Source of the DNA: an uncultured Gammaproteobacteria bacterium
Lineage (GTDB): Bacteria; Patescibacteriota; Patescibacteriia; UBA1558; S5-K13
Length of the DNA stretch: 64,000 nucleotides
Reading direction: 5' to 3'
Assembly (NCBI GenBank): GCA_964640635.1
Contig: CAZXFD010000002.1
Location: forward strand, 26,153-90,152
In this document: piece after piece, positions 1 to 64,000 of the stretch
Numbering within the stretch: position 1 is the first letter of the stretch
Layout of the letters: every line of letters begins with the position of its first letter
Notes under the pieces: model-generated
What the model was told of the DNA's origin: nothing
What the model saw: only the letters and a program-made list of their open reading frames with translations
The model's database searches: none
Position numbers and translations under genes: made by a program

Positions 1-132
1 AAATGACTTGGTTTAACAAAAGAAAAGATATTACTTGGATAAAAAATGAGAAAGAGGCTAAAAAATTAATTAAACAGTTTCTTATGTTCTAAGATTTTAA
101 AATATATAGGAAATAATTAAAAATAAAAAAAT

Positions 133-606
133 ATGGCATTTATTTATGAAACTAAAAATTTTATAGTTGAAGCCCCAGATAAACCTCATATCACAAGAAC
201 TGACGGTGGTCACATCAAAATTACACCAAAAATAAAAATTACTGATCGTACAGAATTAAATCCTAAATTAGCAATTGAATTAATGAGATTAACAATTATT
301 ACTGGAAAAGCTTTTAAAGTGGCAATGACAAATCTTGGTATAGAAATAATGCGCATTAATTATCAAGATATGGGAAATTGGGCATACAAAAAAAATGAAA
401 AGCCATACTTTCATATTCATTTATATGGCAGATCAAAAAATGCAAAATTTCAACCATATTATGAAGCGGTTTATTTGCCAGATAGAGATACTAAATTCTA
501 TGACAATTTTGAATCATTAAATGACGACGATATAAAAGAAATACAGAAACAAATTAAAATTATTTCACAAGAAGAAAAATATCAAAACAAAGAATGGGGC
601 TTATAG
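133..606 (+). CDS. HIT-like (histidine-triad superfamily) domain protein with a degenerate triad motif (FHIHLYGR)
   Basis: 157-aa ORF. The C-terminal PYFHIHLYGR resembles the HxHxHxx HIT motif with one His replaced by Tyr. An N-terminal TDGGHIKITPK beta-strand region precedes it, as in HIT folds. A terminator hairpin follows. Confidence 0.4.
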   Translation: MAFIYETKNFIVEAPDKPHITRTDGGHIKITPKIKITDRTELNPKLAIELMRLTIITGKAFKVAMTNLGIEIMRINYQDMGNWAYKKNEKPYFHIHLYGRSKNAKFQPYYEAVYLPDRDTKFYDNFESLNDDDIKEIQKQIKIISQEEKYQNKEWGL

Positions 607-622
607 GCCCTGTTTTTTTGTG
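594..622 (+). terminator. Rho-independent terminator candidate (GGGC-ttatag-GCCC stem then T-run)
   Basis: A GC stem overlaps the TAG stop and is followed by tgtttttttg. Confidence 0.4.
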
Positions 623-795
623 TGCCACAAACTATTTACAAAACATGTCATGTGTGGTATAAATTTTTATTATTTGCAACTATCATAATAAACATCGAGC
701 TAATACAACGAAAAATCAAAAATAAACTTGATATAAAATAAATATATCGAACAAAAAAACAGTGTCTATAAACTCTGTTTTTTAATACCCTATAT

Positions 796-824
796 TTGAC
801 AAAACAAAAATATAGTGATATAGT
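796..824 (+). promoter_or_regulatory. Sigma70-like promoter: TTGACA, 17 nt spacer, TATAGT, overlapping an inverted repeat tagtgatat/atatcacta
   Basis: TTGACA at 796-801 and TATAGT at 819-824. A GGGAGG RBS lies 6 nt before the ATG at 857. The inverted repeat could be an operator. Confidence 0.5.
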
Positions 825-856
825 CAAATATCACTAAAAGATTCTGGGAGGAATAG

Positions 857-1396
857 ATGAAAGAATTCATAAAAAAGCTATTTGCGTGCTTTTTTTGTTG
901 GCGTAGAGAACATATCACAAATGATGAATTGGCTGGATCACCCATTATCGTTGCCTTTTCATTTGGTGGAAGATTTTATGGAACTGGAAAAAGCAATAGA
1001 TTTTTAATCGATTTTGCCTCTAGCTTATTTGAACAATACAGAACGCCTATAATAGCCCAGTGGGAAATAGGTGAATATGTTAAAAACGGTATAATCCAAA
1101 CAATAAAAAAAAGCCGAGTTGCTGGTCAATATTTAGATACATATGAAGTTGCCTATCAAGCAACTGAAGTATGCGAGAAACTTGGAATTAAAAAAGTCCT
1201 TGTACTAGCCCATCCGCATCACACATTAAGATGCAAATGGACATTAGAAAAATTAGGATTAAAGGCCTTCTTGATAGACACTACCAACTGTCCATATGAT
1301 CCAAAATCAAATCAGACATGGACAAGAAATGCCTTAAAGTTTATACCGAGAGAAATCCTTGCCAGATTAATGTATCTGGTAAAAGGATATATATAA
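857..1396 (+). CDS. DUF218/YdcF-like protein (SanA/ElyC superfamily), function unknown
   Basis: 179-aa ORF with a strong RBS. SFGGRF and LVLAHPHHTLRC segments resemble YdcF/DUF218 conserved blocks. The call is tentative. Confidence 0.4.
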   Translation: MKEFIKKLFACFFCWRREHITNDELAGSPIIVAFSFGGRFYGTGKSNRFLIDFASSLFEQYRTPIIAQWEIGEYVKNGIIQTIKKSRVAGQYLDTYEVAYQATEVCEKLGIKKVLVLAHPHHTLRCKWTLEKLGLKAFLIDTTNCPYDPKSNQTWTRNALKFIPREILARLMYLVKGYI

Positions 1397-1408
1397 TTTA
1401 AAAACACA

Positions 1409-1445
1409 AAGGGCAAGTCGAATGACTTAATGCCCTTTTTTTGTT
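1409..1445. terminator. Bidirectional intrinsic terminator between convergent genes (agggca...tgccct hairpin, T-run on + strand, A-run upstream)
   Basis: The hairpin 1409-1437 is followed by ttttttttg on the + strand and preceded by aaaaacacaaa, which gives the minus strand a T-run. Confidence 0.5.
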
Positions 1446-1454
1446 TATAAAAAA

Positions 1455-2411
1455 TTATTTTACTAAATCTTCTTTTTCAAGCAACCACATTATAATAGCT
1501 TTTTGAATATGCATTCTATTTTCAGCTTGATCAAAAATTACTGAATTTTTATGATGAATTGCGTCACTTGTTATCTCATAATCAATATGACATGGCATGC
1601 AATGCATTATCTTTACATTACTACAATATTTATCAACCATATCTGCATTTATCTGATATGGTAAAAAAACTTGTTTTCTTCTTTCAAATTCTGTTTCATA
1701 TTCTGGTTTTATTTTTCCGTTTTCAAAAAACTCCATATCCATCCAAGTATCAGTATGAATATAATCCGCATCTTTAAGAGCACTTTCTAAATTTAAATCA
1801 TTAGATACCAACCCTGTATCATTAGCAATTTTATTTAATTCTTCATCAATGCTTATTTGATGCGCCTCTGGGGAACACAATACAAAATTAATTCCGAGTT
1901 TGACACAAAGTAGTTTCAAAGTATTAGAAACATTATTTTCTATTCCAAGCCACACCACCTTTTTTATATTTTCTATATCACCTGAATGTTCAATCATTGT
2001 AAGCATATCCCCAAGTGCTTGGCATGGATGATACTTTTCACTACAAGCATCAATAACTGGTATTTGATTAAAAGATGATGCTTTTATTACACTTTCTACT
2101 TTTTGAGCTCTCATCATAATAATTTGACCAAATCTCATAACAGCTTGAATCTCATCTCCATAATCAGTAAGGGCAAACTGTGTTGTTTTTTGATCCAAAA
2201 AAATTGCATGCCCACCAAGCTCTGTCATTCCAGCTTCAAATGAAAGTCTTGTTCTTGTAGAAGATTTTTGAAAAAGCATCAAAAGGGTTTGATTTTCTAA
2301 ATAATTTGTTAACTCTCCTCTATTTCTTTTTTCTTTTATTTTTTGAGCGAGCTCAATAATTTTTAAAAGATCTTCTTTGGTTTGTTCTTTTAACGATATT
2401 AAATGTCTCAT
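1455..2411 (-). CDS. Ornithine-carbamoyltransferase-family transcarbamylase (divergent; SMG ornithine-binding motif replaced by MDM)
   Basis: STRTR carbamoyl-phosphate motif, HPCQ, an HCMP(C) motif resembling OTCase HCLP, and a C-terminal ENRMHIQKA helix. The DxxxSMG motif reads DTWMDME. The gene lies 24 nt downstream of pyrI. Confidence 0.75.
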   Translation of the reverse strand: MRHLISLKEQTKEDLLKIIELAQKIKEKRNRGELTNYLENQTLLMLFQKSSTRTRLSFEAGMTELGGHAIFLDQKTTQFALTDYGDEIQAVMRFGQIIMMRAQKVESVIKASSFNQIPVIDACSEKYHPCQALGDMLTMIEHSGDIENIKKVVWLGIENNVSNTLKLLCVKLGINFVLCSPEAHQISIDEELNKIANDTGLVSNDLNLESALKDADYIHTDTWMDMEFFENGKIKPEYETEFERRKQVFLPYQINADMVDKYCSNVKIMHCMPCHIDYEITSDAIHHKNSVIFDQAENRMHIQKAIIMWLLEKEDLVK

Positions 2412-2435
2412 TTTATTAGCTTAAATTATTTTTTA

Positions 2436-2900
2436 TTATATACTTATTTCAACCTCATCTATAATATATTTTTTCTCACAATAGGTACATCTTACTTTTA
2501 TGGGATTTTTTTCTGGAATAAAAAACCTGGATTTAATATGTTCCGTATTTGTAATACATTTTGGATTTGGACAAATAATAAATCCTTCAATCAAATTTGG
2601 AATATCTGCTTTTAATTTTTTTACTACAGCACTATTTTCAATAATTGAAACTGTAACATCTGGTGCAATAAGTGCTATTGTATCAAATTCATCTTTTGAT
2701 AATTCTTTGTCTGATATCTTTATCAAATCTTTTTTTCCAAACTTAGTACTTTCTAAATTGATACCAACTATTACCTGATTATCATTTTTTAGGCTTAACA
2801 ATTTTAAAACTTTCATAGCACAATTTTCTGGAATATGATCTATAACAGTTCCATTTTCTATTGCGCGAGCAACGTTTTTGACATCATTTAATTCACTCAT
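2436..2900 (-). CDS. pyrI: Aspartate carbamoyltransferase regulatory subunit
   Basis: NGTVIDHIP N-terminal motif and C-terminal zinc-binding CxxxxC...CxxC (ICPNPKC...CTYC). The gene sits 2 nt downstream of pyrB. Confidence 0.85.
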   Translation of the reverse strand: MSELNDVKNVARAIENGTVIDHIPENCAMKVLKLLSLKNDNQVIVGINLESTKFGKKDLIKISDKELSKDEFDTIALIAPDVTVSIIENSAVVKKLKADIPNLIEGFIICPNPKCITNTEHIKSRFFIPEKNPIKVRCTYCEKKYIIDEVEISI

Positions 2901-2902
2901 AT

Positions 2903-3823
2903 TTATATTCCTTTCAATAAAATAGAAATTATAGCTTGACGCATATAAACTCCATTTTTTACTTGTTCAAAATAATACGCATACTTTGTCTTATCAACTG
3001 CAAGAGTAATCTCATTTACCCTTGGTAGTGGATGCATGATCTTAAAACTATCTTTCACATTTTTAAGAAGTGGCGTATCTACAATATACAAATTTTTTAC
3101 TTTTTCATATTCTTCTGGATCTGTAAATCTTTCTTTTTGAATTCGTGTAACATACATAATATCTAATTTATCAATTACATCTTCTATTTTATCGTGTTCC
3201 GAAAAATTAACATTTTTTAATTTTAAATCATTTTTTATATGCTCTGGCATTTTCAAATGTCCTGGAGAAATAAAATATAAGTTTGGCGAAAAATCAGATA
3301 GTGCCTGAGAAAGAGAATGAACAGTGCGCCCAAATTTCAAATCTCCAACCATGGCAATATTAAGATTATCTAGCCTTCCTTGTGTTTTCATTATTGAATA
3401 CATATCTAAAAGTGCTTGTGTGGGGTGTTGATTTGCACCATCTCCTGCATTTATAACTGGAATATTTAAAATCTCTGACGCATAACGAGCTGAGCCCTCA
3501 ATAGGAGATCTCATTATCACAAGATCAACATACTGACTTATAGTCATCAATGTATCGTGCAGTGATTCACCTTTTTTCAAAGATGTTTGTTCTGCGTCTT
3601 TAAGAGATAATGCCGTACCTCCAAGTTTTTTCATTGCTGTTTCAAAAGAAAATTTTGTTCTTGTAGATGGCTCAAAAAACAAAAGCGCTGCAAGCTGACC
3701 ATTTAGATCTGGGGTAAGCTTACCGCTTTCTATTTTCTCTGCCACATCCACAAAATGCAAGATATCTTCTTTTGAAATATCCTGCATTGAAATAAGATGT
3801 TTCATTTTTTTCTTGTTCCACAT
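2903..3823 (-). CDS. pyrB: Aspartate carbamoyltransferase catalytic subunit
   Basis: STRTKFSFE, HPTQ and YVTRIQKERF motifs. The true start may be the second Met at 3805 (MKHLISMQDIS). Confidence 0.9.
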   Translation of the reverse strand: MWNKKKMKHLISMQDISKEDILHFVDVAEKIESGKLTPDLNGQLAALLFFEPSTRTKFSFETAMKKLGGTALSLKDAEQTSLKKGESLHDTLMTISQYVDLVIMRSPIEGSARYASEILNIPVINAGDGANQHPTQALLDMYSIMKTQGRLDNLNIAMVGDLKFGRTVHSLSQALSDFSPNLYFISPGHLKMPEHIKNDLKLKNVNFSEHDKIEDVIDKLDIMYVTRIQKERFTDPEEYEKVKNLYIVDTPLLKNVKDSFKIMHPLPRVNEITLAVDKTKYAYYFEQVKNGVYMRQAIISILLKGI

Positions 3824-3849
3824 TGTGCGGAAAATTAATTATTATGTAT

Positions 3850-3875
3850 AAAAAAATAACCCTCTTACAGAGGGT
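3850..3875 (-). terminator. Candidate intrinsic terminator on the minus strand (accctct-tac-agagggt hairpin plus T-run)
   Basis: The hairpin 3859-3875 has a T-run on the minus strand (RC of aaaaaaata 3850-3858). It lies downstream of gatB and upstream of pyrB. Confidence 0.35.
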
Positions 3876-4043
3876 AAATAAATAAAGACAATGTGCCTAC
3901 AGGAATTTGATTGATTTTATGTCTATTTATATTCATATTAAAAATAATTATAGCACAAATATTTACTTACAAAAAGAAAGTTATCCACAACAAAAAACAA
4001 CCCCCATATAGAGATTGTTTTATATTGTAATTCATCGAGATTA

Positions 4044-5531
4044 CTAGCTCAATTTATCCTTAAACAGTTTCTCTACCATAACTGGATTTGCTCGTCCACG
4101 AGTTTCTTTCATAGCAACACCTACAAAATATTTCATCAAATTTTCCTTACCAGATTTATACTGACTAACCTGTTCTTCATTGTCTAAAATAATTTTATTC
4201 ACCAAAGATTCCAATATACCCTCATCACTTTCCTGTAATAAGTCTTGTTCTTTCGCAAATTGAAGTGGATCTACTCCAGTTTCAAACATTTGTTTTAATA
4301 TAAGCTGTCCTGCAGAACTATTTATTTGATTTTCATACAACATTGCTATCATCTGACCCATGTTCTCAGCACTAATCTTCATATTTTCAAAAGTAGTCCC
4401 AGATTGATTAACAAGCTTAAAAATTTCTGAACAAATCCATCCACTTATAATTCTAACACAATCCTTTTTTATTAATTTCCAATCTCTTTTGTCTCCTAAT
4501 TCCAAAATCCATTCTCTAAATTCTGAAATAACAGCTTCAAAATAATCCGCTACATTTTTTGAAACTATCAAAGCTTCTGCTGATTTAATATCTAATTCGT
4601 ATTGACTAACAAATCTTTCAAGTTTTTGATATGGAAGCTCTATCATATCTGATTTTATCTTTTCTATTTTTTCATCACTAATTATAAGGGCCTTTAAATC
4701 TGGTTCCTTAAAATATCTATAATCATTTGCCTCTTCTTTAGAACGTTGCAATACTGTAATTTGTTTATTTTCATCCCAACCTCTTGTTGTTTGCTCACGT
4801 GGAATTTTATTATTATTCCAAGAAATACTTTGTCTTTCTATTTCGTATTTTATCGCCCCCTCCACAGAACGGAAAGAATTGAGATTCTTTACCTCTGTTT
4901 TTGGATAAAGATTATCATCCCCCACTGGACGAAGCGACACATTGACATCACATCTCAAATTACCCTTCTCCATGTCAGCATCTGAAACTCCTAAATATCT
5001 ACAAATTTGCCTCAAGTCTTGTAAAAAAATTCTTGCTGCTTCAGCACTTTTAATACTAGGGCGAGTTACAATTTCAGCAAGCGGTGTTCCTGCACGATTA
5101 AAATCAATCAAAGAGTGATTATCTTTGTGTAAATTTTTAGCAGAATCATTTTCTATATGCAATTTTTCTATTTCAACTCTTACTTTTTTATCACCATCTT
5201 TTATAATCAAAAATCCATCTCTAGATAGTGGCTCATCAAGCTGAGTAATTTGATAGCCCTGAGGAAGATCTGGATAAAAATAATTTTTTCTTTCAAACAC
5301 ACTTTTTTGATTTATTTTCAAATTAAGTGCTAGGGCAAGTTTCACTCCCAAATCTACAGCAGACTCATTTAGCGTAGGAAGTGTTCCTGGATGTCCCATA
5401 CAAATTGGACAGACAACACTGTTTGGTTTAATGTCGTCAGCTACATTGGAACAACTACAAAACATTTTTGACTTTGTTTTTAGCTGAACATGTATTTCTA
5501 ATCCTATTATTGGCTCTAACTTTGTATTCAT
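4044..5531 (-). CDS. gatB: Asp-tRNA(Asn)/Glu-tRNA(Gln) amidotransferase subunit B
   Basis: The EPIIGLEIHVQL N-terminal signature and length fit GatB. No gatA or gatC is adjacent. Confidence 0.9.
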   Translation of the reverse strand: MNTKLEPIIGLEIHVQLKTKSKMFCSCSNVADDIKPNSVVCPICMGHPGTLPTLNESAVDLGVKLALALNLKINQKSVFERKNYFYPDLPQGYQITQLDEPLSRDGFLIIKDGDKKVRVEIEKLHIENDSAKNLHKDNHSLIDFNRAGTPLAEIVTRPSIKSAEAARIFLQDLRQICRYLGVSDADMEKGNLRCDVNVSLRPVGDDNLYPKTEVKNLNSFRSVEGAIKYEIERQSISWNNNKIPREQTTRGWDENKQITVLQRSKEEANDYRYFKEPDLKALIISDEKIEKIKSDMIELPYQKLERFVSQYELDIKSAEALIVSKNVADYFEAVISEFREWILELGDKRDWKLIKKDCVRIISGWICSEIFKLVNQSGTTFENMKISAENMGQMIAMLYENQINSSAGQLILKQMFETGVDPLQFAKEQDLLQESDEGILESLVNKIILDNEEQVSQYKSGKENLMKYFVGVAMKETRGRANPVMVEKLFKDKLS

Positions 5532-5594
5532 AATATTTTTTAAAATTATATTATCTCACTTGCATTCAATATTCGTATAATTAGCATGCATTAG

Positions 5595-5618
5595 TACCTG
5601 CCTACCGGCAGGCAGGTA
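5595..5618. repeat. GC-rich near-perfect palindrome tacCTGCCTaCCGGCAGGCAGGta
   Basis: It has one mismatch relative to the perfect copy at 7356-7375. It lies between the argS stop and the gatB start, so it probably acts as a terminator or attenuator. Confidence 0.6.
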
Positions 5619-5631
5619 TTAGCATCGCTTG

Positions 5632-7317
5632 CTACATCTTATCCACTGTCTCAATTCCAAGAAGTTCTAATCCATTTTTTATTACCTGAGAAACACAGAA
5701 AACAAGTAAAATTTTGTTCTTCATTTCCTTTTCAGATCCTGATAAAACTCTACAATTATTATAAAATTCATTAAAAATCTTTGCCAACTCTATCAAATAA
5801 TTTGCTAAGTGACTTGGCCTATAACTCTCTGCAGATTTTATAATTATTTCCTTAAATAAGCTAATCTGTTTTATTAAATTAATTTCTTCTTTTGTGGTGA
5901 AGCTAAAATTTATATCAACATCTGGAATTAATTTATATTCTTTCTTTGCTTTCTCTAAAATACTACAACACCTGACAAATGTATATTGTAAATATACAGA
6001 ACTATCTCCATCAAAAGACAACATTTTAGACCAATCAAATATAACATTTCTTGCCCTGTCAGTTGATAAATCATTAAATATCACAGCACCTATTCCTATT
6101 TTTTTTGCAGTATCGTCAATATTTTTGACTTGAGATTTCTTTTCCTCTAGTATCTTGGTAGATAATTTTATTGATTCATCAAGAACTTCTTCAAGTGCAA
6201 TAGTCTTGCCATCGCGCGTAGACATCTTTCCATCTTTAAAAGCAAACATTCCAAATTCAACATGAACAAATCTATTTTTATTCATACCCATAAGATCAAG
6301 CACCCTAAACAATTGCTCAAAATGAAGTTTTTGATCTATCCCAACAACATACAAAAGCTTTTCTGGTTTATATTGCTCTAATCTATACAAAGCAGCTGCG
6401 AGATCTCTAAGATGATAACTACTCGTTCCATTTGATTTAATTGCAAAAAATGGTGGCATGCCATAGTTTTCTAAATCGACTATTAAAGCTCCTTCAGAAA
6501 CAACTGTTTGTGTTTTTTTCTTTAAAGTTTTCAAAGTGCTCTCAAGTTTTGAAATATAAAAAGCCTCTCCATCATAATGATCAAATTTTATCTTTAACAT
6601 CTTATAAATTTTATCAAACTCTTCTAAGCTTAATTTTCTGAACTCTTTCCATAGCTCTAGATTTTTTTTATCATTGTTCTCTAATTTCTGAAATTCATCT
6701 CTTGCTAGATCATCTAGTTTTGGATTGTCTTTTGCTTCTTGATGAAATTTCACATATAAAAATAATAGGTGTTTAATTGCGTCTTTTTTTAATTCCTTCA
6801 CATTGCCCCAATTTTTATAGGCATAAATTAATTTGCCAAATTGAGTTCCCCAATCTCCCAAATGATTTACAGAAATTGTTTTATAACCAAGGTTTTTGTA
6901 AATTTTATAAAGTGATCCGCCTATCACAGTGCTTCGCAGATGCCCTATTCCAAGTGGTTTTGCAATATTAGGACTAGAGATATCCATAACAACTGTTTTG
7001 TTTTTTCCTATATTTTGTTTTCCAAAAACATTTTTTTCTGTATAAATTTCTTTTAACAGCGTTTTTGCATATTTATTATAATCAATAAAAAAATTTAAAT
7101 ATGGGCCAGTTGCTTTAATTTCTTTCAAAAAAATAGGTTTTTTTATTTTCTGACATAATTCAATCGCAATTTCAGCTGGTGATTTTTTCATTGCTTTAGA
7201 AAGCTCAAAACAAGGAAAAGCAAAGTCACCCAATTCATTATTTGGTGGAAGCTCCACTGATGGATTTTTAATTCCAGAATATTGTTCTATTAATTTTTTT
7301 ATTTTTTCTTGAAACAT
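5632..7317 (-). CDS. argS: Arginine--tRNA ligase
   Basis: 561 aa with an N-terminal GDFAFP motif, a class I catalytic core (GHLRS) and a C-terminus ending in M, as is typical for ArgS. Confidence 0.9.
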   Translation of the reverse strand: MFQEKIKKLIEQYSGIKNPSVELPPNNELGDFAFPCFELSKAMKKSPAEIAIELCQKIKKPIFLKEIKATGPYLNFFIDYNKYAKTLLKEIYTEKNVFGKQNIGKNKTVVMDISSPNIAKPLGIGHLRSTVIGGSLYKIYKNLGYKTISVNHLGDWGTQFGKLIYAYKNWGNVKELKKDAIKHLLFLYVKFHQEAKDNPKLDDLARDEFQKLENNDKKNLELWKEFRKLSLEEFDKIYKMLKIKFDHYDGEAFYISKLESTLKTLKKKTQTVVSEGALIVDLENYGMPPFFAIKSNGTSSYHLRDLAAALYRLEQYKPEKLLYVVGIDQKLHFEQLFRVLDLMGMNKNRFVHVEFGMFAFKDGKMSTRDGKTIALEEVLDESIKLSTKILEEKKSQVKNIDDTAKKIGIGAVIFNDLSTDRARNVIFDWSKMLSFDGDSSVYLQYTFVRCCSILEKAKKEYKLIPDVDINFSFTTKEEINLIKQISLFKEIIIKSAESYRPSHLANYLIELAKIFNEFYNNCRVLSGSEKEMKNKILLVFCVSQVIKNGLELLGIETVDKM

Positions 7318-7355
7318 GGGATAGTGTTTAGTATATATTCTAATCTTTTGACATT

Positions 7356-7375
7356 CCTGCCTGCCGGCAGGCAGG
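7356..7375. repeat. Perfect 20-bp GC palindrome CCTGCCTGCCGGCAGGCAGG
   Basis: The sequence is its own reverse complement. It sits between the glycosyltransferase stop and the argS start and is a sister copy of 5595-5618. Confidence 0.7.
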
Positions 7376-7376
7376 C

Positions 7377-7411
7377 GTCATTTGTCATTTGTCATTTGAC
7401 ATTTGTCATTT
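7377..7411. repeat. Tandem heptamer repeat (GTCATTT)x5 abutting the palindrome
   Basis: gtcatttgtcatttgtcatttgacatttgtcattt. It overlaps the stop of the upstream glycosyltransferase gene. Confidence 0.7.
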
Positions 7412-8578
7412 GAAATTAACAATGTGCTCCATCATTTGATCTACCTTTTTTTTCCAAGTATGTTCTTTTATAGCATCTAGTCTTGTTTCAATTTTCTCTG
7501 GGCTATTATTTAATTCTTCATTAATGCATGCATTAAATCTTTCAAAGTCATTAGCAACACTTACGACACTTCTAAATTGTTCTATACCCGGAGCATCTGT
7601 CGTAACAACTGGAATTCCACACGCCAAATATTCATATAATTTCATAGGACAGGTATATTTTATAAAATCATTTATATAGTGCGGAATTATTCCCACATCA
7701 AATCTACTTATATAATCCGGAGCCTCATTGTATTCTTTTGCTCCCAAAAGATAAATATTGGAAAATCTACGAAGTCTCTCTTCATCTTCTTTTCTCCAAA
7801 TAGGTCCAACAAGCACAATCGATTTATCTAAATTCTTTTTTGCAATATACTCAATCATGTCTAAATTAACCCTATTTTCTTGAATTATTCCCAAATAACC
7901 AATAATTGGTCTAGAAATCTTGGCTATATCATTATTTATTACCTTGTTTTTATTTGCATAATGAGCAAGATCAATTCCTTGAGTAATGTGATATATTTTA
8001 TCTGTTCTTGGATAAAAAATCTTTTCACTCTCTTCCGACAAAACAAAAATAATATTTGCTTTATCTCTTATTGTTTTATAGTTTTCTTCTAATTTTGTTT
8101 TTATATTTTTATAACTAGCATGTTCTGCCCAATTATCTACAGTATCAAAAACTGAGATGTCATATTCTATTTCATTAAAATATTCAACGTCAATAGGATA
8201 ATATGACCATAAAATAATATTTTTATAATTTTCTTTTTTTAAATATTCATCTATTTCTTTTAAATATTTTTTATGACCAAAAATATTTTGCACAGTTGAA
8301 TATACAAACACATTTTCTTCTGGACTATAAATCCTTGTAAAAGGTGATAATTTTATAGTTTTTCCTATATTATTTAAAAATATATTTTCCTTCCAATTAC
8401 GTAATGCTCTTTTTTTGGTTTGAGGAAGATAGTCAATTAGAAGTATTCTATTTACAAAATTATTAGATTTCAAAGAATTAAAAACTTGGAAGTTTCTATT
8501 ACTTATTCCTCTTTCCCAGTCTGTAAAACTAGACATAGAAAACATTACAATGTCATATTTCTTATCTTTTCTTATCAT
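7406..8578 (-). CDS. Glycosyltransferase family 1/4-like (GT-B fold)
   Basis: The C-terminal EYLACGIPVVTTDAPG block is typical of GT1/GT4 donor-binding domains. Its start overlaps the upstream gene by 4 nt (ATGA). Confidence 0.65.
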   Translation of the reverse strand: MIRKDKKYDIVMFSMSSFTDWERGISNRNFQVFNSLKSNNFVNRILLIDYLPQTKKRALRNWKENIFLNNIGKTIKLSPFTRIYSPEENVFVYSTVQNIFGHKKYLKEIDEYLKKENYKNIILWSYYPIDVEYFNEIEYDISVFDTVDNWAEHASYKNIKTKLEENYKTIRDKANIIFVLSEESEKIFYPRTDKIYHITQGIDLAHYANKNKVINNDIAKISRPIIGYLGIIQENRVNLDMIEYIAKKNLDKSIVLVGPIWRKEDEERLRRFSNIYLLGAKEYNEAPDYISRFDVGIIPHYINDFIKYTCPMKLYEYLACGIPVVTTDAPGIEQFRSVVSVANDFERFNACINEELNNSPEKIETRLDAIKEHTWKKKVDQMMEHIVNFK

Positions 8579-9699
8579 AAATTACTTTCTAATTTTTTAT
8601 AAATACCTTCCCACAAAAAACTATTTACTATTCTTTTATATGCATTTTCTCCTAATTCATTTCTAAATATAGGGTCATTCAATAAATACAAAATAGCATT
8701 CATTGCCTCTTCTTGATTATTTTCATCTATCAAAATCCCTGTCTTTCCATCTACAACAGCTTCAGCTCCTCCGCCAACCCTTGAAGCAATGCATGCTTTT
8801 TTAAATATACCAGCTTCAAGGTACACTATTCCAAAACCCTCTACATCTTCTTTACTTGTGCGACTTATCATTGCAAAAATATCTGATATAGCATAAAAAT
8901 ATGGAAGGTCTTCATCAACGACATTATCTAAAAATAAAATATTCTTTTCTAAATTTAAATCTTTTGCTTTTTGTTGCAAATATTGTAAATTTTCTCCACA
9001 CCCTATTATTAAATAAACCAAATCTTCTATATCTTTGTGGCGTCTTATCAAATTAATTGCATCAATAATAAGTTCATGATTTTTTCTTTTTACAACTCTG
9101 CCTACAGATAAGATGATTTTTTTATTTTTCAAATTATATTTATTTATAAGATTTTCTTTTTTGATTTCATCAATACGAAAAAAATCTTGACTAATACCTG
9201 GATAAAGTAATACTATTTTTTTAATTCGACCGGATAACTGGGTGAATCTATTCACCAATTCTAATGTTGTTTGACTATTTACAGTAATAAACTCTGCGTT
9301 TTGTAAAATTATTTTTGTAAGCACTTTTTTTCTACTACTGCTAGATGCTAACTTTATATCTAATCCATGAAGTGATACAAAATATGGAACTCTAAAAAAT
9401 ATTTTTAGTAAAAATGCACAAAAACCCAGTGGCAAAATATTGCCCACCCAAACTATTTCTATTTTTTCTTTTTTTGCTGTTTTTATAAGCTCAAAAAAAG
9501 ATTTAAGCCATTTTGGCCAAATAAATCTATATAATAGTTTTTTATATATAATCTTAAAACCTACCCCTCCACTTGGTTTTATATTAGACAAAACAACTAT
9601 TTTGTCTTTTGGGAACAACCTTGCTAGATTATAATAATAATTGCTTACTCCGCCTATATTTGGCCAGAAATCTAGGCTAATGAGAAGAGTTTTCTTCAT
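8575..9699 (-). CDS. Glycosyltransferase family 4
   Basis: EGFGIVYLEA (EX7E motif), GKTGIL, and an N-terminal DFWPNIGGVS like the GT4 N-domain. Confidence 0.8.
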   Translation of the reverse strand: MKKTLLISLDFWPNIGGVSNYYYNLARLFPKDKIVVLSNIKPSGGVGFKIIYKKLLYRFIWPKWLKSFFELIKTAKKEKIEIVWVGNILPLGFCAFLLKIFFRVPYFVSLHGLDIKLASSSSRKKVLTKIILQNAEFITVNSQTTLELVNRFTQLSGRIKKIVLLYPGISQDFFRIDEIKKENLINKYNLKNKKIILSVGRVVKRKNHELIIDAINLIRRHKDIEDLVYLIIGCGENLQYLQQKAKDLNLEKNILFLDNVVDEDLPYFYAISDIFAMISRTSKEDVEGFGIVYLEAGIFKKACIASRVGGGAEAVVDGKTGILIDENNQEEAMNAILYLLNDPIFRNELGENAYKRIVNSFLWEGIYKKLESNL

Positions 9700-9762
9700 T
9701 TGTATTAAAAAATTCTTTGTTAAAGACCTTTTTATTATATCATACCAAAAATCTTTCAGCTA

Positions 9763-9791
9763 TTGACAAATTATTTTTTTATTGTTAATAT
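9763..9791 (+). promoter_or_regulatory. Sigma70-like promoter (TTGACA, 17 nt, TAATAT) driving a non-coding transcript
   Basis: -35 at 9763-9768 and -10 at 9786-9791. No ORF with an RBS lies downstream before the terminator at 9999-10030. Confidence 0.4.
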
Positions 9792-9797
9792 GCATAT

Positions 9798-10030
9798 TAA
9801 TTAAGGTTCTTCCTCCTCCTTATTCTTAATTAGAGCCTAAATTAAAACAGGTCTTAGAACAAAAGGCCCAAAAGGCTGGGTATTGTCTATGACCGAGAGA
9901 AGCAACCAAGCTAAAATTTGCTGATATTGCGTTATTTTAATGCGATTAAAGCAATTTATGCTCAACCTCCTCCTTACTGCTTCGGCAACTTCTCGCGTGG
10001 GGTTCTAAATTAGAACCCCATTTTTTATTT
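9798..10030 (+). ncRNA. Candidate ~230-nt small RNA, promoter-to-terminator, with two CCUCCUCC(UU) anti-Shine-Dalgarno-like motifs
   Basis: The GC content is above the local background. There is no ORF longer than 22 codons and no RBS. CCUCCUCC occurs at 9812-9820 and 9967-9975. The transcript ends in a strong intrinsic terminator. Confidence 0.3.
9999..10030 (+). terminator. Strong intrinsic terminator (GGGGTTCTA-aat-TAGAACCCC then ATTTTTTATTT)
   Basis: Perfect 9-bp stem, 3-nt loop and a T-run. Confidence 0.7.
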
Positions 10031-10068
10031 GAAAAAATCTCGCGCATAAAGCGAGCTTTATACTTTTA

Positions 10069-10077
10069 TGATATAAT
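10069..10077 (+). promoter_or_regulatory. Extended -10 promoter element TGATATAAT only 6 nt upstream of the ATG (leaderless or near-leaderless mRNA)
   Basis: TGnTATAAT at 10069-10077 with the ATG at 10084. There is no room for an SD. A ctcgcgcataaagcgagc hairpin lies at the -35 position. Confidence 0.35.
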
Positions 10078-10083
10078 ATATAT

Positions 10084-11103
10084 ATGCAAAAAGCTTTATT
10101 ATACAAGAAAATAAAAAGTGGCGCTGTCCAATGTAGATTGTGCAATCATTTTTGTAAAATAGAAAATGCTTGTCTTGGTTTTTGTTGTACAAGAAAAAAT
10201 ATAGATGGTGACTTATATGTTCTCAATTACAACAAATTAATAGCAAAAAATGTCGACCCTATTGAAAAAAAACCACTCTTTCATTACATGCCATCTTCTC
10301 TTACTTATTCAATAGCTTGTATGGGTTGTAATTTAGCATGTTCCAATTGTCAAAACTGGCAAATATCACAAATAAATAAAATTGAAAAGCTTGATGAAGA
10401 ATTTCCAGGGGAAAATATTGAACCGTGTGATATTATTAATCTTGCAAAAAAAGAAAATTGCCCAACAATAGCATACACTTACAGCGAACCAACCATTTTT
10501 TTAGAAACAGCACTACCCATAATGAAGCTTGCACATACCAGTGGCCTCAAAAATATATGGGTTTCAAATGGATTTATGAGTAAAGAATGTCTTGATCTTA
10601 TATGTCCATATTTAGATGCCATAAATATAGATCTCAAATTTTTTAGTGAAGCAAAATACAAAAAAATAACAAACGCATCTTTGAAGCCAATACTAGATAA
10701 TCTAAAATATTTAAAATCAAAAAAAATATTTATAGAAATAACAACACTTCTTATTCCTGGAGAGACAAATACAAACAAACAATTGGAAAAAATAGCAAAA
10801 TTCATATACACAAATATTGGAAAAAATACCCCTTGGCACATATCCGCCTTTTCTCCAGAAATATCATTCAAACTACTTTCTAAAAAATCTAGTTCCATGA
10901 AAGAATTAGAATCCGCTTACCAAATAGGAAAAAATGCCGGATTAGAATTTGTATATCTTGGAAATATAGCCTCTGATACAAGAGAAAATACATATTGTCC
11001 CGCATGTGGATTTTTAAATATAGAAAGACAAGGATACATTATAACACGAGATGACAATAGTGGGCTTTGTCAAAACTGTAAATATAATTTAAACATCATA
11101 TAA
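10084..11103 (+). CDS. AmmeMemoRadiSam-system radical SAM enzyme
   Basis: VQCRLCNHFCKI...GFC N-terminal Cys motif, DPIEKKPLFHYMP, and a GCNLACSNCQNWQIS radical-SAM CxxxCxxC cluster. Together these match the family signature closely. Confidence 0.8.
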   Translation: MQKALLYKKIKSGAVQCRLCNHFCKIENACLGFCCTRKNIDGDLYVLNYNKLIAKNVDPIEKKPLFHYMPSSLTYSIACMGCNLACSNCQNWQISQINKIEKLDEEFPGENIEPCDIINLAKKENCPTIAYTYSEPTIFLETALPIMKLAHTSGLKNIWVSNGFMSKECLDLICPYLDAINIDLKFFSEAKYKKITNASLKPILDNLKYLKSKKIFIEITTLLIPGETNTNKQLEKIAKFIYTNIGKNTPWHISAFSPEISFKLLSKKSSSMKELESAYQIGKNAGLEFVYLGNIASDTRENTYCPACGFLNIERQGYIITRDDNSGLCQNCKYNLNII

Positions 11104-12530
11104 TGAAAAAAACGTTTATAATATCAATAGCAATTTTATCTATTTTTTTTGTAAAAAGTGCAAACTCGCAATGGTTTGATCCAGACTTTAATCCAAACTA
11201 TATTATATCCGACTTTGAACTTACGGATTATTCTTCCATGAGTATAAATGACATAAGATATTTCTTAAATCAAAATAATGGAATCCTAAAAAAATACACT
11301 GTTAAAAATCCGTCAAATGGGAAAACTATTGATGCTGCTGAAGTAATTTATAATGCATCAAAAGCATACAAAATAAACCCAAAATATATACTAGTATTAC
11401 TACAAAAAGAACAAAGTCTCATAACAGATCCAAGCCCAACACAAAAACAACTCGACTGGGCAACTGGATATGCTGTCTGTGATTCTTGTCTTATGACAGA
11501 TAATGAAATACAAAAATACAAAGGATTTTATAATCAAGTTACAAACGCTGCAAAAAGAAATAGATTTTATATAGACAACAAAAATACTCCTTGGTTTTTC
11601 CAAGCACAAAGCTATTACTCAATAGACGGACAAAGTGTTTCTCCTATAAACCAAGCTACAGCAAGTTTATATAATTATACCCCACATATAAATGGTAATT
11701 ATAATTTTTGGAAAATATGGCAAAAATGGTTTGCAAAAAAATACCCAAACGGATCCATAATCAAGGAAAATGGATCTCAAACAATCTGGCTTATAGAAGA
11801 TGATAAAAAAAGACCCTTTACAACATGGACATCTTTTATAAGTAGATACAAAAAAAACGATGTAATCAATGCAAATCATAGCGATCTTGCACAATATCCA
11901 ATAGGAATATCAATAAATTTTGAAAATTATTCATATCTTAGAACGCCCGATAAAAAAATTTACATGCTCGATAATGACAAGCTTCGAGAATTTGAATCAA
12001 GTGAAGTAAGTCGTTACTTTGGGATAAATCCTGAGGAGTTAATAGACATAACCTGGGAAGATTTCTATTATTATAGTCTTGGTGATAAAATTACTATGAA
12101 AAGCACGTATCCTAGCGGAGCCGTTATAGAAAATAAAGATGACAAAAAATTATATTATGTTAAAAATGGTTATAAGCACGAAATACAAGACAAAAGAATA
12201 TTAGAAACAAACTTCTCAAATCAATTCAAGTTAATATTAAGTAAAGATGAGGTAAATAATCTAGAAAATGCAGAACCCATAAAATTCAAAGACGGAACAC
12301 TAATCAAATCAAATATGGGTAATATAGTATTTATGGTCTCTGAAGGAAAAATCAAACCCATTAAAAACGAAAATAGTTTCAATGGACTTGGATATAAATG
12401 GACAAATATAATATCAGTTAGTGATAATCTATTAAAACAATATGAAGTCGGAGAAACAATAGAAATAAAAATAGAAGAGATAAAACCAGAAGATTTACTT
12501 CCTGAGACTAAAACAGAAAAACCATTATGA
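11103..12530 (+). CDS. Secreted hypothetical protein (signal peptide; weak lytic-transglycosylase-like LLQKEQS motif)
   Basis: The MKKTFIISIAILSIFFVKSANS signal peptide. The ATG overlaps the upstream stop (TAATG) and the downstream ATGA overlap indicates translational coupling. No AMMECR1 RGCIG motif is present. Confidence 0.6.
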   Translation: MKKTFIISIAILSIFFVKSANSQWFDPDFNPNYIISDFELTDYSSMSINDIRYFLNQNNGILKKYTVKNPSNGKTIDAAEVIYNASKAYKINPKYILVLLQKEQSLITDPSPTQKQLDWATGYAVCDSCLMTDNEIQKYKGFYNQVTNAAKRNRFYIDNKNTPWFFQAQSYYSIDGQSVSPINQATASLYNYTPHINGNYNFWKIWQKWFAKKYPNGSIIKENGSQTIWLIEDDKKRPFTTWTSFISRYKKNDVINANHSDLAQYPIGISINFENYSYLRTPDKKIYMLDNDKLREFESSEVSRYFGINPEELIDITWEDFYYYSLGDKITMKSTYPSGAVIENKDDKKLYYVKNGYKHEIQDKRILETNFSNQFKLILSKDEVNNLENAEPIKFKDGTLIKSNMGNIVFMVSEGKIKPIKNENSFNGLGYKWTNIISVSDNLLKQYEVGETIEIKIEEIKPEDLLPETKTEKPL

Positions 12531-13336
12531 CAAAAATTAAAACAATATTAATACCACATAACCCACTTGTTATTTCAAAAATTGGAGGTAAGTATTCCGA
12601 CACATTGAAATCCTCTATGGATGCAATGAAAAAAATTAGACAATCCATATATGAATTCAAACCAAAAAAAATAATTATAATAACTCCCCCAATAAAAGAT
12701 TTACAAAAAATATCAATACACCAAAAAGAAAAATATCATATTAATCTTAAAGATTTTGGTGATTTATCTATGGAGTTTGAAGTAAGTGGAGATATGGATT
12801 ATTCCACAAGACTAAAATATTTCTTAAGAAAAAATAATTTTGATGTCAATATGTTCTCTGGTGAAAAAACATATTATCAAAGCTTTGTACCATTGTATTA
12901 CTTGAATCAATTTCATATATCCTCAAAAGGCTTTGAAAATGAACTCAAAAAAGATGAAACTCTCAAGTCTGAATTTATAATAATCCACAGTTCAAATGAC
13001 ACAATAGATTATCATCTAAAATTTGGCAATTTGCTTTATGAATTCTTAAGAGACACAAAAGACAATATTTTAATTATAGCTTGCGGTGATTTCGCAAAAA
13101 AATCAGCACACGAGGAAAATGAAGATCTACCCAAATTAAGCTACAAACTTATAGACCTCATAAAATCAAAAAGCTTTGATGAAATCCTAAACATGAAAGA
13201 AGAATTAAAAAATGGCTATCCGTGGATAAAACCATTTGCTTCTATACTTCATTTTATAAACAAAAGCAAACGAAAACCCGTTATTTTATCTCTAGACAAA
13301 GAATTTCAAGAAATGTATATAACTATAGAGTTTTAA
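12527..13336 (+). CDS. Memo-like (AmmeMemoRadiSam protein B-like) protein, apparently degenerate
   Basis: IPHNPLVISKIGG resembles the vPHAGyvYSG block, KKIIIITPP resembles vvilGPsH, and FIIIHSSNDTIDYH resembles vvSSDlSHy. Several presumed metal ligands are substituted. Confidence 0.45.
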   Translation: MTKIKTILIPHNPLVISKIGGKYSDTLKSSMDAMKKIRQSIYEFKPKKIIIITPPIKDLQKISIHQKEKYHINLKDFGDLSMEFEVSGDMDYSTRLKYFLRKNNFDVNMFSGEKTYYQSFVPLYYLNQFHISSKGFENELKKDETLKSEFIIIHSSNDTIDYHLKFGNLLYEFLRDTKDNILIIACGDFAKKSAHEENEDLPKLSYKLIDLIKSKSFDEILNMKEELKNGYPWIKPFASILHFINKSKRKPVILSLDKEFQEMYITIEF

Positions 13337-14186
13337 GTTTTTTTGAAGAAGGGCAATTAGGAGGAAAAACTTTTCCTCTATTTTTTTTGATATAATAAAG
13401 CCAGCTTTTTATATGCGCTCTTGTAAGCTTATTAAACAAAATTGAAAACAATACATTTGTTTTGTTTTTTGAAGCTTGTTGATGCAAATGAATAGCGCAA
13501 ACACCACCCAAATAATACACCGAATATCCAGATTCCCACATTCTTCTGCAAACATCTATATCCTCTAAATACAAAAATATTCCTTCATCAAAATAATTGA
13601 TGTTTTCATAATTCTTTTTTCTTGTCATATAGCATGATCCCATGACCCAATCCACTTCTTGAATAGACTCATGATTTACATCTCTCATCAAAAAATTATC
13701 TAACCATTTTTTGCCTACATTTGTTTTTGATAAAATAGTTCTTCTAAATAAAGGGTAAAAAATATTTGGAAATCTAAAACATGTTTCTTGAAGTGTAGAA
13801 TCTCCATTCGTAAGTCGCGGAGCAACAATCCCGACCTTATCATGATTTTTCAAAAAATTATACATATACTCAATAGTCTCTTTTGATATCCTAATATCTG
13901 GATTTAAAATCAAAATATACTCACCCTTGGCTTGTTTTATGGCTACATTATTACCAGCACCACAACCCTTATTTACTCCTGTTTGAATAAATTTCACCCC
14001 TTCAAACTCCTTCATTACGATGTCTATATTGTCATGGGAGTTATTATCTACAACAATAATTTCTACATCAAAATAAAAGCTATAAGTAACCAATTTTCTT
14101 AATTGATACTTTATCAGATTTGCTAACTTGTAATTTAATATTATGATTGACAACATATATTTAATGAAGAAGTACAAAGTTATCAA
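13323..14186 (-). CDS. Glycosyltransferase family 2
   Basis: VEIIVVDNNSHD, a GxGxGNN segment and a YLEDID (DxD-like) motif. The N-terminal extension is atypical, so the true start may be internal. It overlaps the convergent + strand gene by 14 nt. Confidence 0.75.
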   Translation of the reverse strand: MITLYFFIKYMLSIIILNYKLANLIKYQLRKLVTYSFYFDVEIIVVDNNSHDNIDIVMKEFEGVKFIQTGVNKGCGAGNNVAIKQAKGEYILILNPDIRISKETIEYMYNFLKNHDKVGIVAPRLTNGDSTLQETCFRFPNIFYPLFRRTILSKTNVGKKWLDNFLMRDVNHESIQEVDWVMGSCYMTRKKNYENINYFDEGIFLYLEDIDVCRRMWESGYSVYYLGGVCAIHLHQQASKNKTNVLFSILFNKLTRAHIKSWLYYIKKNRGKVFPPNCPSSKKLKTL

Positions 14187-14230
14187 GTAAGAATTTTATT
14201 CCTTAAAACTTTATACTTTAAACTTTTTAC

Positions 14231-15247
14231 TTATTTATACCATTTATAAAGCTCTCTGCTTCTAATCTTCACGATATTTTTGAAAATAAACTTTCTTTTT
14301 TTAAACATTTTTTTATATTTATCATGACTTTTCCAAAAAAATTTTAGCGTGCTTCTTTCAAAAAGCAATACATAAATAAACTTTTTAAACTCATAGATAA
14401 ACAATGGGAAAAAACATCTAATAAAATTCATTGTAGACTCATTTTTAATAAGCAAATAAATATGATTTCTATAAGAATACTCATTTACCCAAGATGACTT
14501 GTTTTTTCTATTCTCTACCACACTCAAACCCCCACGAACAGATCTATCATGATAACAAATCATATCTGCTAAAAAATAGCTCTTGAATCCTGCTAAACGC
14601 AATCTAAATGCCAAATCAACATCTTCTTTATAGCTAAAAAAATCTTCATCAAAATATTCATTATTAATCTTAACATCTTCTAGTGCTTTTTTTGCATATA
14701 TGGGGCAAGCACCACATGGACCAAATATTTCTCTAGTTCTTGAAAATTCAACAGAATCCTCTTTCAATTGACCAAAATCTACAACCTTATGATTCTTAAA
14801 AACTTCAAAGCCACATGTATCTATAATATTTGTTTTTCCTTGCTTATCTGCATTGTATGGATCTTCATTATTGAACTTCCACTGATATAGTTTTGGCTCT
14901 ATTGATCCAATAGAATCCTTATCTTCTTGATTATCTATGAAATAAAATAGATTATCTAAAAAATCAGACTCAATAATCATATCTTGATTGAGGCACATTA
15001 TATAATCCGACTTTGCCCAATTCATTAATCTATTATGGGCTTTTGCAAAGCCAATATTTTCTTTATTTATAATTACTTTAAATTGAGGAAAATATTTATT
15101 TATCACAGCTACCGTATTATCATTTGAGCCATTATCCATTATGTTGAGCTCAAAATCTTTAAAATTTTGCTTTAAAACAGAATTAATACAGTGTTTAATG
15201 TATTTTTCTCCGTTCCATGTAACTAAATTTATACTTATTCTAGACAT
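14231..15247 (-). CDS. Glycosyltransferase family 2 (rhamnosyltransferase-like)
   Basis: ISINLVTWNGEKYI...DNGSNDNT N-terminal GT2 signature and an internal DxD-type region. Confidence 0.8.
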   Translation of the reverse strand: MSRISINLVTWNGEKYIKHCINSVLKQNFKDFELNIMDNGSNDNTVAVINKYFPQFKVIINKENIGFAKAHNRLMNWAKSDYIMCLNQDMIIESDFLDNLFYFIDNQEDKDSIGSIEPKLYQWKFNNEDPYNADKQGKTNIIDTCGFEVFKNHKVVDFGQLKEDSVEFSRTREIFGPCGACPIYAKKALEDVKINNEYFDEDFFSYKEDVDLAFRLRLAGFKSYFLADMICYHDRSVRGGLSVVENRKNKSSWVNEYSYRNHIYLLIKNESTMNFIRCFFPLFIYEFKKFIYVLLFERSTLKFFWKSHDKYKKMFKKRKFIFKNIVKIRSRELYKWYK

Positions 15248-15251
15248 TATT

Positions 15252-16724
15252 TTAGCTTGCAGCTGTCAGCTCTCGACCTTCAGCTAATTCGATTATACAA
15301 ATTATTAAAATCACAAAACCAATTCCTAGTGGATGATCTAAGTAAGGTGAAAAAATGTGAACCGCCAAAACGGCTAAAAAAGAAAGTAATAATGAAATAA
15401 AAATTACATTATTAGTCCTTATCAATCTAACAGAATCTCGCATTATTTTCAAGCTCAGAGAAATATAAAATATAAGCCCAAAAATACCCATTTTAAGCCA
15501 AAAGCTAAGCCATCCCCATTCAAAACTATATGTTGTTGTAAGTCCTGTTGGGTTGAAAACATTTTTATTTCTTGGGTCAAGGGAATAATAACTAATTTCA
15601 TGACCCATGCCGTATCCAATTATTGGAGAATTTTTTATATCCCTTAGCATGGGGTGCAATAATTCCATTCTTGAGTTACTACTAGAGTCTCCTTCACTTA
15701 CACGACCAGAGAGCATATCTGCAAAATTAATATGAGTATTTGGAATTTTCAGTAATATAAAAATTAATAATATTGAAAGAACAATAACCCCAAACAATTT
15801 TATATAATTTAAAAAAATTATTTTTATCTTTTGTTTTTGAAAAACTAGAATAAAAAATAAAAAAATAAATGCAATCACGACTCCAAGCCAATAACTACGA
15901 GAAAAACTAACAATAATTGCTGACAAATTTAATATCGATAAAGTATAAAAAAATATTTTATCTTTCTTTTGTAATTTAGAGGTCATTAAAACGACTGAAC
16001 TAATTACAAATGAAATCATTAAATATATTTGACTCTGAAAAAATATTCTATAAAAATGTTCATTCATCTTTGTAATCTCCCCCACCCTTGTATCTCTAAG
16101 CCATTTGTACAAAGTTGTATAGTCTATAAAACTAAATTGTTGAGAGAATAAATAAAATACAATAATTGTCTTTAGTGAAAAGAAAAGTGATGCGGAAAGA
16201 AATATATAAAACAAATTTGCGAAAACTTTCTTATCTTTTATAATTTGATAATAAATTGGCAGTATCAAAAAGAATAAAAAGTTATTAATATCAAAAAATA
16301 TGTTTGAGGGTTTTGTTTTGTTAAGCAGTGCTATTAAAACACCAAATACTAAAACTAAAATATAAACAACATAAAACCATATATACTTACTTTTTATAAA
16401 GTCTAACTTATTTTTTTTATATAAATAAATAAGTCCGGCTATAAAGGCAATTATAAAAATAAGCATTCTAAGAGACAATGAAAAACCAAACATATCAACA
16501 CTTATCAATCGTCCCTGAGATCCCACAAAAAGCTCTATAAAGCTTAAATATACCGCCCATTTAATATCTCTCGCTATTAAATATATAATACTTAATGCAA
16601 TTAATATAAAAGCAATAATTCCAAAAACATAAAATTGATGCGCAAAGAAAAATACTGAGTCCATTATTATAAGACCCAGAAATGTGATACGGAAATAATT
16701 GTTTTTTAAAATGTTAAAACTCAT
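15252..16724 (-). CDS. Polytopic membrane protein, O-antigen ligase / Wzy_C-like (could be a polymerase, ligase or O-oligosaccharyltransferase)
   Basis: About 11-12 predicted TM helices with a large loop containing NxxxG and H motifs, consistent with the Wzy_C family. Confidence 0.5.
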   Translation of the reverse strand: MSFNILKNNYFRITFLGLIIMDSVFFFAHQFYVFGIIAFILIALSIIYLIARDIKWAVYLSFIELFVGSQGRLISVDMFGFSLSLRMLIFIIAFIAGLIYLYKKNKLDFIKSKYIWFYVVYILVLVFGVLIALLNKTKPSNIFFDINNFLFFLILPIYYQIIKDKKVFANLFYIFLSASLFFSLKTIIVFYLFSQQFSFIDYTTLYKWLRDTRVGEITKMNEHFYRIFFQSQIYLMISFVISSVVLMTSKLQKKDKIFFYTLSILNLSAIIVSFSRSYWLGVVIAFIFLFFILVFQKQKIKIIFLNYIKLFGVIVLSILLIFILLKIPNTHINFADMLSGRVSEGDSSSNSRMELLHPMLRDIKNSPIIGYGMGHEISYYSLDPRNKNVFNPTGLTTTYSFEWGWLSFWLKMGIFGLIFYISLSLKIMRDSVRLIRTNNVIFISLLLSFLAVLAVHIFSPYLDHPLGIGFVILIICIIELAEGRELTAAS

Positions 16725-16727
16725 TTA

Positions 16728-19700
16728 TTATTTACTTCCCCTTATTATAACTTCATGCATTGTATCATTTCCCACCATATAGGTATTTGTCTCTTTTGCT
16801 TCAAACTTGACCCCTGTATCTTTACTTAGTTTTTCAAGTTGTTTCATAATTATCTGATATGATGTTTGCTCTCTAAATTGAGCAAATATAGGAATTATAT
16901 TATCTTTTTCAATATAATTTACCTTGTATGCTTCTACAAAAGCTAATATTAATGATCCTCCCGCTCTAGAATTTCCATCTGAAGCAAGATCTGATACATA
17001 TACAATATTTTCCGAATCCTTATCGTCTTTGTCCATTTTACCTTCATAAGCAAGAATATAGCCGTGCATTTTTTTGTCTTCTCCGGTATATTTAAAACTC
17101 ATCTCTGGTCTATTTTTTATCATATTATTAACATCTTTTGCAATGAGGGCATTTTCCATATTATGCAAATATTGAATCAATTTTTGATTATCTTTATATG
17201 CCTTTCCCTCAATATACGCAACCTTTATTGAATCTTGAAATGTAAGACTACTAATACCCCTTGGTAACTTCAATTCTAATCTTTTTAAATTTATTTTTTT
17301 CTTTTCTTGCATACCAGTAACTCTTGATAAAATAATCCCTTCTTTTTCCTCCTTAGATATATCTAACAACATTGATTCACCAAAATTTACATTATCACTA
17401 TAACCAACCGGAGCCTCTGGTACGGTTGTGTTTGCTATTCTATCAAGAGATATATTTGCATCAGTATACCCAAGACCTACTAATACCTTATTTTCATCTA
17501 AATTATATTTTTTTGCGAATCTTCTTATATATTCTTTAAAAAAATTAGCGTATAGAATTTTTAATACCTCTGTATTATTTCTTTGTGATTTAAAATTAGG
17601 TGCAACCTCTATATTATCGCATGTAATTATGCTCTGTTTATCTATTAAAACATCGTCGCTTACAATATCATGCATATGGGCCTCGAATTTATTTAGTTGG
17701 GCCACTACTTCTAATATATTTTTTTCTATATCAATATTTTTTGTAAGGACACTTTGAGCAATAGTTCTCCAATTTTTTTGTTTATTATTATCGCTAGATT
17801 CGGTCAATCTTTGAATAGTAAATAAAGAACATATGGGATTGAATGTGTATACATTACTTTTTCCGCTTCCAAATGGCATACAACAAGAAGTATCATTTCC
17901 AGCAACCACTCCATTAGGGTCTGATTTTAAATTTATTTTTGCACGATACTCTTCAATTATTCTATCATCTTCAAGTCCACTGTTCTGATTATATATTATA
18001 TTTAATATCTGATCCTTAATACTTTCTAATACCTGGGCTTTGTCTTCTTCTATTTTTCCAGACTGAAGATAAGGAACAATATTAATTTTGTTTTCTTTAA
18101 AAATCTTTTGTAGTTCAGAAAATAATTTATCCGGATTTTTTGCTTCCCCTAGCACACCCTCTCTTCTTTTTCCGATTGCTTTTAATATTAATTCGTTTAA
18201 TTCCAAGCTTCCGTATTTACCGCTAGATATCATTAATTTATAATCTATTTCTAAAGGTTCAAATACTTGTAAATTATCATAATCCCCCTCCACAAGAGCA
18301 TCTCTTAAATCATCCGAGGATAAATCTAGGTGTGAAATTACTATATAATTTGATGGCTTTTTTCTATCATGAACCTCTCTTGGTGTATGACTATCTGATA
18401 ACTGCAAAAATCTTCCTGAATTTTTCCAAAACTCCATCACTTTTTGCATTTCAATATTAGGATGAAACGCGAGTTTTTCAATATAATTATATAAATTTAT
18501 TTTTCCAATACTCTTCAACTCTTTTAGCTGATCCAATATTTCTTTTCTATTTAAAATTTGACATAAATCATTATATTTCCTAAGCATTTTCCAAGAAGAA
18601 AATACATCTCCAACGCTTCGTATTTCTTTTAGTAATTTATCTAGAGTTGGCAAACCGTATTCTTTTGCTTGAGACAATGTTTCTTCTAAATTGGAATTAA
18701 TATTGCGAGAAATGCTATTTAATACATGATATGAGCTACCAATTTCATAAACAGCTGTATCATCTTTTATTTGTTTTAATATATTATTATAAAATTCATT
18801 TGCAGATAATCCAGAAACATTGTATAAGTCTATTATTTTCAAAAAATTATGAAGAGCATCATGCTTAGAAATATTGGGCCTTTCAATATAATTGAACATT
18901 TTAGAATAACCAAATATCTTAGCCCCTGTTTCAAAAGGAATTAATATATTTTGTTCATCTATCCAGTTTTCATGTTTTCTTTTCAGTTTGTCAAATATAT
19001 ATTGACTTTTCACCTCACTTCCCATTGTTCTTATCTTATCTAAATCATCTTTAATGAAATAGAGCTCCGATGGTAATAAATTTAAATTCTTTGCATCATC
19101 AAATATGTAATCGCAATCTTTTGAAAAAAATCCATGTCCATTATCAATGCTCTTAAAATAAGATTTTTCAATGCAATAATCTAAATCACCCTTAGATAAA
19201 ACCACATTAAACTCTTCTTTAATTTTTGAGGCTTTATCTATATATAGCAACAAACACCTTATCATACCCTCTTTAGCAGCCTCAATGACAAGCTCTTCTG
19301 ATACATTAAATTTATCTTTTATTAAAATACCTGCATCAAAGTTTCCCTCAGAAAATCTATTTACCATTCCTTCTTTTGCATATTGTTGTATTTTTGAAGA
19401 TGCAATCATTTCATCGCTAATATTATATTTCTCTATTATACTTATTGCATTATAAATCATTCTCGAAGCTACGGAGATTTTCGATATCGCTTGAACTACA
19501 GCATCCAAAATAGTTTCTTCATTTAGATGAAACGTGTCTATTATTTCCTGTACAAAATCACGCCTTAAATCATTCGATAGAGCCCACGCAATTACTTCTT
19601 TTGCGGCATCCGAAACAATTTCTTCATTTACATGAAACCTATTAATTAGCTCTATAGTCTCCTTTATTCCCTTTGTCCGAAGTAAATCTATTACTATTGG

Positions 19701-22493
19701 TAACATTAATTTTTGCGTTTCTTCAGATTCTAATACTTGGGGAGAAACTTTAAATATATCTATAAAAATTAAGGGGTCTTTTGTTTGTGCATTTTTTAAG
19801 CAACATGATAATCCATTTTGGATAGCAGTCTGAAAGTCTTGAGATTCAAAAAATTCATTAGGAAAATTATATTCCCTTTGTATATCAATTGCAGTAAATA
19901 CATCTACTAGGTTACACATTGGGGACAAGAGCGTTATCATTTTTAATTTTATTACATCTTGCACTTCTTGAGACTGCAATATATCACTCGACAAATTAAA
20001 TTCTTTTTTTAATTTTACTAAATTGTGAGTATCTAAATATACTGATGTATTGAGTATTCTAGCCTTAATAGCAAATTGTATTTCTTGGGACTGTAGAATA
20101 TCATCTGACGCTGATAATATTTGTCTTATATGAATTGCTCTATCTATTCTATTATCCGAAAACTCTGCTATTATTGCCGATTTTATAGCATTTATAATTT
20201 CTTGAGACTGCAATACATCCTCTGATACATAAAATTCTTCTTTTATTCTTAATATACCGTTTATATTTTTACTCAATAAAAACTGTAACATACATATTTT
20301 TACAGCGTCCTGCATTTCTTGAGACTGCAATACATCCTCTGATACATAAAATTCCATTTTTATATTTATTGCTTCATCTATGTCTCCGACAGAAATTTGT
20401 CTTATAATTTGTTCTTTGGCGGCTTCTTGAATCTCAGAAAATTTACAAATTCTCTCTACAGATGGTTCACTTTCTACATTATCATTTATTAACTCTTCAT
20501 CAATAAGGCCCTCTGCTTCTACTATAATAGGATCATCTATTACTATAAATCGTTTCTTAATTTTTATTGCTTCATATACTTTTCCTGATGATAAATATTG
20601 TATTATTCCTATTTTTACCGCATCTTGCATTTCTTGAGATTGTAATATCTGAAAAGAGAGATGAAATTTATCTTGTATGTTTATTGCCTCGTATAAGCCT
20701 CCCGATGACAAAAGGTGAATTATTACTAATTTTACACAATCATCCATATCATCTTTTGAAATGCCCACTTTTTCTTGAAGTTCTCTGGCTCTATATAAAT
20801 CTCGATGAGGATATAAAAAGCTACGTATTATTTTTTTTGCAATATTTTGAAAAACTTCTTCTGATATTCTAAGTTTTTCTTTAATTTTTATTGCGCTATC
20901 TATAGAATTATTGTGCATAAGACGTGATATTGCATTTTCTCCAGCATACTGCACTTCCTTAGAAAATAATATTTCATCCGTAATTTGAAATTTTTCAAAA
21001 AACCCAATTACTGTATCTATATAATATGAAGCTTCATTTAATAATCCTATCAATCCAATTTTTACGGCATCCTGCACCTCTTTAGAAAGTATCACCTCGC
21101 TAGAAACTTGAAACTTATCTATAATTTTGATTGTTTCATGTGTAAACTTCTTCGTAAGAGAATTTATTAACCCTTTTTTTATTGCATCATCAATTCCATC
21201 TGTTATTTCTATGTCAGTAGATAATTTAAATACACTTCTTAGTCTAATAACTAAATCTGAATTATAACCACTAGATAAAATATTTATTACATTTTGTTTT
21301 GCAAGCGATTGAAGATCTTCAGATAATATAACCTCCTCTGATATTTGAAATTTTTCTATAATTTGAAGGACTGTATTTACATAATTTGTTGACTTTCCAA
21401 GTAGGCTAATTATTGTTTGTTTTGCTGAATCTTGAATTTCTTTAGACTTTATTACTTCGTCTGGGATTTGAAATCTATTTACAAATTCTACTGCATGATC
21501 GACGCCATATGCACTAGATAACTTATTTGCCATTCCTTTTCTTGCAGCATCTTGAATTTCTTTAGACTTTATTACTTCTTCTGAGATTGGAAATTTTGTT
21601 ATAATTTCTAAAGCTCGAACAATGTTAAAATTCCAATTAGATAAACACATCATTATTGCTTGTTTTGTATATTTTAATATAGAATCTTTAGAGATACTTA
21701 ATTTTTCTAACAACTTCTCCAGATCATCTAAATTACTATAATATAAAGCATTAGCCATACCCTTATCCGCTGCATCTCTGAGCTTTTTAGATGTTAATAT
21801 TTTTTCTGATACATCAAACTCTTCTATAAGTTCTAGAATTTTATTTGCATCAGCCCCTACTGATAACTCGCTTATAATTTTATTAACCACAGCCTTTTGA
21901 ATTTTCTCTAAATATGTATTTTCTTGTATATTAAATTTCTTTTTTAGCTCTATTACACCGTGAACATAGTCCCCTTTACCAGTTTCAAGTGAATCTATAA
22001 TAGATTTTTGCGTGGCCTTTTGCATACTTGACTGTTTTATAACATCTTCTGAAATATTAAATTCTTCTTTAATTTTTATTGCATTTTCTAAATCATTATT
22101 CGACAAACGATTTATTATTTCTTTACTAGCCATGCTCTGTATTTCTTGAGATTCCAATACCTCTGGCGATATATTAAATTTTTCTTTTATATTTAAAGCA
22201 CCCCATATATATCCTTCCGATAAACAGTTTATTATTCCCTTTTTTGCAGCATCCTGAACCATTGGGAAATTAATTAGAGTTTCAGAAAAATTATTTTTTT
22301 CTAATATATCTATGGCATTTTTGTTTTCTCCCCAATCTGATAATTTTGAGATCATTTCTTCTAAATCTTCTTTTTGTTCTTCTGACAAACTTAAATATTC
22401 ATCTAATTCATAGAGGCTTTTAGGCGTATCATCTTTTTCTAAGTTTTTTAATTCTATGTCCTCAATATTTATTTGTTGTGGCTTTTCTAACAT
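16728..22493 (-). CDS. Giant (1,921 aa) cytoplasmic tandem-repeat protein of unknown function; ~25-30 copies of a 39-40-aa helical repeat plus a ~700-aa non-repetitive C-terminal region
   Basis: Repeat consensus roughly F-[NQ]-[IV]-S-E-[ED]-V-[IL]-x-S-[KQ]-E-[IM]-Q-D-A-x-K-x-G-[MI]-[IA]-N-x-L-S. DNA repeats with periods of 117 and 120 bp occur, e.g. 20198-20237 vs 20315-20356. There is no signal peptide. The C-terminal tail has a GNAT-like Rx(x)GG segment, which is weak evidence. Confidence 0.8.
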   Translation of the reverse strand: MLEKPQQINIEDIELKNLEKDDTPKSLYELDEYLSLSEEQKEDLEEMISKLSDWGENKNAIDILEKNNFSETLINFPMVQDAAKKGIINCLSEGYIWGALNIKEKFNISPEVLESQEIQSMASKEIINRLSNNDLENAIKIKEEFNISEDVIKQSSMQKATQKSIIDSLETGKGDYVHGVIELKKKFNIQENTYLEKIQKAVVNKIISELSVGADANKILELIEEFDVSEKILTSKKLRDAADKGMANALYYSNLDDLEKLLEKLSISKDSILKYTKQAIMMCLSNWNFNIVRALEIITKFPISEEVIKSKEIQDAARKGMANKLSSAYGVDHAVEFVNRFQIPDEVIKSKEIQDSAKQTIISLLGKSTNYVNTVLQIIEKFQISEEVILSEDLQSLAKQNVINILSSGYNSDLVIRLRSVFKLSTDIEITDGIDDAIKKGLINSLTKKFTHETIKIIDKFQVSSEVILSKEVQDAVKIGLIGLLNEASYYIDTVIGFFEKFQITDEILFSKEVQYAGENAISRLMHNNSIDSAIKIKEKLRISEEVFQNIAKKIIRSFLYPHRDLYRARELQEKVGISKDDMDDCVKLVIIHLLSSGGLYEAINIQDKFHLSFQILQSQEMQDAVKIGIIQYLSSGKVYEAIKIKKRFIVIDDPIIVEAEGLIDEELINDNVESEPSVERICKFSEIQEAAKEQIIRQISVGDIDEAINIKMEFYVSEDVLQSQEMQDAVKICMLQFLLSKNINGILRIKEEFYVSEDVLQSQEIINAIKSAIIAEFSDNRIDRAIHIRQILSASDDILQSQEIQFAIKARILNTSVYLDTHNLVKLKKEFNLSSDILQSQEVQDVIKLKMITLLSPMCNLVDVFTAIDIQREYNFPNEFFESQDFQTAIQNGLSCCLKNAQTKDPLIFIDIFKVSPQVLESEETQKLMLPIVIDLLRTKGIKETIELINRFHVNEEIVSDAAKEVIAWALSNDLRRDFVQEIIDTFHLNEETILDAVVQAISKISVASRMIYNAISIIEKYNISDEMIASSKIQQYAKEGMVNRFSEGNFDAGILIKDKFNVSEELVIEAAKEGMIRCLLLYIDKASKIKEEFNVVLSKGDLDYCIEKSYFKSIDNGHGFFSKDCDYIFDDAKNLNLLPSELYFIKDDLDKIRTMGSEVKSQYIFDKLKRKHENWIDEQNILIPFETGAKIFGYSKMFNYIERPNISKHDALHNFLKIIDLYNVSGLSANEFYNNILKQIKDDTAVYEIGSSYHVLNSISRNINSNLEETLSQAKEYGLPTLDKLLKEIRSVGDVFSSWKMLRKYNDLCQILNRKEILDQLKELKSIGKINLYNYIEKLAFHPNIEMQKVMEFWKNSGRFLQLSDSHTPREVHDRKKPSNYIVISHLDLSSDDLRDALVEGDYDNLQVFEPLEIDYKLMISSGKYGSLELNELILKAIGKRREGVLGEAKNPDKLFSELQKIFKENKINIVPYLQSGKIEEDKAQVLESIKDQILNIIYNQNSGLEDDRIIEEYRAKINLKSDPNGVVAGNDTSCCMPFGSGKSNVYTFNPICSLFTIQRLTESSDNNKQKNWRTIAQSVLTKNIDIEKNILEVVAQLNKFEAHMHDIVSDDVLIDKQSIITCDNIEVAPNFKSQRNNTEVLKILYANFFKEYIRRFAKKYNLDENKVLVGLGYTDANISLDRIANTTVPEAPVGYSDNVNFGESMLLDISKEEKEGIILSRVTGMQEKKKINLKRLELKLPRGISSLTFQDSIKVAYIEGKAYKDNQKLIQYLHNMENALIAKDVNNMIKNRPEMSFKYTGEDKKMHGYILAYEGKMDKDDKDSENIVYVSDLASDGNSRAGGSLILAFVEAYKVNYIEKDNIIPIFAQFREQTSYQIIMKQLEKLSKDTGVKFEAKETNTYMVGNDTMHEVIIRGSK

Positions 22494-22497
22494 ATAT

Positions 22498-23394
22498 TTA
22501 TAAGTATTTTTTCTTTTTAGGTAATATTTTTAGTTTTGCGCCCACTACAACAAGTCGGACAATAAACCAATTTAAAACAATAAAAAATTGCAAAATTAAA
22601 ATCTGTAATTTACTTTTATGCTTTTTGAAATATACTGATAAGCTTTTATTAAATGTTTTTTGATTTTTTAATATTTTTTCTTGTTTAAAGCTTTCGCCTT
22701 TGTGATGCTTAATAGAGGTAATCGGTGTAAAAATTATATCAAGACCAGCCTCTTTAATTCTTGCACAGAGATCTACTTCTTCAAATAAAAGCCAGTAATC
22801 CTCGTCTAAAAGTCCTCCGACTCGCTCAACAACATCCTTTCTTGTTAGTAAAAATGCACCCATTACTTGTTCTACTTTTTTTTCACTATTATAATCAAAA
22901 TCCAGCATATAATATTTTTTTATAGCTGGAATAAGATATGGAAAAAAATTGTGCAGTTTTAATAACACAAAGATCTGAGATGCTAATGTAGGAAGTCTAC
23001 GGCAAGATGATTGAAGTGTAGAATCACTATTTAATAATTTACATGCCACTGCTCCAATATCAACGCGCGAGTCAAATAACTCAACAAGTTTCTTTAAGCT
23101 TCCATCTTCTATAAATTCTGTGTCTGGATTAAGTAGTAATACATGTTCATGTTTTGATAGTTTATAGCCAATATTATTTGCCTTTGCAAAACCAAGATTC
23201 CCACCTGATTGTATATATCTAGCTTGAGGATATTTACTATTTACCATGTCCTCGCTTCCATCATTTGAGTCATTGTCAATTACAATCACATCTAAATCAA
23301 TGTCAGTATTAAATCTAAACAAAGATTCAAGAGCTTTGTCTAGTAAATCTTTTACTTTATAATTTACGATAATTACAGATATTTGATTCAACAT
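22498..23394 (-). CDS. Glycosyltransferase family 2
   Basis: ISVIIVNYKVKDLL and IVIDNDSNDGS motifs, with a DxD region. Confidence 0.8.
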   Translation of the reverse strand: MLNQISVIIVNYKVKDLLDKALESLFRFNTDIDLDVIVIDNDSNDGSEDMVNSKYPQARYIQSGGNLGFAKANNIGYKLSKHEHVLLLNPDTEFIEDGSLKKLVELFDSRVDIGAVACKLLNSDSTLQSSCRRLPTLASQIFVLLKLHNFFPYLIPAIKKYYMLDFDYNSEKKVEQVMGAFLLTRKDVVERVGGLLDEDYWLLFEEVDLCARIKEAGLDIIFTPITSIKHHKGESFKQEKILKNQKTFNKSLSVYFKKHKSKLQILILQFFIVLNWFIVRLVVVGAKLKILPKKKKYL

Positions 23395-23417
23395 ATTTTA
23401 AGTAATTTGAAATTAAT

Positions 23418-24416
23418 CTACAATCTCTCACACAACTCAATCATCCTATTACTAAATCCCCACTCATTGTCATACCACGCAATAAGTTTTACTAAATTTC
23501 CATCCATTACATTTGTAAGTGACAAATCAAAAATTGATGAGTATGGATTTCCTATAATATCAGATGATACAATTTTATCAGTCGTTGTCATTAGTATTCC
23601 CTTGAATTTTTTATCCTTAGACATCTTTATAAACAATTCATTTATTTTTTCAATACTCGTATTTTCTTTTATCTTTATTGTGACATCAGAAAGTGAACCA
23701 TCGACAACTGGAACTCTTATTGCAAGTCCATCAAATTTTCCCTTGAGCTTTGGAATAGCATTTGTAACAGCTATCGCAGCACCAGTTGAAGTAGGAACAA
23801 TGTTTTGCGCTGCTGCCCTTGCGCGACGTAAGTCGCTATGAGGACCGTCAACAAGATTCTGATCTGCAGTATAAGCATGAACTGTTGTCATAAAAGCTTT
23901 TTCTATTGTAAAATTATCACTCATTATTTTCATAACAGGTGCAATACAATTTGTTGTACAAGATGCTAGATCATATACATCAATTGTTTTCTTAATTTTT
24001 TCATCATTTACACCAAGAACTATTGTCTGAACATTTTCACCTTTTGCAGGAGCTGAAATTATAACTTTTTTTGCCCCAGCTTTCATATGCTTTTGTGCAT
24101 CCTCATACGTTCTAAATATTCCTGTGCACTCTAGTACTATATCAACTTTCAAATCCTTCCATGGTAAAAGCGTAGGATCTTTTTGAGCATAAACTGGATA
24201 TAGTTTTCCATCAACAACAATTCCGTTCTTATTTGATGATACTTTATTCTCAATTCTCTTTTGCGCAGTGTCATACTTTAATAAATGAGCAAGAGTTGCA
24301 CTGTCTGTAAGATCATTGATAGCAACTACTTCAATATTTTTTTTATTTAGTGCGATTCTAAATGCAGCACGACCTATACGACCGAAGCCATTAATTGCTA
24401 TTCTTTTTTTTGCCAT
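23418..24416 (-). CDS. gap: Glyceraldehyde-3-phosphate dehydrogenase
   Basis: INGFGRIGR Rossmann motif and ASCTTNCIAP catalytic-Cys signature. Confidence 0.9.
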   Translation of the reverse strand: MAKKRIAINGFGRIGRAAFRIALNKKNIEVVAINDLTDSATLAHLLKYDTAQKRIENKVSSNKNGIVVDGKLYPVYAQKDPTLLPWKDLKVDIVLECTGIFRTYEDAQKHMKAGAKKVIISAPAKGENVQTIVLGVNDEKIKKTIDVYDLASCTTNCIAPVMKIMSDNFTIEKAFMTTVHAYTADQNLVDGPHSDLRRARAAAQNIVPTSTGAAIAVTNAIPKLKGKFDGLAIRVPVVDGSLSDVTIKIKENTSIEKINELFIKMSKDKKFKGILMTTTDKIVSSDIIGNPYSSIFDLSLTNVMDGNLVKLIAWYDNEWGFSNRMIELCERL

Positions 24417-24572
24417 ATAATTTTATTTTTAATAATTATTTAATTTTATAATAAATTTTTGCCACACTATGTATATCGTCATCCTGAATTTATTTCAGGA
24501 TCTTTAGGTGATTGCCTATAATTAAGAGATTCTGAGATAAACTCAGAATGACAACAAGGCAAAAATTTTTAA

Positions 24573-25139
24573 TTATTTTATCAAACCATACCCAAGTCCA
24601 ATCGCCTTATCATTTAACACTTTTAGCTCTGGTTTCTGCACATATTTACTTTCAAACTTATGGTCAATTGATTTTTGTGCGTCTTTAATATCAACAAACT
24701 CTTTTATTGTTTTGATAATTGCACCCAACACTATCATATTCATAACGCGCTGAGATCCCACTTCTTTTGATAGAGTATCAAATGCAAATCCAGATGAGTT
24801 TTTTATTTTCTTAATTTCTGGATCTTTTATCAAATCAGTATTATAAATTACAATAGAGTCTTTATTTATATAGTCATCTGCACGCTTGAAAGCGCGCTCA
24901 GATAAAATTATCATAATGTCCGCCTTTAAAAATTTTGGGTAATATATATTTTTATTTGCTTCATCCCGCCTTGGCGGGATAAATTGTATATAACCGAGAG
25001 ATACACCACCGCGTTGTTCTACTCCGTAATTTGGCACAAAACTAATTTGATAATTTTTTGTATTTAGTATATCAAGCAAAATTTTACTAATTGTTTGAAC
25101 TCCTTGACCACCCTCACCTGCAATAAGAATTTTTTTCAT
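24573..25139 (-). CDS. 2-oxoacid:ferredoxin oxidoreductase gamma subunit
   Basis: IAGEGGQG N-terminal motif typical of PorG/KorC-type gamma subunits. Confidence 0.8.
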   Translation of the reverse strand: MKKILIAGEGGQGVQTISKILLDILNTKNYQISFVPNYGVEQRGGVSLGYIQFIPPRRDEANKNIYYPKFLKADIMIILSERAFKRADDYINKDSIVIYNTDLIKDPEIKKIKNSSGFAFDTLSKEVGSQRVMNMIVLGAIIKTIKEFVDIKDAQKSIDHKFESKYVQKPELKVLNDKAIGLGYGLIK

Positions 25140-25269
25140 AATATTTTAATTTTATGTTTATTTTAAAATTCTAATATCGAAACTCTAAATTATAAACAAA
25201 TTTCAATATTTAAATTCTAATGTTTCAAATTTACTATTTATTATTTTGAATTTGTTTAGAATTTAATGC

Positions 25270-25998
25270 TTATAATTTCGTGCTTAATTCCCCAATAGGA
25301 TAAAATTCTTTAAGTTTCTTCATAAAATCCAATGTATTTTTAGCATCTGTTTTCCAGTTTGTAGGACAAAATGACAATATTTCAACAAATGAAAATCCCT
25401 TCCCTTGCATCTGAAATTCAATTGCTTTTTTAATAAAACCTTTAAGTTGTATTGGGTTATCAACAGAGCCTCTTGCTATATAAGCAGGCGTTTTAGATGC
25501 ATTAAAAAGCAATTCAGGGCCCTGCAAGAAGTATTCATCTGCACCATGCTGAGTTGTTGCTGTAATCTGCCCCTTAATTGTAGTTGGTGCTTCTTGTCCT
25601 CCTGTCATGCCATAATTTGCATTATTTACAATAATAACAGTAATATTTTCATTTCTTATTCTTGCGCTTATCAAGTGTTGCATTCCTATTGCATATGCAC
25701 CTCCATCTCCCAAATATGCAATTGCAACAATATCTTTTTTTGCTCTCTTTGCACCTGTTACGACTGGTATTGTTCTTCCATGATGGGTTTGAATTGTGTC
25801 AACATTAAAAAAATTCCAAGCCAAAAGTGAGCACCCAATATCTATTCCAAATAAAGTATTATTTTGGATACCGAGCTCATCAATAATAAATCCCAAATTT
25901 TTTAGAATTATAGGATGACCACAACCAGGACAAAAATTATGTGGCTTAGAAGATTTTTTCCAGCATATTGGCCAAGCTAATGTATTTTCTTTATTCAT
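25270..25998 (-). CDS. 2-oxoacid:ferredoxin oxidoreductase beta subunit (TPP-binding)
   Basis: CPGCGH, and GDGG...NNANYGMTGGQ TPP-binding motif. Confidence 0.85.
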   Translation of the reverse strand: MNKENTLAWPICWKKSSKPHNFCPGCGHPIILKNLGFIIDELGIQNNTLFGIDIGCSLLAWNFFNVDTIQTHHGRTIPVVTGAKRAKKDIVAIAYLGDGGAYAIGMQHLISARIRNENITVIIVNNANYGMTGGQEAPTTIKGQITATTQHGADEYFLQGPELLFNASKTPAYIARGSVDNPIQLKGFIKKAIEFQMQGKGFSFVEILSFCPTNWKTDAKNTLDFMKKLKEFYPIGELSTKL

Positions 25999-26075
25999 AA
26001 TAATTATAATTATTTTATAACAATCCCTTTATAAACGTATTTATTGAAATTTTGAAGTTTGAAATTTATTTGTCA

Positions 26076-26146
26076 TTTTTCGCCAGAGGCGAATCAGCCT
26101 TTGGCTGAGAAATTTACCTATCTCGCCAAAGCTTTAGCGAAGGCGG
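26076..26146. repeat. Diverged member of the GC-rich intergenic repeat family (ttttcgccagaggcgaatcagcctttggctgag...gcgaaggcggat)
   Basis: It shares ttttcCGCCAG...GCGgATCAGCCTTTGGCTGAag with the copies at 29013 and 39311 but lacks their central hairpin. It lies between the alpha and beta oxidoreductase genes. Confidence 0.5.
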
Positions 26147-26147
26147 A

Positions 26148-27209
26148 TTATTTGGAATTTTTAATGACTTCTATTATTTCTTCAGATGTTATTCCAAACG
26201 CTGGCTTGTTATAAGTTTTTATAGGAATATTTAATCCATACAGATTTTCTTTTACAAGTTTTAATAATTGATTTTCCGCTGACTCTGTTACAATAATTTG
26301 TTTTATTCCTTTTAATTCTTTCTTTAATGCGTCTACCGGAAATGGATTAAGGGTTATTGGTCTAAACAATTTTACAGATTTTTTCTTAGTGTCTGAAAGC
26401 GCTTGCTTTACAGATGATGCAACTATTCCATGAGCTATTATAAGAGTATCTTTTGCCGACTTGTCATAAGAGAAAACTTCATGCTCGCTTATCTCACTTT
26501 TTATTTTATTCCACTTTTCGATTAAGATTTTATTGTTATCAAAACACTCTTCTTCTACTGAATATGTGTTTCTAAGATTTACATAATTTGATTCTTGGCG
26601 ATTATTTCGTTTGAGGGATTTCAAAACTATTGGTTTACTTATTTCTAATTTTGTAGGCTTTTTTAATTCAACATTTGTTCTAGTCTTTAAAGTATAACCA
26701 TCAGTAAGTACAAAAGTTGGAATCATATAGTGCCATGCTGTATTAAATGCCTTAATTGTATAATCATATAATTCTTTTATGCTTGATGGTGAATAAACAA
26801 TACGATATCCCTCTCCATTTCCACCAAATGCAGTGAGTGTTACTTCTTGCTGAGAATATATTACTGATGCAGTAGATGGCCCTCCACGCTGACCAATAAT
26901 AGCAACTATTGGCAATTGCATTGCTTCAGCCATTGAAAAGGCATCTTGCATTAATATGTTTCCGGGACCAGCTGTTGCCGTAAAAGCTTTGATACCAGTC
27001 AAAATTGCACCTATTGTTGCAAAACCCGCAGACATCTCATCTTCTGTTTGTAAAAAAATTAATTTCTCAGGATTCTTTTCGTAATTTGTATCCCACTCTG
27101 ACATAATTTCTGTTGTTGGTGTAATAGGATAACCAAAAAAAGCACTTACACCTGCATCAAGCGCAGCACGCACAACCACTTCATTTCCTGTTAATAGTTC
27201 TTTTGCCAT
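26148..27209 (-). CDS. 2-oxoacid:ferredoxin oxidoreductase alpha subunit
   Basis: The N-terminal GNEVVVRAALDAGVSAFFGYPITPTTEI matches alpha-subunit signatures. Confidence 0.85.
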   Translation of the reverse strand: MAKELLTGNEVVVRAALDAGVSAFFGYPITPTTEIMSEWDTNYEKNPEKLIFLQTEDEMSAGFATIGAILTGIKAFTATAGPGNILMQDAFSMAEAMQLPIVAIIGQRGGPSTASVIYSQQEVTLTAFGGNGEGYRIVYSPSSIKELYDYTIKAFNTAWHYMIPTFVLTDGYTLKTRTNVELKKPTKLEISKPIVLKSLKRNNRQESNYVNLRNTYSVEEECFDNNKILIEKWNKIKSEISEHEVFSYDKSAKDTLIIAHGIVASSVKQALSDTKKKSVKLFRPITLNPFPVDALKKELKGIKQIIVTESAENQLLKLVKENLYGLNIPIKTYNKPAFGITSEEIIEVIKNSK

Positions 27210-27240
27210 ATATATTTATATAAATTTTAATAAAAAATTT

Positions 27241-27275
27241 GCCTGAAAGCTGATAGCTAATCGCTAATAGCTAGT
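27241..27275. repeat. Intergenic repeat gcctgaaagctgatagctaatcgctaatagctag, related in inverted orientation to 32111-32143
   Basis: Its reverse complement is about 80% identical to tagctgttagctattagcttttagctttcaggc at 32111-32143. Confidence 0.5.
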
Positions 27276-27864
27276 TATAAAGAATCTCATCATCATCACT
27301 TTCCTCTTCACTATCTACTAAGTTGTCATTATCCTCTCCAATTACTGGAATCTTATAACTAACATCTTCTCTATTTATATCATTAATGTCATCATCTAAA
27401 ATTTCTTCATCTTCTACAACGCTCTCTGCATCCTCTTCTTCGTCACTTATTTCCTCTTTTTCTTCTTCATAAATATTATTGTCTATATTTTGAAAAGATC
27501 TTCTTCTATAAGAGTCCATTTGTTCTTTCATTTCCCCAAGGCGTTTAAATAAATTTATAAGAATAAGAAAGATCAAAACAACTGAAACGAGAAGAACCCA
27601 AAAATGAACTTTGGTATAATCAAAATAATCCTCGAAATTAAAAGAATCTTCAGAGGTAGTATCCTCTGGAATGTTGCTCATATCAGTACCTAATTTTCCA
27701 TCTTCTAACTTATTATAAAAATTATCTATTTGTTCTGTTGTGCTGGCATCTAATTCACTTGCTTCTAAATTGGCTTCGCTATATGCTGCCATACAATTAA
27801 AAGACATGGCCAAAAACAAAACTAATGAAATTGGAAGTATATATAATTTTATTTTATTTTTCAT
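27271..27864 (-). CDS. Membrane protein with signal peptide, one internal TM helix and a highly acidic (Glu/Asp-rich) C-terminal tail
   Basis: N-terminal signal peptide, TM FWVLLVSVVLIFLILINLF, and a C-terminal EEEKEEISDEEEDAESVVEDEE...SEEESDDDE tail. Confidence 0.55.
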   Translation of the reverse strand: MKNKIKLYILPISLVLFLAMSFNCMAAYSEANLEASELDASTTEQIDNFYNKLEDGKLGTDMSNIPEDTTSEDSFNFEDYFDYTKVHFWVLLVSVVLIFLILINLFKRLGEMKEQMDSYRRRSFQNIDNNIYEEEKEEISDEEEDAESVVEDEEILDDDINDINREDVSYKIPVIGEDNDNLVDSEEESDDDEILYN

Positions 27865-27893
27865 ATATTTACTTGTCCCACAAAATGGCGGGA

Positions 27894-29009
27894 TTATTTA
27901 TTTAAAGAGAGTACCATATTTTTTTCTTCATCACAGGACACGACAATGACTTTTAATCTATTAAAATGCTTATTACTCATTATCAAATCTCTTATATCAC
28001 TATTTCTCTCCCCTATTCCACCTGAGAAAACAACCGCATCAACATTATCTAACAATGTCATATATGAAGAAATATATCTTTGTATTCTATAAATAAACAT
28101 ATCCAAGGCTAATTTAGCCATTTTTTTGTTTTCTCTATTACCTATCACATTTGATTTGTATCCTGGAATTTTGTAAGCATTTAAAATCATAACATCACGA
28201 AGATCAGAAATTTGACTTATTCCTTTTATACCTGAATTAAAATTTAATTCATTGAAAATAGACTCAATATCATTTCCATATGATAATAAATATTTCACTA
28301 TAGAAGCGTCTATATCACCACATCGCGTCATCATCATAAGACCTGATAACGGAGAAAAACCAAGTGACGTATCAATAGCCTTGCCATTTTTTATAACTGA
28401 TATACTAGATCCCCCTCCCAAATGACAAGTTATGATATTTGTATTAGATATTTTTTTCTTTAATTCCTTAGATGCCTCAACAAGCATTCCTTGATGAGAA
28501 AACCCGTGAAAACCATATTTTCTTATTTCCTTATATTTATTTAAATATTTTTGAGATATAGGATAAGAGAAAACACGTTCTTCTAAATCACAAAAAAACA
28601 TTGTGTCAAATACTCCAATGTGTTTTGCCTTTTTCCAAATACCAATAGATGACTTTGCAACTGACAAATTAATAGGGTTGTGAAGTGGTGCTAAGTCATT
28701 ATATTTTGATATTTTAGAAATGATAGATGAATTCAATATAACTGGCTTTGTAAATTCTATTCCACCATGAACGATTCTATGAACTATTTTTTCTATATCT
28801 TCTTTTAGATTAATCTTCAAAAAATTATAAACAACGTCAAGCGCTTCTTTGTGTGATAAAATTTCTTGATTAGACAATAAACCATTTAAATTAATTATAG
28901 AATTATTACTTCCTATTTTTTCTATTAAGCCAAAATAAATCTGATTTAATTTTTTATCAAATAATTTAAACTTCAGTGATGTGCTCCCACTATTTAAAAC
29001 TAGTATCAT
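27894..29009 (-). CDS. ackA: Acetate (or propionate) kinase
   Basis: VLNSGSTSLKFKLF N-terminal ASKHA motif and the internal H..FHGFSHQ segment. Confidence 0.85.
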   Translation of the reverse strand: MILVLNSGSTSLKFKLFDKKLNQIYFGLIEKIGSNNSIINLNGLLSNQEILSHKEALDVVYNFLKINLKEDIEKIVHRIVHGGIEFTKPVILNSSIISKISKYNDLAPLHNPINLSVAKSSIGIWKKAKHIGVFDTMFFCDLEERVFSYPISQKYLNKYKEIRKYGFHGFSHQGMLVEASKELKKKISNTNIITCHLGGGSSISVIKNGKAIDTSLGFSPLSGLMMMTRCGDIDASIVKYLLSYGNDIESIFNELNFNSGIKGISQISDLRDVMILNAYKIPGYKSNVIGNRENKKMAKLALDMFIYRIQRYISSYMTLLDNVDAVVFSGGIGERNSDIRDLIMSNKHFNRLKVIVVSCDEEKNMVLSLNK

Positions 29010-29012
29010 TTG

Positions 29013-29095
29013 TTTAGTATTTAGTGTTTAGTATTTTCCGCCAGCCAGCCCCGCTACGCGAAGCATGACCGGGGAGGCGGATCAGCCTTTGGCTG
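29013..29095. repeat. GC-rich ~83-bp structured intergenic repeat (copy A), bounded by agtgtttag direct repeats
   Basis: About 96% identical to 39311-39392. It contains a ccccg-16nt-cgggg hairpin and a cagcc-ttt-ggctg hairpin. It lies between pduL and ackA on the strand opposite to both genes. Confidence 0.7.
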
Positions 29096-29129
29096 AAGTG
29101 TTTAAAAATTACTTATTTACATTAAACTG

Positions 29130-29711
29130 TTAGTCGATTAAAATAATTCCTTGCTCTCCCTGAGATATTCCACAAGCATTTGCTTCATCTAAATCAATAT
29201 GTGCTCTTGAATTAAATTTTTCATCAACTCTTACTATAACATTATCAAATATAACTCCTCTTTCTCTGCCAACCTTCAATTTTACAATTGCCCTATGTTC
29301 TATTCCCAGGCTCTGAGCCTCTAGACTAGATATATGAATATGTCTCTTTGCAACTATGACACCACTTTCCAAATTAACCTCATCTATTGGGCCAACGACT
29401 TTTAATCCAGGAGTATCATCTATATCTCCAGAAACTCTTATTGGGGCCTTTATTCCTAGCTTAAAAACGTCTGACAACAATATTTCTATTTGTGTTTTTT
29501 CTCTCTCGGGCCCTATCATTCTAACATTTTCTATAGACCCGTTTGGTCCTATTAACTGGACTACTTCTTGTGCTGCAAAATCATCCCCTTGAGATAATTT
29601 CTTTTCGCTTTGAAGCTCATACCCCTCTCCAAATAATTTTTCAACTAATTCTCGACTAGGGTGTATGTGCCTATTTGAATACTCGACTTCAATATTAAAT
29701 TCTTTTGCCAT
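29130..29711 (-). CDS. pduL: PduL-type phosphate acyltransferase (phosphotransacetylase/propanoyltransferase)
   Basis: Two PduL half-domains, each with an RHIH motif (SNRHIHPS and AKRHIHIS). Confidence 0.8.
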   Translation of the reverse strand: MAKEFNIEVEYSNRHIHPSRELVEKLFGEGYELQSEKKLSQGDDFAAQEVVQLIGPNGSIENVRMIGPEREKTQIEILLSDVFKLGIKAPIRVSGDIDDTPGLKVVGPIDEVNLESGVIVAKRHIHISSLEAQSLGIEHRAIVKLKVGRERGVIFDNVIVRVDEKFNSRAHIDLDEANACGISQGEQGIILID

Positions 29712-29721
29712 ATTTTTATAG

Positions 29722-30741
29722 TTATATTTTAAATTTTATTAATTGTTTTTTGTTTAGAAGACCTACCTGTGCTCCGATTTTTGTAATTACATTACAACTT
29801 CTTATCATAGCCAATCTTAAACTTTTTTTGATATCATAATCTAGAATAAGTCCAGATACAAAACTTGAACCAAATGCATCTCCTGCTCCTGTTGTATTTA
29901 TACTTTTTACCTTTAGTATTTTTTCATGAATCACTTCTTTGCCATCATAGACATACGCACCCCTATGACCACATGTAATACTAACAATCTTAGGTCCCCA
30001 AGAATAAATAGCTTCTAACAGAATATCTATTTCGTTGACTTTTTTAGAGCTTGATCCACACAAAGCTCTTGCTTCTTCTATATTTATATTAAAAAATTCT
30101 ATTTGCTTTAAATATTTTTTAAAATATTTACTACCCTTTTCTAATTGTAAGACACCCGGATTCCATGCTACTTTTATTTTTTTCTTTTTTGCATACGACA
30201 AAATAGTTTTGATATTTTTTTCAACCAATGAATCTTTACCACTAAGGGACGCAATATAAAACCATTTTGTGTCGATACCTTTCAAGTCATATGGCGTAAT
30301 ATTTAAAACCGAATTAGCTCCACGATGTGTAAAAAGAACATGTTCATGATAATTTCCATAATTTACAATAAAAGAAAAACCAGAATGTATTCCGCTGAAA
30401 ATCTGTAAATTATCTGTATTGATATTATTTTTCTTAAGTTCTTTTACTATAGAGCTAGCAAACCAATCATCTCCCAAACTAATAAAAGATGCTGTTTTTA
30501 AACCCATCAAAGAAAAACTAACGGCCGTGTTCATTCCACCTCCGCCATATGTAAAACTCACATCTTCTGAAGAAATCTTTGAACCATATCGAAAAGCCAA
30601 AAACTCTTCTAGGTTTTTACCATGTTTTATAAGCTTAGCATCATCAGTATAATACATTATATCCTGCGTTGCTCCACCAAATGTTACAATGTCAAATTTA
30701 GGCATAAATAATACAAAAAATGTTAATAAATTATTTATCAA
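29722..30741 (-). CDS. PfkB-family carbohydrate/nucleoside kinase
   Basis: The C-terminal TTGAGDAFGSSFVSGL anion-hole motif and the N-terminal GGG..N motif. The start may be Met13 (30705). Confidence 0.8.
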   Translation of the reverse strand: MINNLLTFFVLFMPKFDIVTFGGATQDIMYYTDDAKLIKHGKNLEEFLAFRYGSKISSEDVSFTYGGGGMNTAVSFSLMGLKTASFISLGDDWFASSIVKELKKNNINTDNLQIFSGIHSGFSFIVNYGNYHEHVLFTHRGANSVLNITPYDLKGIDTKWFYIASLSGKDSLVEKNIKTILSYAKKKKIKVAWNPGVLQLEKGSKYFKKYLKQIEFFNINIEEARALCGSSSKKVNEIDILLEAIYSWGPKIVSITCGHRGAYVYDGKEVIHEKILKVKSINTTGAGDAFGSSFVSGLILDYDIKKSLRLAMIRSCNVITKIGAQVGLLNKKQLIKFKI

Positions 30742-30827
30742 TACCTTATTATTATATCAAAAATTGAACAATAAATAAAACAAGTAAAATTGTCTTTACT
30801 TGTCTACATAATAAGCCTAAAATTGGG

Positions 30828-31331
30828 TCAATTCTTTAAAAACCACTGCATTGTATAACCATTTGGAGCGTCACTTACAAAGTCTTTTTTTGGACAAGAT
30901 CCAGAACCATGATTGCTGCTTTCTGTTTCAAAAGAAGATACTTGAAATATGGCAAAGCTTTCCTCACAACCATATTCTCCAGCATTAAACTTGTGATATC
31001 TATAATAATATTTATGATCATTTAATGGATCAAAAATAGGAGAATCAAAAATACCTTTTTCAAACAAATTATATAAAACAAATTTTGATTCGTTTTTTAG
31101 CTTATATCCATAGTCCCAAGCATCTAAACTAATATTATCTGGCAAAGCATTAAAATCTTGAACATACACACTTATAGCCATTTGTATAGTTGAAATATCT
31201 GTGCTTCTTCTAATATCTCTTATATGCTTCCATTGATTGGTCATATAAATACCCATAACAATAGACCAAAAAGCGATCATAAAAACTAAAAAAGTTGTAG
31301 TAAAAAATAAATTTATCTTTTTTTCTATCAT
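30828..31331 (-). CDS. Hypothetical N-terminally membrane-anchored protein
   Basis: 167 aa. The N-terminal hydrophobic helix FTTTFLVFMIAFWSIVMGIYM is followed by a soluble domain. Any pilin-like character is speculative. Confidence 0.5.
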   Translation of the reverse strand: MIEKKINLFFTTTFLVFMIAFWSIVMGIYMTNQWKHIRDIRRSTDISTIQMAISVYVQDFNALPDNISLDAWDYGYKLKNESKFVLYNLFEKGIFDSPIFDPLNDHKYYYRYHKFNAGEYGCEESFAIFQVSSFETESSNHGSGSCPKKDFVSDAPNGYTMQWFLKN

Positions 31332-31460
31332 GGTATTATTATATCTAAATATATCTCTAAATACAAAACCTCCTCCATAAAAATATTACGATACGAAAAA
31401 AACACGGCTCATTGTTATGAACCGTGTTTTATAAATACTGTTTTTTCTATAAGTGAATAA

Positions 31461-32105
31461 TTATTTTTTTTCTTCTGTCTTTTCTTCTGTCTTTTCTTCC
31501 TTAGGAGCTTCTGTGCTTACAAGAGTTTCTTCAACAACAACCTTTTCTTCTTCATAAGGAACTGCTGATGCAATTGCCTGATCTTCTGGATTTAATATCT
31601 TAATTCCCTTTGGAACCTTGATACTTGATACAAAAATAATATCGTTTATATTTTCAAGCATAGAAAGATCTATTTCTATTTCATGAAGCATGTCTTCTGG
31701 AAGACATTCAATTTCTATATGATCTATGTCTCTACTAAGAACAGCTCCAAGCTCTTTTACAGCCTTTGATTCCCCAATAAATTTCAAAGGAATTTCTGAC
31801 TTAAGTTTGTGTAACTTACTAAATTCATAAAAATCTGCATGTAAAATCTTATTTGTTCTTGGATCTCTAAAAACATCGTGAATAAAAACAGGAACTACTT
31901 TATCTTCTAAATTAATACTTATTATAGTATTTTCACCAGCATCAGAAAGTGATTTCAAAAAATCATGCATTTTGATCTTTATAGTCTTGGTTTCTTTCTG
32001 AGGTCCATATATAACTCCTGGCAAATATCCTTCTTCAATCAAATGTTTTGCCTTTTTATCTGTTTTAATGTCTCTTATTTCTGCTTTTAATGTTAGTTCT
32101 GTCAT
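31461..32105 (-). CDS. rplY: 50S ribosomal protein L25 / general stress protein Ctc
   Basis: bL25 N-terminal fold pattern (LKAEIRD...GYLPGVIYG) and a long-form C-terminal extension ending in KTEEKTEEKK repeats. Confidence 0.85.
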   Translation of the reverse strand: MTELTLKAEIRDIKTDKKAKHLIEEGYLPGVIYGPQKETKTIKIKMHDFLKSLSDAGENTIISINLEDKVVPVFIHDVFRDPRTNKILHADFYEFSKLHKLKSEIPLKFIGESKAVKELGAVLSRDIDHIEIECLPEDMLHEIEIDLSMLENINDIIFVSSIKVPKGIKILNPEDQAIASAVPYEEEKVVVEETLVSTEAPKEEKTEEKTEEKK

Positions 32106-32110
32106 TGTAT

Positions 32111-32177
32111 TAGCTGTTAGCTATTAGCTTTTAGCTTTCAGGCCTGATGGCTGATTGCTGATGGCTGATTGCTGATT
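32111..32177. repeat. Inverted copy of the 27241 repeat followed by a 14-bp tandem repeat (ctgatggctgattg)x2.5
   Basis: 32111-32143 is the inverted copy of the 27241 repeat; 32144-32177 is the 14-bp tandem. The element is intergenic between tgt and rplY. Confidence 0.5.
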
Positions 32178-32241
32178 AATAATTGTTAGTCATATCATTG
32201 TAAAACAAGTTTGATTTTATGTCAAGCTAAAATAAATCATT

Positions 32242-33342
32242 CTAAAATTTACCTGCCTTTATAGATACCCTTATTTTTTTCATCATTTCAAGATAAAATT
32301 CAATATTATTTAAGGTAGAAAGACGAAGAGCTAGTGGATCTTGAACTCTAAAAATATGATGTAAATAAGCCTTTGAATAAGTTCTTAATTCTTCTATTTT
32401 GGAGTTACTATTTATAGAGCTTTTGTCATTTGCAAATTTTGCATTGGTTATGTTTATTGTTTTATAAAAACCTTTGTTTAAATTATCATTCTTAAAAAAA
32501 TACATTCTTCCATGTCTTGCTTCGCGACTTGGTATAACGCAGTCAAACATATCAACTCCATTTTTTACAGCTTCAATAATATTTTCTGGATATCCTACTC
32601 CCATTAGATATCTTGGACTTTGTTGAGGAATTTCTTTTACTATGTGATTTAAAATTTCATACATTTCATCGTTGGTTTCTCCGACTGCAAGTCCTCCAAT
32701 TGCATAGCCATCAAAATCAATATCAACAAGTTCCCTAAGGCTTTTAGATCTCAATTCTTTATTTAATCCCCCCTGCACTATTCCAAAAAGAAGATTTTTG
32801 TTCTTTGGGTCTAATTTTTTCTTAGCAACTTTACATTTTTTTGCCCAAAGACTTGTTATCCTAAGCGCTTCTTCTAATTTCTTTTTATCTGATTTTGAGT
32901 CCAGACAAACATCTAATACCATCTGAATGTCTGAGTCCAGCACACTTTGAGTTTTCATAACCGACTCTGGTGTAAAAAAATGCTTTGAGCCATCATATGT
33001 TGACTGAAATTCTACACCACCCTCCATTAATTTCCTTATTTTTGAAAGAGAAAAAACCTGAAAACCACCTGAGTCTGTTAGCATTGGTTTTTTATAATTC
33101 ATAAAATTTCTAATTGATCCAAATTTTTTGATGATTTGAAGTCCTGGTCTTAGGTATAAATGATATGTATTTGCCAAAATAATTTCTGGATTTAATTTTT
33201 TTATATCCAAATAACTAAGAGATTTTATTACCCCTCGAGTAGCAATTGGCATAAAAACAGGCGTATGAATTTCGCCTGATTTTGTTTTGAGTATTCCAAG
33301 TCTTGCATTACTAATTTTTGATTTTTTTAAAATCTTGTACAT
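32242..33342 (-). CDS. tgt: Queuine tRNA-ribosyltransferase
   Basis: LTDSGGFQVFSL signature, and VGYP...DMFDCV with its catalytic Asp. Confidence 0.9.
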   Translation of the reverse strand: MYKILKKSKISNARLGILKTKSGEIHTPVFMPIATRGVIKSLSYLDIKKLNPEIILANTYHLYLRPGLQIIKKFGSIRNFMNYKKPMLTDSGGFQVFSLSKIRKLMEGGVEFQSTYDGSKHFFTPESVMKTQSVLDSDIQMVLDVCLDSKSDKKKLEEALRITSLWAKKCKVAKKKLDPKNKNLLFGIVQGGLNKELRSKSLRELVDIDFDGYAIGGLAVGETNDEMYEILNHIVKEIPQQSPRYLMGVGYPENIIEAVKNGVDMFDCVIPSREARHGRMYFFKNDNLNKGFYKTINITNAKFANDKSSINSNSKIEELRTYSKAYLHHIFRVQDPLALRLSTLNNIEFYLEMMKKIRVSIKAGKF

Positions 33343-33349
33343 ATTTAAT

Positions 33350-35362
33350 TTAATTTACAACTTTTCCTTTCGGAGAAGCTTTCTTGTCAGAAAAGCACTC
33401 TGTTGTTAATGGATTCTTTTTTATAATAACTGGGGAATTAGAAAACACGTCCGTTGCTGAAAAATAAATAATTGAGCTAAGTGGAGCGAATTTAGAAACA
33501 TCCCCCTTGCCAGGAGTAACCATCAAATTGAAGGTTATTGTATTGTCCTTATTCTTATCTGAACTAGAAACCTGCCAACTCAATTGTCTATTATTTTCAT
33601 CAAATTTTATATTTTGACCATCCTGTATACCAACACTTTCAAAATCAACATTTGCTGGGAGGGTTGTTTTTATCAATATATCTTTTATATTATTCAATTT
33701 CGAGTTAAATTTCCAAACAACTCTATAGCCTGTGAGTTCTCCAACCATTGGTGGAAGTGGTCCTGAACCAATCTGAGCGCCTGATTCATCATAATACCTA
33801 CAATCACTAAAAAAATCAATTGGCGTATTAATCTTACTACTTATTATATTTGATTGAACTTGAGATTCATCACCGCCATAATATAAAGAAGACATAGACT
33901 GAATTGTATAATTATTTTTATCTATAAAATCTGTTTTAAATCCCAAGATTTTTATCTTGAAGCTGAGTCTAGATTCTTGACCTGGCTTTATTTGAGCAAG
34001 CGATGCAACGGAGTTTTCGTCCCAAGTGATTGTTTTATTTTCTTTATCTATTACTGCATTATAATTATTAGAAACCAAATCAAAATCAACATATTGCGAA
34101 TCTATTTTAGTAACTATTCTGACATTATTCATAGCACTCTCTCCTGAATTTCTATAAATAACTTGATAACTCAACTCATCTCCAAAATTATACGCTTCAT
34201 CTGTAAATTTTTCATTTATAAGTGTTTTCAAATTAATTTTATTTGCAATAAGATTAATTTGTTTTTTAGCTTCTTTATAAGGAATCCAGGTAGAATTATC
34301 GCCATCACTAACTGATATTTCTTGAGCTAATGATTTTATCTCCAGTATCGCCTTTATGCTAGAAGAACTACTTAAATCAGAATTAAAAAATCCAGAAATT
34401 GTAATATTTTTTTCTTCATTACTTTTCAAGTTATCTATAAACCAAATATTATCTGATATCAATTTAGCATCGCCACCTGACTCTATTGCTATAAAATTAT
34501 CTCCATAATCTAATTTAATACGAAAATTATCAAGACTATTTTTGGAAATATTTTTATATTTTATTTTATATTCGACCTTATTATTACTTTGAACTTGCTC
34601 TGGGGCTTCTAATGAAAAATCTATTAGTGTGTCTGATATAGACACCTCCTTTGAAGCTTTGCTTTCTAAAATAGAACTAAAATTGGCAGGCTCATAATAA
34701 AGAACTGCATCTAATAAAAGTTTTTGATCCTTGTCTCCTATAAGCTGTGCGTACAAATCCACTTCTCCCGACTGACCTGGACGCAAATCTTTCAATTTCC
34801 AAACGTTCAAAGACAAGGTGCTTGCGCTTGGATCTGCTTTTATATAATTAAAACCACTTGGGTAGCTAATTCTAAGCTCTAGATTTTTTATTTTTATATT
34901 TTGTTTGTTGTAATATTTAATTTTATATTTTGCTTGAGTTCCCGAAACAAAGCTATCGTCAGATGTAATTTCTACAATAACCCCTTCACCCTCAACAGTT
35001 TTTGTATTATTAAAATAAACTATAGTAAAAAATATTCCTGCAAATATTGCCATAAAAATAAGAAAGGAAATAAGTTTCCCTTTGCTTTTTTTTGGTGTTT
35101 CAAAATTTTCAAGACTTGTCTTGTTTTTCCAAATATTATCTATATCTTCTGTAAAATTAACCCTGTCTTTATTGAAATCCCTTATATTTTCAGTCTTTTT
35201 TCTTATTGGAATACGGGGTTTTATATCATAATTTTTCCTTTGAGTTTTTTCAATTTTTACAACATTTACTCCTTCACTTAAATTTGGCTTAGCATCTCGA
35301 AGATTTAGTACGTGATCTTTTTTCAATCCATTAGATATTCCTTTGTTTTTTATTTCTATCAT
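33350..35362 (-). CDS. Membrane-anchored protein with a Lys-rich N-terminal tail, one TM helix and ~4 DUF11/CARDB-like Ig-fold repeats
   Basis: TM LISFLIFMAIFAGIFFTIVYF. Recurring blocks [KE]Y[KQ]I.Y.N.....[LN].......[ID] are spaced about 100 aa apart. Confidence 0.6.
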   Translation of the reverse strand: MIEIKNKGISNGLKKDHVLNLRDAKPNLSEGVNVVKIEKTQRKNYDIKPRIPIRKKTENIRDFNKDRVNFTEDIDNIWKNKTSLENFETPKKSKGKLISFLIFMAIFAGIFFTIVYFNNTKTVEGEGVIVEITSDDSFVSGTQAKYKIKYYNKQNIKIKNLELRISYPSGFNYIKADPSASTLSLNVWKLKDLRPGQSGEVDLYAQLIGDKDQKLLLDAVLYYEPANFSSILESKASKEVSISDTLIDFSLEAPEQVQSNNKVEYKIKYKNISKNSLDNFRIKLDYGDNFIAIESGGDAKLISDNIWFIDNLKSNEEKNITISGFFNSDLSSSSSIKAILEIKSLAQEISVSDGDNSTWIPYKEAKKQINLIANKINLKTLINEKFTDEAYNFGDELSYQVIYRNSGESAMNNVRIVTKIDSQYVDFDLVSNNYNAVIDKENKTITWDENSVASLAQIKPGQESRLSFKIKILGFKTDFIDKNNYTIQSMSSLYYGGDESQVQSNIISSKINTPIDFFSDCRYYDESGAQIGSGPLPPMVGELTGYRVVWKFNSKLNNIKDILIKTTLPANVDFESVGIQDGQNIKFDENNRQLSWQVSSSDKNKDNTITFNLMVTPGKGDVSKFAPLSSIIYFSATDVFSNSPVIIKKNPLTTECFSDKKASPKGKVVN

Positions 35363-35422
35363 ATAATTTTTGTTTTTGTATATTTTGAAGATAATTTACA
35401 AATTATAATTATCCAATAAATT

Positions 35423-36058
35423 TTAACTAAAGCTATTTAATTTGTGTTCCAAAATAGATTCAAAATAATGTCTCAACCATTTTTTTATTAATATCAAATC
35501 ACTAGTCTCTATATCTAATTTTAGCATGAGCTCAATGTTTTTTAAATAGTCATTTTCTGCAAATACACTTAATTCATTTCCATATTTTTCTATACCAAAA
35601 AAATTATTTGGCATAAATCCAAAATGCTTTAAAATAGAAAAAAAATAAACTATTTGAAGTTTTAATTTATCTAACAAATCCTTGTGAGAAATAAAATCCT
35701 CCAAAAAAACTATAGTATCGTTGTATAAATCTGTCTCCTCTAAATCTTGTTTTAAAAAGCCCGTTAATATTTCTGATACTTGTGAAAAAAACTTGAAATC
35801 TACATTATCAAAAAAACTCGCGAAATAGCTCTTCACGGTTTTAACTTGAGCTATTTTATCAATGTCATTGCCATGGGCCAACATAAAAATACACAAATTA
35901 CCAGGTATTAAAAATCCAGATAATTTACTCTTGGCAGATGCCACGGATTTTCCTACAGCTACAACAAGGCCTCGCTCGAAAGAAAATATATGATAAAGTC
36001 TGTCTTCATTTCTAAACTTTTTGGCAGATAAAATAATTCCTTGAGTTATGTATTCCAT
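35423..36058 (-). CDS. recO: DNA repair protein RecO
   Basis: The N-terminal OB-fold pattern (GIILSAKKFRNEDRLYHIFSFERGLVVAVGK) resembles RecO. Its length is right and the context is housekeeping. Confidence 0.55.
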   Translation of the reverse strand: MEYITQGIILSAKKFRNEDRLYHIFSFERGLVVAVGKSVASAKSKLSGFLIPGNLCIFMLAHGNDIDKIAQVKTVKSYFASFFDNVDFKFFSQVSEILTGFLKQDLEETDLYNDTIVFLEDFISHKDLLDKLKLQIVYFFSILKHFGFMPNNFFGIEKYGNELSVFAENDYLKNIELMLKLDIETSDLILIKKWLRHYFESILEHKLNSFS

Positions 36059-36102
36059 GGGGATAATTAGGAAATTAGTAGGATTAGGAAATTAGGAAGT
36101 TA

Positions 36103-36153
36103 GCCCCGCCTCCATATAGTTTATAATTGTTGCGGGATCCCGCTTCGCGGGAG
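36103..36153. repeat. GC-rich palindromic element (ccccgcctcc ... gcgggatcccgcttcgcggga), a distant relative of the 29013/39311 family
   Basis: It shares gcttcgcg and ggaggcgg-type cores in the opposite orientation. It is intergenic between ileS and recO and flanked by attaggaaa repeats. Confidence 0.4.
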
Positions 36154-36199
36154 AAACTAGGAGATCAGGAGATTAGGAAAATTATGAGATTGAAAAAGA

Positions 36200-39088
36200 T
36201 TACTTACCTATGGAGATATCCATTTCTATTTCATTTGATTTGATTCTCTTTGAAATAATAATATTCTCTAGACTTTCGTTAAATACAATATTATCTGCTA
36301 AAACATCTCTCATCAATGACTCTCTATTATCATTTATAAGCTGAACAAAATTATTGTTCAATATATTTATATAAACAATTACTCTGTCTGAGATAGTAAG
36401 ACCCGCTTCTTTTCGAAGAGAATTTATATTTCTTACAAGTTCTCTCAAATCACCCTCATCCTTTAGCTCTTTATTAATATTTGTATCCAAATATGTATCT
36501 TCAATACCTTTGTCATACTCAACAGATTTTACATTGACCTCACTAGCTATAATGTCTTCAAACTCTTTTCTTAGTTTTTTACCAAAATTATACTTTAGCA
36601 AAAATAGTGGCTGTCTTACTTTTATAGCTGATTGATCTCTCAAATTATGAGTCTTTTCAACGACAAGTCTTGCTCTTTTCATTTCATCCAATACTTCTAT
36701 TTGTTTTGGATCAAGTTCAGATGTCTTTGGCCAGACTTCCAAATGAACGGACTCTTTCTTTCCATAGACTTCTTTATATAAATATTCTGCCGTAAAAGGA
36801 ATAAATGGTGCTATTATCTTACTAAATTCTAAAAATACTTTATTTAAAGTTTTGGGTGCGTTTTCGTCTCCATCTTTGAATCTATCCCTTGATCTTCTTA
36901 AATACCATGTTGAAAGTTCTAATATAAACTCTGAAATATTGTCTGATGCTTTTTTGAGGTCATACAAATCCAAAGCGTTTGTAACGTCTATTTTTAATTC
37001 CTCTGTTTTTATAAGTATCCATTTGTCCAAAATATTATCGCTATCTACAAACTCTGTATCACTTTCTTTTTTATACATATTATAAAAAGATACAATGTTC
37101 GAAAGTGTCAAAAAATATCTTGCATAAGTACCACTTAAATCTTTTTCACTAAAACACAAATCCCCGCCACGTACAACTGGTGAGCTAAGAAGATAAAACC
37201 TCAAAACATCTGCGGAGTATTTCTTTATCAAATAATTTGGTTCTGGATAATTCTTTAAGCGCTTTGACATTTTCTTTCCGTCTTCTGCTAAAACCATTCC
37301 ATTTACTACAACGTTTAAAAAAGCTGGTTTATTAAATAATGCAGTGGCTAACACCATAAGCGTATAAAACCAACCACGTGTTTGATCTTGTCCCTCTGCT
37401 ATAAACTGTGCAGGAAAATTATCTTCAAACCATTTTTTATTCTCAAATGGGTAGTGAACTGATGCATAAGGCATAGACCCCGACTCAAACCAACAATCAA
37501 ATACCTCTGGAATTCTAGTAGCCACGCCACCACACTTTGGACAAGTTATTTCAATATCATCTACAAAATGCTTATGTAAATCATCTATTTTTTGACCACT
37601 AGCTATCTCTAACTCTTCTTTTGAACCATATACAATTACTTCTCCACAAGAACACTTCCAAACAGGAATTGGTGTTCCCCAAAAACGATTTCTAGATATT
37701 GACCAATCTCTTGCACCTTCAAGCCATTTTCCAAATCTTCCTTCTTTAAAGCTGTCTGGAATCCAATTTGTTTTTTGATTTGCTTTTACTAAATTATCTT
37801 TAATTTTTGTAACTTCTACAAACCAAGATCCTGTTGCATAATTTAGTAGTGGTGAGTCACACCTCCAACAATGTGGATATGAGTGTTCGTATTTTTCTTT
37901 TGAAAAAACAAAGCCTTTCTGAGATAAATATTTAAGTATCTCTATGTCAGCACCTTGATGATCATCCTTTTTCTTTACATCAATCCCTGCAAAATCAATT
38001 ACATCACTAGTAAATTTTCCCTCTGGAGATACATGCTGGATAAATGGTAAATGATTTTCTTTTGCAAGATTCATATCATCTTCACCAAATGCAGGAGCAA
38101 TATGTACAATTCCTGTTCCATCTTCCGTAGTAACAAAATCAGCTCCATAAATTTTATAAATATTTTCATAGTTATCTAATTTTTTATTCACAAAATAATC
38201 AAACAATGGCTTGTATGATTTTCCAACTAGTTTTTTGCCCTTAAACTCTTCAACTACTTCATCACCTTCAAAATTGTTTTTCAAAAATTCATATCTTTCC
38301 TTTGCAATAATATAATATGAATCACTTAATTTAATTTTTATATATTGTATTTTTTCGTTTATCGCAAGCGCTACATTTCCAGGAAGTGTCCATGGAGTTG
38401 TAGTCCATGCAAGTATATATGTTTCTGGTTCATCGACAAGTTCAAATTTTGCAGTGACTGAAATATCTTTTATATCTTTATATCCTTGAGCAACTTCAAA
38501 GTTTGATAATGTTGTACCACATCTTGGACAAATATGCATTGACTTGTAGCCTTCATATATAAGTCCTTTTTTATGAAGTTCTTTGAAGACCCACCAAACA
38601 GACTCCATATAATTTATATCCATTGTCTTATAATCATCTTCCATATCAACGAAACGGCCAATCATAGGAACAAATTTTCTCCACTGGTCTGCATATTTCA
38701 TCACACTGGTTCTACATAGCTCATTAAATTGGGAAATAGAGTATTTATCCAAAATTTCTTTTTTTCCATTTAATCCCAATTCTTTTTCAACTTCATTTTC
38801 AACGGGAAGTCCATGACAATCCCATCCCCATTTTCTTCGGACGTTATATCCATTCATTGTCTTGTAACGTGGAATAACATCTTTTATAACTGATGCGACA
38901 ATATGACCATAGTGAGGAAGACCATTTGCAAATGGAGGTCCATCATAGAAAGAAAAATCTCCTTTTTCTCCTTTATTTAAAGACTTTTTAAAGATTTCAT
39001 TATCTTCCCAAAATTTCAAAATTTCCTGTTCTTTTTGAAACAATTTTGATTGTTGACTGTTTTCAGTATCTTTGTTTTTTTCAGACAT
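36200..39088 (-). CDS. ileS: Isoleucine--tRNA ligase (type 2-like)
   Basis: PFANGLPHYGH (HIGH-class motif in IleRS form), KMSKR (KMSKS), the CP1 editing domain and a WCISR-like segment. The protein is 962 aa. Confidence 0.9.
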   Translation of the reverse strand: MSEKNKDTENSQQSKLFQKEQEILKFWEDNEIFKKSLNKGEKGDFSFYDGPPFANGLPHYGHIVASVIKDVIPRYKTMNGYNVRRKWGWDCHGLPVENEVEKELGLNGKKEILDKYSISQFNELCRTSVMKYADQWRKFVPMIGRFVDMEDDYKTMDINYMESVWWVFKELHKKGLIYEGYKSMHICPRCGTTLSNFEVAQGYKDIKDISVTAKFELVDEPETYILAWTTTPWTLPGNVALAINEKIQYIKIKLSDSYYIIAKERYEFLKNNFEGDEVVEEFKGKKLVGKSYKPLFDYFVNKKLDNYENIYKIYGADFVTTEDGTGIVHIAPAFGEDDMNLAKENHLPFIQHVSPEGKFTSDVIDFAGIDVKKKDDHQGADIEILKYLSQKGFVFSKEKYEHSYPHCWRCDSPLLNYATGSWFVEVTKIKDNLVKANQKTNWIPDSFKEGRFGKWLEGARDWSISRNRFWGTPIPVWKCSCGEVIVYGSKEELEIASGQKIDDLHKHFVDDIEITCPKCGGVATRIPEVFDCWFESGSMPYASVHYPFENKKWFEDNFPAQFIAEGQDQTRGWFYTLMVLATALFNKPAFLNVVVNGMVLAEDGKKMSKRLKNYPEPNYLIKKYSADVLRFYLLSSPVVRGGDLCFSEKDLSGTYARYFLTLSNIVSFYNMYKKESDTEFVDSDNILDKWILIKTEELKIDVTNALDLYDLKKASDNISEFILELSTWYLRRSRDRFKDGDENAPKTLNKVFLEFSKIIAPFIPFTAEYLYKEVYGKKESVHLEVWPKTSELDPKQIEVLDEMKRARLVVEKTHNLRDQSAIKVRQPLFLLKYNFGKKLRKEFEDIIASEVNVKSVEYDKGIEDTYLDTNINKELKDEGDLRELVRNINSLRKEAGLTISDRVIVYINILNNNFVQLINDNRESLMRDVLADNIVFNESLENIIISKRIKSNEIEMDISIGK

Positions 39089-39310
39089 AAAATTAAAATA
39101 TAAGTGATTATTGGCTTATTTTACTATATTTAGAAATAAAATCAACTAAAACAACAGAGATCTAATATACTCAAAAACACCCCTATCTGGTCTCTTTACA
39201 TTTCTCGAAATAACTCGTGTTCTATTTCTCATCTCTTGCTTCATCCAGTCAAAATTTTGACATCTTGAATAGTTTAGCATTTGTTTTGATTCGTTTTTTT
39301 TCATACATTT

Positions 39311-39392
39311 AGTGTTTAGTCTTTTCCGCCAGCCAGCCCCGCTACGCGAAGCATGGCCGGGGAGGCGGATCAGCCTTGGGCTGAAGTGTTTA
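39311..39392. repeat. GC-rich ~82-bp structured intergenic repeat (copy B)
   Basis: Near-identical to 29013-29095, with 3-4 differences. It lies between the small merR-like gene and ileS. Confidence 0.7.
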
Positions 39393-39438
39393 GTAATTAG
39401 AACAAGTCTAAATCCTAATTACTAAAAACTAAAATCTT

Positions 39439-39663
39439 TTATTTATTTTTAAAATAATTTTTTATTTCTTGTATTGTCCACCTTTTTTGGGTTTGTAATT
39501 TTTCTATTTCTCTAACTTTTTGTAAGGCATTATTTTTTTCATATAAACGATACCCGCCTTGAGTATATGAGTCGGGTTTTAATAATCCTTCCTGAGTATA
39601 AAAATGAATGGTCGAAGGCAACCTATTTAATTCTACCGCTAGTTCTCCTATTTTTAATAACAT
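39439..39663 (-). CDS. MerR-family HTH-only transcriptional regulator (74 aa, no effector domain)
   Basis: LKIGELAVELNRLPSTIHFYTQEGLLKP...GGYRLY matches the MerR HTH consensus. The protein ends after the first coupling helix. Confidence 0.7.
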   Translation of the reverse strand: MLLKIGELAVELNRLPSTIHFYTQEGLLKPDSYTQGGYRLYEKNNALQKVREIEKLQTQKRWTIQEIKNYFKNK

Positions 39664-39679
39664 TATTTTAATTTCTCAG

Positions 39680-39695
39680 CTGCGTAGCTACGCAG
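39680..39695. promoter_or_regulatory. Perfect 16-bp palindrome CTGCGTAGCTACGCAG 17 nt upstream of the merR-like start, a candidate operator
   Basis: The sequence is its own reverse complement. Its position in the 5' region of a MerR-type gene suggests autoregulation. Confidence 0.4.
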
Positions 39696-39854
39696 TTAAT
39701 TGAGTAATTATGTAAATACTTAAAAACACTTGATTAACTATGAAACCACGAGACTAACAAGCTAACCACTTTTCCACAGTCCTCTGCATTAATTATATAG
39801 TAAAATTTATAAAGTGTGAAGTATAAAGTAATGCTTTATAGTTCATAGTTTAAT

Positions 39855-39890
39855 AAAACAAAAAACCCAGCTCTGAAATAGAACTGGGCT
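39855..39890 (-). terminator. Intrinsic terminator for the 39907-40419 gene (cccag...ctggg hairpin, T-run on the minus strand)
   Basis: The hairpin 39866-39888 is preceded on the + strand by aaaacaaaaaa, which gives a T-run on the minus strand. Confidence 0.45.
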
Positions 39891-39906
39891 CTTTAAAAAA
39901 TAAACT

Positions 39907-40419
39907 TTATTTTACTGCTTTTTGATCTTCTATGTATTTTTCAATTGCTTTTACAACTTTTCCATCTGTCTTTAGATCTTCTATAAATAATACGTGATCT
40001 CTATTTATCTTCATTTCGTCTTTTGGACCATGGAGTTCATTGCCAAGCTTTACAAGTGAAAGCTCTCCTTGTTGTTCTGTTGATGGTGTTCCATCTGGTT
40101 GTAATGCTTGAGTTACTTGAAGATAATAAATGTTTTTAACGGTAATTGTATCATTGTTTATACTTGATGCTTGACCAAAATAAACCTGGCCATTTGATAA
40201 AAATACTGCTTGCCACTGACCACCGTTCTTATCAAGTCCTAGAATGTTTAGCTTTGTCATCTTTGAAATGCCATAAAGGCCAGCAAAGATTACAAGAACT
40301 ACAACAACTAAGACGACTGCCCATCTTACAATAGATGGCTTTTTTTTCTCAGAAACTGTTGGTTTTTCTAGTTCCATTTCTGAAACAGAATCTGTTTCTG
40401 ACCCAAATTTTCTGTCCAT
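39907..40419 (-). CDS. Hypothetical single-pass membrane protein
   Basis: 170 aa with a charged N-terminus, TM WAVVLVVVVLVIFAGLYGI and a C-terminal soluble domain. Confidence 0.55.
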   Translation of the reverse strand: MDRKFGSETDSVSEMELEKPTVSEKKKPSIVRWAVVLVVVVLVIFAGLYGISKMTKLNILGLDKNGGQWQAVFLSNGQVYFGQASSINNDTITVKNIYYLQVTQALQPDGTPSTEQQGELSLVKLGNELHGPKDEMKINRDHVLFIEDLKTDGKVVKAIEKYIEDQKAVK

Positions 40420-40653
40420 ATTTTTGTCCTTTCTTATTACTTATATCCCATTGGATTATACAATAATTATATCATTTTTCATCTATTTTTCAAAGGTTTT
40501 GTATGTGCACATTATTGGCTTGTTTAAGAGAAAATACGAATACAAAACGATGTCAATATACAAATGTGGGTTAGTAAGATTAGAAAACTAGAATAATTAG
40601 AAAATAGGTTAAATTTATTTTTCTAATTACCCGATCCTTCTAATCCTACTAAC

Positions 40654-43600
40654 CTAATTAAATTTTATTGCACTACCAGCATAGTCTAACTTAACTTGTT
40701 CTGGAGTAAATGCATAATTAAATATTTTTAAATCATCTATTTTTCCACTAAAAAAATCTCCGTGAATACGTCCTTTATAAGAAGCTCCTATAAGCATTTC
40801 GTCGGACACTTTATAAATATCAGAATCAACCAAAAATTGATCAACGCCATCAACATAAATTTTTTTGTTTGCGACATCCAGAACAGCATAATGCCATAGA
40901 CCATCATTAAATTTATTTATTGTTATTTTTGCATAATTATTTTGAGAATAAAAAATAAGACCCTTATCCAAACCAATGCTATCTAAAACATCCGTACCAC
41001 CGGCCCCATTTGCAAAAATTACCATTTCAGAATTATTTGAAGTCGTATTGAACCAAAAAGAAACACTAATATTGCTAGTATACCCATTTGTTGTAATATC
41101 AACGTAATCATCACTTCCGTCAAAGTTTAAACTTGCCTTACGTTTTCCATTTCTTCCATTGTACCATGCAGAAGCTGTGTTATTATCAGTACAAGTACCA
41201 GCGGCACTTTGAGACCCATCTGTGCCAATTGTAATAGTACCATCTAGACCATTTCCTGATTCATCATGAAGAACAACATCCGAACATTCATCAAATTTGT
41301 AATGAGCAATTGGGGCTCCCTTATTATAATCCCAAGCAATTTGCGCTGGTGTGCGAGCATAATTATAAATACGCACATCATCAATATCCCCATTAAAACC
41401 AGAACTATTATTATACCTTATAAAAAAATTACTCCTTGCAACAGGATCTTCGGTTGAAATTGTAGCATCCGCGGGAATGTTATTATTATCAATATATAAT
41501 TTTGAATTTAATATGTCAGGAGGCTTTGTTCCAGCAATATATACTACCAAATGATGCCACCTGCCATCAAGATAATTTTGAGCAGAAGAATTAAAATATC
41601 TAAAATTATTATTGGCTAAATACAATATTGGTCTATTATTAAGCCAATTAAAAGCAAAATGACCACGACTATTAGTTCCATTTATATCAAAAATAATCTT
41701 TTGAGATTCAGCGTCGGAATTTTTGAACCACATTGATACTGTAATTTCTCCACTAGTTGCAATAGTTCCACAATTTATATAATCATTACCATCAAAACTC
41801 ATAGCACTACCAAATTTACCCATTACTGAATTAGCACCAAAGATTTCTCCGTTCTTATTATTTCCACTTGTATCATATGCAAGGGTTCCTGATTTTTTTT
41901 CAAACTTATATTCTGCTACAGGGGGTGCACAAAAGCTCGTATCTCCTGGAATACAATAATCTGAACTGGCGCTCGTGTTTGTTCCGGTAGAACCCATTAC
42001 CATTGTCATGCCCTGATTATAATCTACCTTTACTTGACTCTCTGATAAAGCATAATCATAAACCCTTACTTCATCTAGCAAACCATATATTCCAAGACCA
42101 TCATCATGAAATTTTCCTAAATACATAATTGAACCTACATTCATATTTCCAACCGTACCAATATAAATTGTTAAAAGCTTTCCATCTATATAAACATTTA
42201 GATTATCTCCTACACCTGTTTTTGCAATAACAATATGATACCACCTACCCAATGTAAAATCATACGGATAGGTTCTCCAATCATAGTTTATAATATTATT
42301 TGGAACATATGAAACATCAAGACCACTCCTAGTTAACTTAATAAAACTATAAGCATCTTGCTCATTTCCACCCATATCAAACATAACCCCGTCAGATGTT
42401 GGTTTTACCCAAAAAGAAATTGTATGTGTATTATCTCCAGAAATAACATTTGGAATAGATACATAGTTATCGGCACGCTCATAAAAACTAAGCGCCTTTC
42501 CAAATTTTCCATCACTTGTCCAAGAGGCTCCGTATATTGTTCCACTATTTGTAGTTGTTCCATAATTATAAGTAGTTGTCCCATATCCTTCATCAAAATT
42601 ATAATACAAAATTGGTGGTGTAAGTGTCTCAATACGTGATCCAAGTTTTGCACTAACCCCTGCTATTCCAAGTGCCAATTCTTGACCACTGAAAGCTCCC
42701 ACACTTACATCATCATATGAGAGATAATCTTCTTTGATATAAATATTTTCTATCTTTGAAGTCATATTCATATCATTACAAGACAATCCTAGCGCTGGGC
42801 CACTAACGCTAGTTCTATTTTTTCTTCTACTTATCAATTCAAATGATCTTTCGCTTACTACATTATATATCCCGTAATTTTCTGCTGTATCATCACAACG
42901 TGTAAGAGGTGGAATAACAAATTGAGGATCTTCACAAGATAAAACACAATTTTGAACAACATCAGTACCGACTAAAAAAGTTTCTAAATTACTATTTGTT
43001 CTCTGTCCTCCATAATTTCCTGTTCCATCCATTGACCAACAATAAGACTTTCCATTGACTAAACTATGTTTTGCCCTTACTTTATCCCATTGAATAGTAC
43101 TTGTAACTTGTACCGTAGCTCCCGTATCATTATTATCACAACCAACATCTTGATGAGTAAATATATAAAACACCCCACCATTTGAATCTGTTTCTGTGTG
43201 AACTTCAACATATCTTGAAATAACTGAAGAAATCATTTCTGGTTCAACAAGCATCCAGCCTCCATCATTATCAGTCATATCACAATACACTTCTTGTTCA
43301 TCAGCTAAATATCCATTTGTAAAATCTACAAAATAAGCTCCTGATCCTGTAGAACTGCCACTTGCAAGTATTGATTTACAACTTAGGGCTGGAAAACTAG
43401 ATGTTCCTATGATTGATTTTCCAGGACTCGCAATAGAATTTCCATAATACATATACACGCTTATTCCTGACTCTGGAATACTTGCAATCCTCAACCATAC
43501 ATCTACACTCGTTGAAGTAGTATCTTCTATCCAATATGAAAGTAAATTTCCATTTATATCTGTGAATCTAAGATCATTTAAATTGTCTTGAATTTTTCCT

Positions 43601-43836
43601 AAACTAATCTCTGATGACAAATCTAGATTATTAAAAATCTGGACCTGATAATTAACGAGAGGGGTTCCTGATGAGTTTGTAATTCCAATTGATTTGCGAT
43701 AAAGCCAAGAAGCATCCCACCAAGAAGCTTGGACTGAATTATTAACGCGGAGTAAATAAATCACGCCGAAGACAATCATGATGCCGATGACTATGGCTGA
43801 GATGTAGAATTTGTAATTTATTGATTTTAATTTCAT
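40654..43836 (-). CDS. Secreted/anchored DUF2341-domain protein with three LamG-type (concanavalin-A-like lectin) domains
   Basis: N-terminal TM/signal, then WLYRKSI...LRFTD..GNLLSYWIED (DUF2341 signature). Three LamG_3-type blocks each end in D[DE]VR[VI]Y[DN]YA.[ST].EQ[IV]..DY. Confidence 0.75.
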   Translation of the reverse strand: MKLKSINYKFYISAIVIGIMIVFGVIYLLRVNNSVQASWWDASWLYRKSIGITNSSGTPLVNYQVQIFNNLDLSSEISLGKIQDNLNDLRFTDINGNLLSYWIEDTTSTSVDVWLRIASIPESGISVYMYYGNSIASPGKSIIGTSSFPALSCKSILASGSSTGSGAYFVDFTNGYLADEQEVYCDMTDNDGGWMLVEPEMISSVISRYVEVHTETDSNGGVFYIFTHQDVGCDNNDTGATVQVTSTIQWDKVRAKHSLVNGKSYCWSMDGTGNYGGQRTNSNLETFLVGTDVVQNCVLSCEDPQFVIPPLTRCDDTAENYGIYNVVSERSFELISRRKNRTSVSGPALGLSCNDMNMTSKIENIYIKEDYLSYDDVSVGAFSGQELALGIAGVSAKLGSRIETLTPPILYYNFDEGYGTTTYNYGTTTNSGTIYGASWTSDGKFGKALSFYERADNYVSIPNVISGDNTHTISFWVKPTSDGVMFDMGGNEQDAYSFIKLTRSGLDVSYVPNNIINYDWRTYPYDFTLGRWYHIVIAKTGVGDNLNVYIDGKLLTIYIGTVGNMNVGSIMYLGKFHDDGLGIYGLLDEVRVYDYALSESQVKVDYNQGMTMVMGSTGTNTSASSDYCIPGDTSFCAPPVAEYKFEKKSGTLAYDTSGNNKNGEIFGANSVMGKFGSAMSFDGNDYINCGTIATSGEITVSMWFKNSDAESQKIIFDINGTNSRGHFAFNWLNNRPILYLANNNFRYFNSSAQNYLDGRWHHLVVYIAGTKPPDILNSKLYIDNNNIPADATISTEDPVARSNFFIRYNNSSGFNGDIDDVRIYNYARTPAQIAWDYNKGAPIAHYKFDECSDVVLHDESGNGLDGTITIGTDGSQSAAGTCTDNNTASAWYNGRNGKRKASLNFDGSDDYVDITTNGYTSNISVSFWFNTTSNNSEMVIFANGAGGTDVLDSIGLDKGLIFYSQNNYAKITINKFNDGLWHYAVLDVANKKIYVDGVDQFLVDSDIYKVSDEMLIGASYKGRIHGDFFSGKIDDLKIFNYAFTPEQVKLDYAGSAIKFN

Positions 43837-43850
43837 TGATTTGCTAAGAG

Positions 43851-43887
43851 CCCAACCCTGGGTTGCCGAATAGTCAACCCAGGGTTG
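43851..43887. repeat. Perfect 14-bp inverted repeat CCAACCCTGGGTTG - 9 nt - CAACCCAGGGTTGG between the giant gene stop and the LamG gene start
   Basis: A GC-rich hairpin in a 59-nt intergenic spacer, with no clear T-run. It may be an attenuator, an RNA-processing site or a stabilising structure. Confidence 0.5.
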
Positions 43888-43895
43888 GTGTTATA

Positions 43896-46800
43896 TTAGT
43901 TGTTATTTTTATTACTATTTCCGCTTGCTAAATCTCTTCTATAAACATATTCTACTGTAATCGTAAGTTGTGATGGACCTTCAGATTCCTCTCCTCCGCC
44001 TGATATTTGAGTTACTACAACATGCATTCCATCTTCACTTGTTAGATTTATATTTAAATCACCAGATTCAATATTTGCATAACCATTTGAACAATTTCCA
44101 CCAGATATTATTGCAAGCTCACTATTGTTTTTGTCTTCTAATCTGAGAGTTATACTTCCACCATCACCACACTTGTACTGTGCTTTAAGTTTCAAAATCT
44201 TAATATCCTCAGCCGGTTTCCATGAGTTTTCACCATTTCCCCAAACGCGAGTATCAACACGTGGTACATCAACATAAGCAGTGATAGTATCTCTTACCGC
44301 TGAATCAGGTAATATATAAGCAACCCCTTCAACATTTAGATCAACTGTATCTCCAGATTTTCCAACCTGCAACTTGTTTCCATTTGCTGAGATTACACCG
44401 TCAGAACTAAACATAAGTTCTGCAATACCAGATGACGTTCCACTTGCATTAAGTGTTGGCGAAATTACGACTCTTCCAAAAAAGTTTGCAGCAATATTAT
44501 TTTCACTAGCAACGACTGTCAAAGTAGTTGATGAAATATTTTGTGACATTGAAAAACTATCTAGAGCAACATTTTGTGGACTCATTAAAATATTTCCATT
44601 TCCATTTACCGACATTATTCTTGAACCATTGTTTTGTAAGACCCATAAATCATCATACTGTGCAACATTTCTATTGAAATCGTTTAGAATAAGCGCATTT
44701 GACCCTACAACTTTTCCATAATTGTCATGGCTTGTTGTAAGCTTTGTGCCACTTCCTAAATCAAAACTTAAATTACTTCCTGAATATAAATTGTAAGAAG
44801 ATGAAATAAGTGAAACTGCATTTATTGTTTCAAGATATTCAGTTGAACTTATGATATCACCAGTAAATGCTCTTGTTCTAATATCAGAATAATTTGAAGA
44901 TAAACGAGAATTCGAGATATCAATATGACTTAACAATCTTGAAGTTGAAGTTGCGCTCCAATTTTCATCATATAAATTCCAATTGATTGCAATGTCAGCA
45001 TTTCTTGTTTCAACAGAATTTAATTTCAAATCAACTAGACTTACGCTTGAAGTTGAGCCGGATGATAGATTTTCATTATCAAGTCCTGAGGTAATTTTTA
45101 TAGCAGATGATGAAGCATAATTTGGTGCAAAAGAAGATTTGTTATAATCAACTAATACGTTTGTCATTGCAAAACTAAATTTATCATATTCCGTGCTTGT
45201 TACTGATACTGCATTTATACTAACAACTTCTTGACCAATTTCGTCAGCATAGTTTGCAAGAGTAATGTTTGAAATAGAAGACTTGCTTGCTGCGACAACA
45301 GCTGGACGATTGATCTGGGTAATTCTTGTATTTTCTCTGCCTGAACCGACAATGTCAACAAATGGAATAAGTGTAACTTGTTCATTATATATTCCCGGCT
45401 TTACTGTAATGAGCCAACGATTGTTTGCACTGTTTAATTTTATCTTTGACAGAGCTTCACTGATACTTGTATAATCTCCACCTTGTTTTGCAACTACAAC
45501 TTCGTTTTGTCTATCGTTTGAAATAGCAAGAATTGAAGATGCGTCTGTTTTTGCAGTTGAAAGCAATACTTTATTTTCATCACTTCTCTCGCTAGTTACA
45601 AGTATTTCTCCAAGATTACTTATATAAATATAATTATCAACATTTGGAAGTAATGTAATTTGTTTAATTGGTTTTATAGAAATATGCGTTCCATTTACAT
45701 AAGCTTCGCCAGATGACAAGCTAGCTACAAGTGAATTTATACTCGTGGACTCCAACATAAATCCATCAATTACATAATGAGCAAGCTTGTTTCCATTTCC
45801 TGTAAAATCAATAAATGTTCCTATGTTTTCTAGAGTTTCAAACTTATCATTGGTGCTAAATAATTTTCCATTCTCACCAATATTTATATCAACGAGCATT
45901 CCTTTGAAAATATTACCACTTGATGTGATAACTCCATTTAAAGTTGCAATAGCAGATCCTGTTACATTTTGAATATTGTTGTTCATCACAATCATATCGT
46001 TGTCAGATGCAAAATTTACAATACCCTGACTCATCGAACCAATAAATTCATTTTCTGAAATTACAGGAGAAATTTTTCCAGCTGTTGTGTTTTCAATATT
46101 TATACCAACACCACTAGCTACTTCAGATATTATTCTATTATTGTTTATTACTGGGCCTGATCCTGCTATAGATACGACTGAAACATTACTTGCGGAGCCA
46201 ATTGACTTTAGAGAACAATTTTCAATTCTTGAATTATTTGCACCTATTACTGCTGGTGCGCTACTGCCAATAATTATTGTGCTAGAACTATTTTCACAAA
46301 TTACATCAACATAAGGTTTTAGAGTTATTGTTTCGCTATATTCACCTGATTTTATATTTATTACATATCTCTTTGATTCGCTATTGTCTGTAATTGATGA
46401 CATAGCAGACAAAATATTATCAAAATCTCCGCCAGTTTTTGCAACCTCTATTGTGTTTACATGATTGTTGAAATATCCAATTTGAACACTTATTGCAATT
46501 TGATCATGACCGCCCTCCATATCTTCCATTGCGATACCAATAACTCCTGCACCAAGCTTACTTGCCTTTTGAGCTTTTCCAGGTTCATTTGATGTAGTCA
46601 AATAATCACCCTTTTTAATAAGCCCATTTGATGCTGTAACATTTACCAGGCTTGCGCCCATTGTAACTATTGGCTTACCGGTTTCAGAATTTCCAGAAAT
46701 AAATGCCGGCTTCTCAGCTATTATTCCCAAAATATTTGAACTATTTGCGCGATCAGAAAGTTTTACACTATTGCCTTCATTAAGAACTACTACATCACCA

Positions 46801-49800
46801 TACTCAAAGTTTGAGTTCGTAAGCTCCATCATCTGAGCATAACCTGAGTTTGATGATTTAAACGATCCACTAGAGTATATATCACCGATTACAAGTAAAT
46901 CACCTAAAAATTCTGCATTTCCTTTGACACTCAAAGCACCATCTACAAACATATTTCCACCAATTCCAATATCACCCTTAACAAATAAATCATCGCCAGT
47001 CATATTAAACTCAGTCCATGATAATACTGGCACCTCTGATCCTACTAATACGTTATCACCAAAGTAAGATTTGCCACCAAGGTTGTCTACAAATATTGCC
47101 CAGTTGGTTGTAGATGCACTATTTAGATTTATGTATTGACCAATTTGAGTGCCAGCCTTTGAGTCACTAGCTGAGACAATATAAGATCCATAATTTACAT
47201 CTACCTCATCAGATGTTTGAAGCTCTGTGTAATTTCCAAACGCTGTTTGAGCTTTTCCGTCATACACTGTAGATAGTTTATTGTAAATTGAATATCCTGT
47301 TGCATTTTCTCCGGTTACATATATGTCATTAAAATCTCCAAATCCATAGCTATTTGCTGTCTGTAAGTTTACTTGATAAAGATTTCCCATTGAGCTAGCG
47401 TCACTTATAAAGTCCCAAACATTTGTCTTATAATCAAGTCCTTTTAATTTATTTATTTCATCTGCCAAAATTGCAACAGTATCACTGGTTTGATCTAGTG
47501 AGCTATAAACAGTAGCTAAAGAATCATTTATTAATATTTGTGTTGTGCTTGCAAAGTTATAAGAACCTATTGCATTTGAAATCATAATTGCAACTTCATC
47601 TTCTATTTCCATATTTGCAATTCTATCAGTAATTTGAGATTCAATTTGCTCTACTGTAAGAGATTTGTTTCTTCTTGAAATAAGCACATTAATACTTCCT
47701 TCACTGGCACTGAGTGATTCAAGCGCAATTCCTACTGTAGAGTCGCCTGGGTTTGCCTTCATTAAATATCCTGAACGTGAGCCAGATGTAAGTGAGTCAC
47801 CTGGATTTATATTTCCATTTTCGTTTGATACGCGACCTGGAATCTGACCAAGAAGAGCTATCATCTTGTAATTATTATTGTCACGATATTCTTCTTTTGC
47901 ATTTCCTAATAACGCTGGTTTGGTTGAAACAACTCCCATGATATTTGTATCACTTGATCTGTTACATCTTATTACAGAATTATTTCTTGAGACATCAATA
48001 CAAACTACTTCGCCAGATACCAAATCAATATTGGTTGTATAAAAATATTCTGCATAATCGGCGGATGGCGAAGATCCAGTTCCATCATAAAAATAATCCC
48101 CTTCTGCATCGACAGAAAATCTTGATGCATTTCCAGATGTACCTATATTAAATAATCTTTGATTTGCACTTGGCGAAGCTACATATACATCTAGTTTTGA
48201 TGATGGACTAGAAGTTCCAACTCCCAAATTTCCATTTACTGCTATTGCTCCTGCAGTAGTTCCAGATAAATATGCTGTTGAATTTAAATATAAATTGTCA
48301 CTATAAGTATTTAACCAATAAGCAGTTGATGTACCTAAATTATATGTGCTATCAGCACTTGTATACAAATTATTACTTGTAATATTTCCACTTACAATAA
48401 CAGACCCAGAAACAGTTCCACCAGATACCTGTAAATATCTATCATCATGGGTATGAGTGGATGTAACTGCAAGGCTAATTTTTGTATCAATATCTTCTAA
48501 TCTTAAATCGAGGGAACCAAATATTCCATAGGAAGAAGAGTTTCTTGCCTGGAGCACTTCTGTTTCTACAGTGTTTGATCCTTCTCCTGCCCAAGTATCC
48601 CCATCAAAAGCTGTCACAGTAATTCCTCTGATAATAGGTGTGGTTCCGACTCCCGCAGTCATCACAGCTTTTGCTTTCACTTGAGTTCCAATATTTGTAA
48701 ATTCCCACAAAACATTTGGCGTAACAGGTCCTTCCCAATGAACCCCATTATCAGCAGATAAATACCAATTAATGCTATTACCCGTACCAACTCCACCACT
48801 ATAGGTAAGCTTTGCACTTGTAATATTATTTGCTGAACTTACGATAACATTTGTTTCAAATATATTACTTGCTTCATAGGCGAGTTGACTCTTATAAATA
48901 TCTGCGAAAGCATAAATAGAAAAGTAATAATATCCATTATAGTATAAAGGTCTTTGATGATAACTTGAAGTAAATATTGCATTTCCCAAAATCTTTTGAG
49001 TACCTGAAATAACAAAATAATTTTCCGCATTTAAATCATATACCAAATATCCATCTGGCCTATAAGAAGAATATCCACCAAACCATAGCTGACCTCCTAT
49101 TTTTCTTATCCAATACAAAGAAGTATTCAAACTAATTTCTTGATCTACTCTATGAAATTCTTGCCAACCATTTGTTTTTGAAAGTTTTTGCCAAGAAGAA
49201 GCACTAGAAAGCCAAACAATATCTGAATCATCTGGATCCTGCCAAGAAGAATAGATAACATTTGTATAATTATACAATCCTTGAGGACCGTTTGAATAAT
49301 ACCTCTTTACAAGCGTATCTGTATCCATATTCCAAATATAAAAACCTACTGAAGTTGAAATATGTAATTCATTTCCATAGGCTTGCACATCATAATAACT
49401 ACCAGATGGTAAACCGCTATCAGGACTGTTGTCGTAATCTGTAAATGTTCCACTTACTACATTAAACACCTGCATATAACTTCCCGATGGAAATAAATAC
49501 ACCTTACCATTGTAATACTGCATCACGTTTCCAAGCTGATTACCAATAGTATTTGATTTTAAGCCGTTTGCTGTTGTATATGTTGTAATAGTATTTGCAT
49601 CTACATCTATCTTAACAAGTCCAGGACCAGCTGAATAAAACCCTGCATAAATATCATTTCTATCATAATCATAAGCTATACTCGTAAAATTGACCTGAGC
49701 AAGAGAAGGTGTAGAGGTTGCGGTCCATTGACCGACAATGGCCTCTGTATCAAGATTAAGCACTTTTATACCATAACCATAAGTAGCTACATATAATTTA

Positions 49801-52800
49801 TTTCCATAAACGATTGTTCCTGAAATTGATCTTATATTATCTCCCGTTCCATAATTAATATCAATTTTTGTCCATGCATCGGTATTATTTTGTATTGTGC
49901 CTATCATAGAATTATATGCTGCTGTTGTATTTGATGTATTTACATTAGTAGTCGTCTGAAAACTATCACTAAACAAAGATGCGTTAGAGAGTATTGAAGA
50001 ATAATTTGCTGTGATAGCATTGAATCTATCATTTAAAGAATTGTAGGTGCTTCTTCCAGAGACTACTTCGTCCACCCTATCACCAGATATATTTCCCAGA
50101 GCATTAACTACCGTGGTATTTCCAACAGCAAAACCATTTGAACTTGTGACTGTTCCTCCGACATTTATACTTGTATTAAAATTTACTACTGTATCTGCCA
50201 TGATATTTCCATCACCATCAAATTGTATATTTCCATTTAGTGTAAGTGCCTGAGATGGTGTAGTTGTTCCTATTCCCAAATACCCCGTATCAGTCATCAC
50301 AAATTGCGAGATACCATTTCCACTAGGATTAAATGACAAATAATTACTTGTTGTGCTATATCCCAAAAGTGCATAATTCCCTGCTACTCCAATATTAATA
50401 CTATTTGGTCCAAGATATAAATCTTTCCATCTATTGGTATCTGATCCTAGAGTATAAATATTATCAGCTGATGGTAAAATATTTCCAGTAAATGTTGCAT
50501 TTCCACCCACTGATAAATCTCCACTTATTGAGATGCTGTTATTTGAAAGCGTTAATAAATTTGCATTACTAGCTAATCCAATATTATTACCTGCAATTTG
50601 TACATTTCCGAAAGTAGATGTTCCAGCGACTGTCAAATCAGAGAATAAATTTACATTTCCACTTACAGCAAGCGTTCCTGATGCTGATATTTTTCCAACT
50701 GTCGTAATGTCACCACTTGACGCAGTAATAGTTGCACGTCCTCCTACTGATATATCTCCAGAAAAATTGGCACCCGAAAGAAGCGCATATGAAGAAGATG
50801 CAGCCATCCATATAGGATCTGATTCTGCTCCTGAGCCAACAGCACTTCCATTCCAATAAAGATTTCCTCCCAAATTATACAATGTATTTGTTGTTATTAT
50901 TGGTGTAGATGATGAAATACTTACGCCATTGTTTGATGCTATTAATCCCGTTACTGTTGTAGTTGCAAATGTTGCTATACCAGTAGATGTAATAGTTGCA
51001 CCACTTCCTATTATTAAGTTATTAGAAAATAAAGAATTACTATTTGCTTCATCTATAAGTAAAGCTCCATTTCCATATGTATAAGTTTGATCTGTTATAT
51101 TAATTTCAGCTAAAACTTGATCGCCCGTGCTAGAATACAGACCAATTATATTTTTGCCAGTTCCCTGAATATCTCCGACTATATTTACACTATCTACAGC
51201 AGCCGGCGCAAAAGTAATCATATTTCCACTTGGACTAATTACTAGATTTCCATAATTATCTGTTGCAAGAGTTGAATAATTTGAACTGTCATAACCCAAT
51301 GTTAATTGTGTTGTTGAAGTTACAATGTGAAGTCCTGCGTTTGGAGTAGTTGTTCCTATTCCGACATTTCCAGTATTGTAATAAATACTATTTCCATTTG
51401 ATGTCCATTGAGATCCTATATACTTAGAACCATTTACGTATAGATCTGTTGCATTTACAATACCATTTACGTCAAGTGTAAATGCTGGTGTGGTTGTTCC
51501 TATTCCTACGTTTCCAGTGCTTGGATTTACAGATATATTATTATAATGTATTACATCGTTCATTGAATCAGGTGAAGCTTCATAAACTACTAGTGGCATA
51601 TCTCCACCAGCATCATACAAACCAAATTCATCAGTAGAATATGAATTGTTATTACCCAGATATAAACCACCTCTACTAGAATCAAAACTTGTAAATCTAG
51701 CAGCTATTGAATCACTACTTGAAACATGTAAAGTGTTGCCAGGATCTACGGTTCCTATTCCAACATATCCATTTAATGGATTTACATATAACTGATTTGT
51801 GTTAACGCTAAAGCTTCCTGCGATCGTTGTAGAAGCAAGTGTTGTATTTCCAAGCATTACCAAACTATTTGTGCCAGTAGCATTTGTAAATGCAAGATTT
51901 GATATTGTTGATGAACTAAAATATCCATTTCCTATATCGACTCCGTTTAATATAAACGATCCTGTAATAGTTGTGCTAGCTAAATTTGTAATACCAAGAA
52001 CTGCTAAATTTCCAGTTGTAGTTGCGTTTGTTACTTGTAAATTAGCAAGAGTTGAAAGTCCTGAGACATTTAATGCTGACCCAATATAATAAGATCCCGT
52101 CGTTGTTCCATTTCCATATAAAAGCGCGTCTCCAGACACTGTTAATCTTGATAATGGCGTTGTTGTTCCTATTCCAATATATCCAGAATTAATATTTACA
52201 GAGATACCCGCATCGTCACTATATCCACCAAACTTATAAGCAGTTTGAGCTGAGTTCACACCAACTATTAATTCATCATTTACATTCCAACTCATGCCAA
52301 TCTCGCCACCTAATATATCATATCCAACATTTACATAATTACTTGTATATCTGTCACCAAAAATTCCATGATTAGCACGTAACTGACCTAAATAGTTATC
52401 TGATGAATAAACATCTAATGCATATTGTGGGCTTGTAGTACCAATACCCACATAACCATTTAATGGATTTATATATAACTGATTTGTATTTACTGCGAAA
52501 GCGCCCGTCACCGTTGTACTAGCAAGAGTTGATACTCCTAATACATTTAGATTATTTCCTACCACTAAATTATTAGTCACATTACTATTAGTTGAAGTAA
52601 CAACACCGCTAATGTTTAATCCACTTGTTAAAAGTGTTAATAAATTTGCATTACCAGATAGTCCAATATTATTTCCTGCAATTAACATATTACCCAGTGT
52701 CGATGTACTTGTTACTATTAAGTTTGTTGTTGTTACTGTATTTGATACCGTTAAAGAGTCAAGCATTGAAACTCCACTTACATTAAGTGATTCTGTTATT

Positions 52801-55800
52801 AAATTATTAATATAATGACTTCCTGTTGTTGTAGCATTTCCATATAAAAGCGCATCTCCAGACACTGTTAATTTAGATGTTGGTGTTGAAGTTCCAATTC
52901 CGACGTTACCATTATTGATAAATAGTCCGTCGCTAGAACTAAATGCTCCCCCATATTGATAAATACCTGTATTATAATTTTTACCAGCTATCATAAAATC
53001 ATTTGATACATCATAAAGACCGAGATCATCTCCATAAAAATCCCCACCAATATATAATTCTCCGACATAAGGATTTCCAACAAGAGCACTTGCTCCTGTA
53101 ATATTTCCTCCTTGTCCATCAAGCGTTATAAAATCTCCCACTGATAAAACAGCTGCAACCTTAAGATTATTATTAATCTGAAGATTATTACTAATAAATT
53201 GATTGCCCGTTATCGTAGAATTTCCCGTTATTGATAAATTGCCTGTGATTGTCGTACTAGCAAGCTTTGTAAATCCTGAGACTACTAAATTTCCAGTCGT
53301 TGTTGCATTTCCATATAACAGTGTGTCGCCAGATACTGTCAGTTTAGATGTTGGTGTTGAAGTGCCAATTCCAATATCTCCTAAGTTGATAGTTAATGCC
53401 CTACCTCCATACACAAATCTATTATCATCATAATCAAATCCAGCTATAACACCATCTCCATTGACCTCATAAAATCCTCCCTCATTTATATCTGAAAAAC
53501 TCCCAATATCTAATCCATCATTACTATTAAAACTAAATCTAGTGTAAGGATGATTTACTGCTGGTGCATAAGTATGAATATCTAGTCCACCACCACTATT
53601 CTGAAAATTTGTATAATTTAAAGAATCATAACCTAATTTAAGTTGCGCATTAGCGTTTAATATGTGAAGTGCTGATGATGGCGTTGTTGTTCCTATTCCA
53701 ACATATCCATTTGAATGATTTACGAATAAATCATTTGCACCAACTAAGAAATTATTTACTACCGTAGTTGTGTTTCCATTAAATATTGCATTACCATTTA
53801 CTGTAGTTGTGGCAAGAGTTGTATTTCCTAATATTACTAAACTTTGTGTTCCAGTTGCATTTGTAAATGCAAGATTTGATATTGTTGATGAACTAAAATA
53901 TCCATTTCCTATATCTACTCCGTTTAATATAAACGATCCTGTAATAGTTGTGCTAGCTAAATTAGTAAATCCAAAAACTGCTAAGTTTCCAGTTGTAGTT
54001 GCGTTTGTCACTTGTAAATTGGCAAGAATTGAAAATCCTGAGACATTTAATCCATTTGTTACTGCAAGTTGAGAAATTGTTGAAGTTGCAAGTGTACTAG
54101 TACCAACGACTGTTAATGTTCCTGTAAAGTTTGCGGAAGACGAAATTGTTTGACCATTTATAAGACCTGAGCTTATTGTTCCAATATTTACAAGATTACC
54201 ACTTGCATCAATTCTTTGTGTTCCAGAGTCTGCTCCAGTATTAATTCCTGTTGTACCATTGATTACAGATCCAGTAATTGTATTATTTGTAAGTATGGTT
54301 CCAAATCCTGTATTAATAGATCCTGAATTTAATACTCCTACTCCAGTTAAAGATGAATTTACAATATTTGACGGCAATGTTGTTGTGCTAAACCATGTTG
54401 ATAATGATAAATATATTGTAGAGGCCGTAGAGCCTAATAAGTATCCTGCATCTGCATGATTGCCCCATCCATATGCACTATTCCAGTTCATTGAATTACC
54501 GCCAAAAGCAGAAATAATTCCAGTTGCATCAAATGTTCCTGCGACTGATGTGCTAGCTAAACTTGTATTTCCTGATACATATAGATTGGTACCGGTTGCA
54601 CTTCCAAATGTTAAATTAGTAAATGTTGATGATGTGCTAATAAACGACCCATTAATAGTTCCGCCCACCGTTAAATTTCCACTTACCGCTTGATTACCAG
54701 TTGTCGTTGCATTACCATTTACTACCAATGTTCCATTTATTGTAGTCGTAGCTAGAGTTGAGGTTCCAGTGACAATAAGTGTATCATCAACTATTACATC
54801 ACCCAGGTTTGCAGCTGATAAGACAAGATTCAAATCAAGATATGCAGAATTCGTTTGAACATATAATGCTGACTCGCTCTTTATATAACTTGCACTGCTA
54901 TTTGTAAATATCAAATCATTTGCAATTGCAACATTTCCTACCGCTTCAAATGATACAGGATTAAACATACTTATTTGAGTATCTGATATTCTCATTGCTT
55001 CATTACTTCCTGCTGTAATACTTATTGTATTATCAGAGTATCTATAGAATCCTGTATCAGGATCTCCTATAAACGCAATTGAAGGAGTTGTTGAAGAACC
55101 ATCACTTACAAAAAGCGTTCCCGCTACTACCGCATTACCACTTACATACATTTGAGTTGAAGTAACTATTCCATCTATTTGAAGGCCACTATTTGCAAGT
55201 GTTAGTAAATCTGCATTTCCTACTAGTCCAATATTATTTCCTGTAATTTGTACATTTCCTAGTGTACTTGTTCCTACAACTCTTAAATCAGAATGCATAG
55301 TTGCATTTCCAGTTACTGCGAGCGTTCCTGATGCTGATAAAGTTCCTAGTGTTGTAATATCACCCGATGAAACTGTAATTGTTGCGCGTGAGCCAAGTCC
55401 GATAATTGTTCCATTGTCATATACTGATGAAGTTGCTGTTGTAGTTGCCGTGACATATCTTAATAAATAATTTGCGACTCCTGCTCCTGATAGTTTGTTA
55501 TTAAACATTGACCAATCAGAATTTTGAAGCTGACCAGTATTTACGGATGATGCTATTGGCATATTAAATGTATGAGTAGAACCAGATGAGACAATGTTAA
55601 AAATATTTCCGCTTGTTCCTGTTGCAAAATTCTGAGCTGAGCTTGTAAGACCATTTAAATTAACTAGTGCATTTCCTCCTACTATTGTAGAAGTAGATAC
55701 CCACTGCGTGCTAGTTCCTGTAGATCTTAAAACCATGCCATCTGATCCCGCACTATTTGTCGAATCATTGAGTGACCCTGAAAGTGACAAAGATGCAATT

Positions 55801-58800
55801 GTCGTCGTAGCTAAAGTTGATATCCCAGATACATTTAGATTTCCAGAGACTATTTGATTTCCTGATGTTGTAGCATTGCCTGATACTACTAATCCTGATG
55901 TTATTCTAAGAGATCCTACGATTGTTGAACTTGCACCACTTGGACTTACTGTCAAAAATCCATTCGCATTTGTATTTATATTTGTATAATTTCCTGCACT
56001 ATTTTCTAATGTCAATTGTGTTGTTGTTGTAACCACATGAAGACCTGCATTTGGAGTAGTTGTTCCTATTCCTACATTGCCAATATTATAATAAATACTT
56101 GCTCCGTTTGTAGTCCATTGAGATCCTATGTAAGGTGATCCATTTACATATAATGCTGTTGCATTTACAACTCCATTTACGTCAAGTGTAAATCTAGGAG
56201 TAGTTGTTCCTATTCCTACATTGCCATCACTATTTACTACAAATATTCCTTGATTTGTAGTTGTTGCAATTTGTAATAGATTTTCAGTTGAGCTAGAGCT
56301 TACTACTGATAATTTGTAATTTGGTGTAGTTGTGCCAATGCCTATAAAACCTGTTGATCCAGCAGTATCTGCATATAACACATCTGTAACAGAAGTTCCG
56401 TTATATCCTCTTATTCTAAAATCCGCATTAGGAGAATATGCTCCCCAAACACCAGACGACAAATATCCCATTCTAGATCCACCCGTATCACTAACATATC
56501 CATTTGCTCCAACTCTTATAGATCCATTAATCTCTAATGCTAGCGCTGGATTGGCGATACCAATTCCAACTCTATTATTTACACTATCAATAACTAAGGT
56601 ATTTGAATCAAAATTAACATCTCCACCTATCGTAGTTGTTACCGTTCCATTTATTACTACGGCTCCCGCGATAGTTGTGCTAACTAAATTCGTAAATCCC
56701 AATACTACTTGATTACCAGTTGTTGTTGCATTTCCATTAACTTGTAATGTTCCATTTATTGTAGTCGATGCAAGTATTGTATTTCCTAAAACCATTAATG
56801 CTCCTGAGTTATAAATTCCAGTAGATGTGACAACTCCACCTATTGCAATTCCTGTATTTGATAATGTTAATAAATTTGAATTTCCGCTCACTGCGATATT
56901 TAATCCATTAAACAATAAACCGTTGATTGTTGTTGTAACTCCTCCATCAACAATCAAATTTGAAATAGTGGTTGTTGCAAAATCACTTGTTCCATCTACT
57001 ATTAAATTTCCTGTCATTGTATCACCTGAGACATTTACAAATAATGAATCTGCGGAACTCGTTGTATGATATCTATTATCTAAACTTGTTGAAGAAATTG
57101 TTGATATATGACCATAGTTATCAAGAGCTATACTTTGAATTACTGTGCCACCCAAATTTGTCTGTCCTAGTGCAGAAGAAACCGCGTGATTTATTGCAAT
57201 TGATCCTGCGCCATTTACTATTGAAATAAGTGACCCCTGAGTAAGCGTTCCTATAGTAGGGGCTCCCGTTCCATCTCCAATTAATAATTCACCATTTGCA
57301 AACACTCTTGTTGCATTTATTTCACCCGTTCCATTTCCTAATAATATTCCGCCAGACGTAAATGTTGTTGTTCCTGTTCCACCGTATGGAACCCCTATAA
57401 TATTTCCGCCCCAAGTAGCGTTTGTAATTGTTCCAGTAACTGACAAACTACCATGAATATTTGTGGTGCCATATAAGTCAATCGTTGGAGCTGTAAGTGC
57501 TATTCGTAAACCAGCACGACTTAAGATTTGTGAAGATCCATCAAGAGCTGATAAAGTAATACTTCCCCCAGAAGAATTTGTTTGTATAGATATTCCCTTA
57601 CCATCCAAATCATTTGGAACTAAAAGACTTATACTCTCTTTTGAATTCATTGAAAGAGTGCTACTAGAGTTTAATGATATTGTATGTTGAGATTCCAATC
57701 CCAAAGCTCCAAGATTTCCAGATGTTATAACTTTCAAAGATTGATCCGGACTTGTTGTGAAATTCATAACATTAGAATTGTCTTGAATAACCTTTTTTCC
57801 ATTTACATATAAAGAGCTTGGTCCTAAATGTAATTCATCAGTGTAAATATCTTTAAACTGATGTGTTTCATCACCCAACATTATAAGAGACACATTTGTT
57901 GTAACACTTCCTGTCATGTCAGGTATTACATTTCTTGTAAGGGTTGTTGTTGCAAGTGTCGTGTATCCCGTCACTACCAAACTTTGTGTTCCAGTTGCAT
58001 TTGCAAAAACTAGATTATTAATCGTAGATGAGGTAAATAATCCAGTTCCAATAACCGTTCCATTGATTGTTAAATTTCCATTAATTGTTGTAGTTGCTAA
58101 ATTGGTAAATCCTACTACTGCAAGATTTCCAGTTGTTGTAGCATTTGTAACTTGTAAATTTTGTAAATTACTTGTTCCAGTTACAAATAAATTACTTGCC
58201 AAGGTTGTTGTTCCACCATTTGGGGTAACGCGTAAATCGCCGAATGAATTTGTTCCAAATGTTACATATTTACTTTCGCTATACCCTAGCGTAAATTGTG
58301 TTGTTGAGTTTGATACAACATGAAGGGTTGAAGATGGTGCTTCTATACCTATTCCAATTCTGCCACCTACAATTGGCGTTGGGTTTGTTGCATCATGATT
58401 ATATATTCCTGTTCCATATAATACATTTCCAATATTTAATTGTCTCTCTGCGCTATTTGCTGTTCCACGACCAATAGCAATACTATCTGAATATCCTCCT
58501 GTAGAAGTGTATCTGCCTATAAGAATTGATGTTCCGTAATTTTGGGTGTTATCAACTCCATCATTATTACCTGCATTTGTTCCTATAAAAATAGAGTCGC
58601 TTGCATTTATTGCTCGAGAACCTGCATAATAACCCAGAAAGTTTGAGTTAGATGCATTTGTTGCTTCAGCACCAGCAGCCTGTCCAAAGAAGTTTGAGTT
58701 AGATGCATTTGTTGCTTCAGCACCAGCAGCCTGTCCAAAGAAGTTTGAGTTAGATGCATACTCTGCACGAGCACCAGCAGCCTGTCCAAAGAAGTTTGAG

Positions 58801-61800
58801 TTAGATGCATTTGTTGATCTATCACCAGAATATTGTCCGAAGAAGTTTGAATCAGCTGCATTTTCTGCACGAGCACCTGAATATTGCCCAAGAAAATTTG
58901 AGTTAGATACACTTGATGCACCAAAGCCAGCATCACTACCAACAAATAAATTTGTGCCGTCTGCTGATATATTTACTATTGTATTTCCTAGCAATATCTT
59001 TCCACTAGCTGAGGTTGCTACAAGATCTCCACTTGAGTTTGTTGAAAGAGTTGAATAATTTGAACTGTCATAACCTAATGTTAATTGTGTTGTTGAGGTT
59101 ACAATATGTAGTCCTGCATTTGGAGTAGTTGTTCCTATTCCTACATTTCCAGAATTATAATAAATACTATTTCCAAATGTTGTCCATTGAGACCCTGTAT
59201 ACTGAGAACCGTTTACGTATAAATCTTTTGCATTTACAATACCATTTACATCAAGTGTAAATGCTGGAGTAGTTGTTCCTATACCAATTCTTCCATTTAA
59301 TACATTTGCAAATAATAAACTTGTTCCAACTAAGAAATTTCCAGTAACTGTAGTAGATGATAATGTTGTTGTTGCAAGCGTACTTAATCCGGTAACTGTT
59401 AAATTAGAAATTGAGGTGCTAGCTAAAGTTGAGGTTCCAAATACATTTAAATTATTTCCCACTATCAAATTATTTGTTACATAACTATTTGTTGAAGTAA
59501 CGACACCAGTAATATTTAATCCACTATTTGAAAGCGTCAATAAATTTGCATTTCCAGATAAACCAATACTACTTCCTGATATTTGAATATTTCCCAATGT
59601 GCTTGTTGACACAACAGAAAGAGATCCTACTGTTTCAATATTTCCACTAATTGCAGAAATTGTTGCATTTGCTCCTATGATTAAGTCAGAGGACGCATAT
59701 AATTTTCCTGTTATATATGTATTAAGCCCCGATGGTGCAATTGTAAGATTTCCAGTACTGCTTACAGTAAACGAAGAATAATTTGATACATCATAGCTAA
59801 GTCTTAGTTGTTCTGTCGTACCACCAACATTAAGTCTTGCAAGGGGTGTTGCAACGTTTACACCAACATTTCCATTTGAATCAACTTTTATTCCTTCATT
59901 GCCACCATCACCAGAAAGCCAATAATTTCCAAGTCTAATATTTTGAGTTGCTATATGAGTTCCAAAATCATCACCAGTTGAAGTTGCAGTTCCACAATCT
60001 CCCGATTTTGCCAAAATATCTCCATCTGGACTAACATACAAACAACGATTTCCTAATCCTTCACCAGCAAGATCTGTTGTTCTAATAGTTCCAGCAACAT
60101 TTAATGCTTGAACCAATGAACTTGTTCCAATACCAACCTTATGATTTACTGAATCAACATAAAGCGTATTATTATCAACTACAAATAACGTCCTCGTTAT
60201 AGTAGCATTTCCACCTATGTATGCTGAATTAGTTACAGACAATTGTGAAATTGTTGTACTAGCTAAATTTGTAAATCCTAATACTACAAAGTTGTTTGAT
60301 ATTGTTGAACTTGCAACTGTAAGTTCGTTTAAGTTTGTTGACCCTGAAATATTTAAACTTGTTCCCGAAATAGCTGCAAGATTTGATGTACTTGATACCG
60401 TAAGACTTGATAGTGCAAGTGTTGTTCCTGTTGCGCTTGTATAAGTTAATGATTGAAGTGTTGTATTTCCTTGAATTTGTAAATCACCAGAAGCAATAAT
60501 ATTTCCTGCTAAATTAATTGTTCCTGTTGCAACTATTCCACTAGTAACCGCTAATTGTCCGTTTACTGTTGTGCTTGCAAAAGTAGCAATTCCATTTAAT
60601 AGGATAGAATAATTATTTGCTAATATAGAATTATTACCAATTTCTAAATTATTATTAAATGTCGATACTCCATTAACTAATAAATTTGAAATTGTTGTAG
60701 ATGCCAATGTGCTTGTTCCATTTACCGTTAGGTTTCCAGAAATTGTTCCACCACCTAATCCTAAATACATTGAACTAGCTGTAGCTACTGTTAAGTAATC
60801 TGCATCATTTGTCCATTGTCTAATTGTTGATGTTGCAAAATTTGAAACTGATAAGCTTGTTGAGACGGCAGACCAATATGGATCTGATTCTGTATATGAT
60901 GTTAAGTATCCTGCGAGTGAATGGTCACCCCAACTATATGCATCGTCCCAAAAAGATGAAGATGCTGAAACTATATTATATGACTCATTCCATTGTAATG
61001 AATTACCACCTATTACTGATATAAGATTTGATACATACAGATTTGTCCCTGTTGCAGATGTGAAGTTTAGTGTTGTAAGTGTAGTAGATGATAATGTTGT
61101 AGTAGCTAAATTCGTAATTCCAAGTGAGGTAAGTGATGAAGTAACTGTTGCGGTTCCTGCAACTAATTCTGTTGATGTTGTATGCTCTGATTCTAAATTT
61201 GTAAATCTTCCGATTAATGCTGTGATGGTGTTTTCTATTGTTGCATTTACTGCTCGTAGTATAGAAGCAAATAAATTTGTTGAAGTTACGCTTATTCCTG
61301 ATGCATTTCTAAATGTTAAAGTATCTATATTTAAATTTGTTCCTGTTGCTGAATTGAATGTAAGGTTTGTAATTGATGTAGATGCAATTGTAATATTTCC
61401 TAAATTTAGACCTCCTGTGATTGCAAGATTGTTTAATGTTGTTGTGCCAAATACATTCAAGTTTCCTGATACAACTTGATCTCCTGTTGTTGTTGTATTA
61501 CCTGATACTATTAAACTTGAAATAGTTGTGCTAGCTAAATTTGTAACTCCTAATACTACAAAGTTGTTTGATATTGTTGAACTTGCAACTGTAAGTTCGT
61601 TTAAGTTTGTTGACCCTGAAATATTTAAACTTGTTCCCGAAATAGCTGCAAGATTTGATGTACTTGATACCGTAAGACTTGATAGTGCAAGTGTTGTTCC
61701 TGTTGCGCTTGTATAAGTTAATGATTGAAGTGTTGTATTTCCTTGAATTTGTAAATCACCAGAAGCAATAATATTTCCTGCTAAATTAATTGTTCCTGTT

Positions 61801-63977
61801 GCAACTATTCCACTAGTAACCGCTAATTGTCCGTTTACTGTTGTGCTTGCAAAAGTAGCAATTCCATTTAATAGGATAGAATAATTATTTGCTAATATAG
61901 AATTATTACCAATTTCTAAATTATTATTAAATGTCGATACTCCATTAACTAATAAATTTGAAATTGTTGTAGATGCCAATGTGCTTGTTCCATTTACCGT
62001 TAGGTTTCCAGAAATTGTTCCACCACCTAATCCTAAATACATTGAACTAGCTGTAGCTACTGTTAAGTAATCTGCATCATTTGTCCATTGTCTAATTGTT
62101 GATGTTGCAAAATTTGAAACTGATAAGCTTGTTGAGACGGCAGACCAATATGGATCTGATTCTGTATATGATGTTAAGTATCCTGCGAGTGAATGGTCAC
62201 CCCAACTATATGCATCGTCCCAAAAAGATGAAGATGCTGAAACTATATTATATGACTCATTCCATTGTAATGAATTACCACCTATTACTGATATAAGATT
62301 TGATACATACAGATTTGTCCCTGTTGCAGATGTGAAGTTTAAGTCAGAAATAGTGGTTGAAGCAAATGTTAAATTCCCAAGAGTTGTATTTCCATTAATA
62401 ACTAAATTATTTAAAGTTGTTGTTCCACTGACTGTCAAGTCCGTAATTGTTGTTGTTGCAAGAGTGCTCGTTCCAGTTACGGTAAAATCTCCATCAACAA
62501 AAGATGAAGAAGCAACTCCAGTTCCAACTCCAACAGGATCTCCATTCCAATAAAGAATTCCGTTTATATTATAAAGTGTGTTTGCTGTAACAAGTGGCGT
62601 TGAAGATGCAATTGTAATTCCATTTTGCATCACACTAATTTCTGATGCAATTATATTTGCAAAAGTTGAAGTGCCACTTACTGTCAAATCATTACTTATG
62701 CTTGTTGTAGAAAGATTCGTTATTCCAGAGACTGCCAAATTTCCAGAAATATTTTGGTTGCCAGAAATATTTATAGCATTTGCAAATGTAACATTTCCAT
62801 TAAATATTACATCGTCTTCAAATCTAGCACGAGCTGTTACTATAACCCCTGCATTTGTATCGCTTGATACTGTAAGCGCATCTGAAACAGATAAGTTTTC
62901 TACTGCTAAAAAACGCGAAACGCTCAAATCCCGCATTAGAACTTGAGCTGTATATGTATTTGTATTAGTCCATGTATTATTTGACTCCAGTGACGCACCA
63001 TTTTGAATAATAGTTGTAGAACCACCACCTGACCCACTAGGTCCCATTGGACCCGCCGGACCAGTAGCACCAATATCTCCTTTTGCTCCTTTATCTCCTT
63101 TGGTGCCATTATTACCTGCAACTCCTCTTGGTCCCATTGGACCAGCAATACTAATTCCCTCAGATTTAACAACATTTTGAATAATTGTATCTCCATAACT
63201 ATTACTATAATAATTTTGAATAATAGGAGCATCTGGATTATATGAATAAAAATTTTGAGATTTTTCTAAATCTGCAAGATCAGTTATTGAATTTGCAAAG
63301 TTTTTCCAAAAAGCTAAATTTGCATTCTCACTTCTTTTTGTAAGTTGTATAGAAAATCTATAAGGACTCTGTCTATAAAAATTAATTTTATCTAAAATAT
63401 TTAAAACTATATTTGTCTGACTAAGCTTTACACCATTTTTAGAAAAAACTGATTCTTTCATTCCCAATACTCGAGATTTATTTTGATCGTTTTCTAGATT
63501 AGAGCTATAAGATAAAAATTTATTTTGTAATTTATTAACATTAACTTTTCCATTTTCAAGAACATTAAAATCTTCTGAAATTTTTACAAGATTATTTTTA
63601 TAAGAATCAATTTGATAATCAGATGAATTAAAAACAAAATATACTTGCTCTGGAGTTTCAATATATTTTGATTTTAGAGATTCATTAAACAAACCAACTT
63701 TCTCAAATAAATTTTCTAAATTATTTTTATAAGAATAAAAAAGTTTGTCTACTGCAACCTGAGTAGATTCTTTTATTGAGTTTTCATTTTTGGAGAAACT
63801 TGCAATTGCAAGGGGAGAAAAAGTTTTTGTGATAATAAGAATTGCAACAAGTGCAACAGAAAAATTTAGAGATCTAATAAATTGATCTAGGGAATAATTT
63901 TTATTAAATTTAAAAGTTGGTAATTTTTTATCTTGAGAGATTTTTGCAAAACTAATATTTCTAAAATTATTACCCAA
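43896..63977 (-). CDS. Giant (~6,693 aa or more) cell-surface fibre/adhesin-like protein: N-terminal signal anchor, collagen-like Gly-X-Y segment, very long Thr/Ser/Gly/Asn-rich beta-helical repeat array with tail-fibre-like motifs, a beta-propeller-like region, and C-terminal pectin-lyase-fold (PbH1) beta-helix domains
   Basis: A single uninterrupted 20,082-nt ORF. The annotated start is a TTG at 63977, but the frame stays open to the window edge, so the gene may begin beyond 64000. Also: TM LNFSVALVAILIITKTFSPLAIASF; GPMGPRGVAGNNGTKGDKGAKGDIGATGPAGPMGPSG; recurring NVGIGTTTPNAGLHIV...LTLGYDSSNYS modules; C-terminal GGD[FY]..I..A......[ST]....R[WY][LV]I.[IV]K.G.Y.E.[IV]TL and NNNRII...G.GI.I.N pectate-lyase-like turns. 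Confidence 0.85.
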   Translation of the reverse strand: MGNNFRNISFAKISQDKKLPTFKFNKNYSLDQFIRSLNFSVALVAILIITKTFSPLAIASFSKNENSIKESTQVAVDKLFYSYKNNLENLFEKVGLFNESLKSKYIETPEQVYFVFNSSDYQIDSYKNNLVKISEDFNVLENGKVNVNKLQNKFLSYSSNLENDQNKSRVLGMKESVFSKNGVKLSQTNIVLNILDKINFYRQSPYRFSIQLTKRSENANLAFWKNFANSITDLADLEKSQNFYSYNPDAPIIQNYYSNSYGDTIIQNVVKSEGISIAGPMGPRGVAGNNGTKGDKGAKGDIGATGPAGPMGPSGSGGGSTTIIQNGASLESNNTWTNTNTYTAQVLMRDLSVSRFLAVENLSVSDALTVSSDTNAGVIVTARARFEDDVIFNGNVTFANAINISGNQNISGNLAVSGITNLSTTSISNDLTVSGTSTFANIIASEISVMQNGITIASSTPLVTANTLYNINGILYWNGDPVGVGTGVASSSFVDGDFTVTGTSTLATTTITDLTVSGTTTLNNLVINGNTTLGNLTFASTTISDLNFTSATGTNLYVSNLISVIGGNSLQWNESYNIVSASSSFWDDAYSWGDHSLAGYLTSYTESDPYWSAVSTSLSVSNFATSTIRQWTNDADYLTVATASSMYLGLGGGTISGNLTVNGTSTLASTTISNLLVNGVSTFNNNLEIGNNSILANNYSILLNGIATFASTTVNGQLAVTSGIVATGTINLAGNIIASGDLQIQGNTTLQSLTYTSATGTTLALSSLTVSSTSNLAAISGTSLNISGSTNLNELTVASSTISNNFVVLGVTNLASTTISSLIVSGNTTTTGDQVVSGNLNVFGTTTLNNLAITGGLNLGNITIASTSITNLTFNSATGTNLNIDTLTFRNASGISVTSTNLFASILRAVNATIENTITALIGRFTNLESEHTTSTELVAGTATVTSSLTSLGITNLATTTLSSTTLTTLNFTSATGTNLYVSNLISVIGGNSLQWNESYNIVSASSSFWDDAYSWGDHSLAGYLTSYTESDPYWSAVSTSLSVSNFATSTIRQWTNDADYLTVATASSMYLGLGGGTISGNLTVNGTSTLASTTISNLLVNGVSTFNNNLEIGNNSILANNYSILLNGIATFASTTVNGQLAVTSGIVATGTINLAGNIIASGDLQIQGNTTLQSLTYTSATGTTLALSSLTVSSTSNLAAISGTSLNISGSTNLNELTVASSTISNNFVVLGFTNLASTTISQLSVTNSAYIGGNATITRTLFVVDNNTLYVDSVNHKVGIGTSSLVQALNVAGTIRTTDLAGEGLGNRCLYVSPDGDILAKSGDCGTATSTGDDFGTHIATQNIRLGNYWLSGDGGNEGIKVDSNGNVGVNVATPLARLNVGGTTEQLRLSYDVSNYSSFTVSSTGNLTIAPSGLNTYITGKLYASSDLIIGANATISAISGNIETVGSLSVVSTSTLGNIQISGSSIGLSGNANLLTLSNSGLNITGVVTSTNSYVTNNLIVGNNLNVFGTSTLASTSISNLTVTGLSTLATTTLSSTTVTGNFLVGTSLLFANVLNGRIGIGTTTPAFTLDVNGIVNAKDLYVNGSQYTGSQWTTFGNSIYYNSGNVGIGTTTPNAGLHIVTSTTQLTLGYDSSNYSTLSTNSSGDLVATSASGKILLGNTIVNISADGTNLFVGSDAGFGASSVSNSNFLGQYSGARAENAADSNFFGQYSGDRSTNASNSNFFGQAAGARAEYASNSNFFGQAAGAEATNASNSNFFGQAAGAEATNASNSNFLGYYAGSRAINASDSIFIGTNAGNNDGVDNTQNYGTSILIGRYTSTGGYSDSIAIGRGTANSAERQLNIGNVLYGTGIYNHDATNPTPIVGGRIGIGIEAPSSTLHVVSNSTTQFTLGYSESKYVTFGTNSFGDLRVTPNGGTTTLASNLFVTGTSNLQNLQVTNATTTGNLAVVGFTNLATTTINGNLTINGTVIGTGLFTSSTINNLVFANATGTQSLVVTGYTTLATTTLTRNVIPDMTGSVTTNVSLIMLGDETHQFKDIYTDELHLGPSSLYVNGKKVIQDNSNVMNFTTSPDQSLKVITSGNLGALGLESQHTISLNSSSTLSMNSKESISLLVPNDLDGKGISIQTNSSGGSITLSALDGSSQILSRAGLRIALTAPTIDLYGTTNIHGSLSVTGTITNATWGGNIIGVPYGGTGTTTFTSGGILLGNGTGEINATRVFANGELLIGDGTGAPTIGTLTQGSLISIVNGAGSIAINHAVSSALGQTNLGGTVIQSIALDNYGHISTISSTSLDNRYHTTSSADSLFVNVSGDTMTGNLIVDGTSDFATTTISNLIVDGGVTTTINGLLFNGLNIAVSGNSNLLTLSNTGIAIGGVVTSTGIYNSGALMVLGNTILASTTINGTLQVNGNATTTGNQVVLGFTNLVSTTIAGAVVINGTVTTTIGGDVNFDSNTLVIDSVNNRVGIGIANPALALEINGSIRVGANGYVSDTGGSRMGYLSSGVWGAYSPNADFRIRGYNGTSVTDVLYADTAGSTGFIGIGTTTPNYKLSVVSSSSTENLLQIATTTNQGIFVVNSDGNVGIGTTTPRFTLDVNGVVNATALYVNGSPYIGSQWTTNGASIYYNIGNVGIGTTTPNAGLHVVTTTTQLTLENSAGNYTNINTNANGFLTVSPSGASSTIVGSLRITSGLVVSGNATTSGNQIVSGNLNVSGISTLATTTIASLSLSGSLNDSTNSAGSDGMVLRSTGTSTQWVSTSTIVGGNALVNLNGLTSSAQNFATGTSGNIFNIVSSGSTHTFNMPIASSVNTGQLQNSDWSMFNNKLSGAGVANYLLRYVTATTTATSSVYDNGTIIGLGSRATITVSSGDITTLGTLSASGTLAVTGNATMHSDLRVVGTSTLGNVQITGNNIGLVGNADLLTLANSGLQIDGIVTSTQMYVSGNAVVAGTLFVSDGSSTTPSIAFIGDPDTGFYRYSDNTISITAGSNEAMRISDTQISMFNPVSFEAVGNVAIANDLIFTNSSASYIKSESALYVQTNSAYLDLNLVLSAANLGDVIVDDTLIVTGTSTLATTTINGTLVVNGNATTTGNQAVSGNLTVGGTINGSFISTSSTFTNLTFGSATGTNLYVSGNTSLASTSVAGTFDATGIISAFGGNSMNWNSAYGWGNHADAGYLLGSTASTIYLSLSTWFSTTTLPSNIVNSSLTGVGVLNSGSINTGFGTILTNNTITGSVINGTTGINTGADSGTQRIDASGNLVNIGTISSGLINGQTISSSANFTGTLTVVGTSTLATSTISQLAVTNGLNVSGFSILANLQVTNATTTGNLAVFGFTNLASTTITGSFILNGVDIGNGYFSSSTISNLAFTNATGTQSLVILGNTTLATTTVNGNAIFNGNTTTVVNNFLVGANDLFVNHSNGYVGIGTTTPSSALHILNANAQLKLGYDSLNYTNFQNSGGGLDIHTYAPAVNHPYTRFSFNSNDGLDIGSFSDINEGGFYEVNGDGVIAGFDYDDNRFVYGGRALTINLGDIGIGTSTPTSKLTVSGDTLLYGNATTTGNLVVSGFTKLASTTITGNLSITGNSTITGNQFISNNLQINNNLKVAAVLSVGDFITLDGQGGNITGASALVGNPYVGELYIGGDFYGDDLGLYDVSNDFMIAGKNYNTGIYQYGGAFSSSDGLFINNGNVGIGTSTPTSKLTVSGDALLYGNATTTGSHYINNLITESLNVSGVSMLDSLTVSNTVTTTNLIVTSTSTLGNMLIAGNNIGLSGNANLLTLLTSGLNISGVVTSTNSNVTNNLVVGNNLNVLGVSTLASTTVTGAFAVNTNQLYINPLNGYVGIGTTSPQYALDVYSSDNYLGQLRANHGIFGDRYTSNYVNVGYDILGGEIGMSWNVNDELIVGVNSAQTAYKFGGYSDDAGISVNINSGYIGIGTTTPLSRLTVSGDALLYGNGTTTGSYYIGSALNVSGLSTLANLQVTNATTTGNLAVLGITNLASTTITGSFILNGVDIGNGYFSSSTISNLAFTNATGTNSLVMLGNTTLASTTIAGSFSVNTNQLYVNPLNGYVGIGTVDPGNTLHVSSSDSIAARFTSFDSSRGGLYLGNNNSYSTDEFGLYDAGGDMPLVVYEASPDSMNDVIHYNNISVNPSTGNVGIGTTTPAFTLDVNGIVNATDLYVNGSKYIGSQWTSNGNSIYYNTGNVGIGTTTPNAGLHIVTSTTQLTLGYDSSNYSTLATDNYGNLVISPSGNMITFAPAAVDSVNIVGDIQGTGKNIIGLYSSTGDQVLAEINITDQTYTYGNGALLIDEANSNSLFSNNLIIGSGATITSTGIATFATTTVTGLIASNNGVSISSSTPIITTNTLYNLGGNLYWNGSAVGSGAESDPIWMAASSSYALLSGANFSGDISVGGRATITASSGDITTVGKISASGTLAVSGNVNLFSDLTVAGTSTFGNVQIAGNNIGLASNANLLTLSNNSISISGDLSVGGNATFTGNILPSADNIYTLGSDTNRWKDLYLGPNSINIGVAGNYALLGYSTTSNYLSFNPSGNGISQFVMTDTGYLGIGTTTPSQALTLNGNIQFDGDGNIMADTVVNFNTSINVGGTVTSSNGFAVGNTTVVNALGNISGDRVDEVVSGRSTYNSLNDRFNAITANYSSILSNASLFSDSFQTTTNVNTSNTTAAYNSMIGTIQNNTDAWTKIDINYGTGDNIRSISGTIVYGNKLYVATYGYGIKVLNLDTEAIVGQWTATSTPSLAQVNFTSIAYDYDRNDIYAGFYSAGPGLVKIDVDANTITTYTTANGLKSNTIGNQLGNVMQYYNGKVYLFPSGSYMQVFNVVSGTFTDYDNSPDSGLPSGSYYDVQAYGNELHISTSVGFYIWNMDTDTLVKRYYSNGPQGLYNYTNVIYSSWQDPDDSDIVWLSSASSWQKLSKTNGWQEFHRVDQEISLNTSLYWIRKIGGQLWFGGYSSYRPDGYLVYDLNAENYFVISGTQKILGNAIFTSSYHQRPLYYNGYYYFSIYAFADIYKSQLAYEASNIFETNVIVSSANNITSAKLTYSGGVGTGNSINWYLSADNGVHWEGPVTPNVLWEFTNIGTQVKAKAVMTAGVGTTPIIRGITVTAFDGDTWAGEGSNTVETEVLQARNSSSYGIFGSLDLRLEDIDTKISLAVTSTHTHDDRYLQVSGGTVSGSVIVSGNITSNNLYTSADSTYNLGTSTAYWLNTYSDNLYLNSTAYLSGTTAGAIAVNGNLGVGTSSPSSKLDVYVASPSANQRLFNIGTSGNASRFSVDAEGDYFYDGTGSSPSADYAEYFYTTNIDLVSGEVVCIDVSRNNSVIRCNRSSDTNIMGVVSTKPALLGNAKEEYRDNNNYKMIALLGQIPGRVSNENGNINPGDSLTSGSRSGYLMKANPGDSTVGIALESLSASEGSINVLISRRNKSLTVEQIESQITDRIANMEIEDEVAIMISNAIGSYNFASTTQILINDSLATVYSSLDQTSDTVAILADEINKLKGLDYKTNVWDFISDASSMGNLYQVNLQTANSYGFGDFNDIYVTGENATGYSIYNKLSTVYDGKAQTAFGNYTELQTSDEVDVNYGSYIVSASDSKAGTQIGQYINLNSASTTNWAIFVDNLGGKSYFGDNVLVGSEVPVLSWTEFNMTGDDLFVKGDIGIGGNMFVDGALSVKGNAEFLGDLLVIGDIYSSGSFKSSNSGYAQMMELTNSNFEYGDVVVLNEGNSVKLSDRANSSNILGIIAEKPAFISGNSETGKPIVTMGASLVNVTASNGLIKKGDYLTTSNEPGKAQKASKLGAGVIGIAMEDMEGGHDQIAISVQIGYFNNHVNTIEVAKTGGDFDNILSAMSSITDNSESKRYVINIKSGEYSETITLKPYVDVICENSSSTIIIGSSAPAVIGANNSRIENCSLKSIGSASNVSVVSIAGSGPVINNNRIISEVASGVGINIENTTAGKISPVISENEFIGSMSQGIVNFASDNDMIVMNNNIQNVTGSAIATLNGVITSSGNIFKGMLVDINIGENGKLFSTNDKFETLENIGTFIDFTGNGNKLAHYVIDGFMLESTSINSLVASLSSGEAYVNGTHISIKPIKQITLLPNVDNYIYISNLGEILVTSERSDENKVLLSTAKTDASSILAISNDRQNEVVVAKQGGDYTSISEALSKIKLNSANNRWLITVKPGIYNEQVTLIPFVDIVGSGRENTRITQINRPAVVAASKSSISNITLANYADEIGQEVVSINAVSVTSTEYDKFSFAMTNVLVDYNKSSFAPNYASSSAIKITSGLDNENLSSGSTSSVSLVDLKLNSVETRNADIAINWNLYDENWSATSTSRLLSHIDISNSRLSSNYSDIRTRAFTGDIISSTEYLETINAVSLISSSYNLYSGSNLSFDLGSGTKLTTSHDNYGKVVGSNALILNDFNRNVAQYDDLWVLQNNGSRIMSVNGNGNILMSPQNVALDSFSMSQNISSTTLTVVASENNIAANFFGRVVISPTLNASGTSSGIAELMFSSDGVISANGNKLQVGKSGDTVDLNVEGVAYILPDSAVRDTITAYVDVPRVDTRVWGNGENSWKPAEDIKILKLKAQYKCGDGGSITLRLEDKNNSELAIISGGNCSNGYANIESGDLNINLTSEDGMHVVVTQISGGGEESEGPSQLTITVEYVYRRDLASGNSNKNNN
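58590..58900. repeat. 51-bp tandem repeats (~6 units) inside the giant gene encoding the 17-aa repeat NSNFFGQAAGAEATNAS
   Basis: Units start at 58641, 58692 and 58743; adjacent units are nearly identical. The protein reads DSNFLGQYSGARAENAA / DSNFFGQYSGDRSTNAS / NSNFFGQAAGARAEYAS / NSNFFGQAAGAEATNAS x2 / NSNFLGYYAGSRAINAS. Confidence 0.8.
60217..62760. repeat. Tandem direct duplication of ~1,272 bp (two ~424-aa protein repeats) inside the giant gene, near-identical
   Basis: The identical antisense pseudo-ORFs 60824-61024 and 62096-62296, and 60259 vs 61531, are all offset by exactly 1272 nt. There is one visible substitution (VNPNTT vs VTPNTT). Confidence 0.8.
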
Positions 63978-64000
63978 GTCTGAAAATAATTTTTGTGACA

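Follow-up and report, generated by a model that had tools for sequence, protein, structure and literature searches.

The glycosyltransferase locus and its surroundings

The window, by which we mean the whole 64-kb stretch of DNA analysed here, comes from a Patescibacteria (CPR) bacterium; the closest relatives returned by homologue searches are annotated as Patescibacteria or Komeilibacteria. Members of this group are very small, mostly uncultivated and attached to other cells. On the minus strand of the window lies a run of genes in the order gap, GT2a, a gene for a 1,921-aa protein, Wzy_C, GT2b and GT2c, spaced by 23, 4, 3, 4 and 44 nt (Table 1). GT2c probably starts at 14156 and is then 277 aa long, which is its length in the gene call on an identical public contig; the last interval becomes 74 nt with this start. 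Two further glycosyltransferase (GT) genes, GT4b and GT4a, overlap by 4 nt, and argS and gatB come after them. The open reading frames of an earlier note on this DNA are all present where it placed them; Pfam domains bear out its set of three GT2, two GT4 and one Wzy_C protein, and its tight packing of 3-44 nt agrees with our measurements (74 nt for the last interval with the later start). Its single operon across 7406-23394 does not hold up, as an opposite-strand unit cuts the GT4 pair from the GT2/Wzy_C block.

This unit consists of a radical SAM gene, which matches TIGR04337 (AmmeMemoRadiSam) at 1e-88, a gene for a 475-aa protein that gave no match in domain searches, and a Memo gene (LigB/Memo). 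It converges on GT2c, overlapping its 3' end by 14 nt, and is found at the same position in the window clade (loci L009-L016). Since these convergent genes stand between GT2c and the GT4 pair, the latter is a separate transcription unit. The AmmeMemoRadiSam genes themselves are outside the glycan pathway. The gap gene, which was suggested as a possible head of the main unit, lies upstream in the window clade only; the clusters of other CPR genomes follow ribosomal-protein genes. Three large proteins encoded elsewhere in the window carry a membrane or signal anchor at the N terminus, namely a DUF11 protein of 670 aa, a LamG protein of 1,060 aa and an ORF of 6,693 aa.

Table 1. Features of the locus, with positions in the window.
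Feature	Coordinates	Strand	Basis
GT4b, family-4 glycosyltransferase, TuaH-like	7406..8578	-	PF13692 and PF13524
GT4a, family-4 glycosyltransferase	8575..9699	-	PF00534 at 7e-42, and PF13439
AmmeMemoRadiSam unit: radical SAM, 475-aa unknown, Memo	10084..13336	+	TIGR04337, LigB/Memo
GT2c, family-2 glycosyltransferase	13323..14186	-	PF00535 at 3e-19
GT2b, soluble family-2 glycosyltransferase	14231..15247	-	PF00535 at 5e-25
Wzy_C-family polytopic membrane enzyme, 490 aa	15252..16724	-	PF04932 at 4e-19
1,921-aa repeat protein	16728..22493	-	27 helical repeats and ~750-aa module with GNAT end
GT2a, family-2 glycosyltransferase with C-terminal membrane helix	22498..23394	-	PF00535 at 5e-20

By Pfam, the CAZy-type classes are GT-A (PF00535) for three enzymes, that is GT2, and GT-B (PF00534, PF13692, PF13439) for two, that is GT4. 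The hydrophobic helix of GT2a spans aa 261-291 and is kept in 34 of 48 orthologues. The nearest PDB sequences of GT2a are chondroitin synthase and generic NDP-sugar GT-A enzymes, and its NCBIfam matches are MftF, HpsN, PgaC, EpsD and a rhamnosyltransferase. Owing to the C-terminal helix, a polyprenyl-phosphate glycosyltransferase of the GtrB/DPM1 type (GtrB, DPMS, ArnC) was considered for GT2a and rejected, the nearest NCBIfam and PDB matches being other enzymes. GT2b is weakly similar to TuaG, EpsD and PgaC, always under the curated NCBIfam cut-offs, with GalT1 and chondroitin synthase as its nearest PDB sequences, and GT2c weakly matches TIGR01556, a rhamnosyltransferase subfamily. GT4a matches TuaC in NCBIfam at a score far under the curated cut-off; likewise, the best NCBIfam match of GT4b is TuaH (1.7e-29), over nearly the whole model and far under the cut-off.

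Conservation of the cluster in Patescibacteria

Orthologous Wzy_C genes occur in at least 579 GTDB species genomes, with the usual order wzx-GT4a-GT4b-GT2a-Wzy_C-GT2b-GT2c. Of 80 loci that we compared, 75 have GT2 genes, 49 have GT4a, 40 have a recurrent protein of ~485 aa and 22 have GT4b (median score of the orthogroup 318 bits); the ~485-aa protein is a Wzx (PF01943/PF13440). All seven genes stand together in 11 loci, incomplete versions are numerous, and 19 loci show a shorter wzx-GT4a-GT2-Wzy_C form. Outside the window clade the five GT orthogroups are distinguishable from one another, and the same five flank Wzy_C in dozens of other CPR genomes; the grouping of the GTs with Wzy_C is not due to chance. 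GT4a usually sits just downstream of wzx. GT2a, a conserved partner, directly precedes Wzy_C in 44 of 78 loci; in 34 of these 44 the two genes overlap or are no more than 10 nt apart. On the other side, Wzy_C is followed by GT2b in 32 of the 78 loci, and GT2c comes after GT2b in the common CPR arrangement. Translation-related housekeeping genes also recur as neighbours in the 80 loci, including those for ribosomal proteins (rpsI is one of the commonest), rpoA, lysS, serS and greA; no pilin or S-layer gene recurs beside Wzy_C. We found no paper describing this cluster in Patescibacteria.

Against this background, the GT and Wzy_C genes of the window represent a rearranged version of a surface-glycan cluster, complete with flippase gene, that hundreds of CPR bacteria have in common, and the type of pathway is an ordinary one. 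In most other CPR loci GT4a-GT4b lies directly upstream of GT2a, with no AmmeMemoRadiSam unit in between, whereas in the window clade the cluster is broken up: the Memo/radical-SAM unit splits off the GT4 pair and no wzx adjoins the Wzy_C genes. A further peculiarity is that GT2a and Wzy_C, normally translationally coupled, are parted in the window and in locus L007 by an unrelated GNAT-repeat gene, that of the 1,921-aa protein.

The earlier note had seen no flippase, initiating transferase or NDP-sugar gene in the window, and our searches agree. Neither a Wzx nor a WecG nor a transferase of the MraY/WecA type turned up when an HMM built from 40 CPR Wzx proteins, together with phmmer, was run against six-frame translations of the 64 kb. 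Pfam scans of the larger window ORFs revealed neither NDP-sugar enzymes nor any further kind of initiating transferase. WbaP-type enzymes (Bac_transf) were covered solely by Pfam scans of window ORFs and cluster representatives. A wzx gene was likewise missing from the 4 kb further left. Among the 80 Wzy_C loci there was no match to a MraY/WecA-like transferase, and the annotated recurrent neighbour clusters include neither a Wzz-type co-polymerase nor an LCP ligase. In the genome of a close relative, rmlCBDA lies elsewhere. By contrast, 35 of the 55 loci with enough upstream sequence carry a same-strand Polysacc_synt (Wzx) gene within 6 kb upstream of Wzy_C, at distances of 1.75-5.5 kb, and the cluster Wzx proteins score between 1e-29 and 6e-37 against PF01943. 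Because wzx is usual in the orthologous clusters, its absence here is probably a displacement in the window lineage rather than a feature of the system. With no flippase, initiating transferase, Wzz or LCP found in the window, the pathway is nonetheless incomplete as seen.

The Wzy_C protein and its 1,921-aa neighbour

Residues 263-421 of the Wzy_C protein align with positions 3-149 of PF04932 (69.2 bits, cut-off 31.7). Its AF2 model (pLDDT 90.3) has a WaaL/SEDS-like fold, with a 77-residue loop at 327-403 between late transmembrane helices and a topology backed by positive-inside loop charges. The best PDB match of the model is WaaL (7tpg; E 7e-5, TM 0.47/0.55), followed by FtsW and RodA; the sequence searched against the PDB gave no direct match to any chain. 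Open databases label the CPR gene 'O-antigen ligase'. Identity between CPR classes is 30-38%, and 33 columns are invariant among 44 aligned sequences. Ten charged or histidine invariants were mapped (R210, E216, R226, R276, R341, R352, D383, R385, E402 and H464), all of them on predicted outer-face loops, and Wzy_C is predicted to perform the outer-face step of the pathway. Typical O-antigen polymerases are far less conserved than this family; conservation of this degree would be just as fitting for a ligase whose acceptor is conserved.

We aligned the CPR Wzy_C profile with a profile of six WaaL sequences in hhalign (probability 78%, E 1.8e-5). R276, R352 and R385, all invariant in CPR, pair with WaaL R215, R288 and R312, so that two of the three match residues shown to be essential in WaaL: R215 and R288 are functionally important and are conserved in PglL (PMC3643930). 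The essential H338 of the WaaL HxHN motif has no such counterpart, with no conserved histidine in columns 380-420 of Wzy_C and a different residue opposite it in each of three alignments (E402, T397, K411). H464, in the next outer loop, is the only invariant histidine of CPR Wzy_C and could stand in for the missing one in three dimensions. A criterion for PglL-type enzymes is PglL_A (PF15864), with PglL_B, flanking Wzy_C (PMC3643930); a Pfam scan of the window protein (E<=0.01) returned PF04932 only, and the essential H349 of PglL has no conserved equivalent in the CPR family.

The repeats that the earlier note had described in the 1,921-aa protein are real: residues 46-1097 consist of 27 tandem copies of ~38 aa. 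They are followed by an uncharacterised module of ~750 aa that is CPR-wide and ends in a GNAT fold. There is no Pfam or NCBIfam match, signal peptide or membrane segment, and from its sequence the protein is predicted to be cytoplasmic. In the AF2 model (pLDDT 88.7) the last ~180 aa match Naa10, Ard1, RimI and EctA in Foldseek (probability 1.00, TM(target) 0.55-0.66), and this modelled GNAT domain resembles protein N-terminal acetyltransferases. Homologues number 120 across CPR classes, with 480 representatives of 50% clusters. The window and L007 have the gene between GT2a and Wzy_C, unlike L009-L012 and L013; in L013, Wzy_C is 89% identical to that of the window and the order of the remaining genes is the same. 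Although located inside the cluster, the gene does not belong to its conserved set and is patchy even among close relatives. With no signal peptide or membrane segment and a repeat/GNAT makeup, the protein is no fibre and an unlikely target for an outer-face transferase. The giant fibre that had been suggested as such a target therefore cannot be this protein, which is also absent from that position in L013.

Its position could still be meaningful if it worked in the glycan pathway, for example as an acetyltransferase for a sugar or precursor or as a scaffold for the GTs. GNAT sugar N-acetyltransferases do exist, and besides the insertion between GT2a and Wzy_C, homologues sometimes occur amid envelope genes: between rmlB and rmlD, next to mraY, between ftsW and murG, or near femAB. 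We nevertheless consider such a role very unlikely. The family is found between GT2a and Wzy_C in none of the 80 GTDB Wzy_C loci and is missing from that position in L013; the neighbours elsewhere are not conserved, since the 193 genes around 41 members of the family form 157 clusters and no cluster is present in more than three loci; other members sit near secA, recO or purine genes; and the GNAT domain resembles those of enzymes that acetylate protein N termini.

Proposed pathway, alternatives and significance

The reading that we favour, with somewhat better than even confidence, is that a conserved cell-surface glycan is made by a pathway of the Wzx/Wzy type, in which Wzy_C would most likely transfer onto another lipid-linked unit. 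The GT2 and GT4 enzymes would extend an oligosaccharide at the inner membrane face, on what would be a polyprenyl-diphosphate carrier, with GT2a itself anchored in the membrane. A Wzx-type flippase would then carry the lipid-linked unit outward, where the conserved outer-face arginines of Wzy_C may bind the diphosphate-linked glycan and the enzyme would then transfer it. Wzy_C is most likely a polymerase; acting in the manner of Wzy or TuaE, it could produce a conserved wall-associated glycopolymer in a host presumed to be without LPS. The data show what the genes encode, their synteny, the fold, the conserved residues and the rearrangements, while the carrier lipid, the direction of transfer and polymerisation instead of ligation are inferred. 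Patescibacteria are generally held to lack LPS, and no lpx or waa gene is present in the 64-kb window. The doubt already voiced about a lipid A-core acceptor was right, given the Patescibacteria and Komeilibacteria relatives of the host.

The closest parallel is tuaABCDEFGH, for teichuronic acid in the monoderm Bacillus subtilis, whose host, like CPR bacteria, has no outer membrane. The tua operon has GT2 (TuaG) and GT4 (TuaC, TuaH) enzymes. In it, TuaB is the Wzx and TuaE the Wzy-type polymerase, and a role for TuaF has also been described (PMC9018123). The CPR cluster shares all of these classes, namely Wzx, Wzy-type enzyme, GT2 and GT4, and the likeness extends to single enzymes (GT4b to TuaH at 1.7e-29, GT4a to TuaC, GT2b to TuaG). 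All scores against Tua models are far under the curated cut-offs, and the window GTs are therefore not Tua orthologues. Moreover, a TuaA-type initiating enzyme, a TuaD UDP-glucose dehydrogenase and a Wzz-like TuaF are absent from the window and do not recur in the CPR cluster, which, unlike tua, carries three GT2 genes and stands in constitutive synteny with genes for ribosomal proteins. WaaL of E. coli K-12 (7tpg) belongs to the same Pfam family and is the best structural match, and the three paired invariant arginines are consistent with binding of a polyprenyl-diphosphate-linked donor at the outer face. Unlike WaaL, CPR Wzy_C has no counterpart of the HxHN motif with H338, and its gene belongs to a wzx/GT cluster, not to a locus for core oligosaccharide. 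Clade-wide conservation recalls the enterobacterial common antigen, a surface glycan whose gene set is conserved over a whole large clade while O-antigens are hypervariable; it fits the conserved GT orthogroups and membrane enzyme seen here. WzyE of that system belongs to a different Pfam family and its loci include wecA, wzzE and sugar-nucleotide genes; the CPR cluster differs further in having at least two architectures.

Could the acceptor be a protein? Wzy_C would then be an O-oligosaccharyltransferase that passes the finished lipid-linked glycan in one piece to a Ser, Thr or Tyr residue; the secreted protein that receives it might be a pilin, an S-layer protein or any of the large surface proteins of the window. 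PglL and PilO (TfpO) carry the Wzy_C domain (PMC3643930) and, as proposed for CPR, use a lipid-linked glycan from a Wzx-type pathway, as do WsaB and WsfB; an acceptor that is itself conserved would fit the strong conservation of the family, and anchored large proteins (DUF11, LamG, the 6,693-aa ORF) are at hand. Yet the protein-glycosylation idea of the earlier note gained no support from our analysis: PF15864 and counterparts of H338 and H349 are missing, the 490-aa protein has no C-terminal or TPR extension of the kind in PglL and WsfB, no pilin, S-layer or other candidate target gene adjoins or recurs in the 80 loci, and the adjoining 1,921-aa protein is predicted to be cytoplasmic. We regard this reading as rather unlikely, and it keeps some weight because WsaB and WsfB, which also carry Wzy_C, are S-layer O-oligosaccharyltransferases of Gram-positive bacteria (PMC2943079). 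Ligation of an unpolymerised glycan, with peptidoglycan or an anchoring membrane glycolipid as acceptor and a lipoglycan or wall-linked oligosaccharide as product, would agree with the match to WaaL, the retained donor-side arginines, the high conservation and the lack of a recurring Wzz-type regulator or LCP ligase. We judge it distinctly improbable, as the catalytic histidine of WaaL is absent, the cluster has no linked genes for making an acceptor and nothing positive sets ligation apart from polymerisation.

Finally, the cluster might be a decaying remnant in the window lineage, in which the surface glycan is no longer made; two insertions break the ancestral unit, and no wzx was found in the 64 kb or the 4 kb to the left, on a contig of 305 kb. 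All six ORFs are full length, though, and the window Wzy_C matches all 33 columns that are invariant in the 44-sequence alignment. In addition, the rearranged order persists in L009-L016 at 49-89% identity, which implies purifying selection. Decay thus seems hardly probable at all.

These observations correct the reading of the locus: the absence of a flippase and the giant gene within the cluster probably reflect local rearrangement and not an unusual mechanism. The label 'O-antigen ligase' should not be taken literally either, as the catalytic histidine is missing and the hosts are held to have no O-antigen acceptor. Recognisable orthologous GTs in hundreds of species-level genomes suggest a shared surface glycoconjugate rather than strain-variable antigens. 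We tentatively raise the idea, which we think possible but on balance doubtful, of one 'CPR common antigen' over a large part of Patescibacteria, exported by Wzx, built by five orthologous GTs and handled by a clade-specific Wzy_C that would keep the diphosphate-binding arginines of WaaL while E402, K411 or H464 replaces the canonical catalytic histidine. The cluster offers a concrete target for glycomics, for antibodies or lectins, and for genetics in the few cultivable members of Patescibacteria. If true, a conserved common antigen could be the surface that these episymbionts present to their hosts.

Gene content and transcription units

The open reading frames and Pfam families that we assigned match the gene list of the earlier note, which is therefore correct. 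Its observation that the window lacks flippase, initiating transferase and sugar-nucleotide genes also stands: Pfam scans found none of these within the 64 kb, an HMM built from 40 Wzx flippases of CPR bacteria (Patescibacteria) detected no wzx gene in the six-frame translations, and MraY, WecG and MurJ probes, also used in checking for missing pathway enzymes, found none present. The 4 kb to the left of the window hold housekeeping genes only. In a close relative, rmlC, rmlB, rmlD and rmlA are located elsewhere in the genome, which shows that sugar-nucleotide genes of this group need not be linked to the cluster. It is also plausible that the glycan contains rhamnose, which fits the weak matches of the GT2 proteins to rhamnosyltransferase models.

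The single operon that had been proposed did not hold. On the minus strand, gap, GT2a, the 1,921-aa gene, the Wzy_C gene, GT2b and GT2c are separated by 23, 4, 3, 4 and 44 nt, respectively. The genes for the radical SAM, 475-aa and Memo proteins converge on GT2c from the plus strand, and the GT4 pair forms a separate unit upstream of argS and gatB. We also rejected gap as the head of a functional unit, given that its adjacency is specific to the window's clade. One terminator-like hairpin lies upstream of gap and another after Memo, in a terminator scan that was otherwise uninformative; so was the promoter scan (140 promoter-like sites against 116 expected, in DNA of about 29% G+C). Scans of the 64-kb window for tRNAs and Rfam families were empty.

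Features of the window, with their coordinates and the basis of their assignment
Feature	Coordinates	Strand	Basis or annotation
Terminator-like hairpin	24549-24529		Terminator scan
gap	23418-24416	minus	ORF list
298-aa protein (GT2a)	22498-23394	minus	Pfam Glycos_transf_2
1,921-aa protein	16728-22493	minus	Pfam: no match
C-terminal ~750 aa of the 1,921-aa protein, CPR-wide module	16728-19301	minus	No Pfam or NCBIfam model
490-aa protein (Wzy_C protein)	15252-16724	minus	Pfam Wzy_C, 69 bits (cut-off 31.7)
338-aa protein (GT2b)	14231-15247	minus	Pfam Glycos_transf_2
287-aa protein (GT2c)	13323-14186	minus	Pfam Glycos_transf_2
Radical SAM, 475-aa and Memo/LigB proteins	10084-13336	plus	AmmeMemoRadiSam radical SAM (TIGR04337, 1e-88); 475-aa protein without family
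475-aa protein	11103-12530	plus	No match in Pfam, NCBIfam or PDB
GT4a	8575-9699	minus	GT4-type by Pfam
GT4b	7406-8578	minus	GT4-type by Pfam
6,693-aa ORF	43896-63977	minus	N-terminal hydrophobic anchor; Pfam, only a sub-threshold collagen-repeat match
1,060-aa protein	40654-43836	minus	N-terminal membrane anchor; three LamG (Laminin_G_3) stretches; DUF2341
670-aa DUF11 protein	33350-35362	minus	N-terminal membrane anchor

Elsewhere in the window, the 6,693-aa ORF is probably a giant surface protein and may be longer, since the start listed for it falls 24 nt short of the end of the window. The LamG/DUF2341 and DUF11 proteins are candidate surface or adhesion proteins.

A CPR cluster and its local rearrangement

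Relatives of the Wzy_C protein occur in at least 579 genomes among GTDB species representatives, and homologues labelled 'O-antigen ligase family protein' belong to Patescibacteria, Komeilibacteria, Parcubacteria, Magasanikbacteria and similar groups. Judging from these names and from the GTDB spread, the host is a CPR bacterium. An identical protein is encoded on a 305-kb contig at NCBI as well as on metagenome contigs of Logan. The title 'uncultured Gammaproteobacteria bacterium' is shared by many GTDB representative contigs with the CPR-type cluster (MAGs from binchicken/SRP co-assemblies), including comparison loci L010, L011, L013, L014, L016-L018 and many others, and one contig is titled 'Lysobacteraceae'; these titles look to be either placeholders or taxonomic errors. 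One of these contigs encodes a Wzy_C protein 89% identical to that of the window, in the same gene order. Candidatus Buchananbacteria Bin_492 has two Wzy_C-family copies, on contigs WJKP01000045.1 (L063) and WJKP01000015.1 (L078), thus some genomes have Wzy_C paralogues.

ORFs were called in the 80 best of these GTDB loci, and those homologous to proteins of the window were labelled accordingly. A Wzy_C ORF is carried by 78/80 loci, GT2 genes by 75, GT4a by 49 and GT4b by 22, while a flippase of about 485 aa (Polysacc_synt/Polysacc_synt_3, Wzx) is found in 40. In 35 of the 55 loci whose upstream sequence reaches 5 kb or more, wzx lies 1.75-5.5 kb upstream of Wzy_C on the same strand. The commonest orders are wzx-GT4a-GT4b-GT2a-Wzy_C-GT2b-GT2c, with 11 complete copies and many truncated by contig ends, and a reduced form, wzx-GT4a-GT2-Wzy_C, in 19 loci, where Wzy_C is often preceded by a gene for a small DUF192 protein. 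GT2a is directly upstream of Wzy_C in 44 loci, with an overlap or a gap of at most 10 nt in 34 of them, and its C-terminal membrane helix is kept in 34 of 48 orthologues. We considered whether GT2a and Wzy_C could form a pair in which GT2a is a GtrB/Dpm1-like synthase of polyprenyl-phosphate sugar, and dismissed this, as GT2a has no such similarity. Apart from these, the genes that recur nearby are housekeeping genes related to translation (ribosomal proteins, rpoA, lysS, greA, serS).

In reduced-form loci L018, L037, L051, L052, L058, L059, L074, L080, L084 and L088, a protein of 140-161 aa is encoded between GT2 and Wzy_C; the copies read, in L037 and L052, both have an N-terminal hydrophobic segment, and that of L037 is a DUF192 protein (PF02643). 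Downstream of GT2c in L042, L048, L069, L083, L085 and L086, from several Patescibacteria, is a trio made up of a DUF4012 membrane protein (~655 aa), a protein of ~335 aa that is MreB-like by sequence, and an extra GT4a-like gene.

The window belongs with L006, L007 and L009-L016 in a clade whose Wzy_C proteins are 49-89% identical. Here, the cluster comes after the POR and gap genes and has no adjacent wzx. Judged in clade loci that reach far enough downstream, the Memo/475-aa/radical-SAM unit separates GT2c from the GT4 genes in L006, L007 and L011-L013. Only the window and L007 have the 1,921-aa gene between GT2a and Wzy_C; no homologue of the gene was found within 10 kb in any of the 80 loci. 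In L013 (Wzy_C 89% identical) the gene order is otherwise the same as far as argS, the giant gene is absent and the distance between GT2a and Wzy_C is 120 nt. The missing flippase and the embedded giant gene, previously taken as oddities, are thus the outcome of local rearrangement in a cluster that is otherwise standard. The 475-aa protein occupies the place expected for an AMMECR1 protein, flanked by the AmmeMemoRadiSam radical SAM and Memo proteins; 13 of the 80 CPR loci encode it beside Memo, as do L006-L008.

The 1,921-aa protein

Residues 46-1097 of the giant protein comprise 27 helical repeats in tandem, each about 38 aa long, and this N-terminal repeat region ranges from about 200 to 1,800 aa among homologues. 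The last ~750 residues are common to 120 proteins from many CPR classes (30-75% identity), and when sequences are clustered at 50% identity the module is found in 480 cluster representatives, of which 310 match at E<=1e-30. Its near-invariant motifs include GNDT(A/S)CCMPFGSGK, IITCDNIEVAPN and YLHNMENALIAKD. None of 36 members matched a Pfam family, and the C-terminus of the giant protein matched nothing among PDB sequences. In the AF2 model (pLDDT 88.7), the last ~180 residues match N-terminal acetyltransferases and other GNAT enzymes. No hydrophobic segment was found; the protein is enzyme-like and is predicted to be cytoplasmic.

A conserved genomic context was sought for this family and rejected: 193 genes around 41 members fall into 157 clusters. 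Among the neighbours are secA, recO and purine genes. Six of the contexts contain envelope genes (mraY/ftsW/murG, rml, femAB), an association that is recurrent, not conserved. A homologue lies between ftsW and murG in L133, directly upstream of mraY in L005, and between rmlB and rmlD in the close relative L098 (1358-14210; GCA_019248035.1, JAEHHJ010000004.1), where the rmlC, rmlB, rmlD, rmlA set also includes a PMT_2 (GT-C) glycosyltransferase.

The Wzy_C protein and the proposed pathway

The AF2 model of the Wzy_C protein (pLDDT 90.3, pTM 0.91) has a single significant structural match in the PDB, the WaaL ligase 7tpg (E 7e-5, TM 0.47/0.55), with the SEDS proteins FtsW and RodA next in rank; PDB sequence searches with phmmer and a family profile found nothing. 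Short Lys/Arg-rich loops mark the cytoplasmic side. An alignment of 44 sequences has 33 invariant columns, and all 10 mapped charged or histidine invariants (R210, E216, R226, R276, R341, R352, D383, R385, E402 and H464) fall in predicted outer-face loops.

Comparison with E. coli WaaL alone was not significant (hhalign, hmmsearch), whereas a WaaL profile of six sequences (that of E. coli K-12 plus five homologues from a plasmid database) gave a profile-profile alignment of 167 columns (probability 78%, E 1.8e-5) that pairs R276, R352 and R385 with WaaL R215, R288 and R312. WaaL R215, R288 and H338 are reported to be important and are conserved in PglL (PMC3643930). No column across residues 380-420 holds a conserved histidine as a counterpart of H338; the residue opposite varies between E402 (shared Pfam model), T397 (one hhalign run) and K411 (profile alignment), and the sole invariant histidine of the family, H464, is in the next outer loop. 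Pfam did not detect the PglL-specific motif PF15864. The protein therefore seems suited to binding a donor linked to polyprenyl diphosphate, and it departs from the residue pattern of both canonical WaaL and PglL.

Flippase, five cytoplasmic-face glycosyltransferases and one WaaL-fold outer-face enzyme would carry out lipid-linked glycan assembly of the Wzx/Wzy type, whose signature this gene set carries. The closest worked monoderm example is the tua operon of B. subtilis, in which TuaB is the Wzx and TuaE a Wzy-type polymerase (PMC9018123). GT4b, GT4a and GT2b have their best or good similarity, sub-threshold, to TuaH, TuaC and TuaG; GT4b had no match among PDB sequences.

What the Wzy_C enzyme does with the glycan allows more than one answer. 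We favour a polymerase, because the gene sits amid glycosyltransferase and wzx genes with no adjoining target gene and because neither the PglL motif nor the histidine of ligases and OTases is present; taken by itself, this assignment is still clearly more apt to be wrong than right. Protein O-glycosylation, as suggested in the earlier note, has Gram-positive precedents in WsaB and WsfB (PMC2943079), but the same absences of histidine, PF15864 and adjoining target count against it. Alternatively, the enzyme may ligate the glycan to lipid or peptidoglycan.

As to acceptors, the CPR group is not known to have an outer membrane or LPS. Therefore, lipid A-core is not plausible, and the doubt already raised about it was justified. 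The giant protein, considered as a secreted fibre or target of glycosylation, is rejected in that role (no hydrophobic segment, a GNAT C-terminus, absence at the L013 position); a cytoplasmic protein would be an implausible substrate for an outer-face transferase. The earlier observation is thus partly confirmed, and its interpretation partly supported.

The cluster of the window is real, although rearranged, and belongs to a familiar pathway class; databases already label its Wzy_C gene as 'O-antigen ligase family protein'. In literature on O-antigen ligase, Wzx and the cell envelope of Patescibacteria/CPR, we found no description of this cluster. Its interest is moderate and lies in phylum-wide conservation and non-canonical active-site residues, not in supposedly missing components. 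The unusually high conservation of the Wzy_C enzyme and the glycosyltransferase orthogroups argues that much of the phylum shares the glycan product or the acceptor to which it is joined.

Follow-up and report, generated by a model that had tools for sequence, protein, structure and literature searches.

A predicted structured small RNA with an invariant CU-rich loop in a narrow clade of Patescibacteria

Redundant CU-rich sites of the LhrC RNAs pair with Shine-Dalgarno (SD) regions (PMC4132741), and SD regions are also paired by the C-rich sites of RsaE/RoxS (PMC4409812). In SD-blind Bacteroidia the 3' tail of 16S rRNA is bound by the proteins bS21, bS18 and bS6 (PMC7797042), and in some of the Parcubacteria the 16S rRNA is devoid of the CCUCCU anti-SD motif (PMC9297842). 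A literature search on small RNAs or leaderless translation in CPR/Patescibacteria returned no described regulatory RNAs. CPR/Patescibacteria are mostly uncultivated, and their genomes are tiny.

An RNA of about 230 nt is predicted in the genome of an uncultivated member of the Patescibacteria (CPR), within a stretch of 64,000 nucleotides (hereafter the window, in whose coordinates all positions are given). It resides in a 384-bp gap (9700–10083) flanked by the divergent operons of a GT4 glycosyltransferase and of an AmmeMemoRadiSam radical-SAM protein; the neighbour genes encode glycosyltransferases, ArgRS and AmmeMemoRadiSam proteins. The size of the gap is that given in a first-pass annotation of the same DNA, and the GC richness remarked upon there is borne out as well, values being 0.39–0.41 inside the RNA interval, 0.18–0.30 in the flanks and 0.31 in the whole window. 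The RNA is single-copy within the window and within 690 kb of related DNA. Homologous RNAs were found, between the same two genes, in five related metagenomic genomes (L116, L030, L032, L118, L119), where promoter, RNA and terminator are all conserved, the contig of L030 starting inside the -10 sequence of the promoter. The features of the locus are as follows.

9734–9742, minus strand: extended -10 of the GT4 operon, TGaTATAAT in the minus-strand reading, read from the sequence; the same block is retained by L116, L032, L118 and L119.
9763–9791, plus strand: small RNA promoter, made of -35 TTGACA (9763–9768), a 17-nt spacer, TG (9783–9784) and -10 TAATAT (9786–9791); 10/12 matches, with TG extension.
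9797–10029, plus strand: predicted non-coding RNA, about 230 nt, with four domains (H1, H2, H3, terminator), assigned on fold z-scores, a minimum free energy (MFE) architecture shared by six homologs, covariation and the lack of a conserved ORF.
9802–9840, plus strand: H1 hairpin, with a 9-position stem (9802–9810/9832–9840) and a 21-nt loop (9811–9831); covariation helix 1.
9812–9822, plus strand: motif 1, CCUCCUCCUUA, an exact match in the H1 loop; its conserved core UCCUCCUUAU, at 9814–9823, is invariant in the six RNAs.
9850–9894, plus strand: H2 hairpin, with outer stem GGUCUUAGA/UCUAUGACC, inner stem GCCCA/UGGGU and apical loop AAAGGY (9871–9876); covariation helices 2 and 3.
9897–9994, plus strand: H3 domain, with closing stem GAGAAG (9897–9902)/CUUCUC (9989–9994) and a variable interior; covariation helix 4.
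9966–9976, plus strand: motif 2, CCUCCUCCUUA, an exact match, unpaired, on the 3' side of H3; present in this genome only, not conserved.
9997–10027, plus strand: intrinsic terminator, with an 11-pair stem (9997–10021), loop AAT and a T-run; terminator scan, covariation helix 5.
10069–10086, plus strand: the radical-SAM gene's own promoter, with TG (10069–10070), -10 TATAAT (10072–10077), 6 nt and ATG at 10084; conserved in relatives.

Transcription of the RNA is predicted to start at about 9796–9799. The promoter had been described in the first-pass annotation as TTGACA-17-TAATAT, and is present with a TG extension in addition; it is the top-scoring site of a 2-kb scan, in which promoter-like sites as a whole are not above chance (9 found, 11.9 expected). 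Perfect TTGACA-N16-18-TAnnnT sites number 6 in 64 kb (about 5 expected), 3 of which are intergenic and face a gene or the small RNA. The combination of TTGACA with a -10 of the type TGnTA(A/G)T(A/G)T is conserved in L116, L032, L118 and L119. Terminator-like sites are far in excess (7 found, 0.5 expected). The terminator with its T-run, also noticed earlier, stands, but its stem is not 9 bp long, since it features 10 Watson-Crick pairs plus one G-U; TTTTTTATTT follows directly on the 3' side. Hairpin and T-run recur in all six RNAs, two stem pairs being changed on both sides and five on one side only.

The plus strand of the window RNA folds at -68.6 kcal/mol (z = -5.5 versus shuffles), and the minus strand less well relative to its shuffles (z = -2.6). 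Z-scores of the homologs L030 and L032 are -4.2 and -6.3, respectively. The same four hairpins, in the order H1-H2-H3-terminator, are found in the MFE folds of all six RNAs. MAFFT and RNAalifold misaligned H1 and H3 when run on the raw RNAs; a structural alignment was made by hand instead and put through MAFFT, using N padding. In this alignment, which was fitted by hand to the structure and includes six sequences from about four lineages, 94.5% of 237 cells are paired, and 15 of 40 pairs are changed on both sides, as compared to 7.2 +/- 1.7 in shuffles; none of 500 shuffles reaches 15, and slid controls gave 0–4 both-side changes. A comparison of folds among related genomes had been proposed in the earlier annotation, and it is this shared, covarying fold that the comparison yielded.

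Among the six genomes, both-side changes affect 6 of the 9 pairs in the H1 stem and 4 of the 6 in the closing stem of H3. The two helices of H2 are 92.6% and 100% paired, with 3 pairs changed on both sides, and each of the six RNAs has either AAAGGC or AAAGGU as its apical loop there. The H1 loop varies in length (19–26 nt) among the homologs, and contains UCCUCCUUAU in each of them. The interior of H3 differs between the group made by the window and L116 and that made by L030 and L032. One of its elements is a long inner hairpin, another a small UUCG hairpin (9978–9987), in which, as read from the alignment, pairing is kept in L116 through two double changes.

The statement of the first-pass annotation that no ORF exceeds 22 codons holds for ORFs starting with ATG, the longest of which has this length, but TTG ORFs of 31 codons (plus strand) and 42 codons (minus strand) do exist. 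A conserved small ORF, which the annotation had named as an observation that would speak against a non-coding RNA, was looked for in the relatives on both strands and none was found; those on the minus strand, of 42, 39 and 31 codons, share neither frame nor sequence. Known RNA families are not represented either. A scan of the whole window with Rfam 15 gave no match at gathering score, in agreement with the earlier failure to match the interval by eye to known RNA classes, and returned neither a known family nor a leader. When matches with E up to 10 were considered in the interval 9650–10150, all fell far below gathering scores: the highest bit score (HPnc0260, 24.8; gathering score 59) and the best E-value (Trp_leader, 0.043, 22.1 bits; gathering score 41) are both at 10012–10136, downstream of the RNA, and the sole match inside the RNA is rliD, with 9.8 bits. 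The L030 and L032 homologs, scanned with E up to 1, retrieved nothing relevant.

The RNA is bordered on both sides by promoters of other genes. The -10 sequence of the GT4 operon is placed back to back with the small RNA promoter and makes one boundary; the TGnTATAAT-6 nt-ATG promoter of the radical-SAM gene lies outside the RNA and marks the other. The latter has, judging from its sequence, the geometry of a promoter for a leaderless mRNA. This spacing of TATAAT and ATG by 6 nt is kept in the window, L030, L034, L038, L089 and L120; L038, L089 and L120 keep it though they have no RNA upstream. As the radical-SAM gene has its own promoter, conserved even in relatives devoid of the RNA, the RNA is a separate gene and not a leader. 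The conserved predicted promoter, terminator and fold, and the lack of a conserved ORF, support the discrete promoter-to-terminator non-coding RNA which had been put forward as a candidate. The ~230-nt RNA is very probably a separate, conserved, non-coding and structured unit, for which no Rfam family attains a credible score.

Its distribution is narrow, and relatives both closer and more distant lack the RNA. In a metagenome scan anchored on the radical-SAM protein, the RNA was found by blastn or nhmmer in none of 80 loci (L036–L115), the closest of which have short gaps or other genes upstream, as have L120–L122; the closer relatives of the operon (L038, L089, L120–L122) have short gaps and no RNA. 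Scans for the core pattern gave 0 matches in JGI metagenomes and 0 in viral contigs. A search of GTDB species genomes for twin motifs (CCTCCTCCTTA, 128–158 nt, CCTCCTCCTTA) retrieved 26 loci in unrelated phyla, which were discarded because blastn similarity to the RNA is confined to the motif; several of the twin-motif loci sit in regularly spaced repeat arrays. Two matches in CPR (L018, L025) were read, and are not homologs of the RNA. In more distant relatives, the gap between the GT4 and radical-SAM genes hosts other structured RNAs (L033:2789–2950 and L034:2544–2776). Like the window RNA, these have their own TTGACA-17-TATAAT promoters, terminators and strong folds (z = -6.65 and -7.9), and CU-rich stretches are exposed in both (ACCUCCCCUUCCC in L033; a CUCGC-UCCUCCUU-GCGAG hairpin in L034). 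In contrast to the homologs, they show no similarity to the window RNA by blastn or nhmmer profile, and their architectures differ. They may be relatives that have diverged fast, or may have come to occupy the gap independently.

The window contains exactly two copies of CCTCCTCCTTA, at 9812–9822 and 9966–9976, and 3 matches if one mismatch is allowed (0.65 expected). These are the twin motifs of the first-pass annotation, but only the first copy is conserved in the homologs. The core UCCUCCUUAU has a predicted mean probability of being unpaired of 0.76–0.99 in the six RNAs, and is constant while the H1 stem around it is almost wholly substituted; on the modelled fold, it is a putative seed or recognition element. 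Motif 2 is unpaired with a probability of 0.99 in the window. Its counterpart in the closest relative, L116, is degenerate and partly paired (CCCUCUCCUUAAG, probability 0.49); L030 features CACCCCCUAAC, and a counterpart is absent from L032, L118 and L119 in the alignment of homologs. Being specific to this genome, motif 2 does not make the twin motif a feature of the family.

The earlier proposal that the RNA sequesters SD regions fares poorly. A clear SD is found in about one of the 33 genes of the window, GGAGG is not placed near start codons, and no convincing complementary site was seen at any translation start in the window. SD sequences being almost unused in this genome, general SD sequestration by the RNA is doubtful, and an action on the general pool of ribosome-binding sites is unlikely. 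RNAduplex, run on the 33 translation-initiation regions of the 64-kb window, detected no target above background: the best duplex (-22.1 kcal/mol, motif 2 with 31369–31381) is within the top 1% of background, and its site, GGAGGAGG at 31369–31376, is located upstream of the likely -35 of the neighbouring gene. A fuzzy search for AUAAGGAGGA in the window found no site with up to one mismatch near a start codon. The best fit is the other suggestion of that proposal, a structured RNA of another class, the RNA being conserved with compensatory changes across five other genomes, with neither a conserved ORF nor an Rfam match.

By analogy, the RNA is most likely a narrow-clade, trans-acting small RNA with a CU-rich seed, in kind like LhrC or RsaE. 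The CU-rich H1 loop would act as the seed, pairing with purine-rich, GGAGG-like sites in a few mRNAs, in the mode known from LhrC and RsaE/RoxS, whose loops are CU-rich or C-rich; the second copy of CCUCCUCCUUA would be a recent, genome-specific second seed. Since the genome barely uses SD sequences, any base-pairing targets must be few and specific. The model in its entirety, that is an independently transcribed, Rho-independently terminated RNA gene of a narrow clade whose CU-rich H1 loop pairs in trans, is put forward tentatively; that the RNA acts in trans as a base-pairing riboregulator, a point which leans on the likeness to known small RNAs, is a possibility to be held with rather more reserve.

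The consensus-like promoter and the invariant AAAGGY loop would be just as compatible with a housekeeping RNA or one that binds protein. UCCUCCUUAU in H1 and AAAGGY in H2 might be recognition sites for proteins rather than seeds, the RNA working as a decoy: either the loop mimics the 3' tail of 16S rRNA and titrates a bS21-type protein, S1 or the RNases of 3'-end maturation, or it binds a pyrimidine-binding RNA chaperone. Two invariant loops displayed on covarying helices, a promoter near consensus, a genome poor in SD sequences and the lack of an mRNA target in 64 kb are in keeping with this, as is the finding that in SD-blind Bacteroidia the anti-SD tail is held by bS21, bS18 and bS6 (PMC7797042, PMC9976891). 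The neighbour genes suggest no partner protein, each RNA carries one conserved copy of the motif against the many of classical sponges such as CsrB, and the decoy idea is purely inferential; protein binding is on the whole unlikely. That the RNA is a mimic of the 16S tail, serving as a decoy for proteins which bind or process the tail (bS21-type proteins sequestering the anti-SD, S1, 3'-end maturation RNases) or as an anti-SD in trans for a few SD-bearing messages, looks quite improbable; were it true, the gap RNAs of L033 and L034, with their exposed CU-rich motifs, would be fast-evolving versions of the same device.

It is very improbable that the RNA controls the radical-SAM operon in cis, as a leader, riboswitch or attenuator which starts at 9797 and is switched at the terminator at 9997–10021. 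The layout is that of an attenuator (promoter, a structured RNA of about 200 nt, terminator, 56 nt to the ATG), and in this genome UUAGAAC at 9854–9860 repeats the 3' arm of the terminator. This sequence was considered as an anti-terminator and rejected, the pairing being conserved in neither L030 nor L032. The extended -10 of the radical-SAM gene, exactly 6 nt before the ATG, is conserved with or without the RNA, the gene has no SD which the CCUCC motif might sequester, Rfam gives no riboswitch or leader match, and the closer relatives of the operon do without the RNA. It is likewise hardly probable that the interval is a non-functional, GC-rich relic or repeat-like element lying by chance between sequences that resemble a promoter and a terminator. 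This genome does have further GC-rich, structured elements between genes, and promoter-like sites are common in AT-rich DNA, but the RNA is single-copy and syntenic, pairing is maintained across 15 double substitutions and the loop motifs are invariant.

A divergent housekeeping RNA (6S, SRP, RNase P or tmRNA), missed by covariance models in CPR, would agree with the strong promoter, with the few non-coding RNAs expected in a small genome and with a size, about 230 nt, near that of 6S RNA. It is a highly improbable reading, as no housekeeping family reaches the Rfam gathering score in the window or the homologs, no RF00013 or 6S-Flavo match was obtained, ARAGORN found no tmRNA, the four independent hairpins have no 5'-3' closing stem, unlike the closed rod with central bubble of 6S RNA, and the RNA is confined to a narrow clade, closer and more distant relatives being without it. 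Least credible of all is a small-protein gene or a type I toxin-antitoxin pair with the plus-strand RNA as antisense antitoxin: the minus-strand ORF of 42 codons (9837–9965) has a hydrophobic stretch, its TTG overlaps the last base of an SD-like GGAGGAGG, and the RNA would cover it fully, but it was rejected as a gene because frames, lengths and sequences differ in L030 and L032, and moreover the SD-like sequence runs into the start codon without a spacer, the stretch from the ORF to the radical-SAM gene contains no minus-strand promoter, folding of the minus strand is poorer and substitutions track base-pairing, not codons.

The small RNA with a CU-rich seed, which remains the preferred reading, is a covariation-supported candidate whose ends and fold are defined and two of whose loops are invariant; a new RNA family could be founded on it and sought in metatranscriptomes. 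An anti-SD-like loop in a genome hardly using SD sequences is odd, and offers a handle on initiation and regulation in SD-independent bacteria rich in leaderless messages. The reach of the finding is limited, the family being restricted to a few metagenomic genomes which are close relatives, and the organism not being manipulable.

Three known systems may be compared with the RNA. One is the 3' tail of 16S rRNA (...CACCUCCUUA-3'): the conserved loop holds the octamer CCUCCUUA, with which the 16S rRNA of E. coli ends. The motif is internal here, in a hairpin loop, whereas the anti-SD of 16S rRNA is at the 3' end; elsewhere the RNA does not resemble helices h44 and h45, and the Rfam scan gave no SSU match. 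RsaE/RoxS of the Firmicutes acts in trans and targets SD regions with unpaired C-rich motifs, which are duplicated within one RNA (PMC4409812, PMC6158497). RsaE, at about 100 nt, carries a CCCC motif and is conserved throughout the Firmicutes, in contrast to the RNA described here, which is limited to a few CPR genomes, and the RF01820-type model does not match the RNA region. In the LhrC family of Listeria monocytogenes (LhrC1-5, Rli22, Rli33-1) the RNAs reach about half the length of the one described here, their core motif is UCCC and they belong to Firmicutes with heavy SD use; they share no sequence or structure homology with the window RNA, which has no Rfam match, and the purine-rich SD regions with which they pair (PMC4132741) have scarce equivalents in this genome. 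As is predicted for the window RNA, the members of the family are encoded by stand-alone genes, each with a promoter and an intrinsic terminator of its own, and they can carry more than one redundant motif; the window RNA has two copies, only one of which is conserved in its family. CU-rich motifs of LhrC are found in hairpin loops and single-stranded stretches (PMC4132741), as is predicted for the CU-rich motif here. Taken as predictions, the status of a stand-alone gene, equipped with a promoter and a terminator of its own, and a conserved C/U-rich motif single-stranded in a loop are the traits which the RNA has in common with the class of small RNAs with CU- or C-rich seeds.

The gap between the divergent GT4 glycosyltransferase and radical-SAM operons carries a predicted non-coding RNA (sRNA) of about 230 nt, and is organized as follows:

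8575-9699, minus strand, GT4 glycosyltransferase gene, left flank of the gap
9700-10083, intergenic gap, 384 bp
9763-9768 and 9786-9791, plus strand, sRNA promoter identified by sequence scan: TTGACA, 17 nt, TAATAT, with a TG extension
9797-10029, plus strand, sRNA
9997-10021, plus strand, terminator of 11 pairs (10 Watson-Crick and one G-U), loop AAT, followed by a T-run
10084-11103, plus strand, AmmeMemoRadiSam-type radical-SAM gene, right flank of the gap

The 384-bp divergent gap, the consensus promoter and the terminator are present where the first-pass annotation had placed them. The terminator hairpin is followed by a T-run as described, but its stem is longer than the 9 bp claimed. In a 2-kb scan the sRNA promoter ranks first among promoter-like sites, and terminator-like sites number 7 against 0.5 expected. 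The promoter lies back to back with the extended -10 of the GT4 operon (9742-9734, minus strand). The interval is GC-rich, as had been noticed, GC content being 0.39-0.41 within it, 0.18-0.30 around it and 0.31 in the whole window. It also holds the two reported exact copies of CCTCCTCCTTA, at 9812 and 9966. The predicted fold of the plus strand has -68.6 kcal/mol and z = -5.5; for the minus strand z is just -2.6. The limit of 22 codons set for ORFs in the interval holds for those starting with ATG, but TTG ORFs reach 31 codons on the plus and 42 codons on the minus strand.

Where homologs of the flanking proteins are named, they belong to Patescibacteria/CPR, and the locus is found, identical, in three Logan contigs. 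Intergenic regions of relatives were fetched by way of homologs of the two flanking proteins, radical-SAM and GT4, and a homologous RNA resides between the same two genes in five further genomes (L-numbers denote loci from related metagenomic genomes):

L116, 2174-2403, minus strand, closest relative (GT4 90% identical to the window GT4)
L030, 13-232, plus strand
L032, 2741-2956, plus strand
L118, 459-675, minus strand
L119, 2188-2403, minus strand

The sRNA promoter (TTGACA, then TGnTA(A/G)T(A/G)T), the terminator and its T-run are kept among homologs. A profile of the six RNAs identified no further member in 690 kb of related DNA, JGI metagenomes and viral contigs scanned for the pattern gave zero matches, and a twin-motif scan of GTDB genomes found no homolog, the matches having the motif alone in common with the sRNA. 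The family is thus restricted to a narrow clade. At 10039-10055 a second hairpin (CTCGCGCATAAAGCGAG) precedes a minus-strand T-run and resembles a minus-strand terminator facing the radical-SAM gene; it is found in the window and L116, and is missing in the other four loci.

GT4/radical-SAM synteny is kept also in L033 and L034 (radical-SAM proteins 75% and 72% identical, respectively). In each, the gap holds an RNA unlike the window sRNA that folds strongly and has a TTGACA-17-TATAAT promoter and a terminator of its own. The L034 RNA (2508-2776, z = -7.9) features the hairpin CUCGC-UCCUCCUU-GCGAG, the L033 RNA (2756-2950, z = -6.65) an unpaired ACCUCCCCUUCCC; exposed CU-rich stretches are common to both. 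No sequence similarity to the window sRNA is detectable in either; the two may be homologs of it that diverged fast, or may have come to occupy the gap independently. L034 seemingly carries two units in tandem, the second at 2777-2955. In relatives lacking the GT4 neighbour the gaps are short and hold no RNA.

Folding led each of the six RNAs independently to the same succession of domains, H1, H2, H3 and terminator; z-scores in the three shuffle-tested folds are -5.5, -4.2 and -6.3. Since MAFFT put H1 and H3 out of register, a structural alignment was built by hand, all rows being verified to reproduce the source sequences, and then run through the aligner with N padding. Counts were made for 40 pairs in 5 helices, with 500 shuffles and slid registers as controls. 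For six sequences from about four lineages, in an alignment fitted to the structure and with a shuffle control which ignores phylogeny, 94.5% of the cells are paired (shuffles 85.4 +/- 1.2%, 0/500 as high; slid registers 31-50%), 15 pairs are changed on both sides (shuffles 7.2 +/- 1.7, 0/500 as high; slid registers 0-4), and the covariation score is 0.402 versus 0.231 in the shuffle control. H1 is the most telling helix, 6 of its 9 pairs being substituted on both sides (as in GGUUCU/AGAGCC, GGGCUUC/GAAGCCC, GGCGUG/CACGCC). Covariation marks 4 of the 6 pairs of the H3 closing stem; the H3 interior varies between subgroups. The H2 apical loop is AAAGGY in all.

The H1 loop measures 19-26 nt and includes UCCUCCUUAU in every RNA. 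This core of motif 1 (9814-9823) is invariant, and predicted to be unpaired in 6/6 RNAs (mean P 0.76-0.99). Motif 2 (9966-9976, in H3) is predicted unpaired in the window RNA (P = 0.99); its counterpart is CCCUCUCCUUAAG in L116, where it is partly paired (P = 0.49), CACCCCCUAAC in L030, and is missing in L032, L118 and L119. Motif 1 alone is therefore the family feature, and the exact duplication is peculiar to the window genome. Comparison of sequences and predicted folds shows a gene in its own right, non-coding, structured and conserved, which has two invariant, putatively exposed loops, and the proposal of a non-coding transcript is well supported by the five homologs, the covariation and the lack of a conserved peptide.

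We infer that the sRNA acts in trans. In the simplest mechanism, the CU-rich H1 loop would pair antisense with purine-rich sites of a few mRNAs. Antisense pairing is mediated by CU-rich sites in LhrC (PMC4132741), and by C-rich sites in RsaE/RoxS (PMC4409812). The main rival is that the RNA binds a protein or serves as a decoy. The H1 loop includes CCUCCUUA, the sequence of the last eight nucleotides of E. coli 16S rRNA. In Bacteroidia, likewise SD-blind, the 16S 3' tail is bound by bS21, bS18 and bS6 (PMC7797042, PMC9976891).

The idea that the twin motifs sequester SD regions is borne out only in part. The CU-rich, anti-SD-like loop of motif 1 stands, but motif 2 is not conserved, and the idea fits the window genome poorly. 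A clear SD precedes just one gene out of the 33 analysed in the window (857..1396, GGGAGGAAUAG-AUG). Upstream regions are mostly A/T-rich, several with a -10-like hexamer beginning 6-12 nt before the start codon. GGAGG occurs 50 times (39 expected), with no concentration at starts, and no AUAAGGAGGA site at up to 1 mismatch lies near a start codon in the 64-kb window. In part of Parcubacteria the CCUCCU anti-SD is absent from 16S rRNA (PMC9297842). The best duplex (RNAduplex, both motif regions against 33 initiation regions) pairs motif 2 with UAUGGAGGAGGUU (31369-31381, minus strand) at -22.1 kcal/mol, within the top 1% of the genome-wide background. The site lies between the L25 gene terminator and the likely promoter of 30828..31331, and is an unlikely mRNA target because it is just upstream of the likely -35. 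It is the sole other GGAGGAGG of the window, pairs perfectly with motif 2 (AACCUCCUCC) over 10 bp, and by eye could begin a tiny ORF (MEEVLYLEIYLDIIIP). As the target search covered 64 kb, specific targets elsewhere in the genome are possible.

The evidence argues against leader or attenuator, housekeeping-RNA, small-ORF or type I TA, and relic readings. The radical-SAM gene features TGaTATAAT at 10069-10077, with 6 nt between the -10 hexamer and the ATG, by sequence a leaderless-mRNA geometry with its own promoter. The arrangement is found also in L030, L034, L038, L089 and L120, the last three having no upstream RNA, so the sRNA is not the leader of the radical-SAM operon. One candidate anti-terminator pairing was discarded, being not conserved. 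ORFs of the window, L030 and L032 disagree in frame, length and sequence on both strands, and no conserved peptide was found. The Rfam scan proposed by the first-pass annotation gave no known family and no leader: at gathering score Rfam 15 assigned no family to the whole window, the few matches at E up to 10 were all far under gathering scores, and homologs L030 and L032 gave nothing relevant.

The TATAAT-6 nt-ATG geometry of the radical-SAM gene (10069-10086) is thus shared by six genomes, the window's included, and SDs are near-absent. The SD-poor genome, the -10-like hexamers near starts and the conserved radical-SAM geometry suggest widespread leaderless or SD-independent initiation. Short tandem repeats based on CUAA or CUAAU lie directly 5' of the ATG in several minus-strand genes (27894..29009, 31461..32105, 35423..36058, 5632..7317), as in AGCUAAAAGCUAAUAGCUAACAGCUAAUACA-AUG and CUAAUUUCCUAAUUUCCUAAUCCUACUAAUUUCCUAAUU. 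They may serve translation initiation independent of SDs, or be a feature of the UTR.

Other elements mark the window. A GC-rich structured element with core CAGCCMAAGGCTGATYCGCCTC is present in three copies (0 expected by chance), all on the minus strand:

26086-26107, minus strand, GC-rich element
29074-29095, minus strand, GC-rich element
39362-39383, minus strand, GC-rich element

Where it precedes the acetate kinase gene, the element folds into two hairpins (29010-29100, minus strand, z = -3.6), and ACUAAA repeats run from it to the ATG. The element matches no Rfam family; candidates for its nature are a REP/MITE-like repeat and an element of the 5' UTR. One copy resides in an 818-nt gap (39089-39906) with no ORF of at least 100 aa, where a small MerR-like HTH ORF is seen by eye on the minus strand. 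Past the immediate CPR clade, named homologs of ArgRS (5632-7317, minus strand) are at most 57% identical and all from DPANN archaea (Nanoarchaeota, Woesearchaeota), which suggests an archaeal-type or horizontally shared enzyme. Giant minus-strand ORFs span 43896-63977 (at least 6693 aa, ending 23 nt from the window edge and possibly extending further) and 16728-22493 (1921 aa).

No sRNA literature was found for the CPR/Patescibacteria phylum, to which the present work adds a covariation-supported candidate; an anti-SD-like loop inside an SD-poor genome is a curiosity. The reach of the finding is limited by the narrow distribution and by an organism not yet manipulable. The closest likeness, by analogy in the proposed mode of action, is with Firmicutes sRNAs having CU- or C-rich seeds. 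In contrast to these, the sRNA matches no model, is about twice as large, has another architecture and a single conserved motif, and its host is SD-poor. We would class it as a novel sRNA family, limited to a narrow clade and of a general kind already known.

Follow-up and report, generated by a model that had tools for sequence, protein, structure and literature searches.

A variant AmmeMemoRadiSam-type operon with a degenerate protein B and a predicted peptidoglycan hydrolase in a Patescibacteria bacterium

In an uncultured and very small Patescibacteria bacterium, three overlapping genes on one strand (g1, g2 and g3) make up a variant AmmeMemoRadiSam-type operon, encoding an intact radical SAM enzyme, a predicted exported wall hydrolase and a catalytically degenerate protein B. 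A preliminary description of this DNA had proposed such a variant, and both the identities of the genes and the existence of complete relatives support it. Our best explanation, which we hold with only slight preference, is that the locus represents a reduced form, specific to its lineage, of a four-gene operon in the order radical SAM enzyme, wall hydrolase, B and A; that g3 is non-catalytic; and that the link between g2 and the rest of the trio reflects co-expression without shared chemistry.

Conservation of Memo and AMMECR1 spans all domains of life, from archaea through to humans, and both have links to human disease. We know of no reaction for either of them or for their prokaryotic radical SAM partner, and to our knowledge the function of AmmeMemoRadiSam, reportedly the same as the "Memo-AMMECR1" systems of Aravind and co-workers, is uncharacterized. 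The pairing of hydrolase and B, the losses of the metal site in B, and the persistence of the radical SAM gene provide three testable handles on the Memo/AMMECR1 system.

Layout and predicted transcription of the locus

The reading frames were read directly from the window, by which we mean the whole 64-kb stretch of DNA that was analyzed. Their coordinates (Table 1) proved to be exactly those first assigned, as did the overlaps of stop and start codons at the two junctions: TAATG at 11101-11105 between g1 and g2, and ATGA at 12527-12530 between g2 and g3. The glycosyltransferase cluster described around them is also there, with two GT1 genes upstream and two GT2 genes plus a Wzy_C gene downstream. 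All three genes are under purifying selection, as measured by dN/dS, and PADLOC gave no defence-system match for their proteins.

Table 1. Coordinates of the genes and sequence features of the locus
Feature	Position	Strand	Remarks
Putative extended -10 element TGATATAAT	10069-10077	+	6 nt before the g1 ATG
g1	10084-11103	+	339 aa; AmmeMemoRadiSam-type radical SAM enzyme
Radical SAM cluster motif CX3CX2C	10327-10350	+	CNLACSNC, g1 residues 82-89; located in the sequence
g2	11103-12530	+	475 aa; predicted exported peptidoglycan hydrolase, lysozyme fold, four C-terminal repeats
Predicted Sec signal peptide or signal anchor	11103-11168	+	g2 residues 1-22, ...KSANS|Q; n-h-c layout; putative cleavage site
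Lysozyme-like catalytic domain	11184-11738	+	g2 residues ~28-212; QKEQS (E103 at 11409-11411), D127 at 11481-11483
Four tandem beta-rich repeats of ~60 aa	11745-12467	+	g2 residues ~215-455; probably wall-binding modules
g3	12527-13336	+	269 aa; LigB/Memo-fold orthologue of AmmeMemoRadiSam protein B, catalytically degenerate
Candidate terminator (hairpin and T-run)	13360-13389	+	24 nt past the g3 stop; consensus scan

The g1 transcript is probably leaderless, with the extended -10 box close to the ATG as its putative promoter element. A TATAAT box with the same 6-nt gap is kept in four relatives (L091, L001, L002 and L011) despite diverged surroundings, which makes the leaderless promoter of the preliminary description plausible; in L090 the gap widens to 10 nt. 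At the other end, the candidate terminator lies within the 3'-terminal part of the convergent GT2 gene. A structured RNA at 9797-10030 was considered as a riboswitch-type leader of the operon and rejected: it ends in a strong terminator, the conserved -10 box lies separately downstream of it, and it is absent before the same operon in L001, L002 and L011. Rfam yielded no match in the window, and the single sub-threshold match upstream, to Trp_leader (18 bits against a threshold of 41), is just a hairpin.

The three encoded proteins

Profile searches and motif inspection show g1 to be, at the level of sequence, an intact, canonical AmmeMemoRadiSam radical SAM enzyme, just as first described. 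It scores 297.6 bits against TIGR04337 (cutoff 220) and 58.4 bits against PF04055 (threshold 29.5). Besides the radical SAM motif, it has Cys clusters at residues 17-24, 30-35, 305-309 and 329-332, the N-terminal and C-terminal clusters both being intact, and its dN/dS against L091 and L090 is 0.08-0.13.

The partners of such an enzyme are reduced here. By tblastn and jackhmmer, neither the 64-kb window nor the flanking regions of the clade relatives yielded an AMMECR1 homologue (protein A), and none was recognized elsewhere in the clade genomes among the best 120 of 6,853 AMMECR1 matches; the place that A would take, after B, is vacant. An intact radical SAM gene persists with neither a nearby AMMECR1 nor a catalytic B. 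If A and a catalytic B are truly missing genome-wide, its retention would imply an altered function.

Structure prediction gives g3 a full LigB/Memo fold, confidently predicted to be intact. Two of the three metal ligands and both neighbouring histidines have nevertheless been lost: only H11 is retained, and P55, K191, Y231 and P232 occupy the positions equivalent to H54, H175, E221 and C222, leaving neither a metal triad (His, His, and Glu or Cys) nor the active-site His of the GDLSH motif. The ligand identities for this comparison come from work on MEMO1, in which the mutants H49A and C244S bound no iron (PMC11081632). Because of these iron-free mutants, and because g3 has no equivalents of MEMO1 H81 and C244, we conclude that the metal site is gone; of the ligands of MEMO1 (7kq8), g3 keeps only the first His. 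A search of NCBIfam returned no match at E<=1 for g3, TIGR04336 included, whereas intact B orthologues pass that model (cutoff 26) with 34.4 bits in L020 and 31.6 bits in L007. The implication is that g3 is a diverged descendant of B rather than a model-level member. At the sequence level, its B subfamily is nearer to TK2203 and class III dioxygenases than to MEMO1. The sole match in a single-sequence PDB search, to Cas1, is spurious.

Despite this degeneration, the gene is strongly constrained. The dN/dS of g3 is 0.04-0.07, below that of ArgRS from the same genomes, and the protein is full-length across relatives of 45-96% identity. The earlier suggestion that g3 is a pseudo-enzyme partner of the Memo/LigB type is thus upheld, whereas its supposed loss of about 40 N-terminal residues is not: catalytically intact orthologues, 262-265 aa long, begin at the same point. 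Judged from these sequences, the short N-terminus is a trait of the LigB-type B subfamily relative to MEMO1. Across lineages, the active site of B has decayed in at least three independent losses with adjacency to g2 retained. Such repeated loss of the metal site, in a Memo/LigB component under strong constraint, argues for a non-catalytic role, and the fact that B keeps its place beside g2 despite the decay hints that this role is tied to g2. Even if the linkage to g2 is only regulatory, g3 defines a pseudo-enzyme branch of protein B.

The middle gene, assigned to no family in the preliminary description, can now be given an identity: by its predicted activity, g2 is a peptidoglycan hydrolase of lysozyme fold that carries repeats of a wall-binding type. 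Its N-terminus reads MKK / TFIISIAILSIFFV / KSANS, with a 14-residue hydrophobic core followed by A-N-S, and the best 12-residue hydropathy window is 3.0. This layout is of the n-h-c type, in line with the signal peptide reported earlier, and would fit either a cleaved signal or a membrane anchor; 84 of 90 homologues share a hydrophobic stretch at the N-terminus. The catalytic domain has a lysozyme-like fold, and two of its acidic residues, candidates for the catalytic acid, are nearly invariant among 92 homologues (E103 in 100%, D127 in 99%). Near the catalytic region lies a motif, W119-A120-x-G122 followed by C126-D127-x-x-C129, in which both Cys are only about 80% conserved. A role in peptidoglycan is further indicated by the domains of homologues, because about 20 of 80 end in a D-Ala-D-Ala carboxypeptidase domain; among those tested, one has PG_binding_1 as well.

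The closest known proteins are GH73 N-acetylglucosaminidase autolysins with wall-binding repeats, namely LytB of S. pneumoniae (7pj3), Acp of C. perfringens (5wqw) and Atl of S. aureus (6fxo). In Pfam, neither PF01832 (Glucosaminidase) nor PF01464 (SLT) matched g2, and neither appears among the 25 most-matched families listed for 60 homologues (E<=1). Nothing meaningful came from searching g2, as a single sequence or as a profile, against Pfam, NCBIfam and PDB sequences; the weak match to Arylesterase (E 0.021, below cutoff) and the one to PH0250 are due to chance. The lack of an AMMECR1 RGCIG motif had been noted at the outset, and g2 has no similarity to AMMECR1 in Pfam, NCBIfam or homology searches. 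Even with a purely regulatory linkage, the identification of g2 allows a large family of no fewer than 1,957 "hypothetical" Patescibacteria proteins to be named as probable autolysins.

Gene order among relatives

Complete operons, in the order radical SAM gene, g2, B and A, occur in the Patescibacteria loci L092, L164 and L020. The components pass their models (TIGR04337, 322.9 bits; TIGR04336, 34.4 against 26; TIGR04335, 130.7 against 99), and the stop-start overlap between the radical SAM gene and g2 is found in all three loci. Because g2 occurs together with AMMECR1 in these operons, the idea that the 475-aa protein occupies the AMMECR1 position does not hold. The four-gene operon is typical of one large Patescibacteria group, comprising Falkow-, Magasanik-, Uhr-, Kuenen- and Buchananbacteria and their relatives. 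Canonical orders in the same B subfamily are rSAM-B-A, B-A-rSAM, or a B::A fusion beside the radical SAM gene; in its more distant members the radical SAM gene and A are adjacent, or B and A are fused, and g2 is absent. The presence of g2 in the complete relatives and its absence from the distant lineages imply that it was inserted between the radical SAM gene and B. By this comparison of sequences, the present clade would afterwards have lost A from the locus and the active site from B.

Compared with AmmeMemoRadiSam as defined by TIGR04337, TIGR04336 and TIGR04335, then, g1 is a full family member and g3 is an orthologue of B by position and sequence. The complete relatives have all three components in one operon, whereas here there is no A within 64 kb and g3, without a metal site, fails the B model; a gene for a predicted secreted peptidoglycan hydrolase between the radical SAM gene and B is a further departure from the known system. 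The LigB::AMMECR1 fusions beside a radical SAM gene (for instance L144, L150 and L163) belong to the same LigB-type B subfamily, showing 35-45% identity to canonical Patescibacteria B. A fusion of this kind has been noted before (PMC2034487). In the fusions B is catalytically intact and joined to A, with no hydrolase, whereas here it stands alone, degenerate and paired with g2.

Throughout the clade, where identity runs from 45 to 96%, the operon and its gene order are conserved. The g2 gene adjoins B in 71 of 76 evaluable species representatives, and in all 26 loci of the reciprocal test; the radical SAM gene lies within the upstream flank of g2 in only 13 of 48 related loci. Expressed as pairwise links, g2-B stands at 93%, B-PriA at 63% and ClpB-g2 at 32%. 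Outside the clade, the ancestral neighbours are the housekeeping genes ClpB, PriA, def and fmt, themselves fairly syntenic; within it, every one of them has been replaced and the radical SAM gene, g2 and B have stayed together. That the trio was kept amid replaced neighbours, with g2-B as its tightest link, suggests more than passive co-expression. Across a large group of bacteria, the Memo/LigB-like gene nearly always follows a gene for a predicted secreted peptidoglycan hydrolase, which forms part of the operon wherever this is complete.

Possible roles of the operon

In the slightly preferred explanation, the three genes would be read as one leaderless transcript from the g1 ATG to the hairpin at 13360. 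The g1 protein would perform 5'-deoxyadenosyl radical chemistry on a cytoplasmic substrate of the AmmeMemoRadiSam system. The g3 protein would catalyze nothing and may serve as a metal-free binding or scaffolding partner, by analogy with the inactive alpha subunit of 2-aminophenol 1,6-dioxygenase (7txy_A, 3vsg_A), which pairs with a catalytic LigB-fold beta subunit; unlike in that case, the window encodes no catalytic paralogue of g3. The exported g2 protein would cleave the glycan strands of peptidoglycan as a housekeeping autolysin, and its genetic link to g1 and g3 would be one of co-expression, tying the supply of a wall hydrolase to a growth-related transcription unit. Such a growth-linked super-operon is plausible because the ancestral neighbours are housekeeping genes in fairly conserved order.

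A broader role in the envelope, with AmmeMemoRadiSam components recruited to it in this Patescibacteria group, seems doubtful to us. If it were true, the near-universal pairing of hydrolase and B would offer a first concrete clue to a substrate of the Memo/AMMECR1/radical SAM system. The specific proposal of an envelope-precursor system is unlikely. It draws on the very tight conservation of the g2-B pair, on the fusion of g2 to a DD-carboxypeptidase in many lineages, and on the position of the clade trio between GT1, GT2 and Wzy_C genes, which are users of polyprenyl-linked intermediates; the Memo superfamily analysis of Burroughs et al. in 2019 is also said to link Memo contexts to isoprenoid modification. 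The glycosyltransferase context is, however, specific to the clade and gives way elsewhere to ClpB, PriA, def and fmt, and in many lineages the canonical system lacks g2, with no envelope context at those of its loci that were examined.

Quite unlikely is a maturation system, an idea raised in the preliminary description for a secreted or cell-envelope substrate, in which g1 would modify g2 before export, with the inactive B as a substrate-binding adaptor. Its model is the anaerobic sulfatase-maturating enzymes, which modify sulfatases ahead of Sec export. The overlap of the radical SAM stop with the g2 start, here and in the three complete operons, would fit, as would the conserved motif beside the catalytic region of g2 and the survival of the trio as one block in new genomic surroundings. 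Yet the radical SAM gene is near g2 in barely more than a quarter of the related loci, and its family is widespread in organisms without g2, which cannot therefore be the ancestral substrate. Moreover, the two Cys of the motif are imperfectly conserved, and no known recognition motif was found.

It is very unlikely, in our judgement, that B acts as a cytoplasmic handler, a LigB-fold protein that binds g2 before export as a chaperone or inhibitor. This would explain why the catalytic residues of B are dispensable but its adjacency is not, the g2-B arrangement having outlived the independent active-site losses, and it would accord with the very strong purifying selection on g3. Against it, we know of no LigB or Memo protein that acts in this way, Sec substrates cross unfolded, and canonical B accompanies A and the radical SAM enzyme in lineages without g2.

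Finally, the adjacency might be a meaningless inherited order and g3 a decaying remnant, as the moderate overall synteny of the ancestral block and the lost catalytic residues could suggest; this is highly improbable, being largely refuted by the selection analysis, in which g3 is more constrained than ArgRS; its full length and confidently predicted fold also speak against it.

Operon layout and the radical SAM enzyme

The three genes of the operon, g1 (a radical SAM enzyme), g2 (a predicted wall hydrolase) and g3 (a degenerate form of protein B, the LigB/Memo-like component), are plus-strand ORFs lying where the preliminary description had placed them, and their ORF coordinates are listed in the table. 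As it had also proposed, overlapping stop and start codons tie the trio together, with TAATG at 11101-11105 between g1 and g2 and ATGA at 12527-12530 between g2 and g3. Opposite-strand genes border the operon on both sides, and the glycosyltransferase-cluster setting is confirmed by two GT1 glycosyltransferases upstream and two GT2 glycosyltransferases plus a Wzy_C protein downstream. G+C is low across the window (27-36%).

Features of the operon, its upstream region and long g2 homologues in relatives
Feature	Position	Strand	Remarks
g1	10084-11103	+	ORF, 339 aa
g2	11103-12530	+	ORF, 475 aa
g3	12527-13336	+	ORF, 269 aa
Extended -10 box TGATATAAT	10069-10077	+	ends 6 nt before g1 ATG
Terminator-like hairpin and T-run			begins 24 nt past g3 stop codon
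Near-consensus promoter	9763-9791	+	TTGACA, 17-nt spacer, TAATAT, upstream TG
Candidate small RNA stretch	9763-10030 region	+	about 234 nt, higher G+C, after promoter
Strong intrinsic terminator of that stretch	9997-10021 plus T-run	+
Long g2 homologue	L025:9935-12187		Peptidase_S11 C-terminal fusion
Long g2 homologue	L030:9986-12316		Peptidase_S11 C-terminal fusion
Long g2 homologue	L079:4687-7242		Peptidase_S11 C-terminal fusion and PG_binding_1

The assignment of g1 was upheld: it passes the AmmeMemoRadiSam radical SAM model TIGR04337 (297.6 bits, cutoff 220), and the runner-up matches, all glycyl-radical activases, fall well under their cutoffs. The CX3CX2C motif is present at residues 82-89, the flanking Cys clusters are intact, and dN/dS values of 0.08-0.13 against two close relatives imply purifying selection.

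AmmeMemoRadiSam is an already-known conserved gene set of unknown function. A literature search returned only incidental mentions, a context paper (PMC2034487) and a passing citation (PMC7159879); it found no paper covering both AMMECR1 and Patescibacteria, and none that describes either a hydrolase embedded in the operon or a branch of degenerate B proteins.

A degenerate protein B and a predicted wall hydrolase

The LigB profile PF02900 matches g3 (51 bits, cutoff 26.3), whereas the Memo profiles PF01875 and TIGR04336 do not. We aligned g3 with catalytically intact orthologues of other Patescibacteria. H11, H163 and D188 are retained, but orthologue residues H54, H116, H175, E221 and C222 are replaced by P55, Y117, K191, Y231 and P232, and g3 carries a 15-residue insertion at 131-145. 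In LigB-type enzymes Glu is the third metal ligand, at the same position as the MEMO1 Cys. The ligands of MEMO1 are H49, H81 and C244, and its H49A and C244S mutants do not bind iron (PMC11081632). Taken together with the replacements, these positions indicate that g3 lacks two of three metal ligands under either mapping. The supposed loss of about 40 N-terminal residues was mistaken; the intact orthologues measure 262-265 aa and share the same start position. The gene is not decaying. All members of the window's clade have g3 at full length, at 45 to 96% identity, and with a dN/dS of 0.04-0.07 it is more constrained than the arginyl-tRNA synthetase of these genomes (0.09-0.11), values that contradict its being a relic.

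No match for g2 was found in Pfam, NCBIfam or PDB sequences. Clustering at 90% identity divides its family into at least 1,957 clusters, and the named sources are nearly always Patescibacteria. A confident AlphaFold2 model, built with 60 homologues as input (pLDDT 91.2), predicts a hydrophobic helix at the N-terminus, then a helical domain spanning about residues 28-212, and four alike beta-rich modules, each about 60 residues long. Across 92 homologues Q101 and E103 (motif QKEQS) are invariant, and D127 is conserved in 99%. The hydrophobic N-terminus recurs in 84 of 90 homologues; g1 and g3 have none of this kind. All three long homologues tested end in a D-Ala-D-Ala carboxypeptidase (Peptidase_S11, up to 110 bits), a fusion that would be a bifunctional wall-remodelling enzyme. 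The model, the invariant residues, the fusions and the hydrophobic N-terminus together lead us to predict that g2 is an exported peptidoglycan-cleaving enzyme of autolysin-like architecture. Among 80 homologues in other species, about 20 measure 725-850 aa; they come from Magasanikbacteria-type genomes (L025, L030, L079 and about 17 other loci), with protein B still the next gene.

Gene order and the link between hydrolase and B

Within the window's clade, the relatives L001-L004, L010-L012, L090 and L091 share both the trio and the glycosyltransferase genes flanking it. We then surveyed loci anchored on g2, taking one genome per species and the best 80 of at least 584 species representatives with a homologue. 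Of 76 evaluable loci, 72 have a LigB/Memo-like gene downstream of g2, and in 71 the two genes directly adjoin. The flank upstream contains a TIGR04337-type radical SAM gene (rSAM) in 13 of 48 loci, and an AMMECR1 gene (A) lies nearby in 5 of 61. One relative, L020, passes all three system models: TIGR04337 (322.9 bits, cutoff 220), TIGR04336 (34.4, cutoff 26) and TIGR04335 (130.7, cutoff 99). Two others, L092 and L164, show the compact one-strand order rSAM-g2-B-A. Complete operons hold both g2 and AMMECR1; g2 is no replacement for AMMECR1.

In the reciprocal test, anchored on canonical B in metagenome loci, g2 lies immediately upstream in 26/26 evaluable loci with a B that shares at least about 46% identity with the query. 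It is absent from loci of more distant members of the same subfamily (35-45% identity), where the orders are rSAM-B-A, B-A-rSAM or a B::A fusion (431-478 aa) adjoining rSAM. This fusion, noted in 2007 as a 'ring-opening dioxygenase' fusion (PMC2034487), differs from the window's arrangement in that B is joined to A beside rSAM, without g2. The complete operons and this reciprocal split show that the B subfamily of g3 is a genuine component of the AmmeMemoRadiSam system, and that one large Patescibacteria group gained g2 as an insertion separating rSAM from B.

We lean, if only slightly, toward reading the locus as a reduced rSAM-hydrolase-B-A operon. It would have derived from the full operon by reduction; g1, in the cytoplasm, would still perform the system's radical chemistry; and g2 would be exported as an autolysin, tied to g1 and g3 by co-expression. 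Alternatively, the g2-B link might be biochemical, with the system acting on an envelope precursor, with g2 matured before export, or with B handling g2 in the cytoplasm. We regard these possibilities, even jointly, as less likely than not. Against them, the rSAM gene mostly lies away from g2, and many lineages have the same system without g2. In their favor, the link is unusually tight and outlasts both genomic rearrangement and B's loss of catalysis. Among the same best 80, 36 of 57 loci have PriA at most 1 kb after B, and ClpB directly precedes g2 in 18 of 57; as these links are weaker, the region is a moderately conserved housekeeping block in which no link is tighter than g2-B. In the window's clade ClpB, PriA, def, fmt and LigT are all absent nearby, and despite the loss of these neighbors rSAM, g2 and B stay together, now directly adjacent. 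Plotted on a g2 tree, loss of active-site residues in B marks at least three to five separate lineages, with B beside g2 in each. Most metal-site and active-site residues are gone in L033, L034, L043, L059 and L062; L052; L072; and L061, losses outside the window's clade that are apparently independent of one another. The available flanks of these loci hold no radical SAM or AMMECR1 gene, and B is canonical in all ten loci with AMMECR1 nearby. This clear comparative pattern provides testable leads on the old open question of AmmeMemoRadiSam function.

In many genomes, L005, L009, L013 and L016 among them, ClpB (about 873 aa) sits between rSAM and g2, PriA, def and fmt continue the block, and a divergent LigT (2'-5' RNA ligase family) lies upstream of rSAM. 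This arrangement is a recurrent housekeeping and RNA-related setting of the system.

Transcription, a candidate upstream RNA and other ORFs

A TATAAT box keeps the identical 6-nt spacing to the ATG in L091, L001, L002 and L011, in differing surroundings; L090 has 10 nt instead. Taken as a class, promoter-like matches show no excess (26 found versus 23.3 expected in shuffled sequence), so the case for a leaderless promoter, made in the preliminary description, rests on the conserved spacing rather than on the match. This spacing supports a predicted operon transcript that is leaderless or nearly so.

The stretch of about 234 nt upstream folds at -69.5 kcal/mol (z = -5.5 versus shuffles), and its predicted fold exposes two CCUCCUCCUUA motifs, like the anti-Shine-Dalgarno end of 16S rRNA. 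It has no Rfam match. L091 conserves the stretch and L090 does so in part, but L001, L002 and L011 lack it ahead of their copies of the operon. We list it as a candidate for a new small RNA that has no connection with the operon. No Shine-Dalgarno sequence was recognizable by eye before four starts, those of g1, g2, g3 and the flanking gene at 9699 (minus strand); from these four, Shine-Dalgarno-led initiation may play only a small part in this organism.

Two further minus-strand ORFs deserve mention. One of 1,921 aa (16728-22493), with no Pfam or PADLOC match, has many helical repeats of about 38 residues with the recurring motif 'SEEVLQSQEIQDA'; its place downstream of Wzy_C is taken in L090 and L091, both close relatives, by a GT2 gene and small genes. 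The other, of 6,693 aa, covers 20 kb (43896-63977) as a single frame, within which direct repeats at least 300 nt long and 99% identical lie at 1,272-nt spacing (60246-60545 and 61518-61817). Its product resembles the giant repetitive proteins of small-genome bacteria.
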